Source of the DNA: Verrucomicrobiota bacterium
Lineage (GTDB): Bacteria > Verrucomicrobiota > Kiritimatiellia > CAIQIC01
NCBI GenBank assembly: GCA_004321905.1
Contig: SCQF01000012.1
Coordinates: 5,411 to 69,410, forward strand
DNA length: 64,000 nt
Direction of reading: 5' to 3'
Below the pieces are notes generated by a model, which saw nothing but the letters and a program-made list of their open reading frames with translations, did no database searches and had not been told where the DNA came from. Of this stretch, positions 1 through 64,000 are shown piece after piece; the first letter of the stretch is position 1; every line of letters starts with the position of its first letter. A program made the position numbers and the translations under genes.

Positions 1-172
1 GGGCTGTCGAGACACGCCCTTGCCCGCTGATAAAACCAACAATCAGTGGAATGCTCGCCAGATGACAGGGGCTAAGCACGATGCTCAAGATGCCCCATGC
101 CGAGGCAGCCGCCAGCGCGATGAGTGGCACGCCTTCGACGGCATGACTTAAGCTGGAAAAGAGGTGTTCCAT
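1..172 (-). CDS. Cytochrome c-type biogenesis protein CcdA/DsbD transmembrane family (N-terminal part, gene runs off window)
   Basis: The minus-strand translation from the ATG at 170-172 reads MEHLFSSLSHAVEGVPLIALAAASAWGILSIVLSPCHLASIPLIVGFISGQG. This is a hydrophobic segment with the conserved Cys typical of CcdA/DsbD thiol-disulfide transporters. It lies directly downstream of two thioredoxin genes. Confidence 0.5.
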   Translation of the reverse strand, partial: MEHLFSSLSHAVEGVPLIALAAASAWGILSIVLSPCHLASIPLIVGFISGQGRVSTA

Positions 173-173
173 G

Positions 174-572
174 TTACTTTGTTGTGCTGAGGTCTACCCC
201 GAGTTCTTTCCACTTGGCCAAGATGTCATCTTTCCCAAAGAACCCCTCGTGGCGGAACAGTTCCTTGCCGTTTGCCGCATAAAAAATCTGCGTCGGGATC
301 AAGTTGATCTTGTACGGCTTGCCCGCGTCGGGATTTTTCCAAACGTCAATGAACTCCACCCGGAATTTGTTCGCGTAGTTCTTCTTTAGGTCTTCCAGGA
401 TCGGCACCATCATTCGGCATGGGATGCATTTTCCCGCGCCAAGGTCTACGAGTTTCGGCAGTGCTGGCTTGGTGCCGGCAGCGGGGGGCGGGGCGTTTGT
501 TGCGTCCGTCGCTATCGCAGCCAAGAGCCATACGCTTGCCAGCGCCGCAACCAGCCATATATCTTTTTTCAT
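174..572 (-). CDS. Secreted/lipoprotein thioredoxin-fold thiol:disulfide oxidoreductase (TlpA/ResA-like)
   Basis: The ORF MKKDIWLVAALASVWLLAAIATDA... begins with a signal peptide and carries a CIPC (CxxC) motif in a thioredoxin-fold context (KCIPCRMMVPILEDL...IDVWKNPDAGKPYKINLIPTQIFYAANGKELFRHEGF). It is the internal Met of the 174..839 ORF on the track, used as start because the upstream part is a separate gene. Confidence 0.7.
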   Translation of the reverse strand: MKKDIWLVAALASVWLLAAIATDATNAPPPAAGTKPALPKLVDLGAGKCIPCRMMVPILEDLKKNYANKFRVEFIDVWKNPDAGKPYKINLIPTQIFYAANGKELFRHEGFFGKDDILAKWKELGVDLSTTK

Positions 573-604
573 GTTCCTGTTTCCTCGCCGGTTTCTGGCC
601 GGTT

Positions 605-839
605 TCACCTGATGAGCTTTGCGATCTCGCCGGCACTCAAGACCTTGCCGACGCACAACACCGTACCGTCCACCGCCAACGCGGGGGGTTAACATCACGC
701 CGAAACTCTGGATTTGGTTGATTTCGGTGACTTTCGCCAACTCATATTCAATGCCGAGCGCCTTGGCTGCAGTTTCGGCATTTGTGGCGAGCACTTTACA
801 TTTCGCACAGCTCATACCGAGCACTTGGATCTTTTTCAT
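605..839 (-). pseudogene. Small thioredoxin-family protein (redox-active disulfide protein 2 type, CxxC) with an apparent +1 frameshift in a C6/G6 homopolymer
   Basis: The N-terminus MKKIQVLGMSCAKCKVLATNAETAAKALGIEYELAKVTEINQIQSFGVMLTP matches the ~77-aa thioredoxin family. After the G6 run at 683-688 the annotated frame reads PRVGGGRYGVV... Removing one base restores the canonical C-terminus TPALAVDGTVLCVGKVLSAGEIAKLIR, with a stop at 605-607. Confidence 0.55.
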
Positions 840-931
840 TTAATCCCTCGCATGATCGCATGAAACAGAAAATCCACCGGCAGGCCTATCCAGCATTATC
901 GGACAGCGGCCCGACCAATCCCTAAACACGT

Positions 932-1261
932 TCATGCCTTTCGTGTGGCTACAGTAGCCAATCGCGATTTCCGCACCGCATCGGATTGCATCACACCTAG
1001 CGTGCAGTCGAGGGCTTGCAAGATGCAGGGACATTCGAGGTGGTGAATGACGCGCATACCCGCGCGGCGTTCAATGACGATACCCGCGGTTTTGAGCTGG
1101 GCCAAATGCCGGCTGATAACGGAAGGGTCCACGCGCGCCAGGAAGCGTAGATCGGACACACAGCGGTCTCCCCGGCTAAGCTCGTCCACCATCATCAGGC
1201 GGGTGGGATTGGCCAAGGCCTTCAGAATTTTGGCTCGCGCCACAGCGTCGTCACGTTTCAT
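932..1261 (-). CDS. ArsR/SmtB-family metalloregulatory transcriptional repressor
   Basis: A winged HTH is present (AKILKALANPTRLMMVDELSRGDRCVSDL...DPSVISRHLAQLKTAGIV). The start is taken at the internal Met at 1259-1261 (MKRDDAVARAKILKAL), because the longer ORF would run through its own promoter/operator. Confidence 0.8.
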   Translation of the reverse strand: MKRDDAVARAKILKALANPTRLMMVDELSRGDRCVSDLRFLARVDPSVISRHLAQLKTAGIVIERRAGMRVIHHLECPCILQALDCTLGVMQSDAVRKSRLATVATRKA

Positions 1262-1268
1262 AAGAAGG

Positions 1269-1297
1269 ACTATATGCAGATGTGTGCATATAGTCAA
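1269..1297 (-). promoter_or_regulatory. Near-consensus sigma70-like promoter (TTGACT-N17-TATAGT) with an embedded 22-bp operator palindrome, tatatgca-N6-tgcatata (1271-1292); the mRNA is nearly leaderless
   Basis: On the minus strand the sequence reads TTTGACT atatgcacacatctgca TATAGT ccttctta ATG. The dyad TATATGCA/TGCATATA lies in the spacer, the classic auto-repression layout for ArsR/SmtB regulators. Confidence 0.5.
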
Positions 1298-1439
1298 ATA
1301 CTCTCTTCGCGATATCCTTTTAATATGCACACCGTCTTCGATGTCGCGGAATATCAGGGCAGGGTTCGGATTACTAATTTGAAAGGGACGACGATGGCGC
1401 GAATTTGACGAGGCCGTTTCTAACTACAACGTGCGACGC

Positions 1440-2375
1440 TTAACCCAGCCGGTCGCCGACTCGCAGACGCGCGCCGTTGCTGAATGCTGTGGCGGACATG
1501 GGCTGCTTGCCTTCCGGCTGGACCTCCGCCAAGCACAACGCAGCTCGACCTGTCGCGACGATTAAACCGTGGGCGGCGGTTTTCAGGATCAGACCCGGCT
1601 CGCCGCTGCCGGTTTCAAGGGATGCTTTGAGCACTTTGACGCGCTTGGCGGAATCATGCGGCCAGACGAAATAACAACCCGGCCATGGGAAAAAACCGCG
1701 AATCCGGTTGTGCAGTGTGGCTGCCGATTGTGACCAGTCCAAGCGGCCGTTTTCTTTCCGGAGCATGGGCGCACGCGTAGCCAGCGCGTCGTTTTGTGGT
1801 GTACGTTTGACCACACCGGCGCGGATATCCTCGATTGCGGATAACAAAAGTTTTGCACCCAGCGCCGCCAGCCGTGGCGACAACGTGGCGGTGGTGTCGG
1901 CGGACGCAATCGGCATATGCGCTTGCGCGAGGATGTCGCCGGCATCCATTTTTTCGATTAAATAGATAATCGAAACGCCGGTTTCTGTCTCGCCATTGGT
2001 AATGGCCCACTGAATCGGCGCCGCACCGCGATATTTCGGTAGCAGCGAAGGATGCACGTTGATTACGCCGTGCGTTGGTAAGTCCAGCAAGGCGCGCGGC
2101 AAAAATTGGCCGTACGCAGCGACGGCGATCAAGTCGGGGCGTAGCGCAGCAAGCTGCGCGACGAATTCCGGCGCGGCGCATTTCTCCGGCGTCAGCACCG
2201 ATACGCCGCGACTTGTCGCCAGTTGCTTCACCGGACACGCCGTCAAACGCAGATGACGGCCCCGCGGCCGATCCGGTTGTGTGACCACCGCCACCAACTC
2301 ATCTTGTGGCGAGGCCAGCAGTCGCTCGACCGCGGGGCAACCCAACTCGCCTGATCCCATGAAAACAATGCGCAT
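1440..2375 (-). CDS. fmt: Methionyl-tRNA formyltransferase
   Basis: The 311-aa product has the Fmt N-terminal formyltransferase motifs (MRIVFMGSGELG..., HPSLLPKYRGAAPIQWAI) and the C-terminal domain. Confidence 0.9.
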   Translation of the reverse strand: MRIVFMGSGELGCPAVERLLASPQDELVAVVTQPDRPRGRHLRLTACPVKQLATSRGVSVLTPEKCAAPEFVAQLAALRPDLIAVAAYGQFLPRALLDLPTHGVINVHPSLLPKYRGAAPIQWAITNGETETGVSIIYLIEKMDAGDILAQAHMPIASADTTATLSPRLAALGAKLLLSAIEDIRAGVVKRTPQNDALATRAPMLRKENGRLDWSQSAATLHNRIRGFFPWPGCYFVWPHDSAKRVKVLKASLETGSGEPGLILKTAAHGLIVATGRAALCLAEVQPEGKQPMSATAFSNGARLRVGDRLG

Positions 2376-2414
2376 ACGTAGTTTTTAGCACGCCGGACGA
2401 TGCGGCGCACGGAG

Positions 2415-2433
2415 TTTTCCAAGGCTTGGAAAA
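2415..2433. repeat. 19-bp palindromic unit TTTTCCAAGGCTTGGAAAA (single copy)
   Basis: Perfect 19-bp palindrome, 8-bp arms with a 3-nt centre. It lies between the fmt start (2375) and the NUDIX stop (2449). Confidence 0.8.
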
Positions 2434-2448
2434 GTGTTCGGGGTGCCG

Positions 2449-2898
2449 TCAAAACGTACTCGCCCAGCGATTCGGTCCGGTGCCAGCACGCAACCAGCCG
2501 GGCAGGAGCCGTGCCACGATGCGCGGTTCGAGCCTGGATCGGGCGAGCGATGTGAGCGGCCACCAGATGAATTCCAACTTTTCCTCCGCGGATGCCGGTG
2601 GTTGCCGCAACGTGGCGCGGGGCAACCGGAAGGTGAAAACAAAATTAATTTCCGTTACGCGATGATCGGTTTCATCGAAAGCGTGCTGAACAACACCTAA
2701 CAACCGGCCGACGGCGCAGCGCAGGCCGAGTTCTTCGGCAAGTTCGCGGCGGAGTGCGTCGGGTGCGCGCTCCTCGCCTTCGAGGTGGCCGCCGGGTAGG
2801 TAAACGTTGCCTTTCTTCCGGTTGCGGCAGAGCAAAATATGGCCGCGGTACAGGCAGGCACCACGGGCAATAATTTCGGGAGCATTCTCGGGTTGCAT
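2449..2898 (-). CDS. NUDIX hydrolase
   Basis: The Nudix box is present: GGHLEGEERAPDALRRELAEELGL. Confidence 0.75.
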   Translation of the reverse strand: MQPENAPEIIARGACLYRGHILLCRNRKKGNVYLPGGHLEGEERAPDALRRELAEELGLRCAVGRLLGVVQHAFDETDHRVTEINFVFTFRLPRATLRQPPASAEEKLEFIWWPLTSLARSRLEPRIVARLLPGWLRAGTGPNRWASTF

Positions 2899-2921
2899 AT
2901 TTCACGCTTGCCATCACCGAC

Positions 2922-3005
2922 TGGTGGGCGAGGGGGGACTTGAACCCCCACGGCTTGCGCCACAAGATCCTAAGTCTTGCGTGTCTGCCATTCCACCACT
3001 CGCCC
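2922..3005 (-). tRNA. tRNA-Leu (anticodon TAG)
   Basis: The reverse complement folds as a class II tRNA: GGGCGAGTGGTGGAATGGCAGACACGCAAGACTTAGGATCTTGTGGCGCAAGCCGTGGGGGTTCAAGTCCCCCCTCGCCCACCA. It has a long variable arm, anticodon loop cTTAGga, a T-loop GGTTCAAGTCC and an encoded CCA. Confidence 0.8.
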
Positions 3006-3103
3006 GCTAAACGGTGGAGAAGTTTATCCGCTTTGCCGGCGACCGCAATACGAAACGGATTGTAGCGAAGGGAACACAACGACCCACATTTTGCGCCACT
3101 CGT

Positions 3104-4039
3104 TCAGCAGCAAACGGGTGTGGCGAGCGGATCACCGGGACGTGGTTGGGCTTTCCAGCGGCGGTGAATCCAAATCCACTGATCGGGATGCGCGCGGATT
3201 TCGCGTTCGAGAATGGACGTGTAAAGCTGCGTGTAACGCAAGACGGTTTCCGGCGTGCGGTCGGGCGGCGGCTCGATCACGGGCAGAATGCGGATGTGGT
3301 GGCCACCATCTGCGCGGCGTTGGATGAAGACAGGGATCACCGGCGCCTGCGCTTGCGAAGCGAGTACGGCCAACCCCGGCGAGGTGCTGGCGGGGCGTCC
3401 GAAAAATTGCACGAACACGCCTTTGTCGTGCGGCCGGTTTTGGTCGAGCATGAAGCCGACCAGCTTGTTTTCGCGTAGCGCCCGGATGCAGGTGCGGGCC
3501 GCGTTGTGGGCATAGACGACGGTGATGCCGTAACGCTGGCGCAGGCGATTCCAGAGTTCATCCACGGCGGTGTTTTTGAATTTCTTGGCGACGATCGAGA
3601 GTTGATATTTACGCTGGGCGGTGTACATCGCGAGCAATTCCCAACTGCCGTAGTGCGCCATGAGAATCAACGCGCCACGCCCGCGCGCAAGGGCCGCGGT
3701 GACGATTTCTTCGCCTTCGACGCTGAATAAGTCGCGGATATTTTCATCCGCGCCGCCGGCTTCGCGCAGAATTTCCACGAGATTGGTGGCCAAATTTCGA
3801 TACATGCCGTTGAGTGCGGCGACGGCGGCGGTGGGCGTGAGTTCCGGCAAGCTGCGGCGCAGTGCGGCGAGCGCCTCGGCGCGGCGCTGGCGGACGATAT
3901 GGCCATAGAACCAGCCGAGTCGCGCGCCGAGCCGCAATATCGTAGGGCGCGACACGCGCGCGAGGCCACGGGAAATGCCGTTGAGTATAAAGTGAAGCAT
4001 GCGCCGGAAAGAATAAGCTTTCGCGGATGAAAACGCCAA
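3104..4039 (-). CDS. Lipid A biosynthesis lauroyl/myristoyl acyltransferase family (LpxL/HtrB-like lysophospholipid acyltransferase)
   Basis: LPLAT_LABLAT-like motifs are present (LILMAHYGSWELL, GFMLDQN, QFFGRPASTSPGLAVLA). The true start may be the internal Met (MLHFILNG) near 4000. Confidence 0.7.
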   Translation of the reverse strand: MAFSSAKAYSFRRMLHFILNGISRGLARVSRPTILRLGARLGWFYGHIVRQRRAEALAALRRSLPELTPTAAVAALNGMYRNLATNLVEILREAGGADENIRDLFSVEGEEIVTAALARGRGALILMAHYGSWELLAMYTAQRKYQLSIVAKKFKNTAVDELWNRLRQRYGITVVYAHNAARTCIRALRENKLVGFMLDQNRPHDKGVFVQFFGRPASTSPGLAVLASQAQAPVIPVFIQRRADGGHHIRILPVIEPPPDRTPETVLRYTQLYTSILEREIRAHPDQWIWIHRRWKAQPRPGDPLATPVCC

Positions 4040-4084
4040 GCCGCAAAGCGGGATTCTTTGCGGCTTGGCATTTTCGCGTGCGGT

Positions 4085-5878
4085 CTATTTTTGCAAGGGC
4101 CGCGGTTTTTGCAGCATTTTGGCGCCGCCGAGATCGCCGAGCGTCGCACGCTCAAGATCGGTCCAGAGCGTGCCTTCGCCGGCGTGCAGGATGTTGATTC
4201 GCACGGCGGGGTTCAGGTTCTTGGCGAGTTCGGCGAGCGTATAGGCCTGCGGATCGCCGAGTGCGGTGGCCTTGAGTTGGAAGCCCTTGGCTTTTTCGCC
4301 TTCGACCATCTGGGTTTTTTCGGCCTGCGCCTTGCCCAGTTTTTTGACCTTTTCGGCGCGTTGCACCGCGGTTTGCTGTTCGACGAGCGCGGCCTGCTTG
4401 ATCGTCTCGGCCTGAATTTCTGCGACCATCTTCTCCTGCGTGGCGCGGATTTCCGCTTTGAGTTTGGCGGTTTCTTGTGCGACCTCGGCGCCGCGCTGCT
4501 CGATCAGCGACTGCTCGGTATTGAGTTGCGCCAACCGCCGCGCGGTGTTCTGCTTCTCGCGGTTGGTCAGGTCCTGCTCCACCGCGATGCTCGCCTGTTG
4601 GATGGGATCAAGAATCTGATCGGGCACATTGACGTGCCGAATCAGCGCGTTGTGGATGGAGATGTTTTTCTCCGCCAAACTTTTCTTGAGACTTTCGGTC
4701 AGGTCGGTCTGGAATTTTTCGCGGCCCTCGCCGACGATGAAATCCACTGCGCGATAGGCCGAGCCTTTGAGCCGCGAAATGGAGAGAATCTTCGGCATGA
4801 TGATTTTATCCACGACCGCGGGCAGATCGCCGTAGTCGCGGAAGATGGTCGGAATTTTGTCGGGCAGCAGCTCGAATTCCACCGTCATGTCGAGGCTGAT
4901 CTCGAAACCGTCGCGCGACGGGAATCCGACGAACTGGTTGAGCACAAACGTCGGCGTTTGGGCCTGTGCTTCGCCCGGTCGGCGCGGCTTGCCGCCCATC
5001 GCAGGTGCGGCGGCGGGCGCCAGATCGCGTCGAACGCTAGATTTTTTGTGAGAGTATAAAAGCGAGTCATAGGACGCGGGGGTCGCGGCCACGCCTTCTG
5101 CTTCATTGACGGCGATCTGCATTTTCCCGCCTTGAGCCTGGATTTCTTTGGCGCGCTGTTCGGCCTGACTTTCCAGCACTTTGAATTGCAGCGCGTTCAT
5201 TGCCTCGTTTTTGCTGGCGATCGCGCCTTTGGTGATGATGGCGCTACCCGCTTTGCCGAGCATCGAAACCTGGTTCAAGCCGACTTCGAGCACATCCACC
5301 TTGAATTCCTTCGGGTTGACGTAATAAAGCCCCGGCTGCAAAACGTCGGAGCGGATACCCTTTTGGTTCGCACCGGCAAATTGGCCCTCTGGCGCTTTTG
5401 CGCCGGCAAGCGAAGTGACCACGCCAACGTAGCCGATCGGAATCGAGATCGCGTCCAGTACGTCAATTTGATAACCGGATGGATTCAGGCGGTATTTGCC
5501 CGGGCCGAGCACCCCGCGCGAGATACCCTTTTGCCCCGGATTAGCGAGAAATTCGCCCTGCGGTAAGTCGTTGCCGACTTTGGAGGTCACAATGCCGACT
5601 TTGCCGGGCGGAATGCTGACCAGCGGTTCAATCTGGTGCTCGAAAAGATAGGGGTTCAGGAAATGCCGGCCCTCGCCGAGCACGTCTTCCTGCACGCCCT
5701 TCTGACCCTTGTGCGCCAAAATTTGGCCCGGCCCCAGCGGCTCGCCTTCCTTGGCGATGATCACCGCCATGTGATCTGCCGGCACATAGAAGCGGCAGAA
5801 GCCCCATTCCCAAAAGAGCCACAAACCGCCGACGGCCAGCACTATCAATACAATCAAAATGCCCAGTGATTTTTTCAT
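4085..5878 (-). CDS. SPFH/Band-7 domain membrane protein with an N-terminal triplicated ~50-aa repeat and a C-terminal coiled coil
   Basis: There is an N-terminal TM helix, then three repeats of the pattern P-G-x-x-L-A-x-x-G-x-K-G-I/V-x-x-D-V-L-x-P-G-x-Y-x-x-N-P. A SPFH core follows (FEISLDMTVEFELLPDKIPTIFRDYGD...), then a long Q/A/E-rich coiled coil. Confidence 0.65.
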   Translation of the reverse strand: MKKSLGILIVLIVLAVGGLWLFWEWGFCRFYVPADHMAVIIAKEGEPLGPGQILAHKGQKGVQEDVLGEGRHFLNPYLFEHQIEPLVSIPPGKVGIVTSKVGNDLPQGEFLANPGQKGISRGVLGPGKYRLNPSGYQIDVLDAISIPIGYVGVVTSLAGAKAPEGQFAGANQKGIRSDVLQPGLYYVNPKEFKVDVLEVGLNQVSMLGKAGSAIITKGAIASKNEAMNALQFKVLESQAEQRAKEIQAQGGKMQIAVNEAEGVAATPASYDSLLYSHKKSSVRRDLAPAAAPAMGGKPRRPGEAQAQTPTFVLNQFVGFPSRDGFEISLDMTVEFELLPDKIPTIFRDYGDLPAVVDKIIMPKILSISRLKGSAYRAVDFIVGEGREKFQTDLTESLKKSLAEKNISIHNALIRHVNVPDQILDPIQQASIAVEQDLTNREKQNTARRLAQLNTEQSLIEQRGAEVAQETAKLKAEIRATQEKMVAEIQAETIKQAALVEQQTAVQRAEKVKKLGKAQAEKTQMVEGEKAKGFQLKATALGDPQAYTLAELAKNLNPAVRINILHAGEGTLWTDLERATLGDLGGAKMLQKPRPLQK

Positions 5879-7428
5879 TTTCCAGCCTCCTTATGCGCTG
5901 CTGTCGGCAGGTAGGGCAGGAACAAACCGCCCAACCCATCCGCTTGATCGGTGGCGAGGATCGTCTCAATCCGCGGTCCGACTTTCTGATAGAAGAGATA
6001 GCGCGCGTAGTTCAAGCCGCTGCCGAACGCCAGCGCTTGATTTTGAAACACCTTGGCTTCGGCCTCGTTGTTGAGCCGGACAACCGTTTGATCGCCGCCG
6101 GCCTCGGCAATCACCGCCGCCGCTTGCGCCTCGGCGGCGTCGTTTTCCAGCTTGGCCACGGCGAGCCCCTGCTGCGCGGCGGTCAGCCGTACTTGCTGTT
6201 CCTGCTTGGCGAGAATCGTCGCCTGTAATTGCAAGGTCTCGGCCTGCACCTTTTCCTGATTCTGACGCGCGAGCATTTCCTGTCGCGTCAGTTCAGCCTT
6301 GGACTTGGCCTGCTCGATTTGCTGGTCATACATCTTCGCCGTCTGCTTGGCCAACTCGCGGTCGCGAATGATGCTGGCGATTTGATCCGGCACGGTGATG
6401 TTGCGAATCAGCACCGACCGAATCGCCACACCCGCCGCTTTGCACGTTTCGCGCAGATGCGCTTCGAGGTTGTTCTGAAACGCCTGCCGCATCTCGCCGA
6501 CGATATAGTTCAATGCCGGATTTTTGCTGCCTTCGATCCGGCTGAATCCACGGGCGCGCGGCAAAATGACTTTCTTGAGCACGTCGTCCATGTCGCCGAC
6601 TTGATGCGTCAGCAGCGCGGCCTTGTCGCGGAGCAGCGCGAATTCCAGCGTGCCTTCGACGTGAACGGTGAAGCCATCCATCGTCAGGAAATTGATCGAG
6701 TCATCGCCACTCATCTCGAAGCGCTGGCTCCGCAAATTCACTTCGTTCACGTTGAACAAATAGGGATTGAGGTAATGCGTGCCGGGGTCGAGCACCTCCG
6801 CCTGCACGCCTTTCAAATCGGCGCCGACGATGAACGTATTTCGCTGCTCCGCCGGAATGCTGTTCGAGAGCGGATCCTTGCCGACCAGCCGCGTCACCAC
6901 GCCGACGCAGCCCGGGCGGATGGCGATCGCATCGAAAATCTGCACCTGATAGGCGTAGGGATTGATGAAATGCTTACCCGGTCCGAGCACGTCCGGCAGC
7001 ATACCCTTGGTGTCTTTACCCGCAAGAATCTGGCCCGGCGGCAAATCTTGGCCATAGAGCCGCGTCAGCACGCCGAGCTTGCCCGCCGGGATATCGGTGA
7101 CCGGTACGATCTGCCGATCCCACGAATACGGATTTTTGAAATAGCGGCCCGGCGAGAGCACGTCGAGTTGAATGCCCTTCTGCTCCGGCTGCAACGCGAG
7201 GATTTCGCCCGACGGCAAATTCGCGCCGGTCTTGTGAATCATCACCGCGAGTTCGTCCGCGCCCGGTTCGATGCGCCAGAAAAACCAGACCCAGCCCGGC
7301 AGCACCACAACCAAGCCGATCGCGAGCAGCGCCAGCACCGTGGCGATGCCGATGCCGCGCCCGAGCGACGGCAACGTCGAGCGTGACGGAATGGGCGGCG
7401 GCGAACTCCAACCATGTTCTCGTTCCAT
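5875..7428 (-). CDS. SPFH/Band-7 domain membrane protein, paralogue of the upstream gene (HflK/HflC-like tandem pair)
   Basis: It has the same architecture: TM helix, repeats (GIQLDVLSPGRYFKNPY, GMLPDVLGPGKHFINPY, GVQAEVLDPGTHYLNPY), a SPFH core and a coiled coil. It overlaps the downstream gene by 4 bp (ATGA). Confidence 0.65.
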   Translation of the reverse strand: MEREHGWSSPPPIPSRSTLPSLGRGIGIATVLALLAIGLVVVLPGWVWFFWRIEPGADELAVMIHKTGANLPSGEILALQPEQKGIQLDVLSPGRYFKNPYSWDRQIVPVTDIPAGKLGVLTRLYGQDLPPGQILAGKDTKGMLPDVLGPGKHFINPYAYQVQIFDAIAIRPGCVGVVTRLVGKDPLSNSIPAEQRNTFIVGADLKGVQAEVLDPGTHYLNPYLFNVNEVNLRSQRFEMSGDDSINFLTMDGFTVHVEGTLEFALLRDKAALLTHQVGDMDDVLKKVILPRARGFSRIEGSKNPALNYIVGEMRQAFQNNLEAHLRETCKAAGVAIRSVLIRNITVPDQIASIIRDRELAKQTAKMYDQQIEQAKSKAELTRQEMLARQNQEKVQAETLQLQATILAKQEQQVRLTAAQQGLAVAKLENDAAEAQAAAVIAEAGGDQTVVRLNNEAEAKVFQNQALAFGSGLNYARYLFYQKVGPRIETILATDQADGLGGLFLPYLPTAAHKEAGK

Positions 7429-7470
7429 AGCATCCTCCGATTTGTGGCGACTCTAGCACGCGGGCTCCGG

Positions 7471-7521
7471 TTTTCCAAGGTTTGGAAAAGGGAACAGGCG
7501 TTTTTCCCAAACCTTGGAAAA
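7471..7521. repeat. Paired palindromic units (TTTTCCAAGGTTTGGAAAA, 12 bp, TTTTTCCCAAACCTTGGAAAA) forming a ~51-bp dyad
   Basis: Two units whose centres are mutually reverse-complementary (GGT vs ACC), so the whole pair is one larger palindrome. They lie between the SPFH operon start (7428) and the lipoprotein stop (7542). Confidence 0.8.
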
Positions 7522-7541
7522 CCGCCCATCCGCTATGCGCC

Positions 7542-9161
7542 TCAATTCTTTGTCTTCGCCGCGACCTTGCGGGCCTGTTCCACCAACTCGGCCAAGGCGG
7601 CGGCGGGTACGACATGGAGGCGCTGCTCCTGCTGCAAGGCGAGATCGAACGGCATGGATTTACGCGAAGGCCGGCGGTTCATGGCCATCGGCTGCAAGGC
7701 CGTCACGCCCAGCAGACGACCATCGGCTAGAAAAATGGGTACACCCAACGGATTCTCGCCACCGGGATGGCCGTCGGTCAAATAGAAGACGCGCGGCTGG
7801 GTGATGCAGGCCGTGATTTTGCCGGTATCGGCGGTGAGGGTATAATGGTGCGAGCGATCAAGGCGGCTGATCGCGAGCACGTCGTCGAAGAGCTCTGCTT
7901 TGGCGTTCGGCTGCAAGGCGAGCGCGGGCCAAGCGGGGATTTTTTCGCCGGACTTCGGCGCGGGCGCAAGCACGGTCAACATCAGGTCGTCGTCTTGCAA
8001 GACGATGCGGGCGGGCACTTCCGTCCCGTCATGCAGCACAAAGTTCAGATGCTGCTCTTCATATTTGAGCTCGGCGGTCTTGCCGCTGTTGCCGCAGATC
8101 GCGAAACCCGCGCGGTCCACCAGCGTGGCGACGCATTCGACGTTTTGTTCGTGCGGCTTCGCGTTGTGGCCGTCGTTATACTTGAGGGAGCCACGCAACG
8201 TGACGATCGCGTCCTGCCGGGCCGCGATGAACGCGCGCGCCTGTTCACCGGAAATTTCGCCGAGCGTCGTTGGTCCCGCCGCGCGAGTGAGCGCCGGTGG
8301 CGGTTGGGCCACCGTGATAACGCGCGCGGTGGCTTTTTGGGCGCGCGCCACCAAGTCGCGCACGTCTGCGACCGGTAAAATGATCGACAGAGGCCGCACT
8401 TGGTTTTCCGATATCTTTTCGAGTTGCTCCAAATCGGGTGGGCGGAAATCCACCGAGCCGATGCCGATCAAGCGGCCATCGGTGGCAAAAACAGGCAGGC
8501 CCAGCGGCACGATTTCCGTCATGAACATGTGGCACGCCCGCGGCTTGGTCAACGCATTCACCGGCAGGCCACGCACCACCAGCGGGGTGCGCTGACAAGC
8601 TTCACCGGTGCGACTGAGCACCAGACAGGGCGCGTGCAACGCCGGCGTTGCTTCACCCGTCAGCGCTAGCGCGGGGAACGCGGACGTTTTTGCGCCGGCT
8701 TGCGGCTCGATGGCGAGCACGGTGAGGCCGAGGTCGTCATCCTGGGTGACCACGCGTGCCGGTACTTCCGTTTTATCCGCAAGCAGAACGCGCAACTTTT
8801 CCAAGTGCGCCTTGAACTCGATTTCGAACGATTGGTCGCCACGCTGAATATGCAGCGGGCCGTGGAACATGCTGCTCACAGGGTCCAGCAACAAGTTGCC
8901 CGCCACGACCCAACCGGTGGCATCCACAATCGTCGCCGGGGCTTCCACCGGCGCTTCATTTTCCTGCTTCATGCCCAGACCTTTCACGGTCATGGTGGTC
9001 TTGAGCGTGCCCAACACCGTGACGATCGAATTTTGATGCGCGGCCACCAAGTGCCGGGCGAGCGCGGCGCTGCCGCCCATCGCATGCGATCCCGACCGGC
9101 TGGAGACGCAACCGGCGAGTGCGAGCAGCACCACTGCGGGAATCGCGTATAAAATTTTCAT
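7542..9161 (-). CDS. Lipoprotein with two tandem degenerate (catalytically inactive) trypsin/HtrA-like domains
   Basis: A lipobox is present (LLALAGC). Both duplicated halves share remnants of HtrA core motifs (VVTQDDDLGLTVLA / IVLQDDDLMLTVLA; LIGIGSV / LLGVTAL) but lack the His and the GNSGGP Ser. It is co-oriented with htrA. Confidence 0.45.
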   Translation of the reverse strand: MKILYAIPAVVLLALAGCVSSRSGSHAMGGSAALARHLVAAHQNSIVTVLGTLKTTMTVKGLGMKQENEAPVEAPATIVDATGWVVAGNLLLDPVSSMFHGPLHIQRGDQSFEIEFKAHLEKLRVLLADKTEVPARVVTQDDDLGLTVLAIEPQAGAKTSAFPALALTGEATPALHAPCLVLSRTGEACQRTPLVVRGLPVNALTKPRACHMFMTEIVPLGLPVFATDGRLIGIGSVDFRPPDLEQLEKISENQVRPLSIILPVADVRDLVARAQKATARVITVAQPPPALTRAAGPTTLGEISGEQARAFIAARQDAIVTLRGSLKYNDGHNAKPHEQNVECVATLVDRAGFAICGNSGKTAELKYEEQHLNFVLHDGTEVPARIVLQDDDLMLTVLAPAPKSGEKIPAWPALALQPNAKAELFDDVLAISRLDRSHHYTLTADTGKITACITQPRVFYLTDGHPGGENPLGVPIFLADGRLLGVTALQPMAMNRRPSRKSMPFDLALQQEQRLHVVPAAALAELVEQARKVAAKTKN

Positions 9162-9880
9162 GGCGCTTCCTTGGTTGTGGTCGCCGTGGCGGCGGCGTGG
9201 CGTGCTTGTTCGATAACGTCCTGCAATTCATCCGCCGCCACGATGGTCTGCCGGCCCAAACCGACGCCGACCAGTTGGCCCGTCGCGTTGAAGACCGCCT
9301 CGCCATCGCCGCTGACCAGATGGGCGCAGCCATAAACCGTGCGCGGCTTGGTTTCCACGGAATTGATTTTGGCCGGTGCCGTTTCTACCAACGCGTTGTG
9401 ATTTTTGTCCATGCGCCCGACGATCACAATATCATCCAACACGTGCGCCTTGGCGGTCGCGGCCCAGTTGACCGGCTTGAAGGTGCCCGCCGCTACCGCG
9501 GACGGTTTTTCCGGCGCGAGCAAGACCGCATCGAGATCGCGGTCGGTCAACACAACACGCACCGGCAGTTCCGTTCCGTTGGGCAACTTGACCTTGAGTG
9601 TGCTTTCGCGGATTTCGATCTTGCGCGTGAGCAGCGAGATTTGCACCACGCTGGACGAGGTGAGCAGCAGGCCGTTGGTGTCCACGACCGTGACCGGCCC
9701 TTCGACCGTCGTGTCGTGTACTTGGTTGCAGCGCCCGCACATAAACTTGAGCGCACCGCTCAGCATGAGCACGGAATTTTGGTTGGTCGCTTGGATGGCG
9801 CGGATGGTGCCGGGCGGCAATTCCGCGCGCGCCGTGCCGGCGGCGATCAGCGCGCCGCACAAAATCATTTTTATTTTCAT
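9158..9880 (-). CDS. Secreted single-domain degenerate trypsin/HtrA-like pseudoprotease
   Basis: A signal peptide (MKIKMILCGALIAAGTARA) is present at the internal Met 9880. Compared with HtrA, the His region reads TSSSVV, the Asp is kept (DRDLDAVLL), and the Ser motif GNSGGP is replaced by SGDGEA. Confidence 0.45.
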   Translation of the reverse strand: MKIKMILCGALIAAGTARAELPPGTIRAIQATNQNSVLMLSGALKFMCGRCNQVHDTTVEGPVTVVDTNGLLLTSSSVVQISLLTRKIEIRESTLKVKLPNGTELPVRVVLTDRDLDAVLLAPEKPSAVAAGTFKPVNWAATAKAHVLDDIVIVGRMDKNHNALVETAPAKINSVETKPRTVYGCAHLVSGDGEAVFNATGQLVGVGLGRQTIVAADELQDVIEQARHAAATATTTKEAP

Positions 9881-9891
9881 AAACCGTGTTC

Positions 9892-9942
9892 CTTTGCCAA
9901 GGCTTGGAAAACGGGAAGGCCGATTTTTCCAAACCTTGGAAA
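9892..9942. repeat. Paired palindromic units (tttGccaaggcttggaaaa, 13 bp, ttttccaaaccttggaaaa)
   Basis: Located between the htrA stop (9951) and the downstream lipoprotein start (9880). The second unit ends only 9 bp after the htrA stop, and the first ends 12 bp before the next ATG. Confidence 0.8.
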
Positions 9943-9950
9943 ACGCCTCA

Positions 9951-12029
9951 TCATGGGGCATTTTTCTTGCTCGCGCCGTTCCCGTTGGTCCAATCCGGCT
10001 CCAGTTCGGCAAACAGCGTATGCACGCCACGCTTCAAGAAAAATACGACGCGCCTGGCTTTGGCGTGCGCGGCTTGCTTGAGCCGTTTTTCGGCGGTCGC
10101 CACGTCGCCGGTCGTCGTGCCGTCAATCGCCAGCAAAATGTCGCCACTGGCCAAGCCGGCCAGTTGCGCCCAGCCGCCGGTTTCGACGACGGCGATCTTT
10201 ACGCCTTGGAGGTCCGCCGGAATATCGCGATGAATCCGTTCCAGTTCCGTGAGCTTCTCGATGGTCAGATCGAAAACATCGTCTTTATAGGGTAGATGCT
10301 CCTCGGCGGTGCTCAAATCTTCCTCTAGTTTTAGAGTGAGCGTTTGCGACTGGCCGCCGCGCAAAATTTCGCAGGGCACAGCGCGACCCACGCGGTAGCG
10401 CCGGATCTGCGCGTAGATATCGCTCACGTCTTCGGGCCGCTCGCACTTCACCGGGTCGCCATCGAACTTCAGCAGGATGTCGCCCTTTTGAAAACCGGCG
10501 CGTTCGGCGGAGTGGCTGCGATAGACCAGTGTGACCAACGCGCCGCTGCGGCCCTGCAAGCCCAGTGCTTCGGCCAGTTCCGGGCTGAGCGCCTGCAATT
10601 CGGCGGAGAGTCCCGGCTTGCGCGCCGGTTCGACGTCGGGCCGTTTCTGCTCCTTACCGATTTTCACGACCGTCAAATACTGTCGTTTGCCGTGATCGAA
10701 TTTCACGAGCACCGGCTTGGTACCTTCGATGCCCTTGAGTTGCGCGTCGGTCACGCGGCGTAAATCGGCCACGCTGTTCACCGCGGCCTGGGCCACTTCC
10801 AGAATGACGTCACCTTCGTTGACCGCCGGCTTGGCGTCGCTCACGGCGCTCGCCAAACCCACGGAAACGACCAGCACGCCATTGGTGTTCGGCCGTTGCC
10901 ATTCGATGGCCGCGATCAGCGTCAGGTTACGCGCCACCATGCCCCATTCCTTGAGTTCCACGTCGTTGCTTTGCGCCTTGCCGCGCACGCGGGTCGTCAG
11001 GGTCAGCTTGTGTTCCTTGCCGTCGCGCAACGTCACGAGTTCCACTTGTTTGCCGACCGGCGTGGAAAGGAGCAGCCGGTTGAAAGCCGGTAAATCTTCC
11101 GGGATGCGGGCATCCACCTCCACGCCGTCATATTTTTGCAACACATCGCCCGCCTTGAGTCCCGCCGCCGCCGCGGGCGAATCGGGCAAGACACCGCCGA
11201 CGAGTACGCCACGTTCGATGCCCAGATTTTTGGGCCGCGCCTGTCCTTCGATGCCCAGCCAGCTCCGCTGCACACGGCCTGTCGCGATCAGTTGCTGCGC
11301 CACGTCTTTGGCGATGTTGCTCGGAATCGCGCCGCCCAAACTGCCCAAGCCGATTTCGTTGATGCCGATGATTTCGCCCGCGGGGTTCACCAGCGGTCCG
11401 CCGCTGTTGCCCGGATAAATCACGGCGTCGTGGCCGATCCAACGCACGACTGAACCGATGGCCTCGCCCTCTTCGCGGAAAGCACCCGCGCCGCCGAACA
11501 TGGAAGGTAGCATGAGCTGCGTGTTGCTGATAATACCCTTGGTCACCGACTGCGAGACGCCCGCCGGACAACCCATCGCCAACGCCACGTCGCCCACCCT
11601 CAACTGGTCGGAATCGCCGAATTGCGCCACGTGCAGCGGCGCTTTATTTTTGCGTTTGCTCAAATCAAGTTGCACGATGGCGATGTCCGTCAGCGGATCG
11701 GTCGCCACCAGCCGCGACTCGACTTCTTCGCCGTCGTACATCCGGCAGATCAGCCGCTTGCCGCGCCCGGCCACATGGTGATTGGTGATGATATAGCCAT
11801 CCTCGGAAATGATCGCGCCGCTGCCGGAACCGAGATTTTTTTCCAGCCGTCCGCTACGCGGCGACTCCATCACCACCATGATCCGCACCAGCGACTGGTA
11901 CATCCGGCTCACCGCGCGATCCACTTCCGCCGCGCTGATGGCGGGCGTTTCTGCGTGCGCGGGCAGGCGGGCGAGCAGCGCCGCCGAAAAAACGAGCAGC
12001 CCCACAAAGCGCCGGCGGTTTGGTTGCAT
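9951..12029 (-). CDS. htrA: HtrA/DegP/DegQ-family periplasmic serine endopeptidase with multiple PDZ domains
   Basis: The S1C catalytic triad motifs are intact (TNHHVAG, DIAIVQLD, GNSGGPLVN) and there is a signal peptide. The long C-terminal region is PDZ-like. Confidence 0.9.
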   Translation of the reverse strand: MQPNRRRFVGLLVFSAALLARLPAHAETPAISAAEVDRAVSRMYQSLVRIMVVMESPRSGRLEKNLGSGSGAIISEDGYIITNHHVAGRGKRLICRMYDGEEVESRLVATDPLTDIAIVQLDLSKRKNKAPLHVAQFGDSDQLRVGDVALAMGCPAGVSQSVTKGIISNTQLMLPSMFGGAGAFREEGEAIGSVVRWIGHDAVIYPGNSGGPLVNPAGEIIGINEIGLGSLGGAIPSNIAKDVAQQLIATGRVQRSWLGIEGQARPKNLGIERGVLVGGVLPDSPAAAAGLKAGDVLQKYDGVEVDARIPEDLPAFNRLLLSTPVGKQVELVTLRDGKEHKLTLTTRVRGKAQSNDVELKEWGMVARNLTLIAAIEWQRPNTNGVLVVSVGLASAVSDAKPAVNEGDVILEVAQAAVNSVADLRRVTDAQLKGIEGTKPVLVKFDHGKRQYLTVVKIGKEQKRPDVEPARKPGLSAELQALSPELAEALGLQGRSGALVTLVYRSHSAERAGFQKGDILLKFDGDPVKCERPEDVSDIYAQIRRYRVGRAVPCEILRGGQSQTLTLKLEEDLSTAEEHLPYKDDVFDLTIEKLTELERIHRDIPADLQGVKIAVVETGGWAQLAGLASGDILLAIDGTTTGDVATAEKRLKQAAHAKARRVVFFLKRGVHTLFAELEPDWTNGNGASKKNAP

Positions 12030-12104
12030 GTGCGATTCCCTTCCTTACGTTGTTGCGTTTCAGACCGGGCGGATGACGCCGGCGTTCAAAACGGTTCGGC
12101 AGCT

Positions 12105-12155
12105 TTTTCCAAGGGTTGGAAAAAGTCAACCGTCCATTTTCCCGGCCTTGGAAAA
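12105..12155. repeat. Paired palindromic units (ttttccaagggttggaaaa, 13 bp, ttttcccggccttggaaaa)
   Basis: About 75 bp upstream of the htrA start and immediately downstream of the response-regulator stop (12168). Confidence 0.75.
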
Positions 12156-12167
12156 CCGCGCCGGGCC

Positions 12168-12842
12168 TCAGTCGGCGACGTGGTTTTGATGCCAAGCGCT
12201 GGCCACGTCTTTCGGCCCCAGCCCCCAACGCCGCGCGTAGGCCAGCAATTCGCGGTCTGAATGGACGTCCAGTTTGCGTCGCGTGTTTTTCCGATGGACG
12301 CTCACGGTGTGTTCGGAAATCCTGCACTGTGCCGCGATTTCCGGGTCGCTGAAGCCGCCCACGACCAGCCGCAGCACTTCCTGTTCCCGCGTGCTCAAAA
12401 TTTTGTGAAAGGCCTCGGCGGAGGCGAGGTATTGTTTCCGGACGGCGAGGAAGCCCGGCGAAAAAAAGACGCAGCCAGCCAACACACGTTGTACGGCTTC
12501 CGTAACCACGCTCAACGGGCTGGGTTTTTCCACATAGCCTTGCACGTCGCTCTGGATCACCCGGTAGATGGTGTGGGGATCCATGTAGGCCGAGAGCATG
12601 AGAATCTTGACCGTCGGCACGACCGCGCGCAATGGCGCGATCATTTCCAGGCCGCTGGTGCCGGGCAGTTGAATGTCCAACAAGATTAGCTCGGGCTGGG
12701 TTTGCGTCGCCAGCGGATAGGCTTCGGCGGCGCACCGCGCGCAGCCCACGATGCTCAGATTCAATTGGCTGGCCAAGCACGCCGATAGCAGGTCGGCGAG
12801 CAACTGCTCATCTTCTACGATCATGACCGACGGGCGTTTCAT
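12168..12842 (-). CDS. NarL/LuxR-family two-component response regulator (REC + LuxR HTH), orphan with no adjacent kinase
   Basis: A receiver domain is present (MIVEDEQLLADLL...ILLDIQLPGTSGLEM...KILMLSAY), followed by a LuxR HTH (LSTREQEVLRLVVGGFSDPEIAAQCRISEHTVSVHRKNTRRKL). Confidence 0.85.
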   Translation of the reverse strand: MKRPSVMIVEDEQLLADLLSACLASQLNLSIVGCARCAAEAYPLATQTQPELILLDIQLPGTSGLEMIAPLRAVVPTVKILMLSAYMDPHTIYRVIQSDVQGYVEKPSPLSVVTEAVQRVLAGCVFFSPGFLAVRKQYLASAEAFHKILSTREQEVLRLVVGGFSDPEIAAQCRISEHTVSVHRKNTRRKLDVHSDRELLAYARRWGLGPKDVASAWHQNHVAD

Positions 12843-12884
12843 GGGCCAACAGCATAACAACAGAGCCGGACGCAAGGCAAACAC

Positions 12885-14288
12885 TCACCGGCGCTTGAAA
12901 ATATGGGTGCAGTGGCCGCCGGCAACTTCGGCGGCTTCCATGATCGTTTCGGAGAGCGTCGGATGCGGGTGGATGGTCAGGGCGAGGTCTTCGGCGGTCG
13001 CGCCCATTTCGATGGCGAGCACGCCTTCGGCAATCATATCGCCCGCGCCGTGACCGGTGAGGCCGACGCCAAGGACACGGTCACTTTCGGGATCAATCAC
13101 GAGCTTCGTCACACCTTCCTGCCGGTCGAGCGTCAGCGCGCGACCGGAGGCGGTCCACGGGAACTTGGCGACCTTGACCGTGCGACCTTCCTGCTCGGCC
13201 TGCGCTTCGGTCAGCCCGCACCACGCGATTTCGGGGTCGGTAAAGACGACGCCGGGGATCGCGCGCGGTTCAAAGACGCTCTTTTTTCCAAGAACCGCCT
13301 CGACTGCGACGCGCGCCTCGTGCGTCGCTTTGTGCGCGAGCATCGGTTCGCCGGCAATGTCGCCGATCGCGAAAATCGTCGGTTCGCCGGTACGGCGTTG
13401 CCCATCCACCTTCACAAAACCACGCTGATCGAGTTCAATCTTGGTATTTTCCAAACCAAGATCGCGCGAGTTCGGCTTGCGACCGACCGAGACCAGTACA
13501 CGGTCAAAGGTCTGCTCCGGCTGGGTCACCTGCGCGCCCTCGAAGCGGACTTTCAGACCGTCGCCCGCTTCGGTGATCGAAGCGACCTTGGTCTCCAACA
13601 TGATCGCGGCGAATTTCTTCTGTAACCGTTTGGCCAGCGGCGCGACGAGGTCGCGGTCAGCACCGGGCAATAGTTGCGACGTCATTTCCACGACGCTGAC
13701 GCGCGTGCCGAGCGCGGCATAGACCGAGCCGAGCTCCAAGCCGATGTAGCCGCCGCCGACCACGAGCAGCGACTGCGGAATCGTCTCCAGCGCGAGCGCG
13801 CCGGTGCTATCCCAAAGGCGCGGCGACTGGTTTGGGAAACCGGGAATTTGTGCGGGCGAGGAACCGGCGGCAAGAATCGCGTGATCGAACGCGAGTGTTT
13901 CCTCGGTGCCGTCGGCTTTGCGGATGAGCAACGAGTGGCCGTCACGGAATTTGGCGCGGCCTTGGACGAAGCTGATCTTACGCGCCTTGCGGAGTTGGCC
14001 AAGGCCGCCGGTCAAACCCGTGACGACGCTTTCCTTCCACGCGCGGATTTTGGCGAGATCGAGCTGTGGCACGCCAAACGTCACGCCCCACTTCGCGGCG
14101 TCGTGCGCCTCTTCGACCAACTTGGCGATGTGCAATAACGCTTTCGAGGGAATGCAGCCGCGATAGAGGCAGACGCCGCCGGGATTTTGTTCCTGATCCA
14201 CCAACGCCACCTCCAAGCCGAGGTCTGCCGCCAGAAATGCCGCCGGATAACCACCCGGCCCGCCGCCGATCACTACGAGTTTGCTCAT
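12885..14288 (-). CDS. lpdA: Dihydrolipoyl dehydrogenase (E3 component)
   Basis: The 467-aa product has a FAD-binding GGGPGG, the redox-active CxxxxC (GGVCLYRGCIPSKALL), an NAD-binding GGGYIGLE and the HPHPTLSE dimerisation motif. The start is the internal Met 14286-14288; the 775-aa ORF-track extension is spurious antisense of the neighbouring transporter. Confidence 0.9.
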   Translation of the reverse strand: MSKLVVIGGGPGGYPAAFLAADLGLEVALVDQEQNPGGVCLYRGCIPSKALLHIAKLVEEAHDAAKWGVTFGVPQLDLAKIRAWKESVVTGLTGGLGQLRKARKISFVQGRAKFRDGHSLLIRKADGTEETLAFDHAILAAGSSPAQIPGFPNQSPRLWDSTGALALETIPQSLLVVGGGYIGLELGSVYAALGTRVSVVEMTSQLLPGADRDLVAPLAKRLQKKFAAIMLETKVASITEAGDGLKVRFEGAQVTQPEQTFDRVLVSVGRKPNSRDLGLENTKIELDQRGFVKVDGQRRTGEPTIFAIGDIAGEPMLAHKATHEARVAVEAVLGKKSVFEPRAIPGVVFTDPEIAWCGLTEAQAEQEGRTVKVAKFPWTASGRALTLDRQEGVTKLVIDPESDRVLGVGLTGHGAGDMIAEGVLAIEMGATAEDLALTIHPHPTLSETIMEAAEVAGGHCTHIFKRR

Positions 14289-14352
14289 AATCGCTCCCGA
14301 ATTGTGCCGCAAGGCTACCACACGGCGGCGGCATTGCAAAATTTCCCGTACA

Positions 14353-14371
14353 GTTTCCAAGCTTGGGAAAC
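14353..14371. repeat. Degenerate single palindromic unit gtttccaagcttgggaaac
   Basis: The half-sites tttccaa / tgggaaa are imperfect. It lies in the divergent region between the lpdA start (14288) and the AEC transporter start (14436). Confidence 0.55.
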
Positions 14372-14435
14372 CACCGCCGGTTTTGACATTGCCGCCGGCC
14401 CAGCCTATGGTTGCCGTCCCAACACGGAGCGTGTC

Positions 14436-15425
14436 ATGGCGGATGCCGGGATCGTACTCAACAAAATCGCGGTGATGTTTCTGGTGATGCTGGCCGGCTG
14501 GTTGATCTGCCGGCGCGGCCTGCTGGCGCCCCAGTTCCAGACCGCGCTCGGCAGACTCGTCGTGGATGGTGTCTTCCCCGCGTTGGTATTCACGCAGATG
14601 CTCGGCTCGGTCAGTCCCGCCACACTGCGCGCCAGTTTGTGGATTCCTGTATTGGGCTTGGTCGTGATGGGCGCGGCCGCCGCCATCGGCGTACTGGCCG
14701 CGCGCGGATTGCGCACGCCGACGGAGCGGCCGACTTTTGCGTTCGTGATCGGCACGCCCAACTGGGTTTATCTGCCGTTGCCGATTGTGCAGGGACTGTT
14801 TGGCGCGGAAGGTGTGCGGACGGTTTTGCTGCTCAACCTCGGCGCGCAGATTTTTCTTTGGACCGGTGGCGTGGCGATTCTGCGCGGCCAGTTTGAGCGC
14901 CGCGACCTGCAACAGCTCGTCACCAATCCCGGCCTGCTCGCCACAGTCGCCGGCATTGTTGTGGCGTTGCTGGTGCCGGGCGCTGGCGATTGGGGCACGC
15001 CGCAGGGCGATCACGGCTTCGGCTGGTTCGCCGGCATCGTCGTGCAGGCGCTGGCGATGCTCGGCAGCTTGACCATCCCGCTCTCGTTGTTGGTCACCGG
15101 CGCGCAGTTGAGCGGTCTGACGTGGGACGATCCCAGCCATCGCGGTCTGTTGGCGGGTGTGGTGAGCTTGCGCTTGCTGGTGGCACCGGTGGTAACGATT
15201 ATCCTGATCCATATGCTGGCGCTGGCCGGGTTACCGCTGACGGTGGTCGCGCGCCACACCATCTATCTCGTGGCCGCGATGCCGGTGGCGATCAGTTGCA
15301 GTCTGTTCGCCGAGCGATTCGGCGGCGATGCGCGCCTGAGCGCGTCCAGTATTTTCGTCAGCACGCTGTTGAGTCTCGGCAGTGTGCCGGTGCTCTACGC
15401 GCTCATTCGCGCGCTGGGGTGGTGA
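14436..15425 (+). CDS. AEC (auxin efflux carrier / malate permease-like) family membrane transporter
   Basis: There are about 10 TM helices and the N-terminus MADAGIVLNKIAVMFLVMLAGW is typical of the AEC family. The start is the internal Met of the longer ORF. Confidence 0.7.
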   Translation: MADAGIVLNKIAVMFLVMLAGWLICRRGLLAPQFQTALGRLVVDGVFPALVFTQMLGSVSPATLRASLWIPVLGLVVMGAAAAIGVLAARGLRTPTERPTFAFVIGTPNWVYLPLPIVQGLFGAEGVRTVLLLNLGAQIFLWTGGVAILRGQFERRDLQQLVTNPGLLATVAGIVVALLVPGAGDWGTPQGDHGFGWFAGIVVQALAMLGSLTIPLSLLVTGAQLSGLTWDDPSHRGLLAGVVSLRLLVAPVVTIILIHMLALAGLPLTVVARHTIYLVAAMPVAISCSLFAERFGGDARLSASSIFVSTLLSLGSVPVLYALIRALGW

Positions 15426-15432
15426 AGGGTTG

Positions 15433-17889
15433 TCAGGGCGCAACGATCTCGAAGGGGATCGCCGGTAGCGTGGTCGCCTGAAATCGTTGTTTGTTGTTGG
15501 GTGACTTATTTTTCGCGGAGCTGCCGGAACGTTTCAGGAAAACGGCGACGATCAAGTTGCCTTTTTGGCCGGGTTTGTTTTTCGTCGCATCACTGACCAC
15601 AATGAGATCACTGCCGCCGGAGACGGACACAACTTTTTGGAGGGTGATGCCGTCGGGGGGATCGCTCAGTTCCATCTCCAGTTTCCCGTATGAAATGCTG
15701 GACGGCACGTTCACCTGGATACGCGCCGTACCGCCGGACGGGATTTTGATCGGCAACGCACTGAGCACTTTGGCGGCGGCTTTTTGTTTGAAGTAGCCGC
15801 CCACCGCCACATCCAAGTCTTGGAAAGGAACCAGATGCCGGTAGAAAAAGGCCTGCATCATGTCTTCAGCCGGCACCGCGATATGGGTCACCACCTGGCT
15901 GTTGATCGTCGCCTGACCTTCAAAAACCGGATGAAATACTTCCACCGGCGAGGACGGGGCGACGGTCAGCGTAAGCTTCACTTGGTCTTGGCCGGCGGGT
16001 ATCCCGGTGCCGCTCAACTTGAAGTCTTTTGGCGCATTTTTGAGCGTAATCGCGATCGCGTTGGTGAAGCCGTCGTGACGCACCGCATAGACGGTGAGCG
16101 GCACCGTGCCGCCGATGCGGACATTGATGCTGGACGGAACCAGGCGGAGCGCAAAATCAGGACGCGGCGCGCTGAGGCGCAAGCGGTAGGCAAATTCCGG
16201 GCCACCTTGGTGCTGCGTATCCGCGATCTCCAGATAATACGCGCCATTCGTCGGCAGCGTGGCGCGGAGGTAGGAATCGGCGTGATGCGTTTCAAGACCC
16301 GAACCCTTGTCCTCAAAATCGTCATTGAACGCAATCTGTTTGCCGTTGGCATCGGTCAGCCGGAGTTCGGAATCGAGCGGCGAGTTGAGGCGGCGCGCGA
16401 TGACTTCGGCAATGATCTGGTCGCCGGTTTTGCCTTCGAATGTGAAAAAGTCCCGATCGCCGGGGTGATCAATACGGCCGTTCACGATGATCGGGAGCGT
16501 GACCGCTTGGGCGGTCCGGCGCTGGCCGTTGGATTTTTTCTCAAAGCACTCGGGCAAGGCGTCCACCACAAACGGCGCGAAATTGGATATCCAGTCGTCC
16601 TGGCGCACAGAAACAGGATAGATGCCCGGCGCTTTACTTTGATTGTCGAGCGTCAGCCGATGGCTCGGTAGATTCCAGCCTTTCAACTCGACGGTCGTTG
16701 AGGCGCCGGCAGGGCCGCCGAGGGGAAAGAGACTCGTGATGAAAGGCATTTCGCCGAGGGTGATGCGATAGACGAAATCTTCACGACCACGATAAATGGA
16801 ATCCTTGATTTCGAGCACATAATCGCCATCCGCCGGGATTTCATAATAGAGCACCGGATCAGGATTGAAACGGAAGTCATCGTCATAGGCCACTTCTTTG
16901 CCCGCCGCGTCGTAGAGCGTCAGCGTGGCTTGGAACCATCCGGGCACCGCATCGGCCAGGTAGGGAATCAGCTCGCGTGCGCTGGCGGCGATGACGAGGT
17001 GTGTGCCCTGCTGGGCCGCGAAACGGAAACGATCCACGGTGCCGGGCATGATCTGGCCGTTGACGACGGTGGGTAGCGTGATCTTTGTCTCCGTTTTTTC
17101 TTTGGCGATTTTCGTCTGATAACCAAGTTGGGCTTCCTTGAGCGTCCGTTGTCCCCGAATGGTCTTGATCGCCGGCTTGGTGAATTCCGGCATTTGGCCG
17201 ATCTTGAAGAGTAGTGGATTCGTCAACCCTTGCGGTGTTCCCAAGCGTACCTCGCGGTCGCCCGGCTTGGCGTCCGCGGCCACCGTAACGCGCAGCATGG
17301 CGAGTTCGGAGATCGCCGGGTTCTCCGGCCTTCTGACGCTCGAATACGCTTTCTTGCGTATCTCATAGAGCAGCTTGTCGTCGGCATCCGTCCAGGTGGC
17401 GTGGGCATATTTCTTTTTGATGGCTTCCAGTTCCTGGTCGTCTGTGGCGCTATCGCTCTTGATGGTCTTGGAATTTTTGAAGCTCCGGAACTTTTCCAAG
17501 GCCCGGAAATCGTTCCGTACCACGGCCCGGCGCGCCATCAACTCATCGAGTTGAATGCGCAGGTCATTAAGTTCCTTCTGCGTAATGGGCCGAACAAAGT
17601 CGGTGAGGGTGGCTTGCACGCCGCCGCCCGAGATGAACACATTGGTGATGCCGATCAAAAACTGTCCACCAATGACCACCTCGAACGTGGTGCCTTGGCG
17701 TCCGCCGGCGGGATAGACATAGCCGATGTGCGGCGCGCTTTGCTGCGCCCCCGCGCTGCCGGGAAACAGCAGCGCTGCCGCAAAAACCGTTAGCGCACAC
17801 CAGCGTGCGGCGCCGTTTTCCAAGGCTTGGAAAAAGGTGCGGTTGTGTTTTCCAAGCCTTGGGAACTGCTGTCGAAATAGGGTTCTCAC
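15433..17889 (-). CDS. Large secreted hypothetical protein with pre-peptidase C-terminal (PPC)-like beta-sandwich domains
   Basis: An 818-aa ORF with a hydrophobic signal-like segment (CALTVFAAALLFPGSAGAQQ) and repeated D-x-D-x-Y-x-L-E-I motifs (GDYVLEIKDSIYRGREDFVYRITL; GAYYLEIADTQHQGGPEFAYRLRL). The start is ambiguous because the first 25 codons run through a palindromic-repeat pair. Confidence 0.4.
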   Translation of the reverse strand: MRTLFRQQFPRLGKHNRTFFQALENGAARWCALTVFAAALLFPGSAGAQQSAPHIGYVYPAGGRQGTTFEVVIGGQFLIGITNVFISGGGVQATLTDFVRPITQKELNDLRIQLDELMARRAVVRNDFRALEKFRSFKNSKTIKSDSATDDQELEAIKKKYAHATWTDADDKLLYEIRKKAYSSVRRPENPAISELAMLRVTVAADAKPGDREVRLGTPQGLTNPLLFKIGQMPEFTKPAIKTIRGQRTLKEAQLGYQTKIAKEKTETKITLPTVVNGQIMPGTVDRFRFAAQQGTHLVIAASARELIPYLADAVPGWFQATLTLYDAAGKEVAYDDDFRFNPDPVLYYEIPADGDYVLEIKDSIYRGREDFVYRITLGEMPFITSLFPLGGPAGASTTVELKGWNLPSHRLTLDNQSKAPGIYPVSVRQDDWISNFAPFVVDALPECFEKKSNGQRRTAQAVTLPIIVNGRIDHPGDRDFFTFEGKTGDQIIAEVIARRLNSPLDSELRLTDANGKQIAFNDDFEDKGSGLETHHADSYLRATLPTNGAYYLEIADTQHQGGPEFAYRLRLSAPRPDFALRLVPSSINVRIGGTVPLTVYAVRHDGFTNAIAITLKNAPKDFKLSGTGIPAGQDQVKLTLTVAPSSPVEVFHPVFEGQATINSQVVTHIAVPAEDMMQAFFYRHLVPFQDLDVAVGGYFKQKAAAKVLSALPIKIPSGGTARIQVNVPSSISYGKLEMELSDPPDGITLQKVVSVSGGSDLIVVSDATKNKPGQKGNLIVAVFLKRSGSSAKNKSPNNKQRFQATTLPAIPFEIVAP
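17816..17866. repeat. Paired palindromic units (ttttccaaggcttggaaaa, 13 bp, ttttccaagccttgggaac)
   Basis: Located between the DUF1501 stop (17902) and the start region of the 818-aa ORF. Confidence 0.8.
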
Positions 17890-17901
17890 CGTTTCACCTC
17901 T

Positions 17902-19260
17902 TCACATGATTTCCGTCAGCCGGCCGGCCGAGGCCAGGTTTTCCCCTGTGGCGGGCATCACGCGGACATCCCAACCTTGCGGATGCGGCAGTTTCGCCTC
18001 GGTGTCGATGCCGAGCAGTTCGTACATGCTGCCGATGAGATCGGGCGGATAAATCTGGCGGCCCGTCACTTCTTCGCCGGTTGCGTTGGTGGAGCCCACC
18101 ACCCGTCCGCCCTTGAAGCCGCCGCCGGCGACCACGTGACAGAATGCTTTGCCAAAGTGGTTGCGGCCGCCGTTCCACGGCGGTTCCCACTGCACCCGCG
18201 GTGTCCGGCCGAATTCGCCGCCCCACCACACAATGGTGCTGCCGAGCAAGCCGCTATCCGACAAATCCTGCAACAGCGTTGCCATCGCTTTATCCATGAT
18301 CGGCAAGTTGCGACGCATGGCCTGGAAATTCTCCTTATGCGTGTCCCAGCCTTTGTAATTGATCGTGACATAGGGCACGCCGCGTTCGACCAGCCGCCGC
18401 GCCATCAGGCACGCTTGCCCGAACGTGTTGCGGCCATATTTCTCGCGCAACGCGTCCTTCTCCTGCGCAAGATCAAACACCTTGCCGGCATCGCCCAGAA
18501 TGAGGTCATAGGCTTGGTGTTCGCACTGCTCTGCGGCGGCCAAGCTGGGATCGTTCTTGATGACGACGCCCAACGTATTCAGATTGTGGAGGAGTTCGCG
18601 CCGGGCGCGTTGCCGCTTGTCGGAGATGCCGCGGGCCACGACGCCTTCGACGACAAAGGGCGTTTGGCCCGGATCGCCGCCCGTCGCAAACGGTTTGGCG
18701 CGTGAACCGAGGAAGCCCGATTCGGAAAAACGGCCCTGTAATTCGGTCAACACGATGTAGGGCGGGATCAATCCTTTGTAACCGGCTTCATAGCCTTTGA
18801 AGAGCGAAACCACCGCGCCGACACCCGGATAAACCTGTCCCGTGCCGGGCTTGCGTCCCGTTTGCACTTCGTAGGATGCGGTTTCGTGGCCATTCACGCC
18901 GTGGGTCATGCCGCGGAGAATGGAATACTTGTCGGCCTGCTTGGCCAATTCGGGCAGCAGCTCACAAATGCGGATACCGGGTACGTTGGTGGCAATCGGT
19001 TTGCTCAGCGGTCCGCAGAAATCATTGCCCGCTTCGGGTTTGGGATCGAAGGTGTCGAGATGACACGGGCCGCCCCACATCCAGATTTGGATGACGGCCT
19101 TGGCGGTCGCCGGTCGCACGGCGGCGCGCGCGGGGACGATCAAGCGGTCGGCCAGCAGCAAACCCGCCGTGCCAAGAAACGTGCGCCGCACGGCCTCGCG
19201 CCGTGTGATGGGCCCGCCGCGCAGACTGGCCAGTATTCGCTCGTTCTGATTTGAGTTCAT
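17902..19260 (-). CDS. DUF1501 domain protein (sulfatase-like fold, Tat signal)
   Basis: A Tat motif is present (RRTFLGTAGLLL), along with conserved DUF1501 blocks (WGGEFGRTP). Confidence 0.8.
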   Translation of the reverse strand: MNSNQNERILASLRGGPITRREAVRRTFLGTAGLLLADRLIVPARAAVRPATAKAVIQIWMWGGPCHLDTFDPKPEAGNDFCGPLSKPIATNVPGIRICELLPELAKQADKYSILRGMTHGVNGHETASYEVQTGRKPGTGQVYPGVGAVVSLFKGYEAGYKGLIPPYIVLTELQGRFSESGFLGSRAKPFATGGDPGQTPFVVEGVVARGISDKRQRARRELLHNLNTLGVVIKNDPSLAAAEQCEHQAYDLILGDAGKVFDLAQEKDALREKYGRNTFGQACLMARRLVERGVPYVTINYKGWDTHKENFQAMRRNLPIMDKAMATLLQDLSDSGLLGSTIVWWGGEFGRTPRVQWEPPWNGGRNHFGKAFCHVVAGGGFKGGRVVGSTNATGEEVTGRQIYPPDLIGSMYELLGIDTEAKLPHPQGWDVRVMPATGENLASAGRLTEIM

Positions 19261-19287
19261 GGTGACACCTGCTTTTCCTTCATTAAC

Positions 19288-20877
19288 TCAATGCCGATAG
19301 AGAAACTCCGTGCTGTTGATCAGCGCCCACGCAAGGTCCAGCGCGGTCTCGCGTCCTTTCATGCCACCAGCCATGGAATAGTCCGTGAAAGCCTGCACTT
19401 CCTGTTCGGTCGGATAGCGCGAAAGAATCATCAAATAGAGTCCACCCATCGCCTCGCGTGAGGTGGTCGTGTTACGCAGCAAATATTGAATCTTCGGGCT
19501 TTGCTCGAGCTTGCGTTGGATATGGCTTGAGTTCAGCAAGTGGAGTCGCTGATCGGCGGTAATGCGATTGTTGCGTTCCGACTCCAAGCCAGTATCGCGC
19601 GAGGGGCGCCCAAATTGTTCGAGGAAGGAACTGGAAATGCTGCCATCGGGCAGCTCAACCGAGCGCTGGTCTTCGGGGATGAACGTGAACGGCTCCGGGA
19701 TGGCGCTGCTATATTGCTCCGTCGTGCCGGTGATCTGGTTCAGCGCATCAATCAGCACCTCGGCCTCCAGCCGGCGCAGCGGATATCGCGCGAAGTTGGC
19801 TTCCGCCGCGGGCTTCGAGTCGTTGGGCACCGCGGAAAGTTGATAGGTGCGCGACGTCAGGATCAACCGGTAGATGTGCCGCAAATCCCAATGAGCGGCG
19901 ACCAATTCCTTTTCCAGATACGTCAGTAATTCGGGGTTACTTGGCGGATTATCTGCGCGGATGTCGTCCGGTTCATGAATGATGCCGCGGCCCAGCAGCC
20001 ACGACCAGATGCGGTTGACGATGTTGCGCGCGAACCACGGATTCTGTGGCGAGATCAGCCAGTCGGCGAAAATTTCGCGCGGATCGCGGTCGCCGGAGAA
20101 TTCCGCTGATTTGCCGTCGGGGAACACGGCGGCCTGCGTCACAACGCCTTGCGCATTGGTCTTGAGCGGATCATAAAAGACAATTTCCTCCTTCCACTCT
20201 TGCGTGGATTTGTAGTTGAGTTGCGCGAAAAATCCCGCCAGCCCGGCCAGTTTTTCCGCCGGCCATTTTTCGGCCCGCTCACCCATGAAGGTCAACGCCA
20301 CGGTTTTGGCCAAACCCGGTGGATCCTTGCTCGGCACCGCACGATAAAAATTGACCGGCCCCACGCGGAAATTACTGCCGTTGGCCGTGAGCAGCTCGCG
20401 CGCAAACCGATCGTACGGCCAGTGGTCGCGGATGGCCGCATGAATCCAGTGGTGATAGGCCTGCACGGCGTTTGGCCAAAGATTGATGGGGAACTCCGCC
20501 TTGACCCGTAACAGATCGCACCACTTCATCGTCCAATAATCTGTGAACTCGCTACGCTTCAGCAGGGCGTCAATCAGCGCCTCGCGCTTTTGGGGGTTCT
20601 GGTCTTGAATGAAGGCCTTCGCCTCCTTACCGGTAGGCAGCGTGCCGATCACATCCAGGAAAGCGCGTCGAATAAACACCGCATCCGAACAAACCTTGGC
20701 GGGTTGAATGTCCAACTTTTTCCATTGGGCGAAAACGAGGTGGTCAAGCTCGTTGAGCGGCGTCGGTGCCCGTTGGCTCTCGTACGGATTTGACGGTATG
20801 GCTGGTCGCGCGGGCGGCACCGGTGCCGCCGTTGCGGCGATCCCTGTGAGCACCCCCAGCATCCACACCACCTTCAT
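19288..20877 (-). CDS. DUF1549/DUF1553 domain protein (PSD1-like), partner of DUF1501
   Basis: It has a DUF1549 block (FIRRAFLDVIGTLPTGKEAKAFIQD...WCDLLRV) and a C-terminal DUF1553 block (NPELLTYLEKELVAAHWDLRHIYRLILTSRTY), with a signal peptide at the internal Met (MKVVWMLGVLTGIAATAAP). Confidence 0.8.
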   Translation of the reverse strand: MKVVWMLGVLTGIAATAAPVPPARPAIPSNPYESQRAPTPLNELDHLVFAQWKKLDIQPAKVCSDAVFIRRAFLDVIGTLPTGKEAKAFIQDQNPQKREALIDALLKRSEFTDYWTMKWCDLLRVKAEFPINLWPNAVQAYHHWIHAAIRDHWPYDRFARELLTANGSNFRVGPVNFYRAVPSKDPPGLAKTVALTFMGERAEKWPAEKLAGLAGFFAQLNYKSTQEWKEEIVFYDPLKTNAQGVVTQAAVFPDGKSAEFSGDRDPREIFADWLISPQNPWFARNIVNRIWSWLLGRGIIHEPDDIRADNPPSNPELLTYLEKELVAAHWDLRHIYRLILTSRTYQLSAVPNDSKPAAEANFARYPLRRLEAEVLIDALNQITGTTEQYSSAIPEPFTFIPEDQRSVELPDGSISSSFLEQFGRPSRDTGLESERNNRITADQRLHLLNSSHIQRKLEQSPKIQYLLRNTTTSREAMGGLYLMILSRYPTEQEVQAFTDYSMAGGMKGRETALDLAWALINSTEFLYRH

Positions 20878-21048
20878 GCTGCGCCGTGACGATTGCATAA
20901 AGCTCCCAATTTTTGGGCCAATAAATTTACCGCCATTCATACAACGTGTCATCCGGCCCAAAATTGTAATCCCGCCCATGGAAAAAGTCAGGCGTAGAGC
21001 CAGCCAAAGATCATCACACGCAGCCCCAACCCCAACAGCAGAAAGAAG

Positions 21049-21390
21049 ATGGCGGTGACGATCATGAGCGTGTTGGCACAGTGGATGTGCGCCGCCGGAG
21101 CTGGGGCGCGATCCGCAGATCGAGGTGCCCGGCAGCGCGCCCGAGGCCTGCATCGCACGCGACAAAATTCTCAAGCTGGTCCCCGACGTGGTGCTGCTCG
21201 ACCATCGAAATGCTGCGCATGGATGGCCTCATATTCCTACGCAAGCTGATGCACTATCATCCCGTACCCGTCATTATTGTCTCTTCGCTCACACCACCGG
21301 GCGGCCAGGTCGCACTGGACGTCATCGCTGCCGGTACCGTGGATGTGGTCTGCAAGCCCAGGCCGCAACTGCCATGGGCCAATAGGGCAG
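21049..21390 (+). pseudogene. Decayed CheB/CheY-like receiver-domain gene remnant (frameshifted, truncated)
   Basis: Two frames together read ...DPQIEVPGSAPEACIARDKILKLVPDVVLLD / IEMLRMDGLIFLRKLMHYHPVPVIIVSSLTPPGGQVALDVIAAGTVDVVCKP. This is the conserved REC domain of protein-glutamate methylesterase CheB, split by a frameshift, with no intact N-terminus or methylesterase domain. Confidence 0.4.
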
Positions 21391-21569
21391 AAATGCTGGC
21401 GAACAAAATCAAGGCCGCCGCGCTGGTGAAATTTAGTCGCAACGCCCCTGCGGTCGCCGGTGCGCCCGCCGAAGCGATCCGACTCGGTGCGGCCTGCGAG
21501 GTCGTGCCGCTTCAAAATATTTGCCGAGCGCCTGATCACGCACGCCTGCAACGGCGCAACATGACGCGG

Positions 21570-21620
21570 GTTTCCAAGGCCTGGAAAACATAACCGTCCC
21601 TTTTTCCCAAGGTTGGAAAC
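21570..21620. repeat. Paired degenerate palindromic units (gtttccaaggcctggaaaa, 12 bp, tttttcccaaggttggaaac)
   Basis: Located at the 3' end of the CheB-like remnant. Confidence 0.7.
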
Positions 21621-21637
21621 GGCATGCGCTATATGTC

Positions 21638-21658
21638 TATATGCACACATCTGCATAT
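21638..21658 (+). promoter_or_regulatory. Second copy (21/22 nt identical, opposite orientation) of the arsR operator/promoter: tatgtcT-atatgcacacatctgca-TATGGT
   Basis: tatatgcacacatctgcatat matches the reverse complement of 1271-1292. Its flanks resemble the -35/-10 of the arsR promoter, and it points toward the small ORF at 21774. Confidence 0.45.
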
Positions 21659-21773
21659 GGTTGGAAGGCATCGTGCCCGCCCGTATCCCCCATGGCCAGA
21701 AATTGCGGTTGCCTGCCGCCGTCGCTCCGTGTAGAGTCCGCGCCCGCAAACGACGCGAGTCAGGAGAATTATC

Positions 21774-21971
21774 ATGGGCGACATGTTACGACGAAATAAG
21801 AATCTACGCCGTCCGCGCAAGAGTGGCACCGACCGCCGCCGCCGCGAACAGACGCACCGCCGCCGCCTTTTGGCGCTGGGCGTGCCAGCCGAGCAGTTGC
21901 GGACGATGGATGCCGTACAACTGCGCGCACTGCTCAAAGAGAAGATCAAAGGACACCAGCAGGCCGCTTGA
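21774..21971 (+). CDS. Hypothetical small basic protein (65 aa)
   Basis: The N-terminus is Arg-rich (RRNKNLRRPRKSGTDRRRREQTHRRR), followed by a predicted helix. There is no recognisable family. It sits about 115 bp downstream of the duplicated ArsR-type operator. Confidence 0.3.
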   Translation: MGDMLRRNKNLRRPRKSGTDRRRREQTHRRRLLALGVPAEQLRTMDAVQLRALLKEKIKGHQQAA

Positions 21972-22086
21972 CGACGCGGGGCGGGGCGTATTTCCGGCCT
22001 TGCAAAAGGCGGCGATTGCGCTAGAGTGAGTCCGTTCGACGCGTTGCCCGCCAAGGTGGCGGCGAAAGTTTGATAACGAGGAAATT

Positions 22087-22440
22087 ATGAAGACGATCAT
22101 TCGCTCGGTATGTGTGGTGCTGGCAGTGGCGGCCTTGAGCGGTTGCGGCGTGCCCAAGGAAGAGCACCAGAAGCTCCAAGAAAAATGTGCCGGGCTTGAG
22201 CAACAACTCGGTCGCGCGCAGCAGGACATCCAGGCGCTCCAGAACGCATTGCAGCAGAAGGAAGCCGAAGCGGCGGGTCGCGTTCAGGAAGCCGATCAAC
22301 GTGTACAAGCGATGATGCTGGTGCTGAAGAAAAAGCAGCAGGAATTGGACGCGAAGGGCGGCAAGGCGACGAGCGCCAAAGTCGGCACGACGACCAAGAA
22401 GCCTGCGGCCAAGAGCACGAAGAAACCGGCTGGCCACTAA
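22087..22440 (+). CDS. Lipoprotein with coiled-coil and Lys-rich tail, hypothetical
   Basis: A lipobox is present (VLAVAALSGC) and the coiled coil is Q/E-rich (LQEKCAGLEQQLGRAQQDIQALQNALQQKEAEA). Confidence 0.5.
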   Translation: MKTIIRSVCVVLAVAALSGCGVPKEEHQKLQEKCAGLEQQLGRAQQDIQALQNALQQKEAEAAGRVQEADQRVQAMMLVLKKKQQELDAKGGKATSAKVGTTTKKPAAKSTKKPAGH

Positions 22441-22464
22441 AATAACAGCTAACAAATAGCGGAA

Positions 22465-22505
22465 GGGCGGGTTTTCCAAGGCTTGGAAAGTCCGCCCTTT
22501 CTGTT
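22465..22505 (+). terminator. Rho-independent terminator built around a palindromic unit (GGGCGGg-TTTTCCAAGGCTTGGAAAG-tCCGCCC-TTTCTGTTT)
   Basis: GC-rich outer stem (GGGCGG/CCGCCC) encloses the 19-bp unit and is followed by a T-rich tract, 25 bp after the lipoprotein stop. Confidence 0.5.
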
Positions 22506-22511
22506 TCCGTG

Positions 22512-23171
22512 TTATTCCGTATGTTCCGTGGACAAATCCGCAGGTGTCAATTCGGCAAAGGAACGGATGTAGCGCTCTGCACCAGCCAAGTCCTCCCTCG
22601 TGCGCATGGTCAACACGCCGATCACGCGTATGCCGCCGGCGAGTGCTGCGGCGACGCCGGCGGGCGCGTCCTCGAATACTACGCACTCTGCTGGCGCGCG
22701 ACCAAGCAAGGCCGCGCACTTCAAAAATACTTCCGGGTCCGGTTTGCCGTGCGACACGTCTTCGGCAGTGATCGCACCGGCGAACAAGCCGTGCAATTTC
22801 AAGGCCGCGATGCACGCCTTCACATTGGCGCGTGGCGCAGAAGAGCCAATCGCCGCGGGAATGCCTGCCGCTTGAAGTTGGCGTAGAAAATCAATCACGC
22901 CCGGTATGGCCTCAATGCCGCCGCTTGCGACGCGCTCGCGGAAAATCGTCTCCTTGCGGTGCATCAATCGTCGGATTTCGCCGGCGTCTTGCGTCCAGCG
23001 CAACAGTTCGGTAATGACTTTTTCGTTCTTGAGGCCGAGGCCGCCGAGGCCCGGCACGTTGGGCGGCGGGAAATTTTCTTCCGTCGCGAGTTGCGTCCAA
23101 CTGGCCACGTGCAGCCGCCCGGAATTGACCACGACGCCGTCCCAATCGAAAATGGCACCGATATTTTTCAT
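22512..23171 (-). CDS. HAD-superfamily hydrolase (beta-phosphoglucomutase-like subfamily IA)
   Basis: The HAD motifs are present: motif I (AIFDWDGVVV) and the others (AAIGSS...KPDPEVF...FEDAPAGVAAA). The start is the internal Met 23169-23171. Confidence 0.8.
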   Translation of the reverse strand: MKNIGAIFDWDGVVVNSGRLHVASWTQLATEENFPPPNVPGLGGLGLKNEKVITELLRWTQDAGEIRRLMHRKETIFRERVASGGIEAIPGVIDFLRQLQAAGIPAAIGSSAPRANVKACIAALKLHGLFAGAITAEDVSHGKPDPEVFLKCAALLGRAPAECVVFEDAPAGVAAALAGGIRVIGVLTMRTREDLAGAERYIRSFAELTPADLSTEHTE

Positions 23172-23174
23172 AAG

Positions 23175-23225
23175 TTTTCCAAGGGTTGGAAAAGCGACGG
23201 CGGCCGTTTTCCAAACCCTGGAAAA
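23175..23225. repeat. Paired palindromic units (ttttccaagggttggaaaa, 13 bp, ttttccaaaccctggaaaa)
   Basis: The first unit begins 4 bp upstream of the HAD start codon, and the pair lies 27 bp downstream of the tsf stop. Confidence 0.8.
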
Positions 23226-23251
23226 GGCCGCCGTACGCGTCGCACGGGCGG

Positions 23252-24088
23252 TTACTCCACGCCGACTTGGAAGCGGGTGAAGCGCCGGATCGCGAGCTGA
23301 TCGCCCAACTCCTTGCCTTTCGCAACGAGGAGTTCGGTGATCGTCTGTTCCGGGTCTTTCACGAAGCCCTGTTCGACGAGGCAAACCTGGCTGTAGAATT
23401 TCTCCAGCTTACCGACCACGATCTTCTCGACGATGTTGGCGGGCTTGCCGGTGACCTGCTTCGCATAGATCTCTTTTTCCGAGGCGAGCACCGGCTCCGG
23501 CACGTCTTGGCGCACGAGGTAGTGCGGGTTGCACGCGGCAATGTGCAGCGTGATGTCCTTGACCACTTCCTTGAACGCGGGGTTCGCGGCGGTCGCGGCC
23601 TGGCCGCAACCGACTTCGACGAGCACGCCCACTTTGCCGCCGAGGTGGATATAGCTGGCGACGATGCCTTCGCCCGGCACGTCGTAGCGCACGTTGCGGC
23701 GCACGATGATGTTCTCGCCGATCGAGGCAATCTTGGCGACGACCATGTCTTTCGCGGCTTCGGCCAACGAACCGTGAATGCCTTTGGCGGTCTCCAACAG
23801 TTGCTTGACCAGCTCCTTGAAGCTGTCGTTGCGCGTGACGAAGTCGGTCTCGCAGTTGACTTCGATCATCACGCCGGTCTTGCCGCCGCCTACGATCTCC
23901 GCCGCCACGACACCTTCTTTGGCCAAACGCGAGGCCTTCTTGCCGGCGATGGCCAGTCCGCGCTCACGCAGGATTTTGACGGCCTTTTCTTTGTCGCCAC
24001 TCGCCTCAATCAAGGCCTTCTTGCACTCCATCATGCCGACGTTGGTTTCGTCGCGCAGTTCCTTCACTAATGCTGCACTAATCTCCAT
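23252..24088 (-). CDS. tsf: Translation elongation factor Ts
   Basis: The UBA-like N-terminus (MEISAALVKELRDETNVGMMECKKALIEASGDKEKAVKILRERG) and the dimerisation domain are present. Confidence 0.95.
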   Translation of the reverse strand: MEISAALVKELRDETNVGMMECKKALIEASGDKEKAVKILRERGLAIAGKKASRLAKEGVVAAEIVGGGKTGVMIEVNCETDFVTRNDSFKELVKQLLETAKGIHGSLAEAAKDMVVAKIASIGENIIVRRNVRYDVPGEGIVASYIHLGGKVGVLVEVGCGQAATAANPAFKEVVKDITLHIAACNPHYLVRQDVPEPVLASEKEIYAKQVTGKPANIVEKIVVGKLEKFYSQVCLVEQGFVKDPEQTITELLVAKGKELGDQLAIRRFTRFQVGVE

Positions 24089-24120
24089 GACAACTCCTTC
24101 ACATGCTCCGATTTACTTGC

Positions 24121-25095
24121 TCAGCCCTGCGGTGCTGCGGGCTGTTCTTCCACCGCTTTTGCTTCCGCGGGTTTTTCTTCGGCCTTCACTTCGGCTTTGG
24201 CGGCTTTTTTGACGGGCTTCTTCTCGCCAACTTCTTTTTCCTTGGTGGCCTTGACGGCTTCCTTGGCGGCGTCGGCCTTGGCTTTACGCGCGGCCGCCTG
24301 CTTGGCCTTGCGCTCTTCGTCTTCGGCCTTCGCCTTGGCATCGGCCGCGGCACGCTTGCGGTGCTCTTCGGCGGCGATGCGGCTATACTCGGCTTGCGCC
24401 TGCTCGATCACTTGACCGACCACGTCGAGCGATAGTTGGATCGCGCGGATGCTGTCGTCGTTGCCGGGGATGGGATAGTCAATCGGATCCGGATCGCAGT
24501 TCGTGTCCACGACCGCCACCACCGGAATTTTCAGGCGATTGGCTTCGTTGACCGCATTGGATTCGCACCCCACGTCCATGATGAACACAGCGCCGGGCAG
24601 TTTTTCCATGTCGGCGATGCCGGTGAGGTTGTACTTCATTTTTTCCAACTCATGGCGAATCTTGGAAATTTCTTTTTTCGGCAGGTCGTTGATGGAGCCA
24701 TCGGCCTCCATCTTGAGCAGCATACGCATCCGTGCGACGCTCTTGCGGATGGTCTGGTTGTTCGTCAGCGTGCCGCCGAGCCAGCGTGTGGTGACATAGG
24801 GCATCTTGACGCGCTCGGCCAGCGTCTTGATCGGGTCTTGCGCCGGGCGTTTGGTGCCGACCAACAACACTTGCCGGCCACGCGCCACGGTTTCGTAGAT
24901 GAACTGCAGCGCCGTGCGCATGCATTCGAGGGTTTTTTCGAGGTCCACGATATAAATCCCATTGCGCGCGCCGAAAATATAGCGCTTCATCTTGGGATTC
25001 CACCGCTTGGTCTGGTGACCAAAATGCAGCCCCGCGTCGAGCAGATCCTGCACATTCACTGTCAGACGGGCTTGACCCGCCGGGCTACTGGCCAT
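24121..25095 (-). CDS. rpsB: 30S ribosomal protein S2 with a Lys/Ala/Glu-rich C-terminal extension
   Basis: The S2 signature is present ([19 protein letters not shown]). A GGAGGA Shine-Dalgarno lies 6 nt upstream of the ATG at 25095. The next two upstream Mets directly abut the SD or lie upstream of it, so 25095 is chosen as start. Confidence 0.9.
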
Positions 25096-25569
25096 GTTCA
25101 TTCCTCCGTTATTCGAGCTCCGCACCATGCGTGGCTCAATCCGCTTTGGCGATCCCGGGAGGCCGGGCCGCGCTCGCTTCCGCTCTTCATCTGAAGAACT
25201 GGGCGCGGACTATACCAGCGCATCTCCGCCGCGCAAGCTATTTTGCTTTCATAACTTTCTCGTGAACATCCGCCGACAAATCAACGAATTTCTCATCTCT
25301 TCGTAATCTGCGCTGAACATAGACGGCTTAAATTTGTGTCCAAATCTTTACCTGAAAATGAGGTAAAAGAAAAATGGGGTGGCTGATGGACTCAAAGGCC
25401 CCCGACCGATTGTGGTTGCGAGATTATAGAAGGCTTTGACGGCCGGCTGGATCAGGCGGCGGAAGCGTTGGCCGCGATGGGTGGAAAGCCAGCCGACGGT
25501 TGAAACGGAAAGCGAACTCACCGCGCATGAACATTCCAACCATGTATTCTTGAACCTGAAATGTGGTGA

Positions 25570-25764
25570 GTCTTATCCCCTTCAGCCTTTCGGCAACGGT
25601 TGACGCGCCTGTGCGAAAAAATTGGCATGAAGAAACCCAAGCCGCCTTATGGGTTACGTCATACCTTGGGGACAGATGAAGGCGCGAGCAATATCAATCA
25701 ATCTGTGCTCGCGCAACTCATGGGACATTCAAGGTTGCAGACCACAGACCGCTGCGAATGTTGA
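25570..25764 (+). pseudogene. C-terminal remnant of a tyrosine recombinase (phage-type integrase)
   Basis: The frame reads AFRQRLTRLCEKIGMKKPKPPYGLRHTLGTDEGASNINQSVLAQLMGHSRLQTTDRCEC*. Box II of tyrosine recombinases is present (LRHT...LMGHS...TT.R), with the catalytic Tyr codon changed to Cys (TGC). There is no upstream N-terminal domain. Confidence 0.45.
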
Positions 25765-25950
25765 CGAAGCCCATAAAAAAGCGATGGCGGCTACTGGAAA
25801 ACGAATTTCCGCGTTGTTGCCAAATCTGTTAAGGCCGAAGTTGTGGAGCCAAAATGAGTCCCAATTTGCCACCGATTTGCCACGGGGAAGTTTTCGTAAG
25901 AACGGGAGGAAATTGGAAGCTCATAAAACCATTGATTCTCTTGTGTTTTC

Positions 25951-26027
25951 TGGTGGGCGATACAGGACTTGAACCTGTGACCTCTTCCATGTCAAGGAAG
26001 CGCTCTAGCCAACTGAGCTAATCGCCC
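25951..26027 (-). tRNA. tRNA-Val (anticodon GAC)
   Basis: The reverse complement reads GGGCGATTAGCTCAGTTGGCTAGAGCGCTTCCTTGACATGGAAGAGGTCACAGGTTCAAGTCCTGTATCGCCCACCA. It has a standard cloverleaf, anticodon loop tTGACat and an encoded CCA. Confidence 0.8.
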
Positions 26028-26087
26028 TTGCGGTTACGACCGTGACGGCGCAAACTCTTGCCACATTGACTTGGAGATGTCAATCGC

Positions 26088-28529
26088 ATGTCCACGACAC
26101 CCGATACCATCGTTCTGTTGCCGGAGGATGAACTGCCCTTGTTGCCGCCGCGCACGCCACTCCGCCGTCCCGTGGCCGGACTGGCATTGGCGTTCTGTCT
26201 GGGCATCGGCTTGGGTTTGGAAATCCCTGGTACGCCACTGATTGTGCTGGCCACAGGTGGAGCTTTTGCGTTACTGGCGCTGCTATGGCGGCAACGTGGC
26301 ATAGCCGATTTTCTACTGGCGGCCAGCCTCGCCTGCGCCGGCTGGGCACAGGCCACGCTGGTGGCACACAATCCTTCGGCGCGCGAAATCACGGCGTTAT
26401 TAGCGCGGCCCGCGGAATATGTTGCCGTGCTCGGCGAAATACGCGACGCACCGACCGGGCAGCGCGACGACCGCACCGGCGAAATGATCTGGACGTTTCC
26501 CGTACGGCTCGAAGGACTGCGCCGCATCACTCATTGGCAACGGGCGGCAGGCGAGATTGAAGGCCGGATACGCGTGGCCGGCAGCGTCACGCCGCCACAA
26601 TTCGGCGAGCGGTGGCTCCTCACCGGCCTGCTGGGTCCCTATCAGCGATGGCGCGCGGGCGGCGAGACACCGGCGGGCTATCGGTTGGCGGCGGATTTTG
26701 TCGCATCACGGCGGCTGGCAGAAGCACACGCTTCGCTTTATGGCTTGTGTTTGGAGACACGCGCGGCCTGCGCCGATCTTTTGGGACGCGGTTTGGAAAA
26801 ATTCCCCGAACAAACCGGGCTGCTCCGCGCCATGATGCTGGGCACACGCGAGGACATAGGCGACGCGCTCTTCCGCGATTTCTCTGTAACGGGCACACTG
26901 CACATCATTGCCGTCAGCGGCACGCATGTGGCCGTGATCGCGCTACTGTTGCTGGCCATACTCCGCACAGCGGGATTAACACAGCCGTATTGGTTCTTTG
27001 GCCTCGCACCACTGCTGACATTCTACACACTGATGACGGGGCTGGCACCCAGCGCGATCCGCGCCTGCATCATGGCGCTGCTGTTTTGGATTGGACCCTT
27101 GCTCCAGCGGCGGCCGGATGGCCTGCTGGCGCTGGCATGGTCGGCGATCTTGATCCTTGCGTGGGATCCGACGCAATGGCTGGATATGGGTTTCATCTTG
27201 TCCTACACGGCCGTGTTGGGGCTGTTACTATTTTATCCACCGCTGGCTGCTTGCGTGCGGCGCGGGCTAAGCGCCGATCCGTGGCAATTACAGGCTGAAG
27301 CGCGGTCGCGTCGTTGGGCGCGGGCCACCGCGCGCTACGTGATTTTGCTGGCGGCTACTTCGTTGGCTGCGTGCCTGGCCACCACACCCATCACCGCACG
27401 CTATTTCAATCTGATCTCGCCGGTCGCACTGCTCGCCAACTTGGCGGTGGTGCCGGCGGCAGGTCTAATGATGGTGCTTGGTTGCCTGACGCTGGTCGGT
27501 GGTGCGCTATGGCTCCCGCTCGCCGGGATATTCAACAGCGCCAACCTGCTCGTCATCACCTTCATCACGCGTTGCACCGAGTGGAGCGCGGTATTGCCCG
27601 GCGGACATTTTTTCGTGCGGTCCCCTGGCTGGCCGGTGATTGCCGTCTATTACGCGCTGCTGGCAGCGGCCCTGCTTGGTGGGCCACGAACACGACGCGG
27701 CCTGGTCGTGGGACTGGTCTTCCTGTTTGGCAGCTTCGTGTGGCACGCCGCCACCGACCGCAATTTGGCCATCCACCTCTGGCGTCTGGGCGACGCCACC
27801 GTGGCGCTGGTGGATGCCCCCGGCGGCGACAAGTTGTTGGTGAACACCGGACCGCGCATTCTCGCGCGTGACTTGCTGCGGCGCATTCATGCGGAAGGCG
27901 TCGGCCAACTGCGCGCATTGGTACTGACCCGCGGCACCACGGCCCAAGCCGGCGGAGCCTGCGAACTGCTACGCCAAGTTCCCACCCGCGAACTTTGGTT
28001 GACGTCTGGTTCCGCGCCACCCGAGACGCAATTATGCGCGCAGCGACAAAACGTTACCGAACGTCATTTGGAAGCCGGCCAACTTTTTCCACTGGCGGGT
28101 GGCGCAGAGTTGGAAGTGTTCCATCCGGCCCATGGGTTGCGGACGCGGCGGGTCGAAGATCGGGCGCTTATTTTCCGCATCGCGCGCGGGCCGCTGGCCG
28201 TGTTATTTCTGAATGATGCCGGCGGGGGAGCGCTGGCGCAACTTGGGGCGCGGCCCGCGGAACCCGCGGCATCGTTTGTGCTGGCGGAAAAGATCGAAGC
28301 ACTGCCACCCGCGTCGTGGGCGCGTTTAGCCACGCGTGCAGTCATCACACCCGCTTCCGAACATCGGGAAACCCAGGAAGCCCAAGCCACCCTGGAGCAC
28401 AGCGGTCTACGTCTCTGGCGCATGGCCGAGGGCACCGCGCTGCATATCCGCTGGCCGGATGACCGGTATCGGGCACGCAAAACACCGATCACTCTTGACC
28501 CTTCGCCAACGACTCCGACAACGTTTTGA
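26088..28529 (+). CDS. comEC: DNA internalization-related competence protein ComEC/Rec2
   Basis: The N-terminal DUF4131-like TM region, the competence domain (GTLHIIAVSGTHVAVIALLL...) and a C-terminal metallo-beta-lactamase-like region are present. Confidence 0.8.
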   Translation: MSTTPDTIVLLPEDELPLLPPRTPLRRPVAGLALAFCLGIGLGLEIPGTPLIVLATGGAFALLALLWRQRGIADFLLAASLACAGWAQATLVAHNPSAREITALLARPAEYVAVLGEIRDAPTGQRDDRTGEMIWTFPVRLEGLRRITHWQRAAGEIEGRIRVAGSVTPPQFGERWLLTGLLGPYQRWRAGGETPAGYRLAADFVASRRLAEAHASLYGLCLETRAACADLLGRGLEKFPEQTGLLRAMMLGTREDIGDALFRDFSVTGTLHIIAVSGTHVAVIALLLLAILRTAGLTQPYWFFGLAPLLTFYTLMTGLAPSAIRACIMALLFWIGPLLQRRPDGLLALAWSAILILAWDPTQWLDMGFILSYTAVLGLLLFYPPLAACVRRGLSADPWQLQAEARSRRWARATARYVILLAATSLAACLATTPITARYFNLISPVALLANLAVVPAAGLMMVLGCLTLVGGALWLPLAGIFNSANLLVITFITRCTEWSAVLPGGHFFVRSPGWPVIAVYYALLAAALLGGPRTRRGLVVGLVFLFGSFVWHAATDRNLAIHLWRLGDATVALVDAPGGDKLLVNTGPRILARDLLRRIHAEGVGQLRALVLTRGTTAQAGGACELLRQVPTRELWLTSGSAPPETQLCAQRQNVTERHLEAGQLFPLAGGAELEVFHPAHGLRTRRVEDRALIFRIARGPLAVLFLNDAGGGALAQLGARPAEPAASFVLAEKIEALPPASWARLATRAVITPASEHRETQEAQATLEHSGLRLWRMAEGTALHIRWPDDRYRARKTPITLDPSPTTPTTF

Positions 28530-29583
28530 AGCGCGGCTCTTTGCGCAATAGATCGAATTCTGGACGCGCCAGCCAACCCAACGCCTTGCGTGAATCCACC
28601 AACTTGATCGCGTGCTCCAACACATCGAGCGCTTGCGAACGTTTTTCCTCGATATGCGACAGCACTTGCGACAGCCGGAATTGAATCACCGAGGATTGCG
28701 GTGTGGCCTCGCCCAGCTCGCTCAACACGACCGCCGCTTTTTCCCAATTTGCCAGCTTGATGAGCATCATCGCGTAACTCTCCGTCGCCGAGACATCTTC
28801 GGGGCGCATACGCGTATAGTTGCCGAGATATTCCGCCGCCTTGGGCAAATCGCCGTTCCGCTGCCGGATCATCGCCAGATTGAAATAGGCCAACGCGTAG
28901 TTGGTGTCCATCCCGACGGCGGCCAGCAGACACGCCTCGGCCTTGGCCATGTTGGTCAAACCAAGATAAGCGATACCGAGGTTGTTGACCACGCCGAAGG
29001 ACGGCGGCTCCGCCTGCAACGACTGCTCGAACGCCTGCGCCGCGGCGGCATAATTCTGTTGCTGGAGATAGATCAAGCCTTGCAGCCGCGTAACACCTTT
29101 CATGCCTGGAAAAATTCGCTGGGCTTTGTCGAGTTCCTCCAACGCGACCGCATAACCGCCACTCTGCGCGGCCTTTTCGCCTTCGAGCAAGTGATAGACC
29201 GCCTGTTTCACCCAATCCACCGTCAACTCCGCCGGCTTGTCCGGCAGTGGTGTAGGCCGGATGTACTTCAAAGGATCAATCAGGTAGAGCGGTAAGGTCT
29301 CCTCGACCGGCGTATTGGCGGTGCGCGCGGTTTCCGTCACAACCCGTTCCTCTGGATGATAGAGGCCCTTTTTGTTGCGGCTCGTCCAATAATAAATCAT
29401 GCCGATCACGAGCACCACCGCCAGAACGGTCACCAGCAAGAGCGCGATGGCTTGCCGCCGCTGACGCAGCAACAATTCCCGCACAAAGAGATCCATTTGC
29501 GAAGGACCACCTGGGGCCGCCGCCGGCTCGACGGGCTTGGCCGGAACTCCGCTACCATAAATGTTGCCGCGCTGCTCATTCAT
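28489..29583 (-). CDS. TPR-repeat membrane-anchored protein
   Basis: A single TM helix (AIALLLVTVLAVVLVIGMIYYW) is followed by 6 or more TPR motifs (AYLGLTNMAKAEACLLAAVGMDTNYALAYFNLAMI...). The start is taken at the internal Met 29583. Confidence 0.7.
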   Translation of the reverse strand: MNEQRGNIYGSGVPAKPVEPAAAPGGPSQMDLFVRELLLRQRRQAIALLLVTVLAVVLVIGMIYYWTSRNKKGLYHPEERVVTETARTANTPVEETLPLYLIDPLKYIRPTPLPDKPAELTVDWVKQAVYHLLEGEKAAQSGGYAVALEELDKAQRIFPGMKGVTRLQGLIYLQQQNYAAAAQAFEQSLQAEPPSFGVVNNLGIAYLGLTNMAKAEACLLAAVGMDTNYALAYFNLAMIRQRNGDLPKAAEYLGNYTRMRPEDVSATESYAMMLIKLANWEKAAVVLSELGEATPQSSVIQFRLSQVLSHIEEKRSQALDVLEHAIKLVDSRKALGWLARPEFDLLRKEPRFKTLSESLAKGQE

Positions 29584-29633
29584 GCTTGGAAAATAGCAGG
29601 ATTGGAGATTTGCAGTCAACGCCGGGGTATACC

Positions 29634-29684
29634 TTTTCCAAACCTTGGAAAAGCGCCGCCGCTATTTTTCCAGGGCTTGGAAAA
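29634..29684. repeat. Paired palindromic units (ttttccaaaccttggaaaa, 12 bp, tttttccagggcttggaaaa), centres in the reverse order (ACC then GGC)
   Basis: Located between the TPR gene start (29583) and the aminotransferase stop (29685). An extra half-site gcttggaaaa sits at 29584-29593, abutting the TPR ATG. Confidence 0.8.
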
Positions 29685-30881
29685 TCAGGCGCGCAGCGCC
29701 GCGGCCAGCGCCGCGCACAAATAGTCGAAGTTCGCCGGCGTGATGCCCGCGACGTTGATGCGCCCACCGGCAACGATGTAAATGCTCCGCTCGACGCGCA
29801 GCCACGCAACTTGCGCGTCGCTTAGCCCGCTGAACGAGAACATCCCCTTCTGGCGGGCGATGAAATCGAAGTTGCCGGGCGCGCCGTGCGCCTGCAAACC
29901 CGCAACGAACTTGTGCCGCACACCGCTGATGTGGTGCCGCATGGCATCCAGCTCGCCGAGCCACTGCCGCTTTAGTTCCGGCGTCGTCAAAATATGGCTG
30001 ACGATCAGACTGCCGTGCGCCGGTGGATTCGAGTAATTGACACGGATCACGCTTTCGATGTTGCTGAAGGTCGCACCGGCGGCGTGGGCATCGGCAGCCA
30101 GCAAGGTCAGCGCGCCGGTGCGGTCTTGATAGAGGCCGAAATTTTTGGAGAAGCTGCTGGCGATGAGCAATTCCGGGCATTGCGCCGCCAACGCGAGCAC
30201 ACTGGCGCGGTCGGGTTCAAGACCATCGCCATAACCTTGATAGGCGAAATCCACGAACGGCAGCCAGCGGCGCGCGGCGGCAATGGCGGCGACCTCTGCC
30301 CACTGCGCCGGCGTCAAATCCACGCCGGTCGGATTGTGGCAGCAGGCGTGCAGCAAAACCACGTCGCCGGCCGGAATTTGTCGCAGCGCGGCGAGAAACG
30401 CGGCGTGATCGAGTTCCTTGGTCGCCGGGTTGTAGTAGGGATATTCCTTGACCGTGAAGCCGGCGGCAGTAAACACGCCGCGGTGGTTGGTCCACGTCGG
30501 TTTGCTCAACCAGACGGACGCCTGCGGAAAAAATTTGCGCAGAAAATCCGCGCCGACGCGCAACGCCGCGGTGCCGCCGGGCGTGTGCGCCGTCCGCGCG
30601 CGCTGATCGCGGAGCGCGGGATGCTCTGCGCCAAAAACCAGCTCCTGCACCAACCTGCGGTAGGTCGGATCGCCGGCAATCGGCATATAGGATTTGGTTT
30701 GGGCGGCGGCCAGAATCGCGGCTTCGGCGGCTTTGACGCTGGCCAAAATCGGCGTCCGGCCGGTCTCATCCACGAAAACACCGGCACCAAGATTGACCTT
30801 CCGCGGATTGGCGTCGAGCTTGAAGGCCTCGGTCAGACCGAGAATGGCATCCGGTGGCGCAGCGGTAATGGCTTCGAACAT
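29685..30881 (-). CDS. Aspartate/aromatic amino acid aminotransferase (class I, AspC/TyrB family)
   Basis: The PLP-lysine region (SFSKNFGLYQDRTGAL), the N-terminus MFEAITAAPPDAILGLTEAFKLDANPRKVNLGAGV and the conserved Arg near the C-terminus are present. Confidence 0.85.
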   Translation of the reverse strand: MFEAITAAPPDAILGLTEAFKLDANPRKVNLGAGVFVDETGRTPILASVKAAEAAILAAAQTKSYMPIAGDPTYRRLVQELVFGAEHPALRDQRARTAHTPGGTAALRVGADFLRKFFPQASVWLSKPTWTNHRGVFTAAGFTVKEYPYYNPATKELDHAAFLAALRQIPAGDVVLLHACCHNPTGVDLTPAQWAEVAAIAAARRWLPFVDFAYQGYGDGLEPDRASVLALAAQCPELLIASSFSKNFGLYQDRTGALTLLAADAHAAGATFSNIESVIRVNYSNPPAHGSLIVSHILTTPELKRQWLGELDAMRHHISGVRHKFVAGLQAHGAPGNFDFIARQKGMFSFSGLSDAQVAWLRVERSIYIVAGGRINVAGITPANFDYLCAALAAALRA

Positions 30882-30918
30882 AGGGCCCTCGTGAATGTGG
30901 CGATGACCGCGCAGCGGC

Positions 30919-32082
30919 TCAACCAAAGTATTTTTTGACCCACGGCGTAATCAGGTCTTCCTCGACTTTGACGATCTTCAATTCGCGCGCGGCATTTTCC
31001 GGCGAATCGGAGGCGTGCGCGGCGTTGACCATCACGTCGCGTCCGAATTCGCGGCGCACGCTGCCGGGTTGCGCCTTGCTGGGATCGGTGGGGCCTAGAA
31101 TACTGCGAATTTTTTCGACGGCCTGGGGGCCGGCATAAATCAGCGCGAGGCAACGCTCGTTACCGGGCTTCTGCTTCTCCGCCGCCGTACAATGGTTCGG
31201 CATCTGGCCGGTCATAAACTGGATAATTTGGAAAAATTGGTTGTCACCGTAGAGCGGGCCGAACATCTCGCCCAAGGTTGCTTTGGTTTCCGCCGAAATT
31301 TCAAACCCGAGCTCGGCGGCCAGCGCCTTGGCGGCTTTTTCCGCCACGACGCCTTTGAGCTTCTCGCGCAACACCTGCTGCACCGGCCCATAAAACTGCT
31401 CGGCCTCGGCCACGCTCATGCGATGCACTTTCGCGGCCACGATGCGCAGGCCGGACCCGGAGAACAGGTCAATGATGTTGCCGGGCCGCGAACTGGGGAA
31501 ACGAAAGTTGTCGGGCTTGATCAACACGAGCGTCTTTTGAATATGATTTTCGCGCGGCACGTCCGCCGCTTCTTCGACCACACCGCCATCGGTGGGCGAG
31601 AACTCGGCCCACAGTTTCAGCGCCGCCTTGACCGACGCCACGCTGGCGCCGATCAACACCGCCGGCTCGAAATAACGCACCTTGCCATGTTCATCGAGGA
31701 CATAGTCGCCGTAGGTGTCGCGCACGGTTTCCGCCGCATCCAAACCGGTGCCGATATGCCCGGTGGCCTTGATGATTTTCTGCACGGCGTCCTCGCCCTC
31801 GAAAAGCAGCATCAACACGCGACGCCGGCGGCCCGAGCGCGCGTCCGGCAGGTAAGCGCCGAGCACGTAATCGCTCAAGAGTTGCCGCTCGACGGCATCG
31901 AGGTCCGCATCGTTGCGGATACACGCGGCATATTTTTCCACCAGCTCGCGGCTCGGCCCAAACATCCGCGCCGCCACGAGGTCCAGCCCCGTGCGACTCA
32001 TCAAACGGCCAATCGCCCCGCCCGTACGCGATTTGGCAATCGTGTACGGATTGATCAACGCAAAAGCTAACTCTTTGGACAT
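30919..32082 (-). CDS. Tandem nucleoside-diphosphate-kinase-like domain protein
   Basis: There are two NDK-fold units. The second carries the NDK catalytic His motif (NAAHASDSPENAARELKIV) and KTLVLIKPDN; the first is degenerate. The start is the internal Met 32082 (MSKELAFALINPY). Confidence 0.55.
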   Translation of the reverse strand: MSKELAFALINPYTIAKSRTGGAIGRLMSRTGLDLVAARMFGPSRELVEKYAACIRNDADLDAVERQLLSDYVLGAYLPDARSGRRRRVLMLLFEGEDAVQKIIKATGHIGTGLDAAETVRDTYGDYVLDEHGKVRYFEPAVLIGASVASVKAALKLWAEFSPTDGGVVEEAADVPRENHIQKTLVLIKPDNFRFPSSRPGNIIDLFSGSGLRIVAAKVHRMSVAEAEQFYGPVQQVLREKLKGVVAEKAAKALAAELGFEISAETKATLGEMFGPLYGDNQFFQIIQFMTGQMPNHCTAAEKQKPGNERCLALIYAGPQAVEKIRSILGPTDPSKAQPGSVRREFGRDVMVNAAHASDSPENAARELKIVKVEEDLITPWVKKYFG

Positions 32083-32155
32083 GGTTGCTCCTAAATGAAC
32101 CGCAGGGAAAATAGGGTTTGTGCCCACGGGAATCAAGTGGGGAGTTGCGGCGCGA

Positions 32156-32205
32156 TTTCCCAGCCTTGGAAAAAGCGCCTATTCCGTTTTCCAAGGCTTG
32201 AAAAA
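32156..32205. repeat. Paired palindromic units (tttcccagccttggaaaa, 12 bp, ttttccaaggcttgaaaaa)
   Basis: Located between the NDK-like start (32082) and the NUDIX stop (32208). Confidence 0.75.
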
Positions 32206-32207
32206 GT

Positions 32208-32735
32208 TCAGTCCCGCGCGGCGAGATGCAACGCCACGTAGAGCCGCGGATCCACATAGCAACCGCGGACACGCTGCGCCGCCAGCCAGGCATCGGCCTC
32301 CGCGAGCGGCACTTCGTGCACCACGATGTCCTCGCTTTCATCGCCACCACCGGCGTGGATTTTTTTCAAGCCGTAGGCGCGAAAGAAGGTGATGAGCGAT
32401 GACGATAGGCCCGACGACAACGGACTGTGAAAGAGGAATTCCAGCCGCGTGGCGGCGTAGCCGGTTTCTTCGAGCAGTTCACGGCGGGCGGCCACGGCGA
32501 GGTCTTCGTGCTCCGCCCCGGCGAGATCACCCACCAAACCGGCGGGCAACTCGATCACGCGCGCGTCCAACGCACGGCGCAGTTGCTCGACCAACACGAG
32601 CTGGCGGTCGGCGGTGATCGCGATGATGGCCACGATGCCACGAATGCTGTGACGCTCAACATATTCCCAGCCGTCGCGATCCAGCAGGCGCAGATATTTG
32701 CCCTCGCCCAACACACGCCCTTTGGATTTCTTCAT
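32208..32735 (-). CDS. NUDIX hydrolase (ADP-ribose pyrophosphatase-like)
   Basis: The Nudix box is present: GLVGDLAGAEHEDLAVAARRELLEETG. Confidence 0.8.
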   Translation of the reverse strand: MKKSKGRVLGEGKYLRLLDRDGWEYVERHSIRGIVAIIAITADRQLVLVEQLRRALDARVIELPAGLVGDLAGAEHEDLAVAARRELLEETGYAATRLEFLFHSPLSSGLSSSLITFFRAYGLKKIHAGGGDESEDIVVHEVPLAEADAWLAAQRVRGCYVDPRLYVALHLAARD

Positions 32736-32837
32736 GCCGGTGTGATAACCCGCCTGCCGCGCCGTGGCAAGCGTTCTCCGCAGGCTTGCCGGACGCAGAC
32801 CAAAAGACTACAAACACGGCGCGGAAAGGAATGATCC

Positions 32838-33773
32838 ATGAACGTGCCACCCATCGCCTATTTCAAGCCGCTGGAAACGGCGTGGAACAAGATGAAGAAT
32901 TTGCTGTTCCGCCCGTTCGACCTGACGCGTTGGCTCGCGATCGGCTTCACCGCTTGGTTGGCCACGCTGGGCGAGCAAGGCGGTTCTTTCAATTTCCACG
33001 ACGTACATCACCGCCCGGACGTCGGTGCGTTTGTTCACGAACACATGGTGCTCATCATCACCTTGGGCAGCATTGCGGCGGCACTGATTCTGGTCTTGGC
33101 GTTGGTGCTGGTGTGGCTGAGCGCGCGCGGCGAATTTATGTTCCTCGATAATTGCTTGACGGGTGTGGCGCGTGTTGCCGAACCTTGGCAACGCTGGCGG
33201 CGACAGGGTAATTCGCTGTTCATATGGCGGATGGTTTATGGTTGCGTCATCCTAGCCGTGTGCGTCGTGCTGGCGGGACTGTGCGTCGCTCTGGCTTGGC
33301 CGGATATCCGCGCCCGGGTTTGGGGCGGACGGGCCATCGCTGCCGTTGTGGCGGGCGGTCTTTTGTTACTGCTGCTGTCACTGGTGATCGGCTATGTCAG
33401 GATATTTCTGAGTGACTTTGTGGTGGTGTTGATGCGGCGACACGAACTCAAGACCAGCGCGGCCTGGCAAATTTTTCTGCGGTTGTTCCGCACACAACCC
33501 GGTCCGTTTTTGCTCTACGGCCTGCTGCGATTTGCCGTCGGTCTGCTCATTTTCACGGCGGTTTTCCTCGCCGGTTGCTTGACCTGCTGTTGCGGCTTCT
33601 TGATGCTGGCCATTCCGTATGTTGGCACGGTGCTGCTGTTACCACTGCCGGTCTGGCAGCGTTACTGGGGCGTGGAATTTCTGCGCCAGTTCGGTCCGGA
33701 TTACGACGCATGGCGGCTTGATCCACCGGCATTGCCGCCAACCTCCGCAAGACCCACCAGCATCGCGCCATGA
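32838..33773 (+). CDS. Hypothetical polytopic membrane protein
   Basis: About 7 predicted TM helices. The stop overlaps the start of the downstream GT2 gene (ATGA), so the two are probably co-transcribed. Confidence 0.45.
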   Translation: MNVPPIAYFKPLETAWNKMKNLLFRPFDLTRWLAIGFTAWLATLGEQGGSFNFHDVHHRPDVGAFVHEHMVLIITLGSIAAALILVLALVLVWLSARGEFMFLDNCLTGVARVAEPWQRWRRQGNSLFIWRMVYGCVILAVCVVLAGLCVALAWPDIRARVWGGRAIAAVVAGGLLLLLLSLVIGYVRIFLSDFVVVLMRRHELKTSAAWQIFLRLFRTQPGPFLLYGLLRFAVGLLIFTAVFLAGCLTCCCGFLMLAIPYVGTVLLLPLPVWQRYWGVEFLRQFGPDYDAWRLDPPALPPTSARPTSIAP

Positions 33774-34573
33774 AGTTTTCCATCATCACTCCCAACTTCA
33801 ACGGCGCGCGATTTTTGGAAACCGCGCTGACTAGCGTGGCCGCGCAGCGCGGGCCGGACGTCGAGGTGGAGCATTGGATCATGGATGGCAGCAGCACGGA
33901 TGGCTCGCAAGAGATTATTCAGCGCTTTCTCGGACCAGAAACATTTCTTGTGACCGAACCCGACCGCGGGCCGGCCGATGCGATCAACAAGGGGTTGCGG
34001 CGCGCCACCGGCGACATCGTAGCGTGGCTGAACGCCGATGACCGCTATCATGCTCAAGCCCTGCGCCGTGCCGCCGAAATATTTACCGCACAACCCTGCG
34101 CAGCTTTTGTTTTTGGCCACTGCCGGATCGTCAATGAGGGCGATGCGGAAATCCGGCGCGGCATCACCCGTTTCAAGGAGATGTTTTTCCCGTGTTCTTC
34201 TCGTTTCACGTTCCAGTGCATCAACTATGTTTCTCAACCGGCCATGTTTTTCCGTCGTACGGCCATGGCGCGTGCCGGTTTTCTGCGCACCGACCTCAAA
34301 GCCGCTTGGGATTATGAATTCATGTTGCGCTTGTGGCATCACGGTGGCGCGGCCTGCGCACCCGGCGCACCGTTGGCGGATTTCCGCTGGCACCCCGGCT
34401 CTATCAGCGGCCAGACGTTCCGCCGCCAATTCCGCGAGGAATGGGAGGCCGCTGTTGCCGACGCCGGTCGCTACTCGCTGCAAGCGCTTATTCATCTCGG
34501 CGTACGCTTCGGCATCGTCGGCAGTTATAAGCTCATGGCCGCTATTCGGAGCAAAGGAACTGCATGCGCATAG
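33770..34573 (+). CDS. Glycosyltransferase family 2
   Basis: GT-A motifs are present (FSIITPNFNGARFL, WIMDGSSTDGS, WLNADD). It is paralogous to the genes at 46098 and 47430. Confidence 0.8.
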   Translation: MKFSIITPNFNGARFLETALTSVAAQRGPDVEVEHWIMDGSSTDGSQEIIQRFLGPETFLVTEPDRGPADAINKGLRRATGDIVAWLNADDRYHAQALRRAAEIFTAQPCAAFVFGHCRIVNEGDAEIRRGITRFKEMFFPCSSRFTFQCINYVSQPAMFFRRTAMARAGFLRTDLKAAWDYEFMLRLWHHGGAACAPGAPLADFRWHPGSISGQTFRRQFREEWEAAVADAGRYSLQALIHLGVRFGIVGSYKLMAAIRSKGTACA

Positions 34574-35703
34574 GCGTCAACACTCTATTTCTGATTCCCG
34601 GCGAAGTTGGCGGTTCGGAGACCTATCTGCTCGAAACCCTCCACGCCTTGGCCGGCACGCAGCCAGACGTGGAGTTCTTACTCTTCACCAACCTGGAGAA
34701 TGACGCCTTTCTGTGCGAACGATTCAGCCCTTTTCCCAATGTAGATTTTCATTTGCTACCTTTCCGGGCGCGTAATCGTGTTGTGCGTATTTTGCGTGAG
34801 CAATTCGAACTGCCACGCGTTGCCGAGGCGGCCGCCGTGGACGTGCTCTGGTCGCCCGGCTATGTCGCGCCGCTGCGCGCTCCGTGTCCGCAAGTGGTCT
34901 CGATTTTGGACATGCAATACCTGAGTCATCCGTCCGATCTTGCCTGGTCGGCGTGGCTGGCAACCCATGCGTTGGTGATGCAAACCGCCAGGCGTTGCGA
35001 TCACATCCTGACGCTCTCGGAATTTTCCAAGCGCGAGATCGTGCGCCATACCGGTGTTGACCCCGCGAAAGTGACCCCCACCCTGTTGGCCGCCGGTGAT
35101 ATCTTCTTTACGCCACAGCCGCCAGACATGTTGGCGCACGTCCGGCGCGAGTTGGTCGGTGATGACACGCCCTATATCTTCTGCGTCGCCAACACCTATC
35201 CACATAAAAACGTTCACCGATTGATTGAAGCGTTCGGCGTATTGCAAACGGAGTTCCCCCATCGTTTGGTTTTGGAAGGTTTGCCGCGCCGCGGCGAACG
35301 GCGTGTCCAAGCGGCGCTGGCGCGACTGCCCGACACCCACCGCGTGACGCGGCTGGGCCGCACGCCGCGCGCCGAACTGGCCGCACTCTATCAAGCCGCC
35401 GATTTGTTTGTTTTTCCCTCGCTCTACGAAGGCTTCGGCCTGCCGGTGCTCGAGGCGATGGCCGCGGGAACGCCGGTCGTGGCGATGCGTCAAGCTTCGG
35501 TGCCGGAAGTTGGCGGCGACGCCATCACCTATTGCGAACACGATGACACGCCAGAACTAGTCGCCTGCATCCGCGAGATGTTGCGGCTTGATCCCGCCGC
35601 CCGCGCTGCGCGAATCGCCGCCGCCCGCACGCGCGCCGCCACCTTCAACTGGAACCACACCGCCGGCGCTATTGCCGATGTGCTGCGCGCGACCGCCGCT
35701 TAG
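34564..35703 (+). CDS. Glycosyltransferase family 4 (GT-B)
   Basis: The C-terminal GT4 signature is present (FVFPSLYEGFGLPVLEAMAAGTPVV). Confidence 0.8.
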   Translation: MRIGVNTLFLIPGEVGGSETYLLETLHALAGTQPDVEFLLFTNLENDAFLCERFSPFPNVDFHLLPFRARNRVVRILREQFELPRVAEAAAVDVLWSPGYVAPLRAPCPQVVSILDMQYLSHPSDLAWSAWLATHALVMQTARRCDHILTLSEFSKREIVRHTGVDPAKVTPTLLAAGDIFFTPQPPDMLAHVRRELVGDDTPYIFCVANTYPHKNVHRLIEAFGVLQTEFPHRLVLEGLPRRGERRVQAALARLPDTHRVTRLGRTPRAELAALYQAADLFVFPSLYEGFGLPVLEAMAAGTPVVAMRQASVPEVGGDAITYCEHDDTPELVACIREMLRLDPAARAARIAAARTRAATFNWNHTAGAIADVLRATAA

Positions 35704-35707
35704 CTGG

Positions 35708-35758
35708 TTTTCCAAGGCTTGGAAAACCAAAACCTTTCTTTTTCCAAACCTTGGAACA
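35708..35758. repeat. Paired palindromic units (ttttccaaggcttggaaaa, 13 bp, ttttccaaaccttggaaca)
   Basis: Starts 5 bp after the GT4 stop. Confidence 0.8.
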
Positions 35759-36033
35759 CAATTCATCAACTGCGGCATAGAAGACATACACTATGTGATC
35801 GGCCGCAACAAAATGGTACCGGAGAACTGAACCGTACGCGTCTTAAAGGCCGAGCGCATCGGGGGCACTCGAAGCTCGAGTCTTGCGGCCTGTTGGGGCG
35901 GAGCCGGCGGGGATCAAGCAACCACGGTGCCGCGGGTTTAGAATTAACTGGACAGGCTCACGTGGTGGCGTTACAAGTTTTACGGATTTTTAAAACATCA
36001 AAATCCAGGGTCCGCTCCGGAGCGGACGGCGTG

Positions 36034-36642
36034 ATGATGAGGCGGGTTCGCAATAAGGGGTTGGCCGGTCTCGTGAACGACGACCAAGGGCGGCAGCTTG
36101 GCCGAAAAGGGCCGTTGGGTGTTTCAGGGACACCCCCGAGCGATCTGACGCAACAAGCACGACGGCAACTAGTGGAAGTGGGCGGGCGAACGTCGAAAGA
36201 TTTGGGTTTAGGGCGGATCGTCGGGCAGCTATTGGTTTACCTATATCTCTGGGACGGCGATTGCTCGTTGGATCAGATCTGCGAAGAACTACGGTTGAGC
36301 AAGGCCGCGGTGAGCATAGCGGCCCGGCAACTTGAGGGATTGGGACTGATTCGGCGGACATGGCGACCGGGAGATCGGAAGAAATACTATCGAACCGCAG
36401 ACACCATCGGTGTGGCGCTGCGGCAGGGATTGTTGCATTTGGTACGCAGCAAGGTTGAATCCTTGGCATCCGAACTCGATGCAACTCATGCGGCCCTGAA
36501 AAACGGTGCCCGCACAGCTCCGCTTAACAAAGAATTGCAGTTCCTCGCCACACGCGTTGGCCGGGCCAAGGTGCTGCGCGATCACGCCGCCACCATATTG
36601 GGCAATCCGCTGCTCCGGCTTTTGGTGCCGGCGAAGACTTGA
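36034..36642 (+). CDS. MarR/GbsR-like winged-helix transcriptional regulator
   Basis: A wHTH is present (DLGLGRIVGQLLVYLYLWDGDCSLDQICEELRLSKAAVSIAARQLEGLGLIRRTWRPGDRKKYYR). ATG-ATG start at 36034; an AT-rich promoter-like stretch and a hairpin lie upstream. Confidence 0.5.
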   Translation: MMRRVRNKGLAGLVNDDQGRQLGRKGPLGVSGTPPSDLTQQARRQLVEVGGRTSKDLGLGRIVGQLLVYLYLWDGDCSLDQICEELRLSKAAVSIAARQLEGLGLIRRTWRPGDRKKYYRTADTIGVALRQGLLHLVRSKVESLASELDATHAALKNGARTAPLNKELQFLATRVGRAKVLRDHAATILGNPLLRLLVPAKT

Positions 36643-36655
36643 ACAGGAAAAGTTT

Positions 36656-37495
36656 ATGACAGAAGTGACCGTCATTCGCGCCAGCCAGCCGTGGTGGCGC
36701 ATCAATTTCCGGGAGCTATGGGAGTACCGGGACCTGATGGGAATCATGGCGCGGAGGGACCTGACCTCGGCCTACAAGCAGAGCGTGCTGGGACCGGCTT
36801 GGTTTGTGCTCCAGCCGCTGCTGACGACGCTGGTGTTTACGGTGGTCTTCAGCAACATCGCGGGAATCGGGACGAACGGGATTCCGCCGCTCCTGTTCTA
36901 CATGAGCGGGATGCTGATCTGGAACTTTTTCGCGACGTGTATGAACTCCATAGCGGGAACCTTGACAGACAACGTGGGGCTGTTCGGGAAGGTATATTTT
37001 CCACGGTTGAGTGTGCCGGTGGTGAAGGTGATGGTCACGACAACGACGGCGGGCTTGAACTTCCTGATGTTTCTTGGATTCTGGGCCTACTACCTGTTTT
37101 TCACGGATACGGCGCTGCCGGCGGCTTGGCACATGCTGCTTCTCCTGCCCATTCTGGCCTACGCGGCGATGCTGGGGATAGGGATGGGGCTACTGCTGTC
37201 CTCCATGACGATCAAGTACCGGGATCTCAACTTTTTCCTGCCCTTCTTCTCGATGCTGTGGATGTACGCCTCGCCAATCATCTATCCGGCGAGCATGGTG
37301 CCGGAGCGGTGGCAGTGGGTGATCCTGTACAATCCGATGTCGTGGGCGGTGGAGGCGACGCGCCGCAGCTTGGCCGGCCAGGGGACCTTCAGTCTCGAAC
37401 AGGTGGCTATCGGGGTAGTTTCCGCCGTGCTGTTGCTGGTGGTGGGCCTGTTTGTATTCAACCGGGTGCAGCGGACTTTCGTGGATATTGTGTGA
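36656..37495 (+). CDS. wzm: ABC-2 type polysaccharide (O-antigen/teichoic-acid type) export permease
   Basis: Six TM helices and ABC-2 motifs (AYKQSVLGPAWFVLQPLL, FYMSGMLIWNFF) are present. Confidence 0.85.
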   Translation: MTEVTVIRASQPWWRINFRELWEYRDLMGIMARRDLTSAYKQSVLGPAWFVLQPLLTTLVFTVVFSNIAGIGTNGIPPLLFYMSGMLIWNFFATCMNSIAGTLTDNVGLFGKVYFPRLSVPVVKVMVTTTTAGLNFLMFLGFWAYYLFFTDTALPAAWHMLLLLPILAYAAMLGIGMGLLLSSMTIKYRDLNFFLPFFSMLWMYASPIIYPASMVPERWQWVILYNPMSWAVEATRRSLAGQGTFSLEQVAIGVVSAVLLLVVGLFVFNRVQRTFVDIV

Positions 37496-37508
37496 GCGGA
37501 GGGGAGCC

Positions 37509-38804
37509 ATGGACGCGCCGGCCATTTCAGTGCAGAACATCTCGAAGAGGTATCACCTCGGGTCCATCAACCGCCGGACGCTGGCGGATGAGATCCGCTA
37601 CGGCTGGCTGAAGCTGTGCGGGCAGGATCCGGTCGTGCACATGGGGACAGTGGGGGCGAAGCCGAGCAAACGGAATCCGGAATTCTGGGCTTTGCGGGAT
37701 GTGTCCTTCGATGTACAGCCGGGCGAAATTGTCGGCATCATCGGCCGCAATGGCGCCGGCAAATCCACGTTGTTGAAAATCCTCACGCGCATCACGGAAC
37801 CCACCGCTGGCAAAGCCTTCATTAATGGCCGCGTGGGATCTCTGCTGGAAGTGGGCACCGGTTTCCACCCGGAATTGACTGGCCGCGAGAACATCTACAT
37901 GAACGGCACCATTTTGGGCCTGAAGAAACGGGAAATCGCCGCCAAGTTCGATCAAATCGTAACCTTTGCCGAGGTGGAGAAATTTCTGGACACGCCGGTG
38001 AAACGTTATTCCTCCGGCATGTATGTCCGCTTGGCGTTTGCCGTGGCGGCCCACCTAGATCCGGAAATCTTGATCGTGGATGAGGTCCTCGCGGTGGGGG
38101 ATACCGCCTTTCAAAAGAAATGTTTGGGGAAGATGGGCGCAGTCGCCCGGGAGGGGCGCACGATTCTCTTTGTCAGTCATAATATGGCGGCCATAGAAAA
38201 CCTGTGCAGTCACTGCATTCTACTACAGGACGGAACAATCGCGGGGGATGGACCGACCGACGAAATAATCTCCCGCTATCTGCGCAAGGCGATGGATTCG
38301 ACCGGCGAAGCGAAAGGACTAAGCGAACGCACCGACAGATCAGGGTCGGGCGCAGTGGTTTTGTCCGACTTCCATCTCGAAGATACCAAGGGACGCCAAG
38401 TGTCTGCACTTCAAAGTGGTGCAGATGCAATATTTGCATTTACCATCTCGAACCGGACAGGAAAAAGCATCCAGCGACTGGATGCCGGTTTCTCGATTCA
38501 CGACGCCACTGGCAGTCAGGTGTTCACCATCCTTTACAGTTCCTATCAAAACCATGAATTCGAAATGACTTCCGCAAGGGGTTGTATCCGCTGCAAGGTT
38601 CCGGAGCTTCCCTTGGCGGCAGGGCGGTATCGGATCGGTGCACGCCTGACCCTCCAGGGCGTGGAAACTGATTGGCCCCAAGATGGGGTGGGATGGCTGG
38701 ATGTCATTGAAGGTGATTTTTATGGGTCAGGTCACAAGGGCTTTGGCAGTCATGCGCCGTTTTTATTGAAAGGCGACTGGAACCTCGCGGAGCAAGGAAG
38801 CTGA
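37509..38804 (+). CDS. wzt: Polysaccharide ABC exporter ATP-binding protein with a C-terminal (~180 aa) substrate-binding extension
   Basis: Walker A (GRNGAGKST), the signature (YSSGMYVRLAFAVA), Walker B (ILIVDEVLAVGD) and an extra C-terminal beta-rich domain are present, as in the Wzt transporters of E. coli O8/O9a. Confidence 0.85.
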   Translation: MDAPAISVQNISKRYHLGSINRRTLADEIRYGWLKLCGQDPVVHMGTVGAKPSKRNPEFWALRDVSFDVQPGEIVGIIGRNGAGKSTLLKILTRITEPTAGKAFINGRVGSLLEVGTGFHPELTGRENIYMNGTILGLKKREIAAKFDQIVTFAEVEKFLDTPVKRYSSGMYVRLAFAVAAHLDPEILIVDEVLAVGDTAFQKKCLGKMGAVAREGRTILFVSHNMAAIENLCSHCILLQDGTIAGDGPTDEIISRYLRKAMDSTGEAKGLSERTDRSGSGAVVLSDFHLEDTKGRQVSALQSGADAIFAFTISNRTGKSIQRLDAGFSIHDATGSQVFTILYSSYQNHEFEMTSARGCIRCKVPELPLAAGRYRIGARLTLQGVETDWPQDGVGWLDVIEGDFYGSGHKGFGSHAPFLLKGDWNLAEQGS

Positions 38805-38807
38805 TCT

Positions 38808-39500
38808 ATGCTGCAAGCGTTATTGACGCACATCAAAGACCGCCGTTGTCCGCGAGAGCAAAGGGACTCGTTCGCACTCGAAAAGTTGGACATCAAGCTG
38901 GAGCCTTATTTGCGGCGGCGCGGCGGTTTCTTTATAGAGGCTGGAGCCAATAACGGCATCAGCTATAGCAACACGCTTTACTTTGAGAAATATCTAGGCT
39001 GGCACGGTTTGCTGATCGAGGCGGTTCCTTCGTTGTCCGAAGACTGTCAGAAAAATCGCCCGCGCTGCCTTGTTGAGCATTGCGCTTTGGTTGCGGCGGA
39101 ATATCCACAGCACACCATAGAGATACAGTATTGCAACCTGATGAGTATCGTCCCAGGGGCCTTGGGTGATGCCGAGGAGGAAAGGAAACACATCCAAGAC
39201 GGCCTTCAATTCCTGAAAAGTCATGAAAAGGTCTATACAACAAGGGTGCCCGCCCAGACGTTAAGCGCGATAATAGATAAGCATCAGATCGAACACATTG
39301 ATCTGCTGTCACTTGATGTTGAAGGCTATGAGGCCCAAGCCCTCAAAGGCATTGATTTTGACCGCCACCGGCCAGAGTTTATGCTCATCGAAGTGCGCCG
39401 TAAGCCGGAAATCGAAGCGGTCATTGGAAAATATTACACCGTTGTCGCCGTGTTGCAGGCCAACGAAGCCTATGCTGACATTCTCTACCGAAGGCTATAA
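38808..39500 (+). CDS. FkbM-family methyltransferase
   Basis: The FkbM domain is present (FIEAGANNGISYSNTLYFEKYLGWHGLLIEA...HIDLLSLDVEGYE). Confidence 0.75.
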   Translation: MLQALLTHIKDRRCPREQRDSFALEKLDIKLEPYLRRRGGFFIEAGANNGISYSNTLYFEKYLGWHGLLIEAVPSLSEDCQKNRPRCLVEHCALVAAEYPQHTIEIQYCNLMSIVPGALGDAEEERKHIQDGLQFLKSHEKVYTTRVPAQTLSAIIDKHQIEHIDLLSLDVEGYEAQALKGIDFDRHRPEFMLIEVRRKPEIEAVIGKYYTVVAVLQANEAYADILYRRL

Positions 39501-39546
39501 AACCCGAAAAATAATGGCACCATTCGAAGCGCGTTGGCGATAACCC

Positions 39547-40218
39547 ATGCTGGACGTAATAAAAAGACTTAGGCACATCCTTGGCAGCAGCCTGCGGTTC
39601 GCCGGGGGGATGAAAAGCTCGAAAAACGACGCTTCATCAACCCCGCGCGACGCAAGCTTGGATTTAATCGGGTCGCTGATTGCTTCGGGCGAGCCTATCA
39701 AATTGGAGATCGGGGCGGGAACCAAGAAGGGCGCGCAGGGTTGGTTGACCTCAGACCAGTGTCCCGGGGCCGACTTAATGATGGATTTGCTGAAGCCTTT
39801 CCCTTTCCCTGATAATACCGTCAGCAAAATCTATTCATCCCATGTGCTTGAGCATTTCTACACTGACCAACTGAAGTTTGTCTTAGGCGAATGTCGGCGT
39901 GTCTTGAAGCCGGGCGGCATGATGAGCGCCTGTGTGCCGGATGCCGGACTATACGTAGCGGCGTACTTGCATCCTGAAGCTTTTGATGCAGAAAAATACT
40001 GCAAGTATAAGCCAGGCTATAATTTCTACTCCAGCATCGATTATTTGAATTACATCGCTTACATGGGCGGGCATCACCGCCATATGTTTGACATGGAGAA
40101 TCTGCTGACGATCCTGTCGGAGAGTGGTTTTCGGAATGGCAGAGCGCGGAAGTTTGACCCTGAATTGGATCTGGCCAACCGGGACGACGAATCAATCTAT
40201 GCGGAATGCGAAAAATAA
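39547..40218 (+). CDS. Class I SAM-dependent methyltransferase (Methyltransf_11-like)
   Basis: Motif I (LEIGAGTKKG) and the post-I motif (VLKPGGMM) are present. Confidence 0.65.
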   Translation: MLDVIKRLRHILGSSLRFAGGMKSSKNDASSTPRDASLDLIGSLIASGEPIKLEIGAGTKKGAQGWLTSDQCPGADLMMDLLKPFPFPDNTVSKIYSSHVLEHFYTDQLKFVLGECRRVLKPGGMMSACVPDAGLYVAAYLHPEAFDAEKYCKYKPGYNFYSSIDYLNYIAYMGGHHRHMFDMENLLTILSESGFRNGRARKFDPELDLANRDDESIYAECEK

Positions 40219-41138
40219 TGCGCCCAATCATCTCCTTAAGGAAGCTGGCAGGTTTATTTAACAGACAAACCACCCAAAAAACATATGAGCAATGGGCCGG
40301 CAGAAAATACACCTCCGATCCTCAGATAACATTTGTCATTCAATGTCACAACAAAAGCGAATCCGTGTGTAAATTAGTCAGCAAGCTTAGGCACGCTGAA
40401 CATTCAGAAATTATTGTCATTGACGATGGTTCACTGCTGAATCATACGAAATTGCTATCATCCTATTTAAACAGACCCAATGAGTTCTTACTTCGGGCGA
40501 ATGATCTATATGAAGTGATAATGTATGATAGGGCGATTTGGATGGCCCGGGGGGAATACATTGTTCTGATGCAGGATGATGATGACTTTTCGGACCTCAA
40601 CTGGGTTGCCGAGGGGCTGCGGTATTTAAAAGCCGACCCCAAGCTTACTATACTCGGAGGTAGAGATGGGGGGAAGTTACTCCCGTTTGAGACGACCATT
40701 GATGGAGCGAGAGGGCCTTATGAATTCGACGGGAAAACCGGAGGCAGGGTAAACTCATTTAGATTTGAATTGTCAGGAATACCTGCCAGCAAACATAGTT
40801 TTGAATATGTAATGTATACGGATAGAGCCCCCATGTGGCTGAACAGGAAAATTTTCATAAAGACATTGAGTCATATAGATATTTCTTTCGCTCCATTCCA
40901 ATGGGATGACGCAGAAGTTTGCCTGCGCACATGGCGTAGTGGCTATCATGTAGCTTGGTATAAAGCAAACTTCCAACTGGAAAAGCTTGGCGTCGGAGGC
41001 ATGCGTTTATGGAACACCGTTCTTCAACAGCGACAGGATGAAGTTAATGCAAAGAAGCTTTACCAGTTACACGGTGCATATTTAAGTCAAATATGCTTAT
41101 GGGTAGAAGCAGCGAATAAGCAAATATTGGCTTCGTAA
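40206..41138 (+). CDS. Putative GT-A fold glycosyltransferase (low-GC gene)
   Basis: IVIDDGS and a QDDDD (DXD) motif are present. GC is about 42%, against about 62% for the core genome. Confidence 0.5.
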   Translation: MRKIMRPIISLRKLAGLFNRQTTQKTYEQWAGRKYTSDPQITFVIQCHNKSESVCKLVSKLRHAEHSEIIVIDDGSLLNHTKLLSSYLNRPNEFLLRANDLYEVIMYDRAIWMARGEYIVLMQDDDDFSDLNWVAEGLRYLKADPKLTILGGRDGGKLLPFETTIDGARGPYEFDGKTGGRVNSFRFELSGIPASKHSFEYVMYTDRAPMWLNRKIFIKTLSHIDISFAPFQWDDAEVCLRTWRSGYHVAWYKANFQLEKLGVGGMRLWNTVLQQRQDEVNAKKLYQLHGAYLSQICLWVEAANKQILAS

Positions 41139-41166
41139 TCCCTCGCCTCTATGACCTGAGCATGAA

Positions 41167-42903
41167 GTGACTACCGCGCAAGACATCCCTATCCTGCTCA
41201 TGGTCTTTAACCGTCCGGATTTAGCGCACCGGGTCCTGGAACAGATCCAAACGGCGCGACCCACCCGTCTGTTTATTGCGGCAGATGGCCCCCGTCCGGA
41301 TCATCCGGATGATGACCGGAACTGTCAGGAAACACGACGTCTAGCCACACAGATTGACTGGCCGTGCGAGGTGAAAACCCTTTTTCGGGATCATAATCTG
41401 GGGTGCGATGCCGCCGTCGGCTCGGCCATCCCTTGGTTTTTTGAGCATGTCGAGGCGGGCATTGTTCTTGAGGACGACTGTCTTCCGGATCCGTCTTTTT
41501 TTCCCTTTTGCGCCGAATTGCTCGAGCGACACCGCGACGACGAGCAGATCATGGCAATCACCGGGTGTTGTTTTCAGCCAAACGGGTTTGATTCCGACTC
41601 ATCCTATTTCTTTTCGCAGTATCCATACACCTGGGGTTGGGCAACCTGGCGCCGCGCGTGGAAGCACTACAAGCAGACCCCGGCGGAATACCCCTGTCTA
41701 TTCGATTTTGAATGGTTGACCAATCTTCTGGGCAGCGAGATGGCAGCCCGCTATTGGAGCAACATCATTACCCGTTGCCATGAGAACCAAACCAGTGCAT
41801 GGGATTACCGGTGGATTTTCTCGGTCTGGGCCAATCAGGGTCTGGGGATCCAGCCGTCACGAAATCTTGTGAGCAATATAGGCTGCGACGCGCGAGCCAC
41901 CCATACCAAGTCAGACTGTGCCGAAATGTTTAATCGTTCCACGCAAGCCATGGCCTTTCCCCTTAAGCATCCTCCCGCAGTTGTCCGCCATGTTGCGGCT
42001 GATCGTGTTTACGAAATGCGTTATTTATGTCCCGAACCAGGCAGCAAACCTGCACCCGTAATCCAGCGTGACCGGCCCTTGCTCCAACGAGTATCACCCC
42101 GACCGCTGATCGGAAAAATACTACGCTGTATACGCGGCATGCACGACATCCCCCGCGCCGCGCCCCTCAGCCGCGAGCGGGAAGAGGCGGAGCGGTTCTT
42201 GCAACATGAATTCAACTTTTACCGGGTTCAAGTGCAGGCGAATACGATGGCTCCCGTAGAACGCCAGTTGTCGCTTTATCGCCAAGCGGTTGCTTGCGAA
42301 CAGAACGGAATCCCCGGAGCCTTCGTGGAGTGCGGCACGTGGAAGGGCGGCCTGGTCGGAGTGATGGCGTTAGCGAACCTCCGTCACGGTCTGACGCGGC
42401 GTTCAGTGCACCTGTTTGATTCCTTTGAGGGCATCCCCGAGCCTGATCCCGCCATGGACGGAGCCAAAGCCGTGGCGGAGGCCGAATCCGTGGGTTGTCA
42501 TCCGACCGGCAAGCTACAGGCCGTGCGAGGATTCTACGAGAATTTCGCGTCGGGAACCGGCACGCTGGAGGACAACAGACATTTGCTGGAACGGGTCATC
42601 GGGTACCCAGTTGAATATCTGCATTACCATGTCGGCTGGTTTCAGGATACTGTACCGGCCGCTGCCGAAACCATGGGGCCAATCGCCATCCTTCGGCTCG
42701 ATGGCGATTGGTACGCCTCGACCCGAGTTTGTTTGGAAGGTCTGTTTTCCCGGCTGGTCCCCGGCGGATATTTGATCATTGACGACTATGGTTGCTACGA
42801 AGGTTGCCGCCGCGCGACGGACGAGTTTTTCACCTCCTGCGGCGTTCAACTACCGTTGACCGCAATTGACGCTCAAGCCGTCTACGGAGTTCTCCCGGCA
42901 TGA
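41167..42903 (+). CDS. Bifunctional protein: N-terminal GT-A-like glycosyltransferase domain fused to a C-terminal TylF/MycF-family SAM-dependent O-methyltransferase
   Basis: The N-terminus ILLMVFNRPDLAHRVLEQI...LFIAADGPR is conserved in a family usually annotated as glycosyltransferase. The C-terminus (GAFVECGTWKGGLVGVMA...LFDSFEGIP...ILRLDGDWYASTRVCLEGLFSRLVPGGYLIIDDYG) is a macrocin-O-methyltransferase (TylF)-type class I methyltransferase. Confidence 0.6.
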   Translation: MTTAQDIPILLMVFNRPDLAHRVLEQIQTARPTRLFIAADGPRPDHPDDDRNCQETRRLATQIDWPCEVKTLFRDHNLGCDAAVGSAIPWFFEHVEAGIVLEDDCLPDPSFFPFCAELLERHRDDEQIMAITGCCFQPNGFDSDSSYFFSQYPYTWGWATWRRAWKHYKQTPAEYPCLFDFEWLTNLLGSEMAARYWSNIITRCHENQTSAWDYRWIFSVWANQGLGIQPSRNLVSNIGCDARATHTKSDCAEMFNRSTQAMAFPLKHPPAVVRHVAADRVYEMRYLCPEPGSKPAPVIQRDRPLLQRVSPRPLIGKILRCIRGMHDIPRAAPLSREREEAERFLQHEFNFYRVQVQANTMAPVERQLSLYRQAVACEQNGIPGAFVECGTWKGGLVGVMALANLRHGLTRRSVHLFDSFEGIPEPDPAMDGAKAVAEAESVGCHPTGKLQAVRGFYENFASGTGTLEDNRHLLERVIGYPVEYLHYHVGWFQDTVPAAAETMGPIAILRLDGDWYASTRVCLEGLFSRLVPGGYLIIDDYGCYEGCRRATDEFFTSCGVQLPLTAIDAQAVYGVLPA

Positions 42904-44201
42904 ATCTGCTGCATTTCTCCAACGCCGATATCGCCGGCGGCGCGGCGCAGGCCACCTATCAGCTCCACGCTTTGCTGCGGGAAGCCGGCCACCACTCCGT
43001 CTTGGCGGTCCGGCAGAAGTTCTCCTCCGATCCCGATGTGGTGCCGGTAGGCGTGCGCTCATTGCGGACCGGCCACTGGTCGGAACTGGTCGAACGCGCC
43101 CGCGCCCGTATGTCGGGGGGCTATCGCGTAACGCCCCTGCCCTTCCACTACTTCAATCGAAATCTTGCGCCGATTCCCGATCTGGATGCCGCCTTGCAGG
43201 CGATGCCGCAGCCGGACGTTCTTTTCCTGCACTGGATTACCCATCTGCTGACTGTGGCCGATATTCGCAGGCTCGCTGAACGGGTGGCCTGCCCCATTAT
43301 CTGGGTACTGCTGGACATGGAACCCATGACCGGCGGATGCCATTATCCCGGGAGCTGCACCCGATTCCAGACCGGATGCAAAAACTGTCCTCAATTGCAG
43401 GCCGATGAAAGCCGTAATTGGGCGGAGCGCACCTGGCTTGAGAAACAACAACTGACGGATTTGCCGATCACCTTCCTGGCCCCTACAAAATGGCTTGGGG
43501 ATCGGCTGGCCGAAAGCGAAATCTTCCGCAAACATCCCGTCGCCCGGATTCCGCTCCCCATGAGTGGACGACTGCGGCCCTTGAATAAAGTCATGGCCCG
43601 CGAAATTTTAGGAATGCCCCTCGACAAGAAAATTATTCTCATCGGGAGCCATGACCTGAACGATCCCCGGAAGGGAATGGATCACCTGCTCACAGCCGCG
43701 AAAATTCTAGCGACACGGAGGCCGCCCGACTCTGCGCCGTCGTTCCAAAACAAGGATCTTCTTTTTTGGCTGATGGGATCCAATGGGCGCAGCTTGGCTG
43801 ACGCACTCCCGTTTCCTTCCCATGAGGCGGGCTATATTCAGCATAACATTGAGTTGGCCCTGACGTATCAATCGGCCGACGTGTTTGCCTGCCCGTCCCT
43901 CGAAGATGCGGGGCCGATGATGGTCTCGCAAGCCATGCTTTGCGGCACCCCGGTGGTCGCTTTTAACACAGGCATCGCCCCCGAATTGATCACCTCAGGG
44001 GACAACGGCTACCTTGCAAGACTAGGCGATGCCGTCGATTTCGCGCACGGACTGGAGCAGCTACTCGCCGACGACGGCTCAGCGGGGTTGCGTGCAGCGG
44101 CGGCGGCCGCCCGGCACCATGACCCACACCAAATTGAGCGCAGGTACGAGGCACTGCTCGCCCACCTGACCCAGCGCCCGACGGAGCCAACCAAGACGTG
44201 A
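42900..44201 (+). CDS. Glycosyltransferase family 4
   Basis: The GT-B C-terminal motif is present (ADVFACPSLEDAGPMMVSQAMLCGTPVV). The start overlaps the previous stop (ATGA). Confidence 0.75.
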   Translation: MNLLHFSNADIAGGAAQATYQLHALLREAGHHSVLAVRQKFSSDPDVVPVGVRSLRTGHWSELVERARARMSGGYRVTPLPFHYFNRNLAPIPDLDAALQAMPQPDVLFLHWITHLLTVADIRRLAERVACPIIWVLLDMEPMTGGCHYPGSCTRFQTGCKNCPQLQADESRNWAERTWLEKQQLTDLPITFLAPTKWLGDRLAESEIFRKHPVARIPLPMSGRLRPLNKVMAREILGMPLDKKIILIGSHDLNDPRKGMDHLLTAAKILATRRPPDSAPSFQNKDLLFWLMGSNGRSLADALPFPSHEAGYIQHNIELALTYQSADVFACPSLEDAGPMMVSQAMLCGTPVVAFNTGIAPELITSGDNGYLARLGDAVDFAHGLEQLLADDGSAGLRAAAAAARHHDPHQIERRYEALLAHLTQRPTEPTKT

Positions 44202-44959
44202 GTGATCTACGATATCGGGTATTGGACTGGGACAGCCAATGGTTCGGCATCCCGATCGGGCGCGCCGACCTCCCGAAGATCACGGCCGCCTCTGCCGCAG
44301 CGGTGGATGCGTGGGCCCGAAGGCAGGGGCTCAAGTGTGTTTACGTTTTTGAGGAGAACGGCATCCAAGCAAATGAATCCTTCGCGGGGTTCAAACCCAT
44401 GGATATTCGGGTGGAGTATGAACTCGACCCGGCTGTGCTGGCGAAAGGCCCCTCGGATGCATCGTTTTCCATGCGCCCTGATGAACAGGAAGCGGTGTGT
44501 TCCCTCGCCCGCCAACTGTTCACCGCAACGCGCTTTTCACGCGATGCGGGGTTCCCCCCGGCGCGTGTACGTGAACTTTATGCGGAATGGGTGCGCCGGG
44601 ATAGCGCGGGGTGCGTCCCTGGCTGCCGGGTGATCCGGGCCGATAATGAAATTATTGGATTTGTCACTGGACGCACAGATTCGACTGATGCCACGCGAGG
44701 CTCGATCGGGCTGCTCGGCGTGGCGGAAGCCTATCGCGGTCGCGGTCTTGGGGCGAAGCTGCTGGATTATGTGTGCCGGGCTTTCGTGAAAACCGGGGTA
44801 AAACGAGTGACGGTGGTCACCCAAGAAATAAATACAGCCGCTTGCCATCTCTATGAACACGGCGGTCATGTCATTGCACGAGGTTGCTGGTATCATCGTT
44901 GGTATGATGACGCCGGATCCGGCAGCAGGAACACGCATGGCTTTTCAAATCCCATTTAA
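44198..44959 (+). CDS. GNAT-family N-acetyltransferase, WecD (dTDP-fucosamine acetyltransferase)-like
   Basis: The GNAT acetyl-CoA motif is present (LLGVAEAYRGRGLGAKLLDYV). The gene lies immediately upstream of, and overlaps, a WecE-type sugar aminotransferase. Confidence 0.55.
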   Translation: MSDLRYRVLDWDSQWFGIPIGRADLPKITAASAAAVDAWARRQGLKCVYVFEENGIQANESFAGFKPMDIRVEYELDPAVLAKGPSDASFSMRPDEQEAVCSLARQLFTATRFSRDAGFPPARVRELYAEWVRRDSAGCVPGCRVIRADNEIIGFVTGRTDSTDATRGSIGLLGVAEAYRGRGLGAKLLDYVCRAFVKTGVKRVTVVTQEINTAACHLYEHGGHVIARGCWYHRWYDDAGSGSRNTHGFSNPI

Positions 44960-46082
44960 CAAACCCTTCATCGCGGGCAAGGAACTGACCTACATCGCCC
45001 AAGCGGTGGCGGGCGGTCAGTTGTCCGGTGACGGCTCGTTTACGCACCGATGCCACGCTTGGCTCGAGCAAAATCTGGCATGTCGCATGGTGCGGCTCAC
45101 GCACTCCGGCACAGCGGCCTTGGAGATGGCCGCCATTTTGGCGGACATCCAGCCCGGCGATGAAATCATCATGCCTTCGTTCACCTTCGTCTCAACTGCA
45201 AACGCCTTTGTATTGCGCGGGGGAGTGCCCGTTTTTGTTGATATTCGACCAGACACGCTAAATCTGGATGAAACATTGATTGAAACCGCCATGACCCCAA
45301 AAACCAAGGCAATCGTGCCCGTGCACTACGCCGGGGTGCCCTGCGAAATGAATACCATTCTCGACGTGGCAAAGCGCCACAATACGTGGGTCATTGAAGA
45401 CGCCGCGCAGGCGCTGCTTTCGACTTATCACGGGCGGCCCTTGGGAACGATTGCTGATCTCGGGTGCATCAGCTTCCATGAAACCAAGAATATCATCAGT
45501 GGCGAGGGCGGAGCCCTGCTGGTGAATCGTCCGAGCTGCATGGAAAGGGCAGAGATCATTCGGGAAAAAGGCACCAACCGCAAACGCTTTCTCCGGGGCG
45601 ACGTGGACAAATACACTTGGGTGGATATCGGTTCCTCCTACCTGCCGAGCGAACTCACGGCGGCGTTTCTGCTCGCGCAGTTTGAGCGCGCCAATGAGAT
45701 CATCCGCCGACGCTGCCGGATTTGCGATCGGTACGGCACCGGGCTTCAGGAGCTTGCTCGTCGCGGGCTGGTGATGTTGCCCTTCCGTTCGCGTGAGACA
45801 GGATCCAACGGACATATGTATTATCTTGTCACCCGTTCGCCCGAGGAACGCCAAAGACTGCTGGGCCACCTTCGCGCACAAGGGATCCTGGCGGTCTTTC
45901 ATTATGTGCCATTGCATACGTCCCCGGCGGGACAGCAGTATGGTCGTGTCGGCGGCGACATGACCGTCACCGACCGGGTCAGCGCCTGCCTGCTGCGGCT
46001 GCCCGTCTATTACGGGATGACGGACGCCGAAACCGACCAAGTGATCGAACAAATACTCAAGTTCTACGCCCAACGGTCATAA
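44937..46082 (+). CDS. DegT/DnrJ/EryC1/StrS-family PLP-dependent nucleotide-sugar aminotransferase (WecE/RffA-like dTDP-4-amino-4,6-dideoxygalactose transaminase)
   Basis: The N-terminus MAFQIPFNKPFIAGKELTYIAQAV and the PLP-lysine region (ISFHETKNIISGEGGALL) are conserved. Confidence 0.85.
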   Translation: MAFQIPFNKPFIAGKELTYIAQAVAGGQLSGDGSFTHRCHAWLEQNLACRMVRLTHSGTAALEMAAILADIQPGDEIIMPSFTFVSTANAFVLRGGVPVFVDIRPDTLNLDETLIETAMTPKTKAIVPVHYAGVPCEMNTILDVAKRHNTWVIEDAAQALLSTYHGRPLGTIADLGCISFHETKNIISGEGGALLVNRPSCMERAEIIREKGTNRKRFLRGDVDKYTWVDIGSSYLPSELTAAFLLAQFERANEIIRRRCRICDRYGTGLQELARRGLVMLPFRSRETGSNGHMYYLVTRSPEERQRLLGHLRAQGILAVFHYVPLHTSPAGQQYGRVGGDMTVTDRVSACLLRLPVYYGMTDAETDQVIEQILKFYAQRS

Positions 46083-46097
46083 GGTCCCTACAAACTC

Positions 46098-47015
46098 ATG
46101 ATGACTTCCCGTTCTCCTGCTCCCGCCATCCCGGCAATATCGCCGCGGATCAGCATTGTCACACCGTCCTTCAACCAAGCCCCTTTTCTGGAACAAACCA
46201 TCCGGTCTGTCTTGGGGCAGGATTATCCCAACCTTGAGTACATCATCATCGACGGCGGCAGCACCGACGGTTCGGTAGACATTATCCGAAAATACGCCGA
46301 CCGGCTGACCTATTGGTGTAGCGAATCCGACCACGGACAATACGATGCCATCAACAAGGGCTTTGCTCATTCTACTGGCGAAATTATGGCGTGGGTAAAC
46401 GCAGATGATATGATCTTTCCATGGACGCTCGGCGTTGTGGCGCAAATTTTCTCGGAATTTCGGGAGGTCACATGGATCTCAAGCCTTTTGCCTGCATGTT
46501 GGAATAGCGCAGGCCTTTTTGTCGGTGTTTTCCCGAGAACGGGATTTAATCGCACCCTTTTCTATCGCGGACAGTACTTTAAGCACCCTCGCCATTATGG
46601 AGGTGAGTTCATCCAGCAGGAGTCCACCTTCTGGCGACGGGTGCTTTGGGAAGGGGTTGGCGCACGCCTGTCAAACCAATATAAGCTAGCGGGAGATTTT
46701 GAATTATGGGCGCGGTTTTTTCAGCACGCAGAGTTATTCGGCGTTAGGACCCTCCTGGGTGGATTTAGAGTTCACGGGAACCAGCGATCGATTACAAATA
46801 TGAACGAGTACATAGCAGAGGCCGATGCCGTGCTTTATCAATACGGCGGAAGACATTATGGCGCGATAGAATCATGGATAAAGCGTACAAAACTCGGCGC
46901 AAAATGGCCATTTTGCAGGTTTCCATTTATGGGTTTTGTCCATCCTGTATCTAATATTGGATGGTCGTTAGACAAAAGCGAATGGGTTAAAAAAACCGAA
47001 TGGGTCAGCAGTTAA
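46098..47015 (+). CDS. Glycosyltransferase family 2
   Basis: GT-A motifs are present ([38 protein letters not shown]). Confidence 0.8.
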
Positions 47016-47429
47016 AGCTATGGTCGGTAAGAAAGCTTGTGCCTTAGTGAAAGAAGCAATCATTATAATCGAGTTAATGCCCGCGACAGGGTGTTTATCT
47101 GCCAAAATACTCAAGCGATTCGCACTGCACCGATTTTTGAGAGACGCAACCCATCGGTTACCCTGCCTCGCCTTTCTACCCGATGGACGCGACAGAGACC
47201 AAGCCGATACGCGGTGGCAACTTCCCCCGGATATGATTATAGCGTTTCTCAAAATTTTTGGATTTTCTACGACCCACGTTTGTCATCACCGACAGACCAG
47301 TGTACTCAGAGGTACCAGTTTGGATTTATACACGGTCGCAGGACGGCGTTAATGAATAGGTATGCGGTGTATATAATCGTTTCAATAATGCCCCTGATCT
47401 TTTCGTGAAAAATCTGATCCACACAGCCC

Positions 47430-48302
47430 GTGAAAATCTCTGTTATAATACCTAGTTATAACCAAGGAAGATTCCTTGTGGATTGTGTAGAAAGTTTGGT
47501 TTCGCAGCAATTAAATTTAGGAACAACTGTTGAAATACTGATTTTTGACGGGGGGTCAAAAGATACAACACAAGAAACGATTAAACCTTACCTCGAGAAG
47601 TATTCTAATGTCTGTTTTTTTTCCGAACAAGACCGGGGACAATCAAACGCGATTAATAAAGGGTTTCGCAAGGCTACGGGCAATATTATTTGTTGGCTAA
47701 ACTGCGATGACTACTTTTTGCCGGGGGCCCTAGCCTGTGTAGCACGGCACTTCCACGCGTATCCCCATCTGCAATGGCTGTATGGTGATGGAGTTTTAGT
47801 TGCAGAAGACAAGAAAACATTAGGAGTGTTTCCGGCTTCAAGGGAATACGATCAATGGGTGCTGGTTTCTTTACTCGACTACATATTTCAACCCTCAACA
47901 TTTTGGCGTCGGACGATGATAGAAAAAGTGGGCGATCTTGATGAAACTCTAAACTGGGGGATGGATTGGGATTATTTTATTCGCCTCGGAAAGGTGTCTA
48001 CGCCGCACTATGTGCGTCAACAGCTTTCTGCTCAACGAATTTATGGAAGTACTAAAACCGCAACCGGTGGAACCAAACGGCTCAAAGAACTTTATCGTAT
48101 TATGAGACGCCACGGTGCACCTTTTTTCCCTCCGGGATTACTTCATTACAGCTACCTAGAATTCTGGCCGCTAGCCGAAAAAAATCTTTCACAGAAGACC
48201 TATGCACGCGTGATGCCTTGGTTGGACCGGATTTATAAGCGTATCCTGTTTCCGGCGCTCTTGCGTTGGACCCATCAAACTTGTCCATATAAAGGAGACT
48301 AG
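47430..48302 (+). CDS. Glycosyltransferase family 2 (low-GC paralogue, GTG start)
   Basis: The N-terminus (V/M)KISVIIPSYNQGRFL, FDGGSKDTT and WLNCDD are present. GC is about 45%. Confidence 0.75.
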   Translation: MKISVIIPSYNQGRFLVDCVESLVSQQLNLGTTVEILIFDGGSKDTTQETIKPYLEKYSNVCFFSEQDRGQSNAINKGFRKATGNIICWLNCDDYFLPGALACVARHFHAYPHLQWLYGDGVLVAEDKKTLGVFPASREYDQWVLVSLLDYIFQPSTFWRRTMIEKVGDLDETLNWGMDWDYFIRLGKVSTPHYVRQQLSAQRIYGSTKTATGGTKRLKELYRIMRRHGAPFFPPGLLHYSYLEFWPLAEKNLSQKTYARVMPWLDRIYKRILFPALLRWTHQTCPYKGD

Positions 48303-48680
48303 GGTTAAGAATTGCCCGCTTCTGTGAAATTCAAATCGCGTTTGGTTTTGGGATTGATTCGGTGTCGGCCTACTATGCTTATCGGATGGGATGAAGAGTG
48401 TTAGTGGACGGCAGGGTTATAATCTACCACCCCGCCGCAGTTACGCCCATTGATCTAGCTGTAGAAGATCAAGTAAAATGCCTTGGTCAAAAGGGGTAGT
48501 ATTACTAGGCGGCGGCTTCAACGGGAAGGGCGGTTGGACGAAAGCCTGCGACGATGGGGCCGAACTTGTTATCAGCCCTTCTTGCGGGCAGAAGGTTCGT
48601 GATTTCTTAACAGAAAAAATGCCGTTATGCCTGAAAAATAGGGGTGGCGCTCTGTGGTTGCGAAAAGTGAAAGATTGAGC

Positions 48681-49721
48681 ATGCCGCCGAAGGTCTCCAT
48701 CTGCTTGCCGGTACGGAACGCCGCGCCGTTTCTCGCGGAACGCATTGCATCCATCAAGGCACAGACCTTGACCGATTGGGAGGTGGTGGCACTAGATGGT
48801 TTTTCGGATGATGGATCATGGGAGCAAATTTTGGCGTGGGCTTCTTGCGACCCCCGCGTGCGCGCGCTCCAAGAACCGCCCGCGGGCATCTATCCGGCCT
48901 TCAATCGCTGCATCGAGATGGCGACCGGTCCGTTCATTTACATCGCCACCGCCGACGACACGATGGCACCAGACTGTTTGGATAAAATGGTCGCAGCCTT
49001 GGAAGCGCATCCTGACTGTGGCCTCTGTCAGTGCCGTCTGCAAATCATTGATGAGCAGAGCACCCCATATCCCGGTCAACACCAATGGAACCATTACACC
49101 TTGGGCATTTATGACCAAGCATTGGTGCAACGGCGCAACCTGCGCCGGGCACCCCACGATGGACTGCTCCACCCGGCTTTGTTCACGGTCTACACATCCG
49201 TCACGCAGTTGCTGATCAGACGCGCTGTGTTTACCCGGGTTGGACTGTTCGATGGACGATGGGGATCCATCAGCGATTTCGAGTGGGGGATGCGGACAGG
49301 GCTCATGGAGAATTGTATTTATATTCCCGATATGCTCGCCACGTGGAGACAGCATGGCCGCCAAGCGACGCAGGATGTGCATTCTCCCGCGGCAAGAGTG
49401 AAGATGATCGAAATGTCCCAAAATGCCTTTAACCGGACAAGAGACATCGGCCCTCCGCTGTTGGCGAAGATAGACGCGAAGGCCTTCACCGCCTTTCTGG
49501 AGAAGGATCTCTTAGAACTCACATGTCAAAGCGCCTCTAGTCAGCGTACATGTCTAGTATACTTGTTGGGCCAACTTCTTTTCCATCCGCGTTGGGTGAT
49601 TACCTGCGTCATCACCCGGTTAAGGCGTCACTCATGGGGGTACTGGGCCAACGAGATCCGCTATAAAGACCTTCGTCGGTTGCTCGTCAAAGTTCATGCG
49701 CCACAACCTGAGTTTCTATGA
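48681..49721 (+). CDS. Glycosyltransferase family 2
   Basis: The N-terminus MPPKVSICLPVRNAAPFLAERIASI and ALDGFSDDGS are present. The start is taken at the internal Met. Confidence 0.75.
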   Translation: MPPKVSICLPVRNAAPFLAERIASIKAQTLTDWEVVALDGFSDDGSWEQILAWASCDPRVRALQEPPAGIYPAFNRCIEMATGPFIYIATADDTMAPDCLDKMVAALEAHPDCGLCQCRLQIIDEQSTPYPGQHQWNHYTLGIYDQALVQRRNLRRAPHDGLLHPALFTVYTSVTQLLIRRAVFTRVGLFDGRWGSISDFEWGMRTGLMENCIYIPDMLATWRQHGRQATQDVHSPAARVKMIEMSQNAFNRTRDIGPPLLAKIDAKAFTAFLEKDLLELTCQSASSQRTCLVYLLGQLLFHPRWVITCVITRLRRHSWGYWANEIRYKDLRRLLVKVHAPQPEFL

Positions 49722-49832
49722 AAAAATATTCCCATGGTGAGTTAATTTCGCAAGCTATGGCCCGCCGCTATCGCTGGTCGTCACCACTCATCTTGGGCAA
49801 AGATGACAATGCCCCGTGAACAGGAATCAACC

Positions 49833-51095
49833 ATGCGTATTTTAATTGCCTCACACTATCTGCCGTGGCCGCTTAACTCGGGCGGCAATGCGGCGCAGTT
49901 CTCCACATTAAAGTGCTTGGCGGAAGACCACCAGTTCACACTGGTTTGTCCGGTGTATACCGAGGCCGAATTCTTGCACGTGAATGAACTTCAACGCCAA
50001 CTTCCGCAAGTTTATATTCGTCCGGTATGTTATAATAAAGCAACACGAACGAGATTTTTAGCGCGCATCGTACGGTTTATACGGGGGGGGCGGCTTCTAG
50101 ACTTATCGGCCCACCAGCATCCGGAACCGCCAGGCATGGGCAGACCTTACTATCCGTTCTTGCCATTACCGGAGAACTTGATCCTTGTATTGCAGGAAGA
50201 ATTGTCGAAGGGTACGGATTTATTCCAAGCGGAATTTGTAGAGATGCTACCACTTGGTGCTTGGATCCCAGAAAATATACCAAAGTTATTCATTCATTAC
50301 CAAATTCACTTTGTTTATTCGGATAGATTTCTGACAACCCGTGGCAGGGATGGTTATTCTGATTACCTAAATGCCGCCATGCGTGTACAGGAGGTGGCTT
50401 ATCTTCAGAACTTTGAGGGTGTGATTACATTAAGCGAAGAGGATCGGCAATGCCTCGTGCCATATGTTGCACCAGAGAAACTGTTTGTTAGCCCCTTCCC
50501 TATACCGGCTGATATCGGCATTGCTACTGATCTTCCGCAACGGTTTGATGGTAGATTCCTATTAGTAGCGTCAGAAGGACATGCGCCCAACCGAGATGCT
50601 CTCGCGTGGTTACTCGCTGACGTTTGGCCGAAGATCAAGAGCAAGTTGCCATTGGCCCGGCTGCTTGTCGTCGGAGAATGGAGTGAATCGGCCAAGATTA
50701 GACACTCAACAGCTGGGTTAAGCTTCTTGGGTTTTATCCCCGAGCTTGCCACGACGTTACGAGGCGGCATTCTGCTGGTGCCATTGCGGATTGGTAGTGG
50801 TATTCGAGTCAAGATCATGGTCGCGTTGGCGCAGGGGGTGCCCGTTATCAGCACAACGGTAGGCTGCGAGGGGTTGCAGGTCAAGGATGGGCAGGAGATC
50901 TTGGTTCGGGATGATCCCCAGGAATTCAGCAAGGCCGCCATCCAACTGGCTCAAGACCCGGAGTTGTGGCGGCGCTTAGCTGTGAAGGGCCGGACTGCCG
51001 CTACCGATTACTATTCCCCCGAGGTCGTGCGCCGACGCCGAAATGAGATTTACGCCGAACTCGCAGAGAATCATCGGCGCGCCCGCGCGCCCTGA
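49833..51095 (+). CDS. Glycosyltransferase family 4
   Basis: The N-terminus MRILIASHYLPWPLNSGG and the C-terminal GT-B motif (IMVALAQGVPVIST) are present. Confidence 0.75.
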   Translation: MRILIASHYLPWPLNSGGNAAQFSTLKCLAEDHQFTLVCPVYTEAEFLHVNELQRQLPQVYIRPVCYNKATRTRFLARIVRFIRGGRLLDLSAHQHPEPPGMGRPYYPFLPLPENLILVLQEELSKGTDLFQAEFVEMLPLGAWIPENIPKLFIHYQIHFVYSDRFLTTRGRDGYSDYLNAAMRVQEVAYLQNFEGVITLSEEDRQCLVPYVAPEKLFVSPFPIPADIGIATDLPQRFDGRFLLVASEGHAPNRDALAWLLADVWPKIKSKLPLARLLVVGEWSESAKIRHSTAGLSFLGFIPELATTLRGGILLVPLRIGSGIRVKIMVALAQGVPVISTTVGCEGLQVKDGQEILVRDDPQEFSKAAIQLAQDPELWRRLAVKGRTAATDYYSPEVVRRRRNEIYAELAENHRRARAP

Positions 51096-51250
51096 TAACA
51101 ACTTCAGCCCCTCCCCCTCCCAAGAGGCATGGCCCATATTCTCTCAATGAATCGGGGGGCGATAAAAGAACGCTTCTTTTCGCGAAGCCGAAACATTTTG
51201 TTTCGACATAAACTTTGTGAGCAGCCCGCCGAAACGGTAACCAATCTCAT

Positions 51251-52288
51251 ATGAAACAAGCGCCTTGCGTTAGCATTTGTATCCCCACCTACAACAGCAG
51301 GGACTATCTTGCTGAATGCATTGCCAGTATCCGCGCCCAGACCTTCACAGACTACGAGGTCGTAATTTGTGATGATGAGAGTTCGGATGGAACGCTCGAC
51401 TTGGCCCGACAACTGGCCAAGGGCGACACCCGCTTTCGTTTCATTTCAAATCCGTGTCGCTTGGGGCTTGTTCAGAACTGGAATAATTGCGTTAAGCAGG
51501 CGCGCGGAGAATGGATCAAGTTTGTATTTCAAGATGATGTTATCAAGTCGTCATGCCTTGAAAAGCTCCTCCTCGCGTGCGAGCGGGGGCACAAGTTGGT
51601 TGGATTTTGCGAGCGGGATTTTATCTATGAAGACAGGACACCCCCGGCACTACGGAGTTCGTTTGAACGCCATAAACAAAAGCTGCGTACAGACTACCAG
51701 GGCACATCGGTAATTGATGCAGCGCGCGCCGTGCAAATCGCAATTCAGCATCCATGGCACAATCTTGTCGGCGAACCCACGGTGACCCTGATTAACAAAT
51801 CTGTATTTCACGCGTGGGGGGAATTTGATCCGGCATTTGTTCAATTGTGCGATACAGAATTTTGGTGCCGCATAATGATTAACGAAGGGGCGGCATTTGT
51901 GCCGCAGAGCTTGGCCGCGTTTCGTGTTCATTCCAAAGCAACAACGGCACAAAACCTCGCCCAAAGGACGTTCCGCATGGATGTCTTGGACAAATTAACG
52001 TTGCGTTATCAGCAGGCCTTTGGTCGCCACTTCAAGCCCGTCCGAAATCCCCGCCTGACGGGAAAAACTACGTATGCGCTACGCAAGGACTGTGCCGTTA
52101 CGGCGGCCCAAGCTTGGCAACAGGCGAGAATGGTTTGCCGAGCCGGTGACGAGTCGTTTATCTCCGAGTGGCGGGAAGTCAGATCACATCATCCCGGGCT
52201 TCACGCCCTTGCCGGCCTGGGTTGTTGGTGGCTTTTCCTTAGCTGGATGAAGCGCATGATTGTTCACAGACTTGACTCGCAAGCCTAA
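51251..52288 (+). CDS. Glycosyltransferase family 2
   Basis: VSICIPTYNSRDYLAECIASI, VICDDESSDGT and FQDDV are present. Confidence 0.8.
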   Translation: MKQAPCVSICIPTYNSRDYLAECIASIRAQTFTDYEVVICDDESSDGTLDLARQLAKGDTRFRFISNPCRLGLVQNWNNCVKQARGEWIKFVFQDDVIKSSCLEKLLLACERGHKLVGFCERDFIYEDRTPPALRSSFERHKQKLRTDYQGTSVIDAARAVQIAIQHPWHNLVGEPTVTLINKSVFHAWGEFDPAFVQLCDTEFWCRIMINEGAAFVPQSLAAFRVHSKATTAQNLAQRTFRMDVLDKLTLRYQQAFGRHFKPVRNPRLTGKTTYALRKDCAVTAAQAWQQARMVCRAGDESFISEWREVRSHHPGLHALAGLGCWWLFLSWMKRMIVHRLDSQA

Positions 52289-52315
52289 GTTTCGACCGAA
52301 ATACAACCGATAAAT

Positions 52316-53671
52316 ATGATGCCAAAAGTCAGTGTTGTGACGGTCAATTATAATGGGGAACGATTTCTCAAGGGACTCCTGGAGAGCATTGCTAAACAGA
52401 CCTACTCTGCTTTCGAAACGATTGTGGTCGATAATGCTTCGACCGACACTTCGGTTGTGGAACTTCAACGCCGTTTCCCCAGTGTACGTATCGTAACAAG
52501 CGGCACAAATCTTGGATTTGCCGGCGGGAATAATCTTGGCGCCCAACAGGCACGCGGCGACCTGATCGCCTTCATCAATAATGACGCGGTAGTTGACGAA
52601 TATTGGCTCGAAAGGCTTGTTAACAGATATGTCCGCTTAGAAACGCAGGATCACCGGGTTGGCGCAATCGCACCGAAGGTGCGGTTGTTTAGGCGTTTCG
52701 TTGAAATCACCGTTACTGTGCCCACGTCTTATTCTGCCGATCATGATAACCGAGCGCTTGGTATTGCCGTTGATATTCAAAATACCGGCATTATGGGCGC
52801 GGACTATGACAAGAAACTTTTCCGGGCTGGTTTTTACAAGGAGGAATGCGGGTTTGATGGGCGGATCGTGCGGTGGTCCAAGGGTAATTGCTCGTTCTCG
52901 CTGCCCATTCCAGACCCGCCCCCTGCAAATCCTGCTCAACCGGCTATGCTGCGCCTCACCGTTTCAGGTGGAAGCGCCACAGACAAACGCGTCGCAGAAA
53001 TCTATTGTGGGACCACCCGCCTTTCAACAATCGCGGTGAATAAATCCTTCACCACCCACGAGATTTCGCTCGCACCCGGCATGCTGAATCAAGCAACGTG
53101 GCTAATTAACAATGCCGGTACCCATCTCAATTTCCGGAATGGAGCAACCGCCGACCGCGGTATTTTTGAGCAAGATATGGGGCAGTATGATTTTTCAAGT
53201 CCGGTGGACGCCTTTTGCGGATGTTCATTTTTGATGAACCGGGCTTTGTTTCTTCGCTTCGGAGGATTTGACGAATCATTTTTCATGTACTTTGAGGACA
53301 CCGATCTATCTTGGCGACTAACCAAAGCCGGATATCGCATTTTTTTTGAACCGACCAGTGTTGTCCACCACATACACGCAGGCTCCAGCATCGAATGGTC
53401 GCCTTCGTTCCGATATCATGTGACGCGAAATCAACAGTTGATGAAAATAAAAAATATTCCCTCGCTCATCTTGCCTGCGACATTGCTTTTACTTGTTGTT
53501 AAATGGCTGTTTTATGGGGTGAGTCTTGTCCGTAGTGATGGGCTGCCGCGCGATCTTTCGTTGTCACAACTCACACCAGACCAGATAAGTTTCAAGGCGT
53601 TGGGGACTGCGCTGCGTATGGCATCAGCCATGCTTGCCAAACGGGCCCACAATCCCCCCGTTAATGCATGA
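52316..53671 (+). CDS. Glycosyltransferase family 2 (rhamnosyltransferase-like) with a ~150-aa insertion and a C-terminal TM segment
   Basis: VSVVTVNYNGERFL, VVDNASTD and FINNDAVV are present, plus a C-terminal FMYFEDTDLSWRL motif. Confidence 0.8.
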   Translation: MMPKVSVVTVNYNGERFLKGLLESIAKQTYSAFETIVVDNASTDTSVVELQRRFPSVRIVTSGTNLGFAGGNNLGAQQARGDLIAFINNDAVVDEYWLERLVNRYVRLETQDHRVGAIAPKVRLFRRFVEITVTVPTSYSADHDNRALGIAVDIQNTGIMGADYDKKLFRAGFYKEECGFDGRIVRWSKGNCSFSLPIPDPPPANPAQPAMLRLTVSGGSATDKRVAEIYCGTTRLSTIAVNKSFTTHEISLAPGMLNQATWLINNAGTHLNFRNGATADRGIFEQDMGQYDFSSPVDAFCGCSFLMNRALFLRFGGFDESFFMYFEDTDLSWRLTKAGYRIFFEPTSVVHHIHAGSSIEWSPSFRYHVTRNQQLMKIKNIPSLILPATLLLLVVKWLFYGVSLVRSDGLPRDLSLSQLTPDQISFKALGTALRMASAMLAKRAHNPPVNA

Positions 53672-55263
53672 GAATAGGTATTTACAACCGCTATTGGAAC
53701 ACCCTAGGTGGTGGCGAAAAGTATGCCGGGACATTGGCCGAGACCTTTTCAGAAAAACATGATGTTGATTTGATCACCACGGCTCCCAACAATACGATTG
53801 AGGAACTTCAGCGTAGACTCCGCCTTGATTTGCATAGATGCCGTCCCGTGTGTTGGCCCAACAAGCCGTGTCGGGACCTGTACCCGCTTAGTTCGGCCTA
53901 CGATTTGTTCATCAATGCAACATACTGTTCATCCATGCCGTCTGCCGCACCGCTTTCGTTATATGTGTGTTTCTTTCCGCACCCTGTTGTTGGAGCAACC
54001 ACATGGCAGCAGCTCGCCACGCTCGCAGGGCAGCGTGTCCGCGCCATATCCGAGCAAGCCCGCGATCGCATGGAATCGTGCTGGTCTTTGTTGCGTCGCC
54101 CCCGGGCGATTCTTCTGGCGGGGTATCACGATCGCGGAGCGAGTGGACAGGGCTGTTTTGCCGGTCACGGGCTGATGGCCATTCATGCCAGTGCGCTAAG
54201 CGCGGGCCGGCTTCACATTCCCCTGCATGAGTCATCCACCAGCAACGTGCGGAGCGTGCGGGTTGATGGGGTTCCCGCCTCGTGGACAATACACGACCAC
54301 ACGCTCGTGGTTGAATGGCCAATCGCACCAATAAAGGACTGGATGGTTCTTGCATTTGAAACAGACACCTCCGATCAGCCGAAGAGCAAGCTTTCGTCGA
54401 AATATCGCGCCACAGGACTATGTATCAACACCACTACACTTGGTGCCGTCATAGACCGTGGCTTCAGAAACCGGCTCTTTCCACCCGCATCGGCATCCAT
54501 AGCGATTAATTCTTACACCCGCATTCTCGCCATATCGGAGTTTACTTCGCGCTGGGTACAGACCCGATGGAATCGGACTTCCGAACTTCTCCCCCCTTCT
54601 ATTGATACCGACATGTTCACCTTCGACCCCGCAGTTCCCCGGCAACCTGTGATTCTAAGTGTCGGGCGTTTTTTTCATGGCAGCCACAACAAGAAGCACC
54701 ACGAAATGGCCAGGGCTTTTATCCGCCTGCGTTCGGAAGGTGTAATCCCCGAAGGATGGCGACTCCGTTTCATTGGTTCCCGACATACTGACCGATGGCA
54801 ACATCGGCTTTTCTTCAAAAAATTGGAAAGAATATGCGCCGGGCATCCCATTGATATTTTGACCGACTTGCCCTTTCCTGCGCTTTTAAAAGAATATCAA
54901 CAGGCCCACGCCTACTGGCACGCGGCGGGCTGGGGTGAAAAAGAGGATAGCACCCCCGAACTGCACGAACACTTCGGTATTACGACTTGCGAGGCCATGG
55001 CTTGCGGATGCCTCCCCATTGTGATTGATAGCGCAGGCCAACGGGAAATTGTGCGAGGCGTTCAACAAGCAGGGTTTCTTTTTGAAGACTACGCATCATT
55101 GAAGAAGCAAATGACCGAGTGTGTATCTGTATTTGGCACAGAACGAGTGACAACCATGCGAGGGATTGCGCACGACTCAATCATGAAATACTCAAAGGCC
55201 TCGTTTGTGTCAAAAGCAGAAGCAATCCTGCGCGACCTTAAATATGATAGACTGCGGGACTAG
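53668..55263 (+). CDS. Glycosyltransferase family 4 with an extended N-terminal domain
   Basis: The C-terminal GT-B motif is present (HEHFGITTCEAMACGCLPIV). It overlaps the previous stop (ATGA). Confidence 0.7.
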   Translation: MRIGIYNRYWNTLGGGEKYAGTLAETFSEKHDVDLITTAPNNTIEELQRRLRLDLHRCRPVCWPNKPCRDLYPLSSAYDLFINATYCSSMPSAAPLSLYVCFFPHPVVGATTWQQLATLAGQRVRAISEQARDRMESCWSLLRRPRAILLAGYHDRGASGQGCFAGHGLMAIHASALSAGRLHIPLHESSTSNVRSVRVDGVPASWTIHDHTLVVEWPIAPIKDWMVLAFETDTSDQPKSKLSSKYRATGLCINTTTLGAVIDRGFRNRLFPPASASIAINSYTRILAISEFTSRWVQTRWNRTSELLPPSIDTDMFTFDPAVPRQPVILSVGRFFHGSHNKKHHEMARAFIRLRSEGVIPEGWRLRFIGSRHTDRWQHRLFFKKLERICAGHPIDILTDLPFPALLKEYQQAHAYWHAAGWGEKEDSTPELHEHFGITTCEAMACGCLPIVIDSAGQREIVRGVQQAGFLFEDYASLKKQMTECVSVFGTERVTTMRGIAHDSIMKYSKASFVSKAEAILRDLKYDRLRD

Positions 55264-55269
55264 CATACG

Positions 55270-56991
55270 ATGCTGAAAATAGCCGAAGGGGCAAATTTCA
55301 TGACAGTCAACGTCAATAATAGGGCATGCAAGATAAGGCGCCGCACATTTGCATACGTATTTCTCACCATCGGCGTCTTGGCACTTCTAAAGCCCTTACT
55401 TGCGCATCCGGCTGGCGTCCTTTCAGCATCCCGGCCAGATGCCCCACTTTGTGTCTTCATTTTAGAACAGGTTTTTCAGAACATCGTACACGGAAGGGAC
55501 TGGTACTATACTCAAACGTTTTTTCCGTTTAACCAGGCCATCGCGCTCAGCAGCAATCTATTCCTTTACCAGGTGATATACACCCCGCTGCGTCTCTTGG
55601 GCTTCAATCCGCAAATTTCATTCAACATGCTCTATGGCTTCGCCTTCCTTCTACTGGGCATCATGGTGTTCGAATGGGCCTATCGGCAACTTCATCACAT
55701 GGTTCCGGCCACCTGTGTGGCTTTGCTGAGTATCTTGCTGTGTGTGCCGGTCTACTATATTATGGCCCATTTCCAATTGCTGTCCGCCTACTATTACCTT
55801 CTTCTCCTAATGATCTGTGACGATTATGCGCTACACCCCAAGGGCCGGCATATTCTCGCCGGGCTGGTCGTGGTATTGCTTATGTTTGCCTGTGAACCAA
55901 ACGTGGCGGTAACCGGCGTCTTTATCACTCTAATCTATGTGTTGATACGATCGCGAACCTTTCTGACCGCAACCGTGAACATCCGGTGGAGTCGGCGCAA
56001 GTTTTTTGCCGTCGGACTCGGCAGTATTGTTGTGATCACAGCACTAGCTTGGATCGCTATGCCTTATCTTCATGCGGTGAAAATAATGGGAAACCGGCCA
56101 TTACAAGAGGCGGCCGTGTATAGCAGTTGGGTTGGATCCATCTTGTCTCCTCCAGGTAACTCCGTATTCCTGAAACCGGACACTCTTCCATGGGGCCGTC
56201 ACGAAGCATTGCACCTCAGCGGCTTTCTATACTTAGGCTTGGGCCTTGCCGGATGCATCTACGCGGGGCAGCAGCGAGAAAAGCGTTTAATCCCGCTATT
56301 TATCCTGCTGGGTATCGTCTATTGCGCATCATTTGGGCCTGTTTTTATTCATGGATTCCCCACGAACCCGTTCTATTTAATTCCCTACACGATTATGCCG
56401 GGATTCGCTGCTAACCGGACACCCGGTCGCTTGGTCATGTGTGTGTTACCATTGATGAGTTTGTTTGCCGTGTATTTTGTCTTCGCCTTGGGTGCGAGGG
56501 TCTTTAATGGCCTCTGGCGAAAAGTTGTGCCTGTCGGACTTGTTGCCTTAATGATGCTGGAGGGTATGCCTTGGCTTCCTGTGGTCGCTTATAATTACGA
56601 AGCGGCAACGGCACATTACACCGAGTTAAACAAGGTCACCCAAGAGGGCGACAGCATAATTCGTCTGCCATACGAACCGTGGCCCTCATCACCCAGCGGA
56701 ATTACAGAGGAAATGCTTGGCATCCTGCGCACTCATTGTCGAACGGTCAACGGTTATAGTAGCTTTGACCCACCCCTGCGCAGCAAATACCAGAACTGCA
56801 ACATATGGAATCAGCTCTGCACTGAAACGGCCGCGCCACTAGCCTGTGCGCAACTCGCCAGCGATAGGATAGCATGGATCGTCATTGACAAGCAGAACAC
56901 CAGTGCGGCCGAACGTGAAGCGATCTTGCGCTGTAGGTCACCCCGGCAGATTACTTCTGAGACAGCCCATTTCCTGTTGATTCGGCCCTAA
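55270..56991 (+). CDS. Polytopic membrane protein, putative GT-C-fold glycosyltransferase / polysaccharide polymerase-like (low GC)
   Basis: About 12 predicted TM helices, followed by a ~130-aa soluble C-terminal domain. GC is about 48%. No defined family motif was recognised. Confidence 0.4.
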   Translation: MLKIAEGANFMTVNVNNRACKIRRRTFAYVFLTIGVLALLKPLLAHPAGVLSASRPDAPLCVFILEQVFQNIVHGRDWYYTQTFFPFNQAIALSSNLFLYQVIYTPLRLLGFNPQISFNMLYGFAFLLLGIMVFEWAYRQLHHMVPATCVALLSILLCVPVYYIMAHFQLLSAYYYLLLLMICDDYALHPKGRHILAGLVVVLLMFACEPNVAVTGVFITLIYVLIRSRTFLTATVNIRWSRRKFFAVGLGSIVVITALAWIAMPYLHAVKIMGNRPLQEAAVYSSWVGSILSPPGNSVFLKPDTLPWGRHEALHLSGFLYLGLGLAGCIYAGQQREKRLIPLFILLGIVYCASFGPVFIHGFPTNPFYLIPYTIMPGFAANRTPGRLVMCVLPLMSLFAVYFVFALGARVFNGLWRKVVPVGLVALMMLEGMPWLPVVAYNYEAATAHYTELNKVTQEGDSIIRLPYEPWPSSPSGITEEMLGILRTHCRTVNGYSSFDPPLRSKYQNCNIWNQLCTETAAPLACAQLASDRIAWIVIDKQNTSAAEREAILRCRSPRQITSETAHFLLIRP

Positions 56992-57037
56992 TAATGACGA
57001 GGGGGACCCAATAAAACCACTGCCCGTCACGGTCTGC

Positions 57038-57964
57038 ATGGTAACGTATAATGCGGTAGCATTACTGCCTGATGTTCTGACCCGCCTCCTCGTTGTCACC
57101 AATTACCCTGCTGTGCGTTGGTTGGTGGTGGATAACGCCAGCACCGATGGCACGGCGGACATGGTCGCCCAACAGTTCCCGCAAATTCGCGTGGAACGCA
57201 TGGCTGCCAACCTCGGTTATCCCGCCGCCTTGAACCGCGCGATCGCGCTGGCGGAGACAGACTTGGTGGCGCAGGTCAATCCCGACGTGCTCGTGGAGTC
57301 TGATTGGTTGGCTCCGTTGGTAGAAGCGCTGTTGCGCGCGCCTAACATCGGCATGACTGGCGGACGCATTTTGAACTCCGACGGCACTACGCAATTCTGC
57401 GGCACGCGCTTGCATCCCTTATACGGCCTGCTTGGCAACCGCTTCCCGTTTGATCCCGGAAATCATGAGGCGGAGGTGGATTTCCATAGCCCACTTTTCC
57501 TGGTGCGGAAAACGGCGTGGCAGGTAGCCAACGGTATGAACGAGCTTTATTCGCCTGGTTATTATGAAGATGCCGAATTGGGCTGGAATCTTCGCCGAAC
57601 GGGCTGGCGAGTATTATTCGTGCCGGCCAGCCGGGCGGTGCACCTCGGTTCCGCCAGTTTTGGGCGCTTGGCGCGTCACGATTTTATGCGCATCTATGAA
57701 CGTAATCGCCTGCTTTTCGTTTTCCGCAATTTCCCGACAACCTGGCTGACACTACACGTGCTCCTGGAGGGTATAAAAGCTGTGGAATGTTTACTCCGTG
57801 GCTATTTCCGGGAATATCTTGCGGCATGGCGCGAAATATTTCACCGCCGTGCCGAAATCCGATTATTTCGCGCAACTTGGCAACACACCGATTCCATCCG
57901 CAACCGGCGTTGCCGCCAGAGCGCGGGCCAAGGTGAAAAAACACACGTGGCGCACAGGAACTGA
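57038..57964 (+). CDS. Glycosyltransferase family 2
   Basis: MVTYNAVALL, VVDNASTDGT, VNPDVLV and a C-terminal YYEDAELGWNL motif are present. Confidence 0.75.
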   Translation: MVTYNAVALLPDVLTRLLVVTNYPAVRWLVVDNASTDGTADMVAQQFPQIRVERMAANLGYPAALNRAIALAETDLVAQVNPDVLVESDWLAPLVEALLRAPNIGMTGGRILNSDGTTQFCGTRLHPLYGLLGNRFPFDPGNHEAEVDFHSPLFLVRKTAWQVANGMNELYSPGYYEDAELGWNLRRTGWRVLFVPASRAVHLGSASFGRLARHDFMRIYERNRLLFVFRNFPTTWLTLHVLLEGIKAVECLLRGYFREYLAAWREIFHRRAEIRLFRATWQHTDSIRNRRCRQSAGQGEKTHVAHRN

Positions 57965-57970
57965 CCGCTG

Positions 57971-58020
57971 TTCCAAAGCTTGGAAAAGCCCACGTGCGAG
58001 TTTTCCAAGCCTTGGAAAAA
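57971..58020. repeat. Paired palindromic units (ttccaaagcttggaaaa, 13 bp, ttttccaagccttggaaaa)
   Basis: Starts 6 bp after the GT2 stop and lies about 130 bp upstream of the PPIase start. Confidence 0.75.
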
Positions 58021-58148
58021 CCCGCACGCACATCGCGATTTGCCTTGCTTTGCCGCACGCGCCTGAGCATGATGCGCGCCTTTCCGCCATCCGACCGACG
58101 CGCATGGGGCCCGTAGGCGATGGAGCGGATAGCCAGAAAGGACCATAC

Positions 58149-59210
58149 ATGCACGCCTGTTCGATCCTGTCACTTTGCGCCATCGTCGCCGTAGTCACGT
58201 CGTGTAGCGCCGAAACGAAAAAAATTGAGACCCAAGCGCCGTCCGCGCCCGTCGCTTCGGCGGCATCCACGATGCCGGCACGGCCACCCACCGCCGCGCC
58301 CATGCTGAAAACCATCGCGCCGACGAGCGTCGTCGCGGTCGTCGAAGGTGTCGAGTTGCACCAGTCGGAGGTCAACACGCGGATGGAACGCGTGCTGGCG
58401 ATGAGCGGCGGACATATCCCGCCGGAGCGGATCGCCGAGTTTCGCGCGCAATTTGGCAAGCGTGTTTTGGATGAAATGGTGATGCAGACATTGCTGCTCA
58501 AAACCGCCGAGCAGGCCAAAATTGCAATCACCACGAACGATATTGCGGAAGCGCTGAAGGGGATGCCCCTCCCGCCGGGCCAAACACTGGAGAGCGCGCT
58601 CGCGGCACAGGGCATGAACCGGGCGGATTTCGACAAAGAGATGCGCGACGGCCTGAAGATTCAAAAGCTGCTGGAAAAAGAGATCGGCAACAAGGCGGTG
58701 GTCTCGGATCAACAGATCAAAGAATTCTATGAATCCAACAAGACGCATATGGCGACGCCGGAAACCGTTACCGCACGTCATTTGCTGGTGAAATTCCCCG
58801 ACAATGCCGACGACAAGGCGAAGGCGACCGCCAAAGCCAAGGCCGAAGGCTTGCGCAAGCAGTTGGTGGCAGGCGCTGATTTTGCGAAGTTGGTGAAGGA
58901 AAACTCCGACGATCCCGGCAGCAAGGAAACGGGTGGCGAATACACCTTCCCGCGTGGGCAGATGGTGCCGGCCTTCGAGTCCGCCGCGTTCAACCAGAAT
59001 CTCAAAGAAATCGGCCCGCTGGTCGAGACGCAATTTGGTTATCACATCATCCAAACACTGGCCAAAAAGCCGGGTAAGACCATGGCGCTGGACGAGGTGA
59101 AAGACGACATTCGCAAGCACCTCGAAAACAAAATCAAGGGCGAGGCCGTGCAGAAATATATTGAAGCACTCCGCGCTAAAGCGACCATCAAGTATCCAAG
59201 CCAGACGTAA
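58149..59210 (+). CDS. Peptidyl-prolyl cis-trans isomerase, parvulin type (SurA/PrsA-like lipoprotein chaperone)
   Basis: A lipobox is present (AVVTSC), and the rotamase domain is recognisable (HLLVKF...LVKENSDDPGSKETGGEYTFPRGQMVPAFESAAF...FGYHIIQ). Confidence 0.8.
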   Translation: MHACSILSLCAIVAVVTSCSAETKKIETQAPSAPVASAASTMPARPPTAAPMLKTIAPTSVVAVVEGVELHQSEVNTRMERVLAMSGGHIPPERIAEFRAQFGKRVLDEMVMQTLLLKTAEQAKIAITTNDIAEALKGMPLPPGQTLESALAAQGMNRADFDKEMRDGLKIQKLLEKEIGNKAVVSDQQIKEFYESNKTHMATPETVTARHLLVKFPDNADDKAKATAKAKAEGLRKQLVAGADFAKLVKENSDDPGSKETGGEYTFPRGQMVPAFESAAFNQNLKEIGPLVETQFGYHIIQTLAKKPGKTMALDEVKDDIRKHLENKIKGEAVQKYIEALRAKATIKYPSQT

Positions 59211-59236
59211 GCCCGGCTAATCCTGTTGGCCGTACG

Positions 59237-59285
59237 TAAAAACGCCAAGTTGCAGAACCTTCTGCGACTTGGCGTTTTGATTTTG
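59237..59285 (+). terminator. Rho-independent (bidirectional) terminator
   Basis: The sequence AAAAACGCCAAGTtgcagaaccttctgcgACTTGGCGTTTTGATTTTG has a 10-bp stem and a T-tract, and is flanked by an A-tract on the other side. It sits between the convergent PPIase and anti-sigma genes. Confidence 0.65.
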
Positions 59286-59299
59286 TGGGAACCGCGAAA

Positions 59300-59833
59300 T
59301 CAATACTCGAAGTTCACCGGCACGGTGGCGCCGGGGCCGTAGTCCATCCGTAGCGAACCGCTATTCGAGGCCGCCATTAACAACGGCAGGTTGTCGGTGG
59401 CCACGACCAGCGGCGCAGACGCAGACGCCGATTCCGTTCGGATTTGCGCCCAACTGGCAGGCGCACCGACCGGCGCGGCCAGCTCGGTGGCGGGACGCAA
59501 TCCATAGAAGCCGAGACCGATCAACAACACTGCGGCGGCGGCAAGGCGTAGCGGCTGAAAGGCTCGGCCAAAATGTTCGCTCCACAAGCGCCAACCTGCG
59601 CCCTCCGTAGCTGCTTGCTGCTCCAATTCGCGCCGGATATTCGCCGCGCAACGCTCAGAAAAACCGGACGGTGGCTGTTCATAGCGCTTGAGCGCCAACA
59701 GCGCACGGATATTATTCTGATGATCCACATCCGCGCGACACGCGGCACACGCACGCAAGTGATCCCGCATCGCTACGGCGCGGGGATCAGCATCCGGCAG
59801 ACCGATCAGCATCTTGGCATCTTCGCACTTCAT
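59300..59833 (-). CDS. Anti-sigma factor (zf-HC2 putative zinc-finger type)
   Basis: The N-terminal HxxxCxxC motif is present (HLRACAACRADVDH), with a central TM helix. It overlaps the upstream ECF sigma stop by 4 bp. Confidence 0.7.
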   Translation of the reverse strand: MKCEDAKMLIGLPDADPRAVAMRDHLRACAACRADVDHQNNIRALLALKRYEQPPSGFSERCAANIRRELEQQAATEGAGWRLWSEHFGRAFQPLRLAAAAVLLIGLGFYGLRPATELAAPVGAPASWAQIRTESASASAPLVVATDNLPLLMAASNSGSLRMDYGPGATVPVNFEY

Positions 59834-60429
59834 GGCGCAAACTCCGCGAGTTCCTTTTGCAACTGCTGGCGCGCGTAGAAAAGCCGGGAGCGCACGGTGC
59901 CCTCCGACGTTTTCGTGATGCGCGCAATTTCGTGATGCTGCAAGCCCTGTATATCATGCAGCACCACCGCCGCTCTGTGATTCTCCGACAGCTTCTGGAG
60001 CGCAACGTTCAATTTTTTTTGTAACTCACCAATCGTCACATCGCGGAACGGCGATTCGCGGGAACGCAACTCGACGAACGTCGGATCGCGCTCCACGCCT
60101 TGATCCATGTCGTCCAAGCGCAACGCGGCCTGATCGTGCCGCCGTTTTTCGCGGAAATTCAACGCGTGGTTTACCGCGATCCGATAAATCCACGTATAAA
60201 ACGAACTGTGCCCGTGGAACCGCCGCAGCGCCGCATGGGCTTTGAGAAACACGTCCTGCGCGAGATCCTGCGCATCCTCGCGATGCGAGGTCATGTGATA
60301 CAGCAGATTATAGATGCGCGGATGATGCCGTTGCACGAGCTCTTCGTACGCGGACAAGTCGCCGCGTTGCGCGCGCCGGATCAGGTCGCGTTCGTCGTCG
60401 GGCGTTTTTTGAGGTGCAACGGCTTCCAT
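59830..60429 (-). CDS. ECF-subfamily RNA polymerase sigma-70 factor
   Basis: Sigma70 region 2 (RIYNLLYHMTSHREDAQDLAQDVFLKAH) and region 4 (ELQKKL...AVVLHDIQGLQHHEIARITKTSEGTVRSRLFYARQQL) are present. Confidence 0.85.
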   Translation of the reverse strand: MEAVAPQKTPDDERDLIRRAQRGDLSAYEELVQRHHPRIYNLLYHMTSHREDAQDLAQDVFLKAHAALRRFHGHSSFYTWIYRIAVNHALNFREKRRHDQAALRLDDMDQGVERDPTFVELRSRESPFRDVTIGELQKKLNVALQKLSENHRAAVVLHDIQGLQHHEIARITKTSEGTVRSRLFYARQQLQKELAEFAP

Positions 60430-60480
60430 GATGGCGCGGCGCGAGGATAGGCGAACGGCGGGCGCTGTCAATAGTTCCGG

Positions 60481-60533
60481 TTTTCCAAGGTTTGGAAAAG
60501 TACGCGCGCTGTTTTTCCACGCCTTGGAAAAAA
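60481..60533. repeat. Paired palindromic units (ttttccaaggtttggaaaa, 13 bp, tttttccacgccttggaaaaaa)
   Basis: Located between the ECF sigma start and the peptidase stop (60541). Confidence 0.8.
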
Positions 60534-60540
60534 CGCCATT

Positions 60541-63351
60541 TTATGGCTGATCGAGGCCGCGCAGAATCCAGCCCGGCAGCGGATCGCTGACGGGATGCCA
60601 GAAGCGCGGCGCACCCTGGGCATCCAACTCCCACAGGCCGGCCATACCGCCATCACGCGCTTGGAGCAGAATGTAGTTCTTGGTCAGCGCGCGCAGAATC
60701 CAGCCCGGCGGCAGGGTGACGTTGAGCGGCGTCCACGTGGTAATATGGTTCGAGCCGTCGAGCGTCCAATAACCAATCGGTGAACTTTCGCCGAATTGCA
60801 CCAATATCTGGTTCCCGCAAAGCGCGCGCGCGATCAAGCCAGCGACGGGACCATTCAAGGTCGTCCACGTGACCGGATGATTATTGCCATCAAGGGTCCA
60901 GACACCCACCATGCCGCCATCGCCGGCTTGCAACAGAATGCGGTTGCCATCCAAATCGCGCGCAATCCAGCCCGGCATGGCACCGGAGACCAGCCACCAG
61001 CGCACCGGCACGCCGTTCGCCAAATCCCACAGACCGATCATGCCGCCATCGCCCTGCTGCAATAGAATGCGGTTTTGATTGCTGGCCCGAAGAATCCAGC
61101 CGGCGCCCAATGGCCCGGTGATGGACTGCCACGCGGCCGGCCGATAATCGGCCCCCAGTGTCCACATTCCCGCCATGCCGCCATTGCCGGCTTGCAATAA
61201 CACTTTGAGCGTCACGTTGGTCGTGAAGGCGAAGTTGGCGGTGTTCGTGACATCGTTGGCCGGTACGGTGATGCTACGTACGGCGGAAGTGTTGCCATCA
61301 TTCCAACCGGTGAACATCCAACCCAAGGCGGCATCGGCAGAGATTTGCGCCGGCGTGCCCGCCGCATAGGTGCCGCCGCCGCTCACGGTGCCCCCGTTCG
61401 CCGGATTTGCCAGCACGGTGATGGTAACACTTGGCGGCTGACTGAGCGGATAAGCCGTGAGATCGCTCTTCTGATAGTCGGCAGGCATACCCGCGCCGCG
61501 CGAGAGACCGGCCAAACCGCGGACGGTATCCAAGCTTAGATAGTTGAGCCGGATGACGCCATTGGTGAAAAGCTCGATCTGAAAACTGTTTGTGGTGATG
61601 GTGTTATATTCCGGCACATTTTGGAACGTGACGGCCGCGTGATCGGCCAACTGTTTCCAAGAAACGGTTCCGCCGGCCGCCGGGTTCAAATCTTCGAACA
61701 ACGCCGAGATGCGCGGCTTGCTGAAATGGTTGGTCAGTGATGTGCTATAAGTTCTGTCGCCGGCATTGAAGGTGATGTAGCCGTTCGCGCCCACGTAAAA
61801 GGTGGAGTAGCGGGTGCCGTAGAGCGCCACTTGCATCCCGTTCGTCAGGCTGATGGCCGCATAGCCGTCGTCCGTGAGCACCAGCCGCGTGCCACCAGTC
61901 GGATCGGTCGGAAACGTCGTGATGTCGAAATGTGATGCGGTGTAGCCGTTGGAGGAACTGTTCGGCGTGAAGATGATGGACTTCCCCTTCAAATCGTTAG
62001 GCGTGGTATCGAACAACTCGGTGAAATAGTCCACTTGACCGACGCGCAACGCCACGGGGCGGGTTTGATAGTCACGGTCGGTCAGATTGGTGATTGTGAG
62101 GGTGTCGGCATAATTCCCCACGGCCAGCGTATTGGCGGTGCTGTTGATGCTGACGGTCACCGTGACTTGCGCGCCGCCGTTCAGCGTACCGGAAGCCGGC
62201 GCGATGCTGATCCACGGCTGCGTATGGCTTGACGACCAATTCACGGCATGTGTGGCCGCGTTGCGCACGGTGTAGGCCTTGGCGCTGGGCGAGAACGCGC
62301 CCCCTTGCGGCCCGGTGACGCCGAGACCATCGCCCGGACTGACCTGCACGCCTGTGGCCGTACGATAATCCACAAAATTGGCGGCATAGCCCACGCGACT
62401 GCAACCATACTGAATGCGCATGTAGCCGCCCTCGCCCCACCCTGCGCTCCACGAGTTACGGAGAATCCACACACCATTCGAGCCTTGCGTATCGTCCCAG
62501 CCCACCAACACCACGGCATGATTGATGGTCTTGTCGTCGTTGTTGTTGAAGATGCCACCCACGTACGCCTGAAACGCACTGCTTGCATAAACGCCCACCG
62601 ACACCGGGCCATAGGTCATGATGGCACGCTTGATTTCGTCAGGCGTCGGCACATTGGAACCGGTGCCCAGATAGGCCCAGTTGTCCAGCCAGTAGCTATG
62701 CGGATAGGGCCCGTGCGGCGCGATATCTTGCGCCACATAGGGGAACGCCGTTTCCGGCACCGCGCCGTTGTCGCCATAGGGATCGTGCTTGGCCGAACCG
62801 CGCAAATGATAATCGTGAGCGAACCAGCCGCCGCCGCAACCCCAACCATCTTGATTGTCGCTGATCAGCCACTGCTCCGACAAATCGGCGATCACACCGT
62901 CTTTGATTTTGATGGCGCACTCCAGCGCGCCGACGGTGGAAAACGCCCAGCAGCTCCCGCACGCGGCCTGGTCGCGGATCGGCGGCAAGCCGGTTTGCGC
63001 GCGCCAGTCGAACGCGGTCGGCAAAGTACCGGCCGTCACACCACTGCTCCCCGCCGTGGCCGTCGTACCACCGCTGGTCAAGGTAGTGCTCGTGGCCAGC
63101 ACGCCGCTATTCCCCTCATGCAACGCAACGAACCGCGCTTTCTGTTGCCAACCACTCGGTTCCGCCAAGCTACACAGATGCGCGATATGGTGTTTGGAGG
63201 CGGGGTTATGCCCGACGGCAAAAGTCCAGCCCTCACGTCGGCCACGCTCGTGGAGCGCTTGAATATCCGCGTCCTGCAACTGCGCCACCGCCGGCAACAA
63301 CCCCAGCACGGACAACAAGCCCACGCCCAGACTCCAAACTTTGTACGGCAT
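60541..63351 (-). CDS. Secreted papain-family (C1A) cysteine peptidase with central beta-rich domains and five C-terminal ~45-aa repeats
   Basis: A signal peptide (MPYKVWSLGVGLLSVLGLLPAVAQL) is followed by catalytic motifs: the Gln/Cys motif QAACGSCWAFS, the His in NHAVVLVGW and the Asn/Trp in NSWSAGWGEGGYMRI. The C-terminal repeats follow the pattern ILLQ.GDGGM.G.W.L......W....GPL.GWI.R.L. Confidence 0.8.
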   Translation of the reverse strand: MPYKVWSLGVGLLSVLGLLPAVAQLQDADIQALHERGRREGWTFAVGHNPASKHHIAHLCSLAEPSGWQQKARFVALHEGNSGVLATSTTLTSGGTTATAGSSGVTAGTLPTAFDWRAQTGLPPIRDQAACGSCWAFSTVGALECAIKIKDGVIADLSEQWLISDNQDGWGCGGGWFAHDYHLRGSAKHDPYGDNGAVPETAFPYVAQDIAPHGPYPHSYWLDNWAYLGTGSNVPTPDEIKRAIMTYGPVSVGVYASSAFQAYVGGIFNNNDDKTINHAVVLVGWDDTQGSNGVWILRNSWSAGWGEGGYMRIQYGCSRVGYAANFVDYRTATGVQVSPGDGLGVTGPQGGAFSPSAKAYTVRNAATHAVNWSSSHTQPWISIAPASGTLNGGAQVTVTVSINSTANTLAVGNYADTLTITNLTDRDYQTRPVALRVGQVDYFTELFDTTPNDLKGKSIIFTPNSSSNGYTASHFDITTFPTDPTGGTRLVLTDDGYAAISLTNGMQVALYGTRYSTFYVGANGYITFNAGDRTYSTSLTNHFSKPRISALFEDLNPAAGGTVSWKQLADHAAVTFQNVPEYNTITTNSFQIELFTNGVIRLNYLSLDTVRGLAGLSRGAGMPADYQKSDLTAYPLSQPPSVTITVLANPANGGTVSGGGTYAAGTPAQISADAALGWMFTGWNDGNTSAVRSITVPANDVTNTANFAFTTNVTLKVLLQAGNGGMAGMWTLGADYRPAAWQSITGPLGAGWILRASNQNRILLQQGDGGMIGLWDLANGVPVRWWLVSGAMPGWIARDLDGNRILLQAGDGGMVGVWTLDGNNHPVTWTTLNGPVAGLIARALCGNQILVQFGESSPIGYWTLDGSNHITTWTPLNVTLPPGWILRALTKNYILLQARDGGMAGLWELDAQGAPRFWHPVSDPLPGWILRGLDQP

Positions 63352-63433
63352 ATTCACAAGCCGCCTCAACTGAGACAACGTAAGGCAAGAAATGGAAAGA
63401 GCAAGACCTGTGCCAGCGCGGGAAGATTCGACC

Positions 63434-63452
63434 TTTTCCAAGGCTTGGAAAA
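63434..63452. repeat. Single palindromic unit TTTTCCAAGGCTTGGAAAA
   Basis: About 80 bp upstream of the peptidase start and 8 bp downstream of the stop of the repeat-fragment ORF. Confidence 0.8.
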
Positions 63453-63459
63453 CGAGTGA

Positions 63460-63690
63460 TTATTGCTCGGCGATGCCGCGCAGAATCCAGCCGGGCATGG
63501 GCGTGCCAGTATAGGCTCCGTTCGAGTTTTTCCAGAAAGTCATTACCGGGCCGGCGGGCAGCAGGCTATCGAGCAAGCCCAGCCGGGGATTCAGGGTCGT
63601 TTTCAGGCCCCCGTTATACCAACCGCACCAACCCGGTTCAAAAAAGTTGTGCAGCGGTCTCGGTTTGGAAATGATGGCGCAAGCGGGTGA
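63460..63690 (-). pseudogene. Orphan fragment resembling one C-terminal repeat unit of the adjacent peptidase
   Basis: The minus-frame ends ...LPAGPVMTFWKNSNGAYTGTPMPGWILRGIAEQ*, which matches the peptidase C-terminus PLPGWILRGLDQP*. It is bounded by an upstream in-frame stop about 75 codons away, and a long uninterrupted frame from that stop to TAA 63460 (the shorter ATG-to-stop segment is under 60 aa). Confidence 0.3.
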
Positions 63691-64000
63691 ACGCGGAACT
63701 CAAAATATAGCAGTCTTCGCCACGTGAGCGGTGGGTGGCGCCTGTCTACCTGATTTGCGGCTCCGCGCGACGCGTCACCCAACCCCGGCAACCGCAAACC
63801 GTGCTTGGTGACGAGGGCAGGGCGAGTCATCCTCGGCGAGCCGTTCGGGTGTAGCGCACGTGCGTATGACCGCTCTTGACTTCGCGCAGCCGTCTTCCTA
63901 CTTTGCCACCAGCTTAACGGGGCAGGCAGATCGGGCAGGTGAGGGATCGGCCCCGGGTGGTAATTCAAAAAGGAGTGGAACATGGACCATAACGGCTGGA

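Follow-up and report, generated by a model that had tools for sequence, protein, structure and literature searches.

Inactive HtrA-fold proteins encoded next to an active HtrA protease in Verrucomicrobiota and allied bacteria: candidate partners of the protease

The HtrA proteins are central ATP-independent proteases of envelope quality control and stress signaling in bacteria. To our knowledge, HtrA regulation is understood almost entirely from the homo-oligomeric enzymes DegP, DegQ, and DegS, and we know of pseudoenzyme-based regulation only from the MamO/MamE pair and, within a single chain, from the eukaryotic DEG7/Nma111 proteins. MamO is membrane-integral, carries an extra transporter-like domain, binds metal through a surface di-histidine site and is restricted to magnetosome islands. 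It is a dead HtrA-like protein that activates MamE-dependent proteolysis without catalysis, and HtrA pseudoproteases like MamO arose independently several times (Hershey et al. 2016, PMC4794232). The eukaryotic DEG7/Nma111 proteins are single polypeptides of the form protease-PDZ-PDZ-dead protease-PDZ-PDZ; DEG7 forms trimers through its degenerate protease domain, and orthologues have been reported only from fungi, plants, and algae (Schuhmann et al. 2011, PMC3194040).

The window (the whole stretch of 64,000 nucleotides that was analyzed) contains a locus in which an active HtrA is followed by two genes encoding HtrA-like proteins that lack the catalytic residues. The four genes, all carried by the minus strand, and the repeats between them are given below from the highest coordinate down, with the evidence for each assignment in brackets.

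12168..12842, minus strand: NarL/LuxR-type response regulator, 224 aa, ATG at 12842 (REC and GerE domains)
12106-12154: palindrome pair identical to that at 9894..9942, between the regulator and HtrA
9951..12029, minus strand: active HtrA/DegP-type serine protease, 692 aa (Trypsin_2, PDZ_2, triad motifs)
9894..9942, no strand: pair of 17-nt palindromes (repeat count in the window)
9158..9880, minus strand: single-domain dead HtrA-like protein, 240 aa (Trypsin_2, AF2 model, Foldseek, alignment A1)
7542..9161, minus strand: lipoprotein, 539 aa, with two tandem dead HtrA-like domains (Trypsin_2 twice, BLASTP, alignment A2, AF2 model, Foldseek)
7472-7520: identical palindrome pair, past the 539-aa gene

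In the 692-aa HtrA a signal peptide precedes the protease domain, which spans about residues 60-245, and the remainder (about residues 246-692) is made up of four PDZ-like segments. Pfam matched Trypsin_2 at E 6e-26 and PDZ_2 at 2e-31 in four stretches; in a segment-wise scan three of the PDZ-like segments were above threshold and one was weak. The motifs TNHHVA, TDIAIV, and GNSGGP give the catalytic residues as H85, D115, and S209 and confirm the full His-Asp-Ser triad that had been read from the DNA, and the protein thereby combines the protease domain with full triad and the PDZ domains that characterize MEROPS family S1C. The nearest solved relatives by sequence are MucD, DegP, DegQ, and AlgW, and the TIGR02037 score of 367 bits against a cutoff of 416 argues that this HtrA belongs to a divergent subfamily. 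A Tat-like RRRF motif in the signal peptide was rejected as a conserved feature, being present in just 3 of 40 orthologues.

The first of the two downstream genes had been assigned a length of 290 aa (9158-10030), which proved wrong: that open reading frame was over-extended, overlapped the 3' end of the HtrA gene and crossed the intergenic palindrome. The true start is the ATG at 9880 (MKIKMILCG...), as supported by the N-termini of homologues and by an identical 240-aa database protein (P0001). The 240-aa protein has a Sec signal peptide with cleavage between ARA and E, and a 4-nt overlap (ATGA) joins its stop codon to the start of the 539-aa gene. The 539-aa protein has a lipobox, LAGC (L15-A-G-C18), and its two dead domains lie at about residues 30-280 and 300-539. 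BLASTP found homology to the 240-aa protein in each half (E 2e-24 and 5e-10), and thus the internal tandem duplication that had been proposed for one of the dead proteins is real.

All three dead domains of the window exceeded the Pfam gathering score for Trypsin_2 (threshold 27.6 bits), the 240-aa protein with 39.8 bits (E 1e-9) and the 539-aa protein, matched in two stretches, with 42.4 bits. The AF2 models had a pLDDT of 87.3 and pTM of 0.84 for the 240-aa protein and a pLDDT of 83.5 and pTM of 0.82 for the 539-aa protein. The best PDB matches of both models were exclusively HtrA-family protease domains, with target TM values of about 0.7 against DegS, DegP, HTRA1, and Deg1 (Foldseek E about 1e-10). 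For the 240-aa model the best Foldseek matches were Deg1, HTRA1, DegP, DegS, and DegQ at E about 1e-10, the DegP hexamer 1ky9 being among the fold matches, and for the 539-aa model they were DegS-deltaPDZ and HTRA1. A PDB sequence search with the 240-aa protein returned chance matches only, and the family profile matched solved HtrAs marginally (best E 0.036); hence the fold assignment rests on Pfam and structure prediction. The two checks put forward in the original prediction, a profile search for a trypsin-like relationship and AlphaFold modeling of both proteins, therefore came out in its favor: Trypsin_2 was found above the gathering score in both proteins, the models matched the protease domains of DegS, DegP, HTRA1, and Deg1 rather than an unrelated fold, and the two co-oriented genes encode HtrA-fold proteins carrying either a signal peptide or a lipobox for export.

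The dead proteins thus share with DegP, DegQ, and DegS the chymotrypsin-type two-barrel fold, the C-terminal helix of the protease domain, at which both models stop, and a predicted periplasmic location. Unlike these enzymes they have neither the catalytic His and Ser nor any PDZ domain (no PDZ match at E<=1 by Pfam in either protein), and the sequence similarity is barely detectable.

Residue-level alignments agreed with the claim that the catalytic His and Ser are gone. In the 240-aa protein TSSSVV stands opposite TNHHVA, which replaces the His with S77, and SGDGEA stands opposite GNSGGP, which replaces the Ser with D192. The triad equivalents of the 539-aa protein are L90/G145/L220 in domain 1 and S359/M394/L472 in domain 2 (alignment A2). 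The HtrA core is retained as had been claimed, but the aspartates of the DxDL motif, which could be taken for the catalytic Asp, probably do not fill that role: the best-supported register places D117 of the 240-aa protein (G, N, or A among orthologues) and G145 and M394 of the 539-aa protein at that position. The conserved DxDL aspartates are thus most likely not the catalytic Asp, and besides His and Ser the dead domains have most likely lost the catalytic Asp also. One hhalign register would retain an Asp at the catalytic position, contrary to the best-supported register. When compared with the features of MEROPS family S1C, the 240-aa and 539-aa proteins have the fold and lack both the triad and the PDZ domains. 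The losses extend well beyond the window: every orthologue (alignments A1 and A2) has other residues in place of His and Ser, as do the best 140 single-domain representatives in the wider family and, among metagenomic open reading frames, 79 of 79. Two loci (L060 and L061) scored as active by a GDSGG regular expression were false positives, the motif being in a Gly-rich loop past the active-site strand and the His being absent. The active-site loops of the dead proteins are shortened or changed, and the strand coming just after the active-site loop is kept across the family (GxPxF..DGxxxGI). As judged from their sequences, the 240-aa and 539-aa proteins are non-catalytic descendants of the HtrA protease domain.

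It is extremely improbable that these proteins are instead peptidases with non-canonical catalytic residues. A G-[TSC]-P motif, with Thr, Ser, or Cys two positions past the lost nucleophile, is common in the wider family, yet in the window proteins this +2 position is occupied by E193 (the E of SGDGEA), L222, and V474. No conserved His, Ser, or Cys was found elsewhere in the dead family, and the sole near-invariant hydroxyl residue is T75 of alignment A3 (54 sequences), which lies in a core strand. The few named members are labeled 'serine protease' or 'S1C family serine protease' in databases, which would also favor such an activity, but these names are automatic transfers from Trypsin_2/HtrA models. 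We found no curated model that separates the dead family, and a dedicated family model would stop the mis-annotation of its members as serine proteases.

Clustered at 50% identity the dead family has at least 1,250 groups (1,252 representatives, E<=1e-3) and at 90% identity 1,470 (E<=1e-10), and it occurs in Verrucomicrobia, Planctomycetes, Lentisphaerae, Kiritimatiellaeota, Sumerlaeota, and other phyla. Trypsin_2 matched 13 of 13 wider-family members tested (E<=0.01), and the N-terminus is hydrophobic in 241 of 242 members. The open reading frames are intact and contain invariant motifs (GTVIDPSGL, DGTEVPA, DxDLDLAF, KPR, and GxPxF..DGxxxG), which argues that the family is under selection. 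Every open reading frame matched by the pp-family HMMs in 92 loci lacked the His and Ser motifs, and at E<=1e-5 the adjoining active HtrAs went undetected. The family is large and uncurated, and the side-by-side occurrence of active and dead HtrAs, which recurs in hundreds of environmental bacteria, is previously undescribed.

Genetic coupling of the dead paralogues to the active enzyme proved stronger than first supposed. In a metagenome scan with the 13-sequence alignment A4 as query, a full-length homologue of the window HtrA lay immediately upstream on the same strand in 71 of the 71 loci with readable upstream sequence (nine loci with less than 500 bp upstream are left out of this count). 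These upstream HtrAs, of about 680-770 aa, kept the TNHHV and GNSGGP motifs, and the gaps to the dead gene were mostly -34 to +121 bp. The same gene order was found in distant relatives (loci L004-L009). The distance matrices of HtrA and dead partner were correlated (r = 0.88), and 0 of 2000 permutations gave so high a value. A 4-nt ATGA-type overlap of the small and the large dead gene was seen in the window and in L004, L090, and L091, and indicates translational coupling of the two. The number of dead domains differs between loci: one in 75 loci, 1+1 in seven, and 1+2 in the window and four others. Hence, a fixed three-domain pseudo-trimer is not the general rule. A 507-aa gene that follows the dead gene of L006 was considered as a diverged double domain and discarded (hhalign probability 0.1%).

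From the fold, the loss of catalytic residues, the export signals, the family-wide conservation and the strict synteny with HtrA we infer a physical association with the protease, the effect of which could be activation, inhibition, scaffolding, or anchoring. We lean toward the dead proteins being non-catalytic partner subunits or regulators of the adjacent HtrA, a role with precedents in MamO and in the degenerate domain of DEG7, and the earlier wording, substrate adaptor or regulator, is a reasonable one. The dead proteins would be exported to the periplasm alongside the four-PDZ HtrA and would bind it, with the HtrA-fold domains probably grouped into trimer-like units; binding would set the oligomeric state, location, or activity of the protease. 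In this lineage an ancestral single dead gene may have given rise to the two translationally coupled genes, which would supply 1 + 2 = 3 dead domains with one chain lipid-anchored, and could thereby tether the complex to the membrane. HtrA PDZ domains usually bind hydrophobic C-termini, whereas the C-terminal tails of the dead proteins are charged and K/E/P-rich, so docking of these tails to the PDZ domains was set aside as unlikely. If partners they are, strictly syntenic dead HtrA-fold proteins would add hetero-oligomeric, pseudoenzyme-based control to HtrA regulation, and a simple, widespread module of two or three genes lends itself to direct tests of this idea.

The same gene neighborhoods would be expected of separately acting proteins of one pathway, which likewise should show synteny and co-inheritance. 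HtrA proteases such as DegP have a catalysis-independent chaperone activity, and the dead proteins might be stand-alone periplasmic binding proteins or holdase chaperones for HtrA clients, with the linkage reflecting co-regulation only and no stable complex. Such a role would suit the retention of the HtrA fold, including the strand after the active-site loop, and the export signals, and a shared pathway explains the synteny equally as well as a complex does. However, we consider it unlikely. The PDZ domains are absent and the active-site loops shortened or altered, 71 of 71 adjacency with very short gaps and stop/start overlaps is more typical of the subunits of one assembly, and the dead domains of the precedents act via an active protease or in oligomerization.

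Association with HtrA could also be inhibitory. In the resting DegP hexamer two trimers are stacked face-to-face with the active sites blocked, and a dead trimer could similarly stack as a dedicated inhibitor or lid on the active HtrA trimer until released by stress. The evidence for association is identical to that for the partner-subunit reading, and the DegP hexamer is a precedent found among the fold matches (1ky9). Nevertheless, the present results fit either sign of effect, and MamO, the sole bacterial dead-HtrA partner studied experimentally, promotes its protease; we regard a lid as quite improbable.

The resemblance to MamO/MamE lies in a degenerate HtrA-family protein encoded in one gene cluster with an active HtrA, the link in the present case being gene adjacency. 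Unlike MamO, the window dead proteins are small, soluble or lipid-anchored, consist of the protease-like domain only and have no conserved His, and the dead family is found in non-magnetotactic PVC-type and other bacteria. The NCBIfam MamO model did not match the dead proteins and matched the window HtrA weakly (E 2.4e-7, far under cutoff), and no magnetosome genes were present among the neighbors examined in the window and in the relatives' loci.

By analogy DEG7 offers the best mechanistic model for the function of a dead HtrA domain. It is possible, if doubtful, that the four-PDZ HtrA and its dead partner or partners are a split-gene bacterial counterpart of DEG7/Nma111, together with the cage and anchoring steps that follow. 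A trimer of dead domains would dock on the active trimer, possibly via the two extra PDZ domains and the invariant KPR motif, which probably lies in the L3-loop region, to give an obligate hetero-hexamer-like cage. In the window lineage the 240-aa chain and the two-domain lipoprotein would form the dead trimer and anchor the protease to the membrane. The likeness is drawn from domain components: unlike DEG7/Nma111, the components are split over two or three genes, the dead domains are separate secreted proteins, and the active domain precedes all four PDZ domains. If true, a general protease of bacterial envelope quality control would for the first time have been found with an obligate pseudoenzyme subunit, and one spread across Planctomycetes, Verrucomicrobia, and allied phyla.

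The response regulator encoded at 12168-12842 has Response_reg (4e-20) and GerE (3e-18) domains by Pfam and the receiver residues E10, D11, D56 (the acceptor), S84, and K106, and thus the receiver, acceptor Asp, and GerE helix-turn-helix of the NarL/LuxR-type class. It is an orphan as had been stated, no kinase being adjacent or among the open reading frames scanned. The further proposal that it controls the cluster found little favor. Its co-orientation 138 bp upstream of HtrA, the intact receiver (D56 and K106) with a DNA-binding GerE domain and the lack of an adjacent cognate kinase would fit a regulator dedicated to transcription of the HtrA and dead-HtrA genes. However, the orthologous three-gene cluster lacks the upstream regulator in L001, L002, and L003, and the regulator is likewise missing in L090 and L091. 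Moreover, no response regulator was among the genes called upstream of HtrA in the six distant-relative loci (L004-L009), and in the window the regulator directly follows a dihydrolipoyl dehydrogenase gene, with which it may belong. Dedicated control is therefore very unlikely, and the regulator is probably unrelated and not a conserved part of the module. The Band_7 genes downstream in the window are found also in L091; this Band_7/SPFH pair was dismissed as a part of the module because it is common to L091 only and absent from L001-L003 and L090.

A scan of 7300-13000 for sigma-70 promoters and intrinsic terminators gave nothing above the shuffled background. The 70 bp from the HtrA stop codon to the start of the 240-aa gene contain two copies of the 17-nt palindrome TTKCCAARSCTTGGAAA, whose starts are 32 bp apart, and the window as a whole contains 28 matches to it versus 0.17 expected. 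In relatives L001 and L090 HtrA and the dead gene are likewise separated by this palindrome element, and given this position the HtrA and dead genes may be transcribed separately in this lineage.

The minus strand of the window carries four co-oriented genes, listed here in order of transcription:

12168-12842, minus strand, NarL/LuxR-type response regulator with REC and GerE domains (Pfam)
9951-12029, minus strand, HtrA protease of 692 aa with triad motifs and PDZ-like segments
9158-9880, minus strand, small dead protein of 240 aa with a predicted cleavable signal peptide (ARA/E)
7542-9161, minus strand, large dead protein of 539 aa with a lipobox (LAGC)

The original prediction that the HtrA is an active enzyme with an intact His-Asp-Ser triad agrees with the location of H85, D115 and S209 within the motifs TNHHVA, TDIAIV and GNSGGP. 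It carries four PDZ-like segments, of which three pass the Pfam threshold and one is weak; one or two would be usual, and DegP and DegQ have two fewer. The general Do-family model TIGR02037 scores the protein at 367 bits, below the cutoff of 416. The 290-aa length previously given to the small downstream ORF was over-extended; the first 50 codons of that ORF overlap the end of htrA and cross an intergenic palindrome. We place the start at the ATG at 9880, since homologues as well as an identical database entry of 240 aa begin MKIKMILCG. The ATG of the large dead gene overlaps the stop codon of the small gene (ATGA).

Both downstream proteins have the HtrA fold. All three of their HtrA-like domains matched Trypsin_2 (PF13365) above the Pfam gathering score (E 1e-9 and 1.5e-10), and the 240-aa protein shows homology to each half of the 539-aa protein (E 2e-24 and 5e-10), which confirms the internal tandem duplication that had been proposed for one of the pair. 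AlphaFold2 models of the small (pLDDT 87.3, pTM 0.84) and large (pLDDT 83.5, pTM 0.82) proteins had as their best PDB matches exclusively HtrA-family protease domains, those of Deg1, HTRA1, DegP, DegS and DegQ, with E values of about 1e-10 and target TM scores of about 0.7. Neither protein contains a PDZ domain. Residue-level alignments were used to assign the catalytic positions.

Residues at the catalytic positions of the three dead domains
His position: S77 in the 240-aa protein; L90 in domain 1 and S359 in domain 2 of the 539-aa protein
Asp position (best register): D117 in the 240-aa protein; G145 in domain 1 and M394 in domain 2
Ser position: D192 in the 240-aa protein; L220 in domain 1 and L472 in domain 2

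The His and Ser are thus replaced in all three domains. For the Asp, two of the three alignments put the previously noted conserved acidic motif (DxDL) just upstream of the catalytic position, and in the register of those two the orthologues of the small protein have G, N or A where it has D117. One hhalign register would retain an Asp, which makes this position less certain than the other two. Judged from these alignments and the predicted structures, both proteins are HtrA-like and catalytically dead, as had been proposed.

Searching 1.84 billion representative proteins with a profile built from orthologues of the small dead protein gave 1252 family representatives at E<=1e-3, of which 799 reach E<=1e-10; most are of 240-300 aa. 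A second search, in which 8000 candidates were scored, gave at least 1470 clusters at 90% identity with E<=1e-10. The best 140 single-domain representatives have S, T or A in place of the His and L, P, V or I in place of the nucleophile. That the proteins might be cryptic catalysts is very unlikely, since neither a His nor an alternative nucleophile is conserved in the family. The family is under strong purifying conservation, with strongly conserved motifs D-x-D-L-D-L-A-F, GTVIDPSGL, DGTEVPA, KPR and GxPxF..DGxxxG; its size and conservation rule out decaying duplicates. Export is predicted: the N-terminus is hydrophobic in 241 of the 242 members, and about 10% carry a lipobox-like motif. The named members belong to Verrucomicrobia, Kiritimatiellaeota, Lentisphaerae, Planctomycetales, Phycisphaerae, Sumerlaeota and 'Deltaproteobacteria', and are annotated as 'serine protease', 'S1C family serine protease', 'trypsin-like peptidase domain-containing protein' or hypothetical. 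The first three of these names are carried by the triad-less database proteins P0024, P0085, P0130, P0218 and P0273. The dead family has no Pfam or NCBIfam model of its own, no curated model splits its members from active HtrAs, and among solved structures it has no sequence relative better than E 0.036. The family is large, unrecognised and systematically mis-annotated.

The dead genes are obligately adjacent to a distinctive HtrA. The order HtrA, small dead, double dead is kept in three MAGs labelled Lentisphaerae, with identities to the window proteins of 79-82% (HtrA), 59-63% (small) and about 54% (large). It is shared by loci L004, L090 and L091, the two dead genes always having 4-nt stop/start overlaps, and more distant single-domain relatives directly follow multi-PDZ HtrAs of 619-711 aa. 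A metagenome scan with a broad-family motif gave 80 loci, nine of which had <500 bp of upstream sequence. In all 71 loci with readable upstream sequence the gene immediately upstream, on the same strand, encodes an HtrA homologue that aligns over essentially the whole window HtrA; the gap to the dead gene in metagenomic loci is mostly -34 to +121 bp. The HtrAs of these loci retain TNHHV and GNSGGP and measure about 680-770 aa; an orthologue in this size range stands beside every dead partner examined. Pairwise distances of HtrA and dead partner are correlated (r = 0.88, a value reached in 0 of 2000 permutations), and the partner evolves about 1.2 times faster. Loci differ in their number of dead domains: 75 have one dead gene and 7 have two single-domain genes; the window and 4 other loci have the 1+2 arrangement. 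Tandem single-domain dead genes follow HtrA at L011, L012, L015, L016, L017, L026 and L071. Such a tandem stands midway between the common form with one gene and the 1+2 form of the window.

We propose that the dead proteins would act as non-catalytic partner subunits of the adjacent HtrA, because HtrA protease domains trimerise and, in two documented cases, degenerate HtrA domains act via the active enzyme or as oligomerisation modules. PMC3194040 describes HtrA protease domains as oligomerising in trimers, and trimerisation of DEG7 is mediated by its degenerate domain (PMC3194040). MamE-dependent proteolysis is activated by MamO, a degenerate HtrA (PMC4794232). Taken together, the parts seen here (an active domain, four PDZ domains and one or more dead domains) match those of DEG7/Nma111, but they are spread over separate genes and in another order. 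The translational coupling of one- and two-domain dead proteins, one of them lipid-anchored, suggests that in this lineage they could, speculatively, supply a three-domain pseudo-trimer; equally speculatively, the lipid-anchored chain could tether the protease to the membrane. The effect on HtrA may be activation, inhibition or anchoring. A dedicated inhibitory lid, a sub-variant of the partner model, seems quite improbable. Somewhat less improbable, but still unlikely, is that the dead proteins are stand-alone holdase or binding proteins in the pathway of HtrA. A full-text literature search, mostly outside subscription journals, found the MamO and DEG7 papers and no description, in Planctomycetes, Verrucomicrobia or elsewhere, of stand-alone dead HtrA partners beside multi-PDZ HtrAs. 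The finding extends to a widespread module of two genes, HtrA plus dead partner, which appears to be undescribed.

The earlier observation holds with small corrections. Of its interpretation, the pseudoprotease partners are supported and control of the cluster by the response regulator is not. The regulator is complete (acceptor D56, K106), directly follows a dihydrolipoyl dehydrogenase gene and, in line with the orphan status predicted for it, has no kinase gene adjacent or among the larger window ORFs scanned. Its proposed role as controller lacks comparative support, as the orthologous cluster in the related-genome loci L001-L003, L090 and L091 has no such gene upstream. Directly downstream of the 539-aa gene is an overlapping pair of SPFH/Band_7 genes (encoding 517 and 597 aa; 4085-7428, minus strand), after which comes a lipid A acyltransferase gene (3104-4039). 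L091 has this trio downstream of its cluster; L001-L003 and L090 do not.

The spacers contain a 17-nt perfect palindrome, TTTCCAAGSCTTGGAAA, present in 28 copies in the window versus 0.17 expected by chance. They sit in intergenic regions, shortly before genes of either strand, and are almost always paired with starts exactly 32 bp apart.

Positions of the palindrome in the window
Pairs: 7472-7520, 9894-9942, 12106-12154, 17817-17865, 21571-21619, 23176-23224, 29635-29683, 32156-32204, 35709-35757, 57970-58018, 60482-60530
Singles: 2416, 14354, 22473, 63435

L001 and L090 have the element at the equivalent HtrA-to-dead-gene spacer. When translated it gives spurious N-terminal ORF extensions (FSKPWK / FQALE / FPSLGK). 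The palindrome could be a promoter, operator or REP-like element specific to this lineage.

Elsewhere, a long run of plus-strand ORFs occupies about 38000-57000, several of which start like glycosyltransferases. The run and its G+C of 0.47-0.54, versus about 0.60 elsewhere in the window, suggest a putative horizontally acquired polysaccharide-synthesis island. The minus strand at 59300-63441 encodes a 966-aa protein of the papain family (Peptidase_C1) that also has BACON_2 and InlB B-repeat-like Flg_new_2 domains; beside it are genes for an ECF sigma factor (59830-60471) and a possible anti-sigma factor (59300-59833). At 15433-21174 (minus strand) genes encode an 818-aa PPC-domain protein, then DUF1501, then PSCyt2/PSD1 (DUF1549/DUF1553) proteins, a PVC-typical set that fits the Verrucomicrobia assignment of the contig.

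Follow-up and report, generated by a model that had tools for sequence, protein, structure and literature searches.

The 64-kb window analyzed here (the whole stretch of 64,000 nucleotides, from a Verrucomicrobiota bacterium) carries a pair of palindromes in the gap between the stop codon of tsf (23252) and the ATG of a HAD hydrolase gene (23171), one of them almost in contact with that start codon. The question raised by this locus is what such an element does at the boundary between two genes. A sequence-only reading had treated closeness to start codons as the key property, had taken it to argue against a conventional promoter, and had offered either a transcribed intercistronic spacer or a protein-binding or insulating site. 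The doublet at 23175–23225 consists of TTTTCCAAGGGTTGGAAAA (unit 23175–23193), a 13-nt spacer (23194–23206), and TTTTCCAAACCCTGGAAAA (unit 23207–23225).

A matrix built from 404 units describes the repeat as a 19-bp dyad, TTTTCCAAK-S-MTTGGAAAA, in a 9-1-9 layout with G or C in the center (consensus TTTTCCAA-K-S-M-TTGGAAAA). The preferences of the two half-sites are symmetric, each unit carries about 28 bits of information, and the unit contains no stop codon in any frame. Lineage dialects alter both half-sites together, with AAT-S-ATT in one genome and AAG-S-CTT in another. The spacers are fixed in length; spacers and flanks carry about zero information in the 404-unit matrix, and they differ from copy to copy and are unrelated. 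The 12-bp spacers were also checked for a second motif, and nothing was found in them beyond A/T tracts extended at the spacer ends. Because the flanks are not complementary (3.32 pairs of 12 versus 3.25 of 12), the palindrome ends sharply and a unit does not usually cap a longer stem. Positions 8 and 10 were complementary in 159 units versus 186 expected, i.e., less often, a result that says little about a hairpin since both positions would lie in the loop. Compensatory changes in the arms were not seen, and double changes were too few to help. Within doublets, the center-base pairs among the matches listed were G,C in 47, C,G in 29, and the same base in 76, so orientation is near random and strictly inverted, REPIN-like doublets are ruled out. 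A literature search on the motif sequence and on palindromes of Kiritimatiellota found no earlier description.

The window contains 29 units at up to 3 mismatches versus 0.33 expected, and 45 half-sites versus 2.9 expected. There are 14 arrays, namely 11 doublets and 3 good single units, at a density of one per 4.6 kb. Every doublet measures 32 bp from start to start with a 13-bp spacer, all 14 arrays are intergenic, and none of the 25 good units falls in coding sequence. Apart from the doublet in the tsf-HAD gap, doublets were found at 7471–7521 (between a stop at 7542 and the ATG of an SPFH-domain gene at 7428), 9893–9943 (between the stop of an HtrA-like gene at 9951 and the ATG of a trypsin-like gene at 9880), 12105–12155 (between a response-regulator stop at 12168 and the ATG of an HtrA-like gene at 12029), and 17816–17866 (35 nt after a stop at 17902, with an uncertain start of the downstream gene). 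The doublet at 29634–29684 abuts the stop of an aminotransferase gene (29685) and lies 50 nt from the ATG of a TPR gene, and that at 32155–32205 follows a stop (32208) by 2 nt and precedes a start (32136) by 18 nt. Those at 35708–35758 and 57969–58019 each lie 4 nt after the stop of a plus-strand reading frame (the gene 34564–35703 and the ORF 57038–57964, respectively), while that at 60481–60531 lies 9 nt after a stop at 60541, the next start being TTG at 60471 or ATG at 60429. At 21570–21620, a plus-strand ORF (21081–21593) appears to stop (21591–21593) just 3' of the first unit. The plus-strand ORF at 21210–21593 resembles by eye a receiver domain of the CheY/CheB type, and the gene map of 21174–22512 is ambiguous. 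The single units occur at 2415–2433 (between a stop at 2449 and an ATG at 2375), at 22472–22490 (21 nt after the HAD stop at 22512), and at 63434–63452 (ahead of the large gene ending at 60541).

Other features of the window were also recorded. Rfam at gathering thresholds identified two tRNAs only in the whole window. Positions 36000–57900 hold a 22-kb block of plus-strand genes with a GC content of 52–56% versus 59–62% elsewhere, which encode an ABC-2/Wzt polysaccharide exporter, glycosyltransferases, methyltransferases, and a DegT aminotransferase. This block contains no good unit and only one match with 3 mismatches, at 54812; two exact lone half-sites occur near it, at 35023 and 39424. 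The block may be a recently acquired island of the O-antigen type or merely a long, tightly packed operon. A low-coding stretch at 25200–25950, beside the tRNA gene at 25954–26027, includes a fragment that reads by eye like the C-terminus of a tyrosine recombinase (LMGHSRLQTTDRC), and the stretch may be the remnant of an element that integrated at the tRNA.

The distances from array to start codon, where the starts are secure, are 3, 12, 18, 39, 42, 50, and 75 nt. Those from the upstream stop to the array are 0, 2, 4, 4, 7, 9, 12, 15, 20, 21, 26, and 35 nt (median, 9). The element thus does not as a rule abut start codons or keep a fixed distance to them, and the closeness that had been put forward as its key property gives way to distances of 3 to at least 75 nt and arrays that simply fill gaps. 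Contact with a start codon occurs at two or three loci because arrays there fill very short gaps between genes. The facts read from the sequence in support of such contact are all three present in the window DNA. The minus-strand ATG of the HAD gene (top base 23171) lies 3 nt from the unit at 23175–23193, and this start is secure since the HAD domain begins at residue 7. At the TPR gene, a lone half-site, GCTTGGAAAA (29584–29593), does touch the ATG at 29583. At the trypsin-like gene, which had been called a pseudoprotease, the distance of 12 nt to the ATG at 9880 stands, but the unit is located at 9893–9911 and not at 9892–9910. The related argument, that no room is left for a promoter and a Shine-Dalgarno sequence, holds at 2 or 3 arrays but not at the rest of the 14.

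The tsf-HAD gap and its counterparts in relatives give further detail on the doublet. On the mRNA strand the order is the tsf stop, ACGGCGGCC, a unit, CGGCCGCCGT, CGC, the second unit, and CTT-ATG. A GC stem surrounds the unit at 23207–23225, with the tsf-proximal flank as one arm and the 13-nt "spacer" as the 3' arm, and the unit here lies within the predicted terminator of tsf. The EF-Ts of the window is 100% identical to a protein of a MAG named "Verrucomicrobia bacterium" (P0001) and 69–80% identical to proteins of Kiritimatiellia. In a relative with 91% EF-Ts identity (L088), the spacer between tsf and HAD keeps both units; at 85% identity (L089), the stem-enclosed unit alone is kept and is followed by T8, giving a canonical terminator; at 78% (L091) and 74% (L087), the spacer has no unit. 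Since the spacers of relatives keep both, one, or no unit, sites turn over on the scale of genera. In L087, tsf is followed at 10838–10952 by a long, near-perfect inverted repeat of GTGTTCAGG and TTTCAG words, which may be another lineage-specific repeat family. The tsf-HAD spacer measures 565 bp in the lineage of L091 (10844–11408) and L092 (7472–8036) and holds inverted clusters of the word GCCAAG/CTTGGC; the 19-bp unit is absent throughout 17 kb of this lineage. Back in the window, GC-rich arms that complement each other (GGAAGGGCGGG and CCGCCCTTTC) flank the single unit at 22472–22490, and a T-rich run comes next. The region 22460–22510, with the HAD stop on one side and a small convergent ORF on the other, resembles a terminator that would work in both directions and has the unit at its tip. 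As a general rule, a unit at the tip of a longer terminator stem is ruled out by the non-complementary flanks, the copies at 22472 and 23207–23225 being exceptions. The 404-unit matrix bears out the polarity described earlier, with TTTT on the 5' side and AAAA on the 3' side; the conclusion drawn from it, that the element is the reverse of an intrinsic terminator, is correct for the unit itself, although these two copies cap GC-rich stems and that at 22472 looks like a real terminator.

The element was then traced beyond the window. Genome loci were gathered with the doublet pattern from one genome per species, and the analysis was repeated on a metagenome sample because the genome scan forced a 13-nt spacer; the metagenome scan was triggered by a single unit. 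Counts in both sets refer to the matches listed and are not fully independent, as several loci come from related MAGs. The named matches listed for the doublet pattern carried the labels Kiritimatiellia, Kiritimatiellales, Pontiellaceae, or Tichowtungia, or belonged to MAGs labeled Lentisphaerae or Verrucomicrobia. Among them was one exception, a Flavobacterium, which is at chance level, and some titles read only "uncultured bacterium." One carrier of the motif is Pontiellaceae bacterium B1224 (L041). In the NCBI taxonomy, the motif-bearing names represent two classes of Kiritimatiellota. Association with phages is ruled out by a single match in 2.9 million viral contigs.

Neither gene orientation nor gene function accounts for the placement of arrays. 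Among the matches listed, arrays in tandem, convergent, and divergent gaps numbered 72/16/16 in the genome loci versus a background of 344/62/62, and 30/6/5 in the metagenome sample versus 220/48/49. The tsf-anchored loci with independent gene calls show doublets in convergent gaps (L087 and L088) as well as in tandem gaps. Of the largest arrays (4 or 5 units), 4 of 9 among the matches listed were in convergent gaps, and the genes beside the largest arrays included no recurring candidate for a binding protein. The 90 genes whose 5' end faces an array span 139 Pfam families, none of which is represented by more than 3 genes, and a specific regulon is thereby ruled out. Together, the results on gap orientation and neighboring genes exclude a dedicated role as promoter or terminator as well as a specific regulon. 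In the metagenome sample, 62 of the 114 listed arrays were intergenic, 30 were deep in genes, and 22 were ambiguous. With a coding fraction of 0.86, this means that at least 54% of the arrays lie in 14% of the sequence. Placement in coding or intergenic DNA was assigned mostly by our own codon-usage gene caller, and ten in-gene cases were checked with Pfam or PDB.

The spacing between units points to duplex DNA. The genome loci gave unit-to-unit distances, among the matches listed, of 21–23 bp (6), 31–32 bp (162), 40–42 bp (8), 52 bp (2), and 63 bp (1). After removal of 31 and 32 bp, the remaining 34 distances are phased at 10.3–10.5 bp (R = 0.66–0.69). Distances in the metagenome sample, again among the matches listed, were 21–22 bp (15), 30–32 bp (79), 41–42 bp (10), 50–52 bp (4), 62 bp (2), 73 bp (2), 83–84 bp (3), 94 bp, and 105 bp, and without 31 and 32 bp the Rayleigh R is 0.76 at a period of 10.3 bp (p about 3e-13). 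The overall period over about 200 related loci is about 10.4 bp. This is the pitch of B-DNA and therefore a property of the duplex, which linkers of RNA or of single-stranded hairpins would not show. Deduplicated metagenome arrays among the matches listed comprised 95 with one unit, 53 with two, 17 with three, 8 with four, 1 with five, and 1 with six. One array of four units, spaced by 31, 30, and 22 bp, recurs in L098, L103, L110, L135, L164, and L160. The loci of the L098 type are metagenome assemblies (JAEEG… and LXOW… records) and resemble the five-unit array of a sheep-rumen MAG locus (L040); arrays of this type point to a lineage that favors two-turn spacing.

Copies inside coding sequence show how units can arise. 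Doublets of sister lineages lie within the Pfam domains MutS III, GH127, Mur ligase M, Dus, and SufBD. In a PreP-type peptidase, units occupy the same three positions in two genomes (L059 and L078); in L059 one site is a doublet and the other two are single units, and at one of these two the L078 ortholog has a doublet. These units are translated as IPNLGK, IFQTLEK, and similar peptides. The motif segments of the L059 protein align with Arabidopsis PreP (2FGE) without an indel, and the motif region of MutS does not differ in length from that of E. coli MutS. These two comparisons rule out an origin of the in-gene copies by insertion. Third codon positions of the PreP orthologs are 64% identical overall versus 19 of 21 in the unit cores (binomial p about 0.007). 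From the lack of indels and the excess at third positions, it follows that the motif overwrote existing codons and was kept by selection or drive and that it is not a mobile insertion. A PDB search with the protein of another locus (L031) gave no match. Insertions of the MITE or Rickettsia-palindromic-element type are likewise ruled out, there being no extra residues relative to orthologs and the spacers being unrelated.

Several other explanations were weighed against these results. It is very unlikely that the element is a promoter, possibly bidirectional, that yields leaderless or very short-leader mRNAs, the outcome that the sequence-only reading had itself named as refuting its view. A few gaps are too short for another promoter, such as those before the HAD gene (3 nt) and the trypsin-like gene (12 nt), a divergent gap in L006 places starts 42 and 16 nt from a doublet, and TTGGAA of the first unit and TTCCAA of the second are separated by 17 bp, as -35 and -10 hexamers are. 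TTCCAA, however, lacks the invariant A2 and T6 of the -10 hexamer, the conserved positions contain no TANNNT, the spacer carries about zero information, and a sigma-70 and terminator scan around 23175–23225 found nothing at the element. Single units and arrays of 3–6 units are common, the distance to start codons is not fixed, and arrays are also present in convergent gaps and well within genes. The dismissal of a conventional promoter is thus upheld, by the missing -10-like hexamer, the information-free spacer, and the copies in convergent gaps and genes. The rpsB gene, moreover, appears to have a promoter of the ordinary sigma-70 type, read by eye on the minus strand at 25190–25240 as TTGCGC-N16-TATAGT about 110 nt upstream of rpsB, which suggests use of such promoters; this site escaped the consensus scan because its -35 hexamer matches only 3 of 6 positions. 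Intrinsic terminators fare no better as a general account, since the tract polarity is reversed, no T enrichment follows the unit, and arrays occur in divergent gaps at the background rate. CRISPR arrays have direct repeats of 23–55 bp, spacers of 21–72 bp, few but long arrays, a leader, and cas genes. CRISPR was rejected for a symmetric, directionless repeat of 19 bp with spacers of 2–3, 12–13, or 22–23 bp, in mini-arrays of 1–6 units that are scattered over the DNA (14 in the 64-kb window and at least 175 in the metagenome sample).

A hairpin repeat of the REP/BIME or NIME type that accumulates in safe intergenic sites, possibly mobilized by a dedicated transposase, is improbable; the same reading at the RNA level, in which the transcribed element acts as a 3' stabilizer, processing site, or weak intercistronic terminator, is unlikely as well. 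Short gaps are largely made of the element, close behind stop codons, 4 of the 9 largest arrays among the matches listed are in convergent gaps, and arrays are enriched between genes. For a doublet, the predicted fold is a stem of about 19 bp (-26.6 kcal/mol, z = -4.7), and two window copies cap GC-rich stems, that at 22472 being terminator-like. Against this, the RNA fold of a single unit is weak (-5.1 kcal/mol, z = -1.8) and its arms lack compensatory changes, divergent gaps hold arrays at the background rate, and a period of 10.4 bp is meaningless for RNA or single-stranded hairpins. The restriction to extragenic DNA expected of REP/BIME repeats is seen in the window but not in the metagenome sample, where 30 of the 114 listed arrays are deep in genes. 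The alternating orientation and conserved linkers of such repeats are replaced here by near-random center bases and information-free linkers. With no similarity between spacers or flanks, nothing suggests recent copying, and the in-gene copies came about by substitution without indels. The part of the window ORFs that was scanned with Pfam contained no transposase. REP families are species-specific, and the unit is conserved in sequence across two classes of one phylum. Equally to be weighed is a self-recognition word, such as DUS/USS or another DNA-processing marker, kept by molecular drive through biased uptake or repair and recombination, an account that we regard as doubtful. The motif is over-represented genome-wide in intergenic and coding DNA, its coding copies arose by substitution with altered amino acids, lineage dialects are present, and arrays are independent of gene orientation and function. 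Units are also missing from the 22-kb lower-GC polysaccharide island, and the motif is nearly missing from viral contigs (1 match). Yet the unit is a 19-bp dyad whose copies lie integer turns apart, and to our knowledge the known uptake sequences are short, asymmetric, and not found in phased arrays. The density of one array per 4.6 kb is below that of DUS/USS, which number about one per kb and lie mostly in genes, the coding DNA of the window has no good unit, and a search for literature on natural competence in Kiritimatiellota found none. DUS/USS proper was rejected on the 19-bp dyad in phased arrays and on the 0 of 25 good units in coding sequence of the window.

The reading that we prefer, with a probability of roughly 55%, is that the units are sites on duplex DNA for a putative homodimeric protein specific to Kiritimatiellota, which would bind cooperatively on the same face of the helix and have a global role. 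An operator-type reading is favored because the dyad changes jointly in its dialects, the spacers are free in sequence and fixed in length, the copies are integer turns apart, the arrays contain up to 6 units, and the context is indifferent. The analysis shows a dyad-symmetric motif with helically phased copies, spacers that carry no information, indifference to orientation, and in-gene copies that arose by substitution and whose synonymous sites are constrained; from there, we infer protein binding, oligomerization, and the role of the complex. Each 19-bp unit would be bound by a homodimer of the putative DNA-binding protein, and dimers on neighboring units would be in contact on one side of the helix. 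A center-to-center distance of three turns would be preferred, with 2, 4, 5, or more turns also used. Arrays of 2 to 6 units would then form a higher-order nucleoprotein complex that probably bends or wraps the DNA. The spread of the element over the genome without a link to gene function or orientation implies that such a protein would act globally, as an architectural or insulating factor, and not on a particular regulon. An array complex just behind stop codons could block read-through transcription and occlude the adjoining DNA. At the HAD and trypsin-like genes, it would cover the translation-initiation region and any promoter, and behind the tsf stop it may block read-through or repress HAD. 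With regard to the two options offered initially, a protein-binding or insulating site fits the helical-turn-quantized spacing and the dyad-symmetric units, while a transcribed intercistronic spacer does not hold as the level at which the element works, as RNA does not explain the 10.4-bp period, the coding copies, or the orientation independence.

Some features weigh against binding by a protein. A nucleoid-associated protein or global regulator normally recognizes degenerate sites, and sites of about 28 bits in many copies per genome are an unusual match for one. Tight complexes inside coding sequence should hinder transcription. The intergenic preference in the window (0 of 25 in coding sequence) is also what an element simply tolerated between genes would show. 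A broader reading can be put forward tentatively, with the odds somewhat against it, in which Kiritimatiellota possess a genome-wide "punctuation" system, a selected dyad in at least two classes whose arrays, phased in whole helical turns, nucleate oligomeric complexes of a putative sequence-specific chromosomal protein that insulates or organizes transcription units. The arrays would lie mostly at gene boundaries and would also have been substituted into conserved coding domains, a part of this reading held just as tentatively. Its remaining part, put forward with the same reserve, is that this combination of properties is not known from any nucleoid protein, repeat family, or uptake sequence. 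If the arrays do bind a global, sequence-specific chromosomal protein, they would offer a direct handle on how the chromosome is organized and where transcription units end in a little-studied phylum of the PVC group with an important part in polysaccharide breakdown. The long, sharp motif permits genome-wide prediction of sites and can serve as bait for the protein, and its removal or re-spacing can serve as a test of function. The element is also a clean natural example of helical-phase constraint and a DNA-level signal that overrides the choice of codons and amino acids in housekeeping genes. In annotation, the arrays should not be read as promoters, terminators, CRISPR-like repeats, or mobile elements.

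Several known systems resemble the units in part. REP/BIME repeats of enterobacteria and pseudomonads and NIME/dRS3 repeats of Neisseria are short, multi-copy palindromes, mostly extragenic and often located after stop codons. They occur as singles, pairs, or clusters, and some are bound by IHF or gyrase. The units share with them short palindromes in many copies, often just after stops, as singles, pairs, and clusters, but differ in being non-alternating and helically phased, with unconserved linkers, an origin by substitution within genes, and conservation in two classes. DUS/USS and the cyanobacterial HIP1 palindrome are words of 8–12 bp, DUS and USS being asymmetric, and they are not known to us in arrays phased by the helical repeat. 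Like the units, they are over-represented throughout a lineage in genic and intergenic DNA, are superimposed on coding sequence, and form dialects; the units differ in being 19 bp long, dyad-symmetric, and arranged in helically phased arrays. Among regulators, the family of Lrp/AsnC (FFRP) offers a dimer on a palindrome (as predicted here), clustered sites, and two- or three-turn spacing on one face, and some of its members are global. The core TTCCAA-N3-TTGGAA presumably shares its arm-3 bp-arm layout with the 13-bp FL11 site. Lrp sites in nature are degenerate and usually A/T-rich in the center, whereas the units are highly conserved with a central G or C. Their cluster geometry is nevertheless that of Lrp/AsnC-type sites, in that 21–22 and 30–32 bp dominate and arrays reach 6 units. 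The clustered palindromes bound by proteins of the Lrp family lie on one face at spacings of two or three turns, and the DNA is wrapped around the protein oligomer (PMC2995911). NrdR boxes need integer turns between their centers, usually three (31–32 bp) and four in some lineages (PMC12051234). They resemble the units as tandem palindromic boxes with a spacer of fixed length and free sequence, the units showing a series of 2, 3, and 4 turns. NrdR boxes differ from them in being 16 bp long with even symmetry and another sequence, and in occurring few per genome at nrd promoters only, compared with 14 arrays in 64 kb that lie beside unrelated genes and with copies inside genes. An NrdR operator was rejected on box sequence, box length, and heterogeneous neighbors, the integer-turn spacing alone being shared. 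Overall, the units differ from NrdR and Lrp sites in sequence, in very high conservation, in copy number, and in lacking a regulon and are therefore read as the site of a putative global, probably architectural or insulating, protein.

Follow-up and report, generated by a model that had tools for sequence, protein, structure and literature searches.

Open reading frame analysis combined with Pfam and NCBIfam scans revealed a run of genes at positions 32838-57964 of the window, the 64-kb stretch of DNA studied here. The run covers about 25 kb, and every gene in it lies on the + strand. The source genome is an uncultured Verrucomicrobia MAG. The run contains wzm, wzt, 12 Pfam-supported glycosyltransferases (GTs; 8 GT2 and 4 GT4), a GT-A domain fused to a TylF O-methyltransferase, an FkbM methyltransferase (MT), a class I MT, WecE, a WecD-like GNAT, a MarR regulator, and an orphan GT-C-like membrane protein. 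Addition of the GT-A N-domain of the fusion brings the number of GTs to 13. These scans confirmed the initial annotation of the region as an ABC-dependent polysaccharide locus with at least 12 GTs and three methyltransferases; the GT genes beyond WecE number eight, not seven as counted there. The features are as follows.

32838..33773, +, DUF7544 polytopic membrane protein (Pfam DUF7544, E 3e-30; five hydrophobic segments)
33770..34573, +, GT2a glycosyltransferase (Pfam Glycos_transf_2, 86.5 bits)
34564..35703, +, GT4a glycosyltransferase (Pfam Glycos_transf_1, 94 bits; Glyco_transf_4)
35709..35757, no strand, palindrome pair (TTTTCCAAGGCTTGGAAAA), 17-19 nt each, 32 nt apart (RNA fold z-score -3.7)
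~36034-36642, +, MarR/GbsR-like HTH regulator just upstream of wzm (Pfam MarR_2 and MarR)
36656..37495, +, Wzm, ABC-2 permease (Pfam ABC2_membrane, 77.7 bits)
37509..38804, +, Wzt (Pfam ABC_tran and Wzt_C)
38808..39500, +, FkbM-family methyltransferase (Pfam Methyltransf_21, 81.8 bits; TIGR01444)
39547..40218, +, class I SAM methyltransferase (Pfam Methyltransf_11, 36.5 bits)
40206..41138, +, GT2b glycosyltransferase (Pfam Glycos_transf_2, 39.8 bits)
41167..42903, +, GT-A-TylF bifunctional protein (TylF 140 bits, C-terminal half)
42900..44201, +, GT4b glycosyltransferase (Pfam), conserved neighbour of the fusion
44198..44959, +, GNAT N-acetyltransferase, WecD-like (Acetyltransf_1, 66 bits)
44937..46082, +, WecE-type dTDP-4-keto-6-deoxyhexose 4-aminotransferase (NCBIfam equivalog)
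46098..47015, +, GT2c glycosyltransferase (Pfam)
47430..48302, +, GT2d glycosyltransferase (Pfam Glycos_transf_2, 89.7 bits)
48654..49721, +, GT2e glycosyltransferase (Pfam Glycos_transf_2, 87.8 bits)
49803..51095, +, GT4c glycosyltransferase (Pfam Glyco_trans_1_4, 65.9 bits)
51251..52288, +, GT2f glycosyltransferase (Pfam Glycos_transf_2, 112.6 bits)
52316..53671, +, GT2g glycosyltransferase (Pfam GT2 match split, residues 6-109 and 276-380)
53668..55263, +, GT4d glycosyltransferase (Glycos_transf_1 at residues 325-482 only)
55270..56991, +, orphan 573-aa polytopic membrane protein (~8 TM segments)
57038..57964, +, GT2h glycosyltransferase, last gene of the locus (Pfam Glycos_transf_2, 69.8 bits)
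57970..58018, no strand, palindrome pair, 32 nt apart, directly after GT2h

The start of the locus had been placed at 33770. The upstream unit probably opens earlier, at 32838, with the DUF7544 gene, whose 3' end shares 4 bp with GT2a. Of the many 4-bp overlaps described before, four are exact (33770/33773, 42900/42903, 44198/44201, and 53668/53671); three further overlaps measure 10, 13, and ~23 bp. The palindrome pair at 35709..35757 divides the GT2a-GT4a unit from the MarR-wzm unit, and the pair at 57970..58018 marks the right boundary of the locus. An intergenic palindrome occurs at nearly all other gene boundaries and is missing throughout 35758-57969. The MarR reading frame is open from 35719, and its true start is probably the Met at ~36034. 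In locus L006, an orthologue of this regulator (46% identical) lies immediately 5' of wzm, and the GT2 preceding MarR-wzm is 54% identical to GT2a. Family searches across the whole 64-kb window gave no match to Wzx, Wzy, Wzz, or WaaL, in agreement with the earlier claim for the first three. The window also encodes no initiating phosphoglycosyltransferase and no RmlA/B.

Wzt consists of a nucleotide-binding domain (~37509-38290) and a C-terminal carbohydrate-binding domain (CBD; ~38290-38801). A C-terminal extension of ~180 aa had been noted; it is present and reaches ~170 aa beyond the nucleotide-binding domain. The Wzt_C family scored 43.1 bits (cut-off, 30.4), and comparison of the AF2 model of the CBD (pLDDT 81.7) with the PDB by Foldseek returned solved Wzt CBDs as all of the best 17 matches (5hno, 8dku, 7k2t, 2r5o, 6o14, and 8dky). 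The fold check proposed with the initial annotation was therefore passed, and the Pfam match and the predicted fold identify the C-terminus as a genuine Wzt-type CBD. The model matched the Kdo-binding O12 CBD equally well; a match of predicted folds does not tell Kdo-, methyl-, and phosphomethyl-binding CBDs apart.

The FkbM gene starts 3 bp past wzt. The bifunctional protein comprises a GnT-I-like GT-A domain (residues 1-288), a disordered linker (289-327), and a TylF-type sugar O-methyltransferase domain (~330-578), and its AF2 model (pLDDT 90.2) shows two confident domains. Foldseek matched the N-domain to POMGNT1 and GnT-I. The C-domain matched SpnH, NovP, and MycF in PDB sequence searches (E 1e-20 to 6e-25) and SpnH, MycF, NovP, CalS11, and MeT1 (6g80) by Foldseek. 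The motifs of both domains are intact: in the EDD motif of the GT-A domain, E102 is nearly invariant, D103 is at least 90% conserved, and D104 is invariant, the WGWATW motif is conserved, and the LDGD...DDY metal motif of the TylF domain aligns with SpnH, MycF, NovP, and CalS11. The fusion is the likely candidate for the chain terminator, in place of the kinase/coiled-coil type. The mechanism analogous to WbdD that had been suggested fails at the level of its parts: the locus encodes no kinase, none of its proteins contains a long coiled coil (the longest Pro/Gly-free run is 41 aa), and the model of the fusion has no helix of more than 24 residues.

Gene neighbourhoods were compared in 86 loci encoding the GT-A domain, 80 from a genome scan and 6 additional ones. 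The domain is encoded by itself, beside MT genes, or as a fusion with a methyltransferase of the TylF, FkbM, or class I type; in 74 of the 86 loci, no wzt gene lies less than 10 kb away. Wzt homologues encoded at most 10 kb from a GT-A homologue all carry a C-extension of 161-182 aa (12/12). Sequence identity to the window CBD (25-37%) was limited to CBDs from wzt genes located at most ~2 kb from a GT-A gene; these wzt genes are directly adjacent to the GT-A gene or separated from it by one or two MT genes. This CBD subtype is found in 16 distinct loci, which are not phylogenetically independent; in 14 of them, an MT-encoding gene lies directly 3' of wzt. At the level of gene order, this conserved adjacency strengthens the link to methylation and supports the reading of a methyl cap. 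An FkbM gene comes after wzt in L006, L060, L087, L089, L091, L092/93, L095, and L096. A class I MT gene adjoins the GT-A gene in L002, L004, L005, L012, L013, L060, and L096, as does a GT4b homologue, found in 31 of the 86 loci, in L001, L002, L004, L005, L013, and L096. The gene order of the cassette, wzt-[FkbM]-GT-A(±MT)-class I MT-GT4, is seen again in several phyla, among them Verrucomicrobia, CPR bacteria, and cyanobacteria. GT2b is low in G+C, and the 72%-identical relative lacks it at this locus.

The best NCBIfam match of the GNAT was dTDP-4-amino-4,6-dideoxygalactose acyltransferase (WecD), which scored 75 bits and thus fell short of the cut-off (219). WecE passed two NCBIfam models (NF008687, 585 bits with cut-off 375; TIGR02379, 552 bits with cut-off 435), so that its product may be the precursor of either Fuc4NAc or Qui4NAc. 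GT2g has a ~160-aa insertion and a single C-terminal hydrophobic helix (TM segment 384-402), and GT4d has a long middle region that matches no family. The product of 55270-56991 is not a cytoplasmic GT but a polytopic membrane protein of no Pfam family. A word-level search found no homologues of it, and HMMER found 118 relatives, some with F5/8 type C domains. Its matches were all sub-threshold (YfhO, PTPS_related, DUF6541, DUF6056, DUF7657, and CBM_AftD). Asp57, located after TM1, is nearly invariant, and the protein is probably a GT-C-like periplasmic glycosyltransferase.

Taken together, the locus appears to be an ABC-transporter-dependent surface-glycan cluster of the type that exports chains once their non-reducing end has been modified, a reading that we regard as reasonably probable. 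Up to 13 GT-A/GT-B enzymes would assemble a glycan on polyprenol, facing the cytoplasm, and WecE and the WecD-like GNAT would supply one of its sugars, a 4-acetamido-4,6-dideoxyhexose. The products of genes shortly past wzt (the FkbM and class I MTs, the GT-A-TylF fusion, and probably GT4b) would complete the chain with an O-methylated terminal sugar. The GnT-I-like domain of the fusion may add the last sugar, and the tethered TylF domain may methylate it, either on the glycan or beforehand on the nucleotide sugar; the FkbM and class I enzymes may contribute extra methyl groups. The CBD of Wzt would then bind the methylated terminus, and the chain would be passed to Wzm/Wzt for export. The GT-C-like 573-aa protein may attach a branch in the periplasm, after which enzymes from outside the locus would ligate the glycan to its carrier, most likely lipid A-core. 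The window contains a gene for an LpxL-like lipid A acyltransferase, indicating that the organism makes lipid A, and from this one gene the product would be an LPS O antigen.

Three methyltransferases exceed the need of a single methyl cap, so that in-chain methylation is possible; their number suits in-chain methyl sugars as well as the cap suggested by the wzt-MT adjacency. The methyltransferases might thus decorate sugars along a polymethylated polysaccharide, as in mycobacterial methylmannose polysaccharides, where GT4 enzymes and methyltransferases alternate, and the CBD would read another terminal feature, e.g., 4-acetamido-4,6-dideoxyhexose or another unique sugar. The three methyltransferases belong to different families, one of the matches of the TylF domain is MeT1 from the methylmannose pathway, the GT-A/MT/GT4 cassette often lacks a nearby wzt, the closest relative retains WecD and WecE together with the cassette, and the specificity of the CBD cannot be read from its fold. 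However, an MT gene directly follows wzt in 14 of the 16 loci regardless of other locus content, WecE is missing from the majority of these, and a CBD that reads methyl sugars could not single out finished chains if every residue were methylated. We consider this explanation rather unlikely. Another unlikely reading, somewhat less probable, treats the locus as a mosaic of at least two juxtaposed glycan systems. Only the conserved head (wzm-GT2c, 36.6-47.0 kb) would then serve the transporter, and the tail (47.4-58.0 kb; seven GTs and the GT-C-like protein) would make or modify a different glycan, e.g., core oligosaccharide or periplasmic side branches. In line with this, synteny with the 72%-identical relative stops after GT2c (58% identity), beyond which the genes differ, G+C varies from 0.47 to 0.59 along the locus, non-coding gaps of 414 bp (47016-47429) and 351 bp (48303-48653) occur, and 12-13 GTs are many for an ABC-dependent repeat polymer. 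The shared strand, the absence of the recurrent palindrome between 35758 and 57969, and the lack of convincing terminators inside the locus argue for one unit, and variable GT tails behind conserved export and termination genes are normal serotype variation, as exemplified by the P. syringae TET operon (PMC7820976).

The product might also be not an LPS O antigen but a protein glycan (e.g., on an S-layer protein or another glycoprotein) or an exopolysaccharide, either free or anchored to a lipid, with the 573-aa protein acting as transferase or ligase. The wzt-CBD and GT-A-TylF cassette also occurs in CPR/Patescibacteria genomes (L009 and L010), which to our knowledge are generally held to lack LPS. 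WaaL is missing from the window, the 573-aa protein has no family assignment, and a precedent exists in Gram-positive S-layer glycans, which employ Wzm/Wzt and methyl caps. Against this stand the LpxL-like gene and the usual location of WaaL and WecA genes apart from O-antigen loci. This destination seems unlikely, and it would leave the export mechanism unaffected.

CBD-gated, methyl-capped ABC export is already known from E. coli O8/O9a, Klebsiella O7, A. aeolicus, and P. syringae. The Wzm-Wzt-WbdD system of E. coli O8/O9a (= Klebsiella O5/O3) resembles the window locus in export by an ABC-2 permease and ATPase, in the C-terminal jelly-roll CBD of Wzt (2r5o is among the top Foldseek matches), in an SAM methyltransferase encoded with the transporter, and in the absence of Wzx, Wzy, and Wzz. 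In contrast, the window has no WbdD-like protein, its methyltransferases are either small proteins or part of a GT-A fusion, its GTs are many more, and CBD identity is only ~14%. The well-studied terminators all carry a coiled-coil ruler or kinase, neither of which is found here. This includes the K. pneumoniae O7/O4/O12 terminators (PMC11231755). They resemble the system proposed here in joining terminator and GT modules within one protein and in the gating of export by the Wzt CBM, which admits capped chains only. They differ in that every one of them has a coiled-coil ruler, that methyl-phosphate or Kdo serves as the cap, and that none has a TylF/GT-A architecture. A. aeolicus Wzt, the best PDB match and best full-length structural homologue (8dku/7k2t, E 2e-68; also 8dky), binds a phosphate-free 3-O-methyl sugar cap (3-O-methyl-Man/Rha) through its CBD (PMC9445017). 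In the sequence alignment, its lid residue Trp362 is the one of four methyl-pocket residues identical in the window Wzt; the others are not conserved (Thr346 to Gly, Ala348 to Arg), and the window CBD alone is too divergent for a sequence match. The P. syringae CPA TET operon (wzm-wzt-O-methyltransferase-WbdA) likewise groups transport, elongation, and termination genes with a CBD-bearing Wzt, and in some strains GT and O-methyltransferase are fused (PMC7820976). That operon relies on a dual GT4 polymerase and includes the sugar pathway genes gmd and rmd, whereas the fused GT of the window is a GnT-I-like GT-A accompanied by three methyltransferase families. The C-domain of the fusion is, by sequence, fold, and metal-binding Asp motifs, a member of the TylF/MycF/NovP/SpnH/CalS11 deoxysugar O-methyltransferases; the known ones are stand-alone enzymes of antibiotic pathways, whereas the window domain is fused to a GT in a cell-surface glycan locus.

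Analysis of the window, which lies on a 94-kb contig of a metagenome-assembled genome named 'Verrucomicrobia bacterium' (locus tags EPN23_), revealed a surface-glycan gene cluster in which all convincing genes between 32838 and 57964 are called as ORFs on the + strand. ORF calls and Pfam/NCBIfam searches confirmed the polysaccharide locus with wzm/wzt, glycosyltransferases (GT) and methyltransferases described in the initial annotation as real and, save for small corrections, correctly described. That inventory had overlooked the genes for a MarR-like regulator, a DUF7544 protein and a 573-aa membrane protein. It had also counted seven glycosyltransferases past WecE; Pfam supports eight. The order of the locus is as follows.

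+ strand, DUF7544 membrane protein
33770, + strand, GT2a
+ strand, GT4a
35709/35741, palindrome pair
36034-36642, + strand, MarR/GbsR-like regulator
36656-37495, + strand, Wzm
37509-38804, + strand, Wzt
38808-39500, + strand, FkbM methyltransferase
39547-40218, + strand, class I methyltransferase
40206-41138, + strand, GT2b
41167-42903, + strand, 578-aa GT-A-TylF fusion
42900-44201, + strand, GT4b
+ strand, WecD-like GNAT
+ strand, WecE
46098, + strand, GT2c
+ strand, GT2d, GT2e, GT4c and GT2f, in this order
52316-53671, + strand, GT2g
53668-55263, + strand, GT4d
55270-56991, + strand, 573-aa polytopic membrane protein
57038, + strand, GT2h
57970/58002, palindrome pair

Pfam supports eight GT2 and four GT4 enzymes, and a 13th GT domain is located inside the fusion. 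Exact 4-bp overlaps are present at four gene junctions. Promoter and terminator scans within the locus gave results at chance level, and operon structure is not established by these scans. The ORF at 47020-47352 (110 aa) had no family match and was treated as non-coding. Long non-coding gaps at 47016-47429 (414 bp) and 48303-48653 (351 bp) lie in the part of lowest G+C, where synteny with a close relative stops. GT2b is positioned in a low-G+C stretch (~0.49). In a 72%-identical relative, the class I methyltransferase and fusion genes have no GT2b between them, which suggests a recent insertion. GT2g and GT4d each carry an insertion of ~150-200 aa, interrupting or preceding the catalytic domain, which Pfam describes in neither protein. 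These insertions appear beta-rich by sequence and are possibly carbohydrate-binding modules. The regulator gene directly 5' of wzm has a 46%-identical counterpart (5943-6452) in locus L006 of the unrelated assembly GCA_964393515.1, which suggests that it is a conserved part of such export operons.

The G+C content drops from ~0.60 in the flanks to 0.47-0.54 across most of the locus. The upstream flank contains housekeeping genes (NDK, an aminotransferase, ComEC, rpsB, tsf), and the downstream flank encodes a SurA-like PPIase and an ECF sigma factor. The latter and a probable anti-sigma gene (59300-60471) adjoin a gene at 60541-63441 on the - strand; it encodes a papain-family (C1) protease of 966 aa that is secreted and carries BACON-like and InlB B-repeat domains. 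Further upstream, a 775-aa ORF at 12885-15212 (- strand) shows oxidoreductase domains only from residue 311 on, and an AEC-family transporter gene (14187-15425, + strand; Mem_trans, E 2e-29) is antisense to its N-terminal part. Since the transporter is real and the domains begin only at residue 311, the minus-strand ORF is over-extended.

Inspection of the flanks revealed a perfect palindrome of 17-19 nt, TTTTCCAAGGCTTGGAAAA, at nearly every intergenic region or gene boundary, mostly in pairs whose copies are spaced by exactly 32 nt, the sequence between them being unconserved (55 strand matches in the window versus 0.26 expected). The sites are as follows.

Upstream: 2416, 7472/7504, 9894/9926, 12106/12138, 17817/17849, 21571/21603, 22473, 23176/23208, 29635/29667, 32156/32188
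Locus edges and downstream: 35709/35741, 57970/58002, 60482/60514, 63435

No copy is present within 35758-57969, so that the pairs at 35709/35741 and 57970/58002 bracket the genes from MarR to GT2h as one 22-kb block. Such a block could be one transcription unit, or it could have been imported; import would also explain its lower G+C. An inverted repeat (35708-35758/57969-58019) was considered as the mark of a mobile island and rejected, as its arms are copies of the window-wide palindrome. A hairpin of 16-18 bp can form between the copies of a pair (z-scores -2.4 to -3.7), and Rfam gave no match. The element could be REP/BIME-like, a terminator or mRNA-stabilising stem, or the operator of a global regulator.

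Two genes of the locus point to the sugar content of the glycan. WecE, a dTDP-4-keto-6-deoxyhexose 4-aminotransferase, matched at equivalog level (NF008687, 585.5 bits, cut-off 375; TIGR02379, 552 bits, cut-off 435), and the adjoining GNAT, which resembles the dTDP-fucosamine acetyltransferase WecD, matched below it (best NF008212, 75 bits versus a cut-off of 219). Together, these sequence matches indicate that the chain contains a 4-acetamido-4,6-dideoxyhexose. Fuc4NAc, named in the initial annotation, is not established: galacto and gluco NCBIfam models both pass. The window also contains an LpxL-like gene (3104-4039), and the organism is therefore predicted to make lipid A; an LPS O antigen is hence the likeliest product of the locus. 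The wzt-proximal cassette is also found in CPR bacteria, so the cassette as such is not LPS-specific.

Wzm and Wzt are encoded together as an ABC-2 permease (PF01061, 77.7 bits) and an ATPase (PF00005, 83.2 bits). Wzt comprises 431 aa, with a nucleotide-binding domain followed by ~170 residues that match Wzt_C (PF14524; 43.1 bits, cut-off 30.4). Among solved structures, that of A. aeolicus Wzt (PDB 8dku, E 2e-68) is closest to the full-length protein. In this full-length alignment the part covering the carbohydrate-binding domain (CBD) is carried by the nucleotide-binding domain; Pfam and fold were therefore used to identify the CBD. By phmmer, the CBD alone had no relevant match in the PDB, its sequence being too divergent, and only seven word-level homologues were found, from which an AlphaFold (AF2) model was built (pLDDT 81.7). 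Foldseek comparison of this model with the PDB revealed Wzt carbohydrate-binding domains as all of the best 17 matches (E 1e-9 to 4e-7), including the domains of serotype O12, which binds a Kdo cap (5hno, 5hnp), of A. aeolicus, which binds a methyl sugar (8dku, 7k2t, 6o14, 8dky), and of E. coli O9a (2r5o); unrelated beta-sandwiches followed at 1e-4. The Wzt-CBM fold anticipated for this C-terminus is thus borne out by Pfam and by the modelled fold, and the modelled domain is a genuine jelly-roll carbohydrate-binding domain. Its fold does not tell which cap is bound. In the A. aeolicus CBD, for which the binding mode was shown, a bare O-methyl sugar suffices as the cap and Trp362 forms the lid of the methyl pocket (PMC9445017). 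Trp362 aligns with a Trp in the Wzt described here; Thr346 and Ala348 pair with unlike residues.

The 578-aa protein encoded downstream was correctly labelled as a GT-TylF fusion, with a GT-A fold at its N terminus and TylF at its C terminus by Foldseek and Pfam. In its confident AlphaFold model (pLDDT 90.2), a disordered linker (289-327) connects the two domains. The C-terminal half belongs to the TylF family of sugar O-methyltransferases (PF05711, 140 bits, cut-off 23) and is related to SpnH, NovP and MycF (E 1e-20 to 6e-25), and its metal-binding LDGD...DDY motif was aligned to that of SpnH. Foldseek assigned it a Rossmann methyltransferase fold, with matches to SpnH, MycF, NovP, CalS11 and mycobacterial MeT1 (E 8e-16 and TM 0.81 versus 4ce0). 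Residues 1-300 had no match in Pfam, GNT-I included, or in NCBIfam. Alignment of 78 homologues of this GT-A domain revealed FNRP, DGPR, EDD (E102, D103 and D104) and WGWATW motifs that are invariant or nearly so. Foldseek matched the model to the GT-A enzymes POMGNT1, GnT-I and GnT-II (5ggi, 1fo8 and 1foa at E 5e-10 to 7e-9). The predicted resemblance to GnT-I (GT13-type) is one of fold and motif only, not of curated-family sequence. A literature search found no characterised homologue of the GT-A domain; the bioinformatic survey of Mann, Kimber and Whitfield (2019) lay outside its scope.

To describe the distribution of this domain, homologous loci from other genomes and metagenomes were compared. 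The GT-A domain was found in at least 591 loci of the genome collection, including CPR bacteria and one archaeon. It may stand by itself, have a discrete TylF gene as its neighbour, or form a fusion with a TylF, FkbM or class I methyltransferase. This Rosetta-stone pattern ties the glycosyltransferase to methylation. The archaeon is Candidatus Methanoperedens (L068), and the CPR/Patescibacteria are represented by many genomes (including L009, L010, L038, L039, L076 and L077).

In a forward test, Wzt homologues were sought within 10 kb of the GT-A domain in 86 loci (80 from the genome scan and six fetched earlier). They were found in 12 of these, all with a C-terminal extension of 161-182 aa. 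Similarity to the CBD studied here could be detected (25-37% identity) only in the CBDs of L006, L009, L010, L012, L013 and L060. In exactly these loci, wzt adjoins the GT-A gene or lies no more than ~2 kb away, separated from it by one to two methyltransferase genes. In a reverse test, metagenomes were searched with the CBD (A4 being the closer alignment subset and A2 too divergent for the scan), which gave ten further loci; L092 and L093 are probably the same locus. An FkbM methyltransferase gene comes directly after wzt in seven of these loci; of the other three, two have a GT4 gene at this place and one has a gene for a further methyltransferase of class I type. Across both tests, a methyltransferase gene lies directly downstream of wzt in 14 of 16 distinct loci with this CBD subtype, a suggestive count rather than a statistic, as the loci are phylogenetically non-independent and come without a background rate.

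The recurring order is wzt-[FkbM]-GT-A(±methyltransferase)-class I methyltransferase-GT4, and L006 even retains the GT2a-MarR-wzm arrangement. Synteny with the 72%-identical relative stops after GT2c, beyond which the GT sets differ; serotype-like variation or a mosaic of systems could each account for this. The GT-A domain directly follows the wzm-wzt(CBD) pair in L009, L010 and L012, and L012 also carries gmd and an rmd-like gene upstream. In L006, a gene for a 23S rRNA intervening-sequence protein (PF05635; 7388-7816) is inserted between wzm and wzt.

No Wzx, Wzy or Wzz family match was found anywhere in the window with Pfam/NCBIfam, and the absence of Wzy from the locus is likely. The 573-aa protein, with ~8 TM segments, is the only polytopic protein of the locus without an assigned family. 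A word-indexed homologue search returned only the self-match. HMMER collected 118 relatives, a small family for which there is no Pfam model, and their profile gave only noise against the PDB. Matches to GT-C families all stayed below threshold (DUF6541 at 17 bits for the protein itself; YfhO in 5 and PTPS_related in 2 of 38 relatives). Asp57 after TM1 is nearly invariant, and some relatives carry C-terminal F5/8 type C (discoidin) domains. From its sequence, the protein is probably a periplasmic GT-C-like enzyme; no identity as Wzy, WaaL or GT-C is assignable with confidence. In L006, a membrane protein with DUF7657/DUF7654 holds a similar position, and a GT2 comes after it.

The best-supported reading of the locus is the already known 'terminate, then export' scheme. 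The glycan would be assembled in the cytoplasm on a polyprenol carrier, the last sugar would be added and O-methylated by the wzt-proximal cassette, and the Wzt CBD would read the methylated terminus and license export. The three methyltransferase domains near wzt are candidate chain-terminating enzymes. The methyl-capped glycan proposed in the initial annotation gains support from the conserved adjacency of wzt and methyltransferase genes; the cap itself we still infer. With three methyltransferases in the locus, the cap may carry several methyl groups, or methylation may take place within the chain. A literature search found nothing on a Rhizobium etli tri-O-methylfucose cap or on methylated O antigens of Verrucomicrobia.

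The analogy to WbdD of the O8/O9a system fails at the level of parts. Pfam scans revealed no kinase family in any locus protein, Pro/Gly-free runs reach 41 aa at most in the locus proteins (a crude heuristic for a coiled-coil ruler), and helices in the fusion model do not exceed 24 residues. With neither ruler nor kinase found, chain length would be set otherwise, or the glycan would be a defined, non-repetitive oligosaccharide made by many single-action glycosyltransferases. Tentatively, and with somewhat less than even confidence, we propose that the cassette (a GnT-I-like GT-A domain that stands free, beside or fused to a TylF, FkbM or class I methyltransferase, plus an FkbM methyltransferase, a class I methyltransferase and a GT4) represents a distinct, widespread class of ruler-less terminators. 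It would make a single-step, possibly multiply methylated cap, would share a history of co-evolution with a Wzt CBD subfamily of its own, and would be used by diderm and CPR/monoderm lineages. If this reading is right, the 'cap, then export' quality control of O-antigen ABC transporters extends to Verrucomicrobia, and the joining of GT-A domains to sugar O-methyltransferases is a candidate ruler-less terminator architecture that recurs in many phyla. The CBD (residues ~262-431) and the 578-aa fusion offer glycobiologists a protein pair for study.

The characterised terminators (WbdD, those of Klebsiella O4, O7 and O12, and that of E. coli O101) all possess a coiled-coil ruler, in contrast to the present locus, and those of O9a and O7 also need a kinase, which the locus lacks. 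Methyltransferase-GT fusions beside wzt are already on record for P. syringae, and the concept in general is therefore not new. ABC export of methyl-capped chains with CBD gating is likewise well established; if the proposed reading holds, the cassette would leave this model unchanged and add a variant to it.
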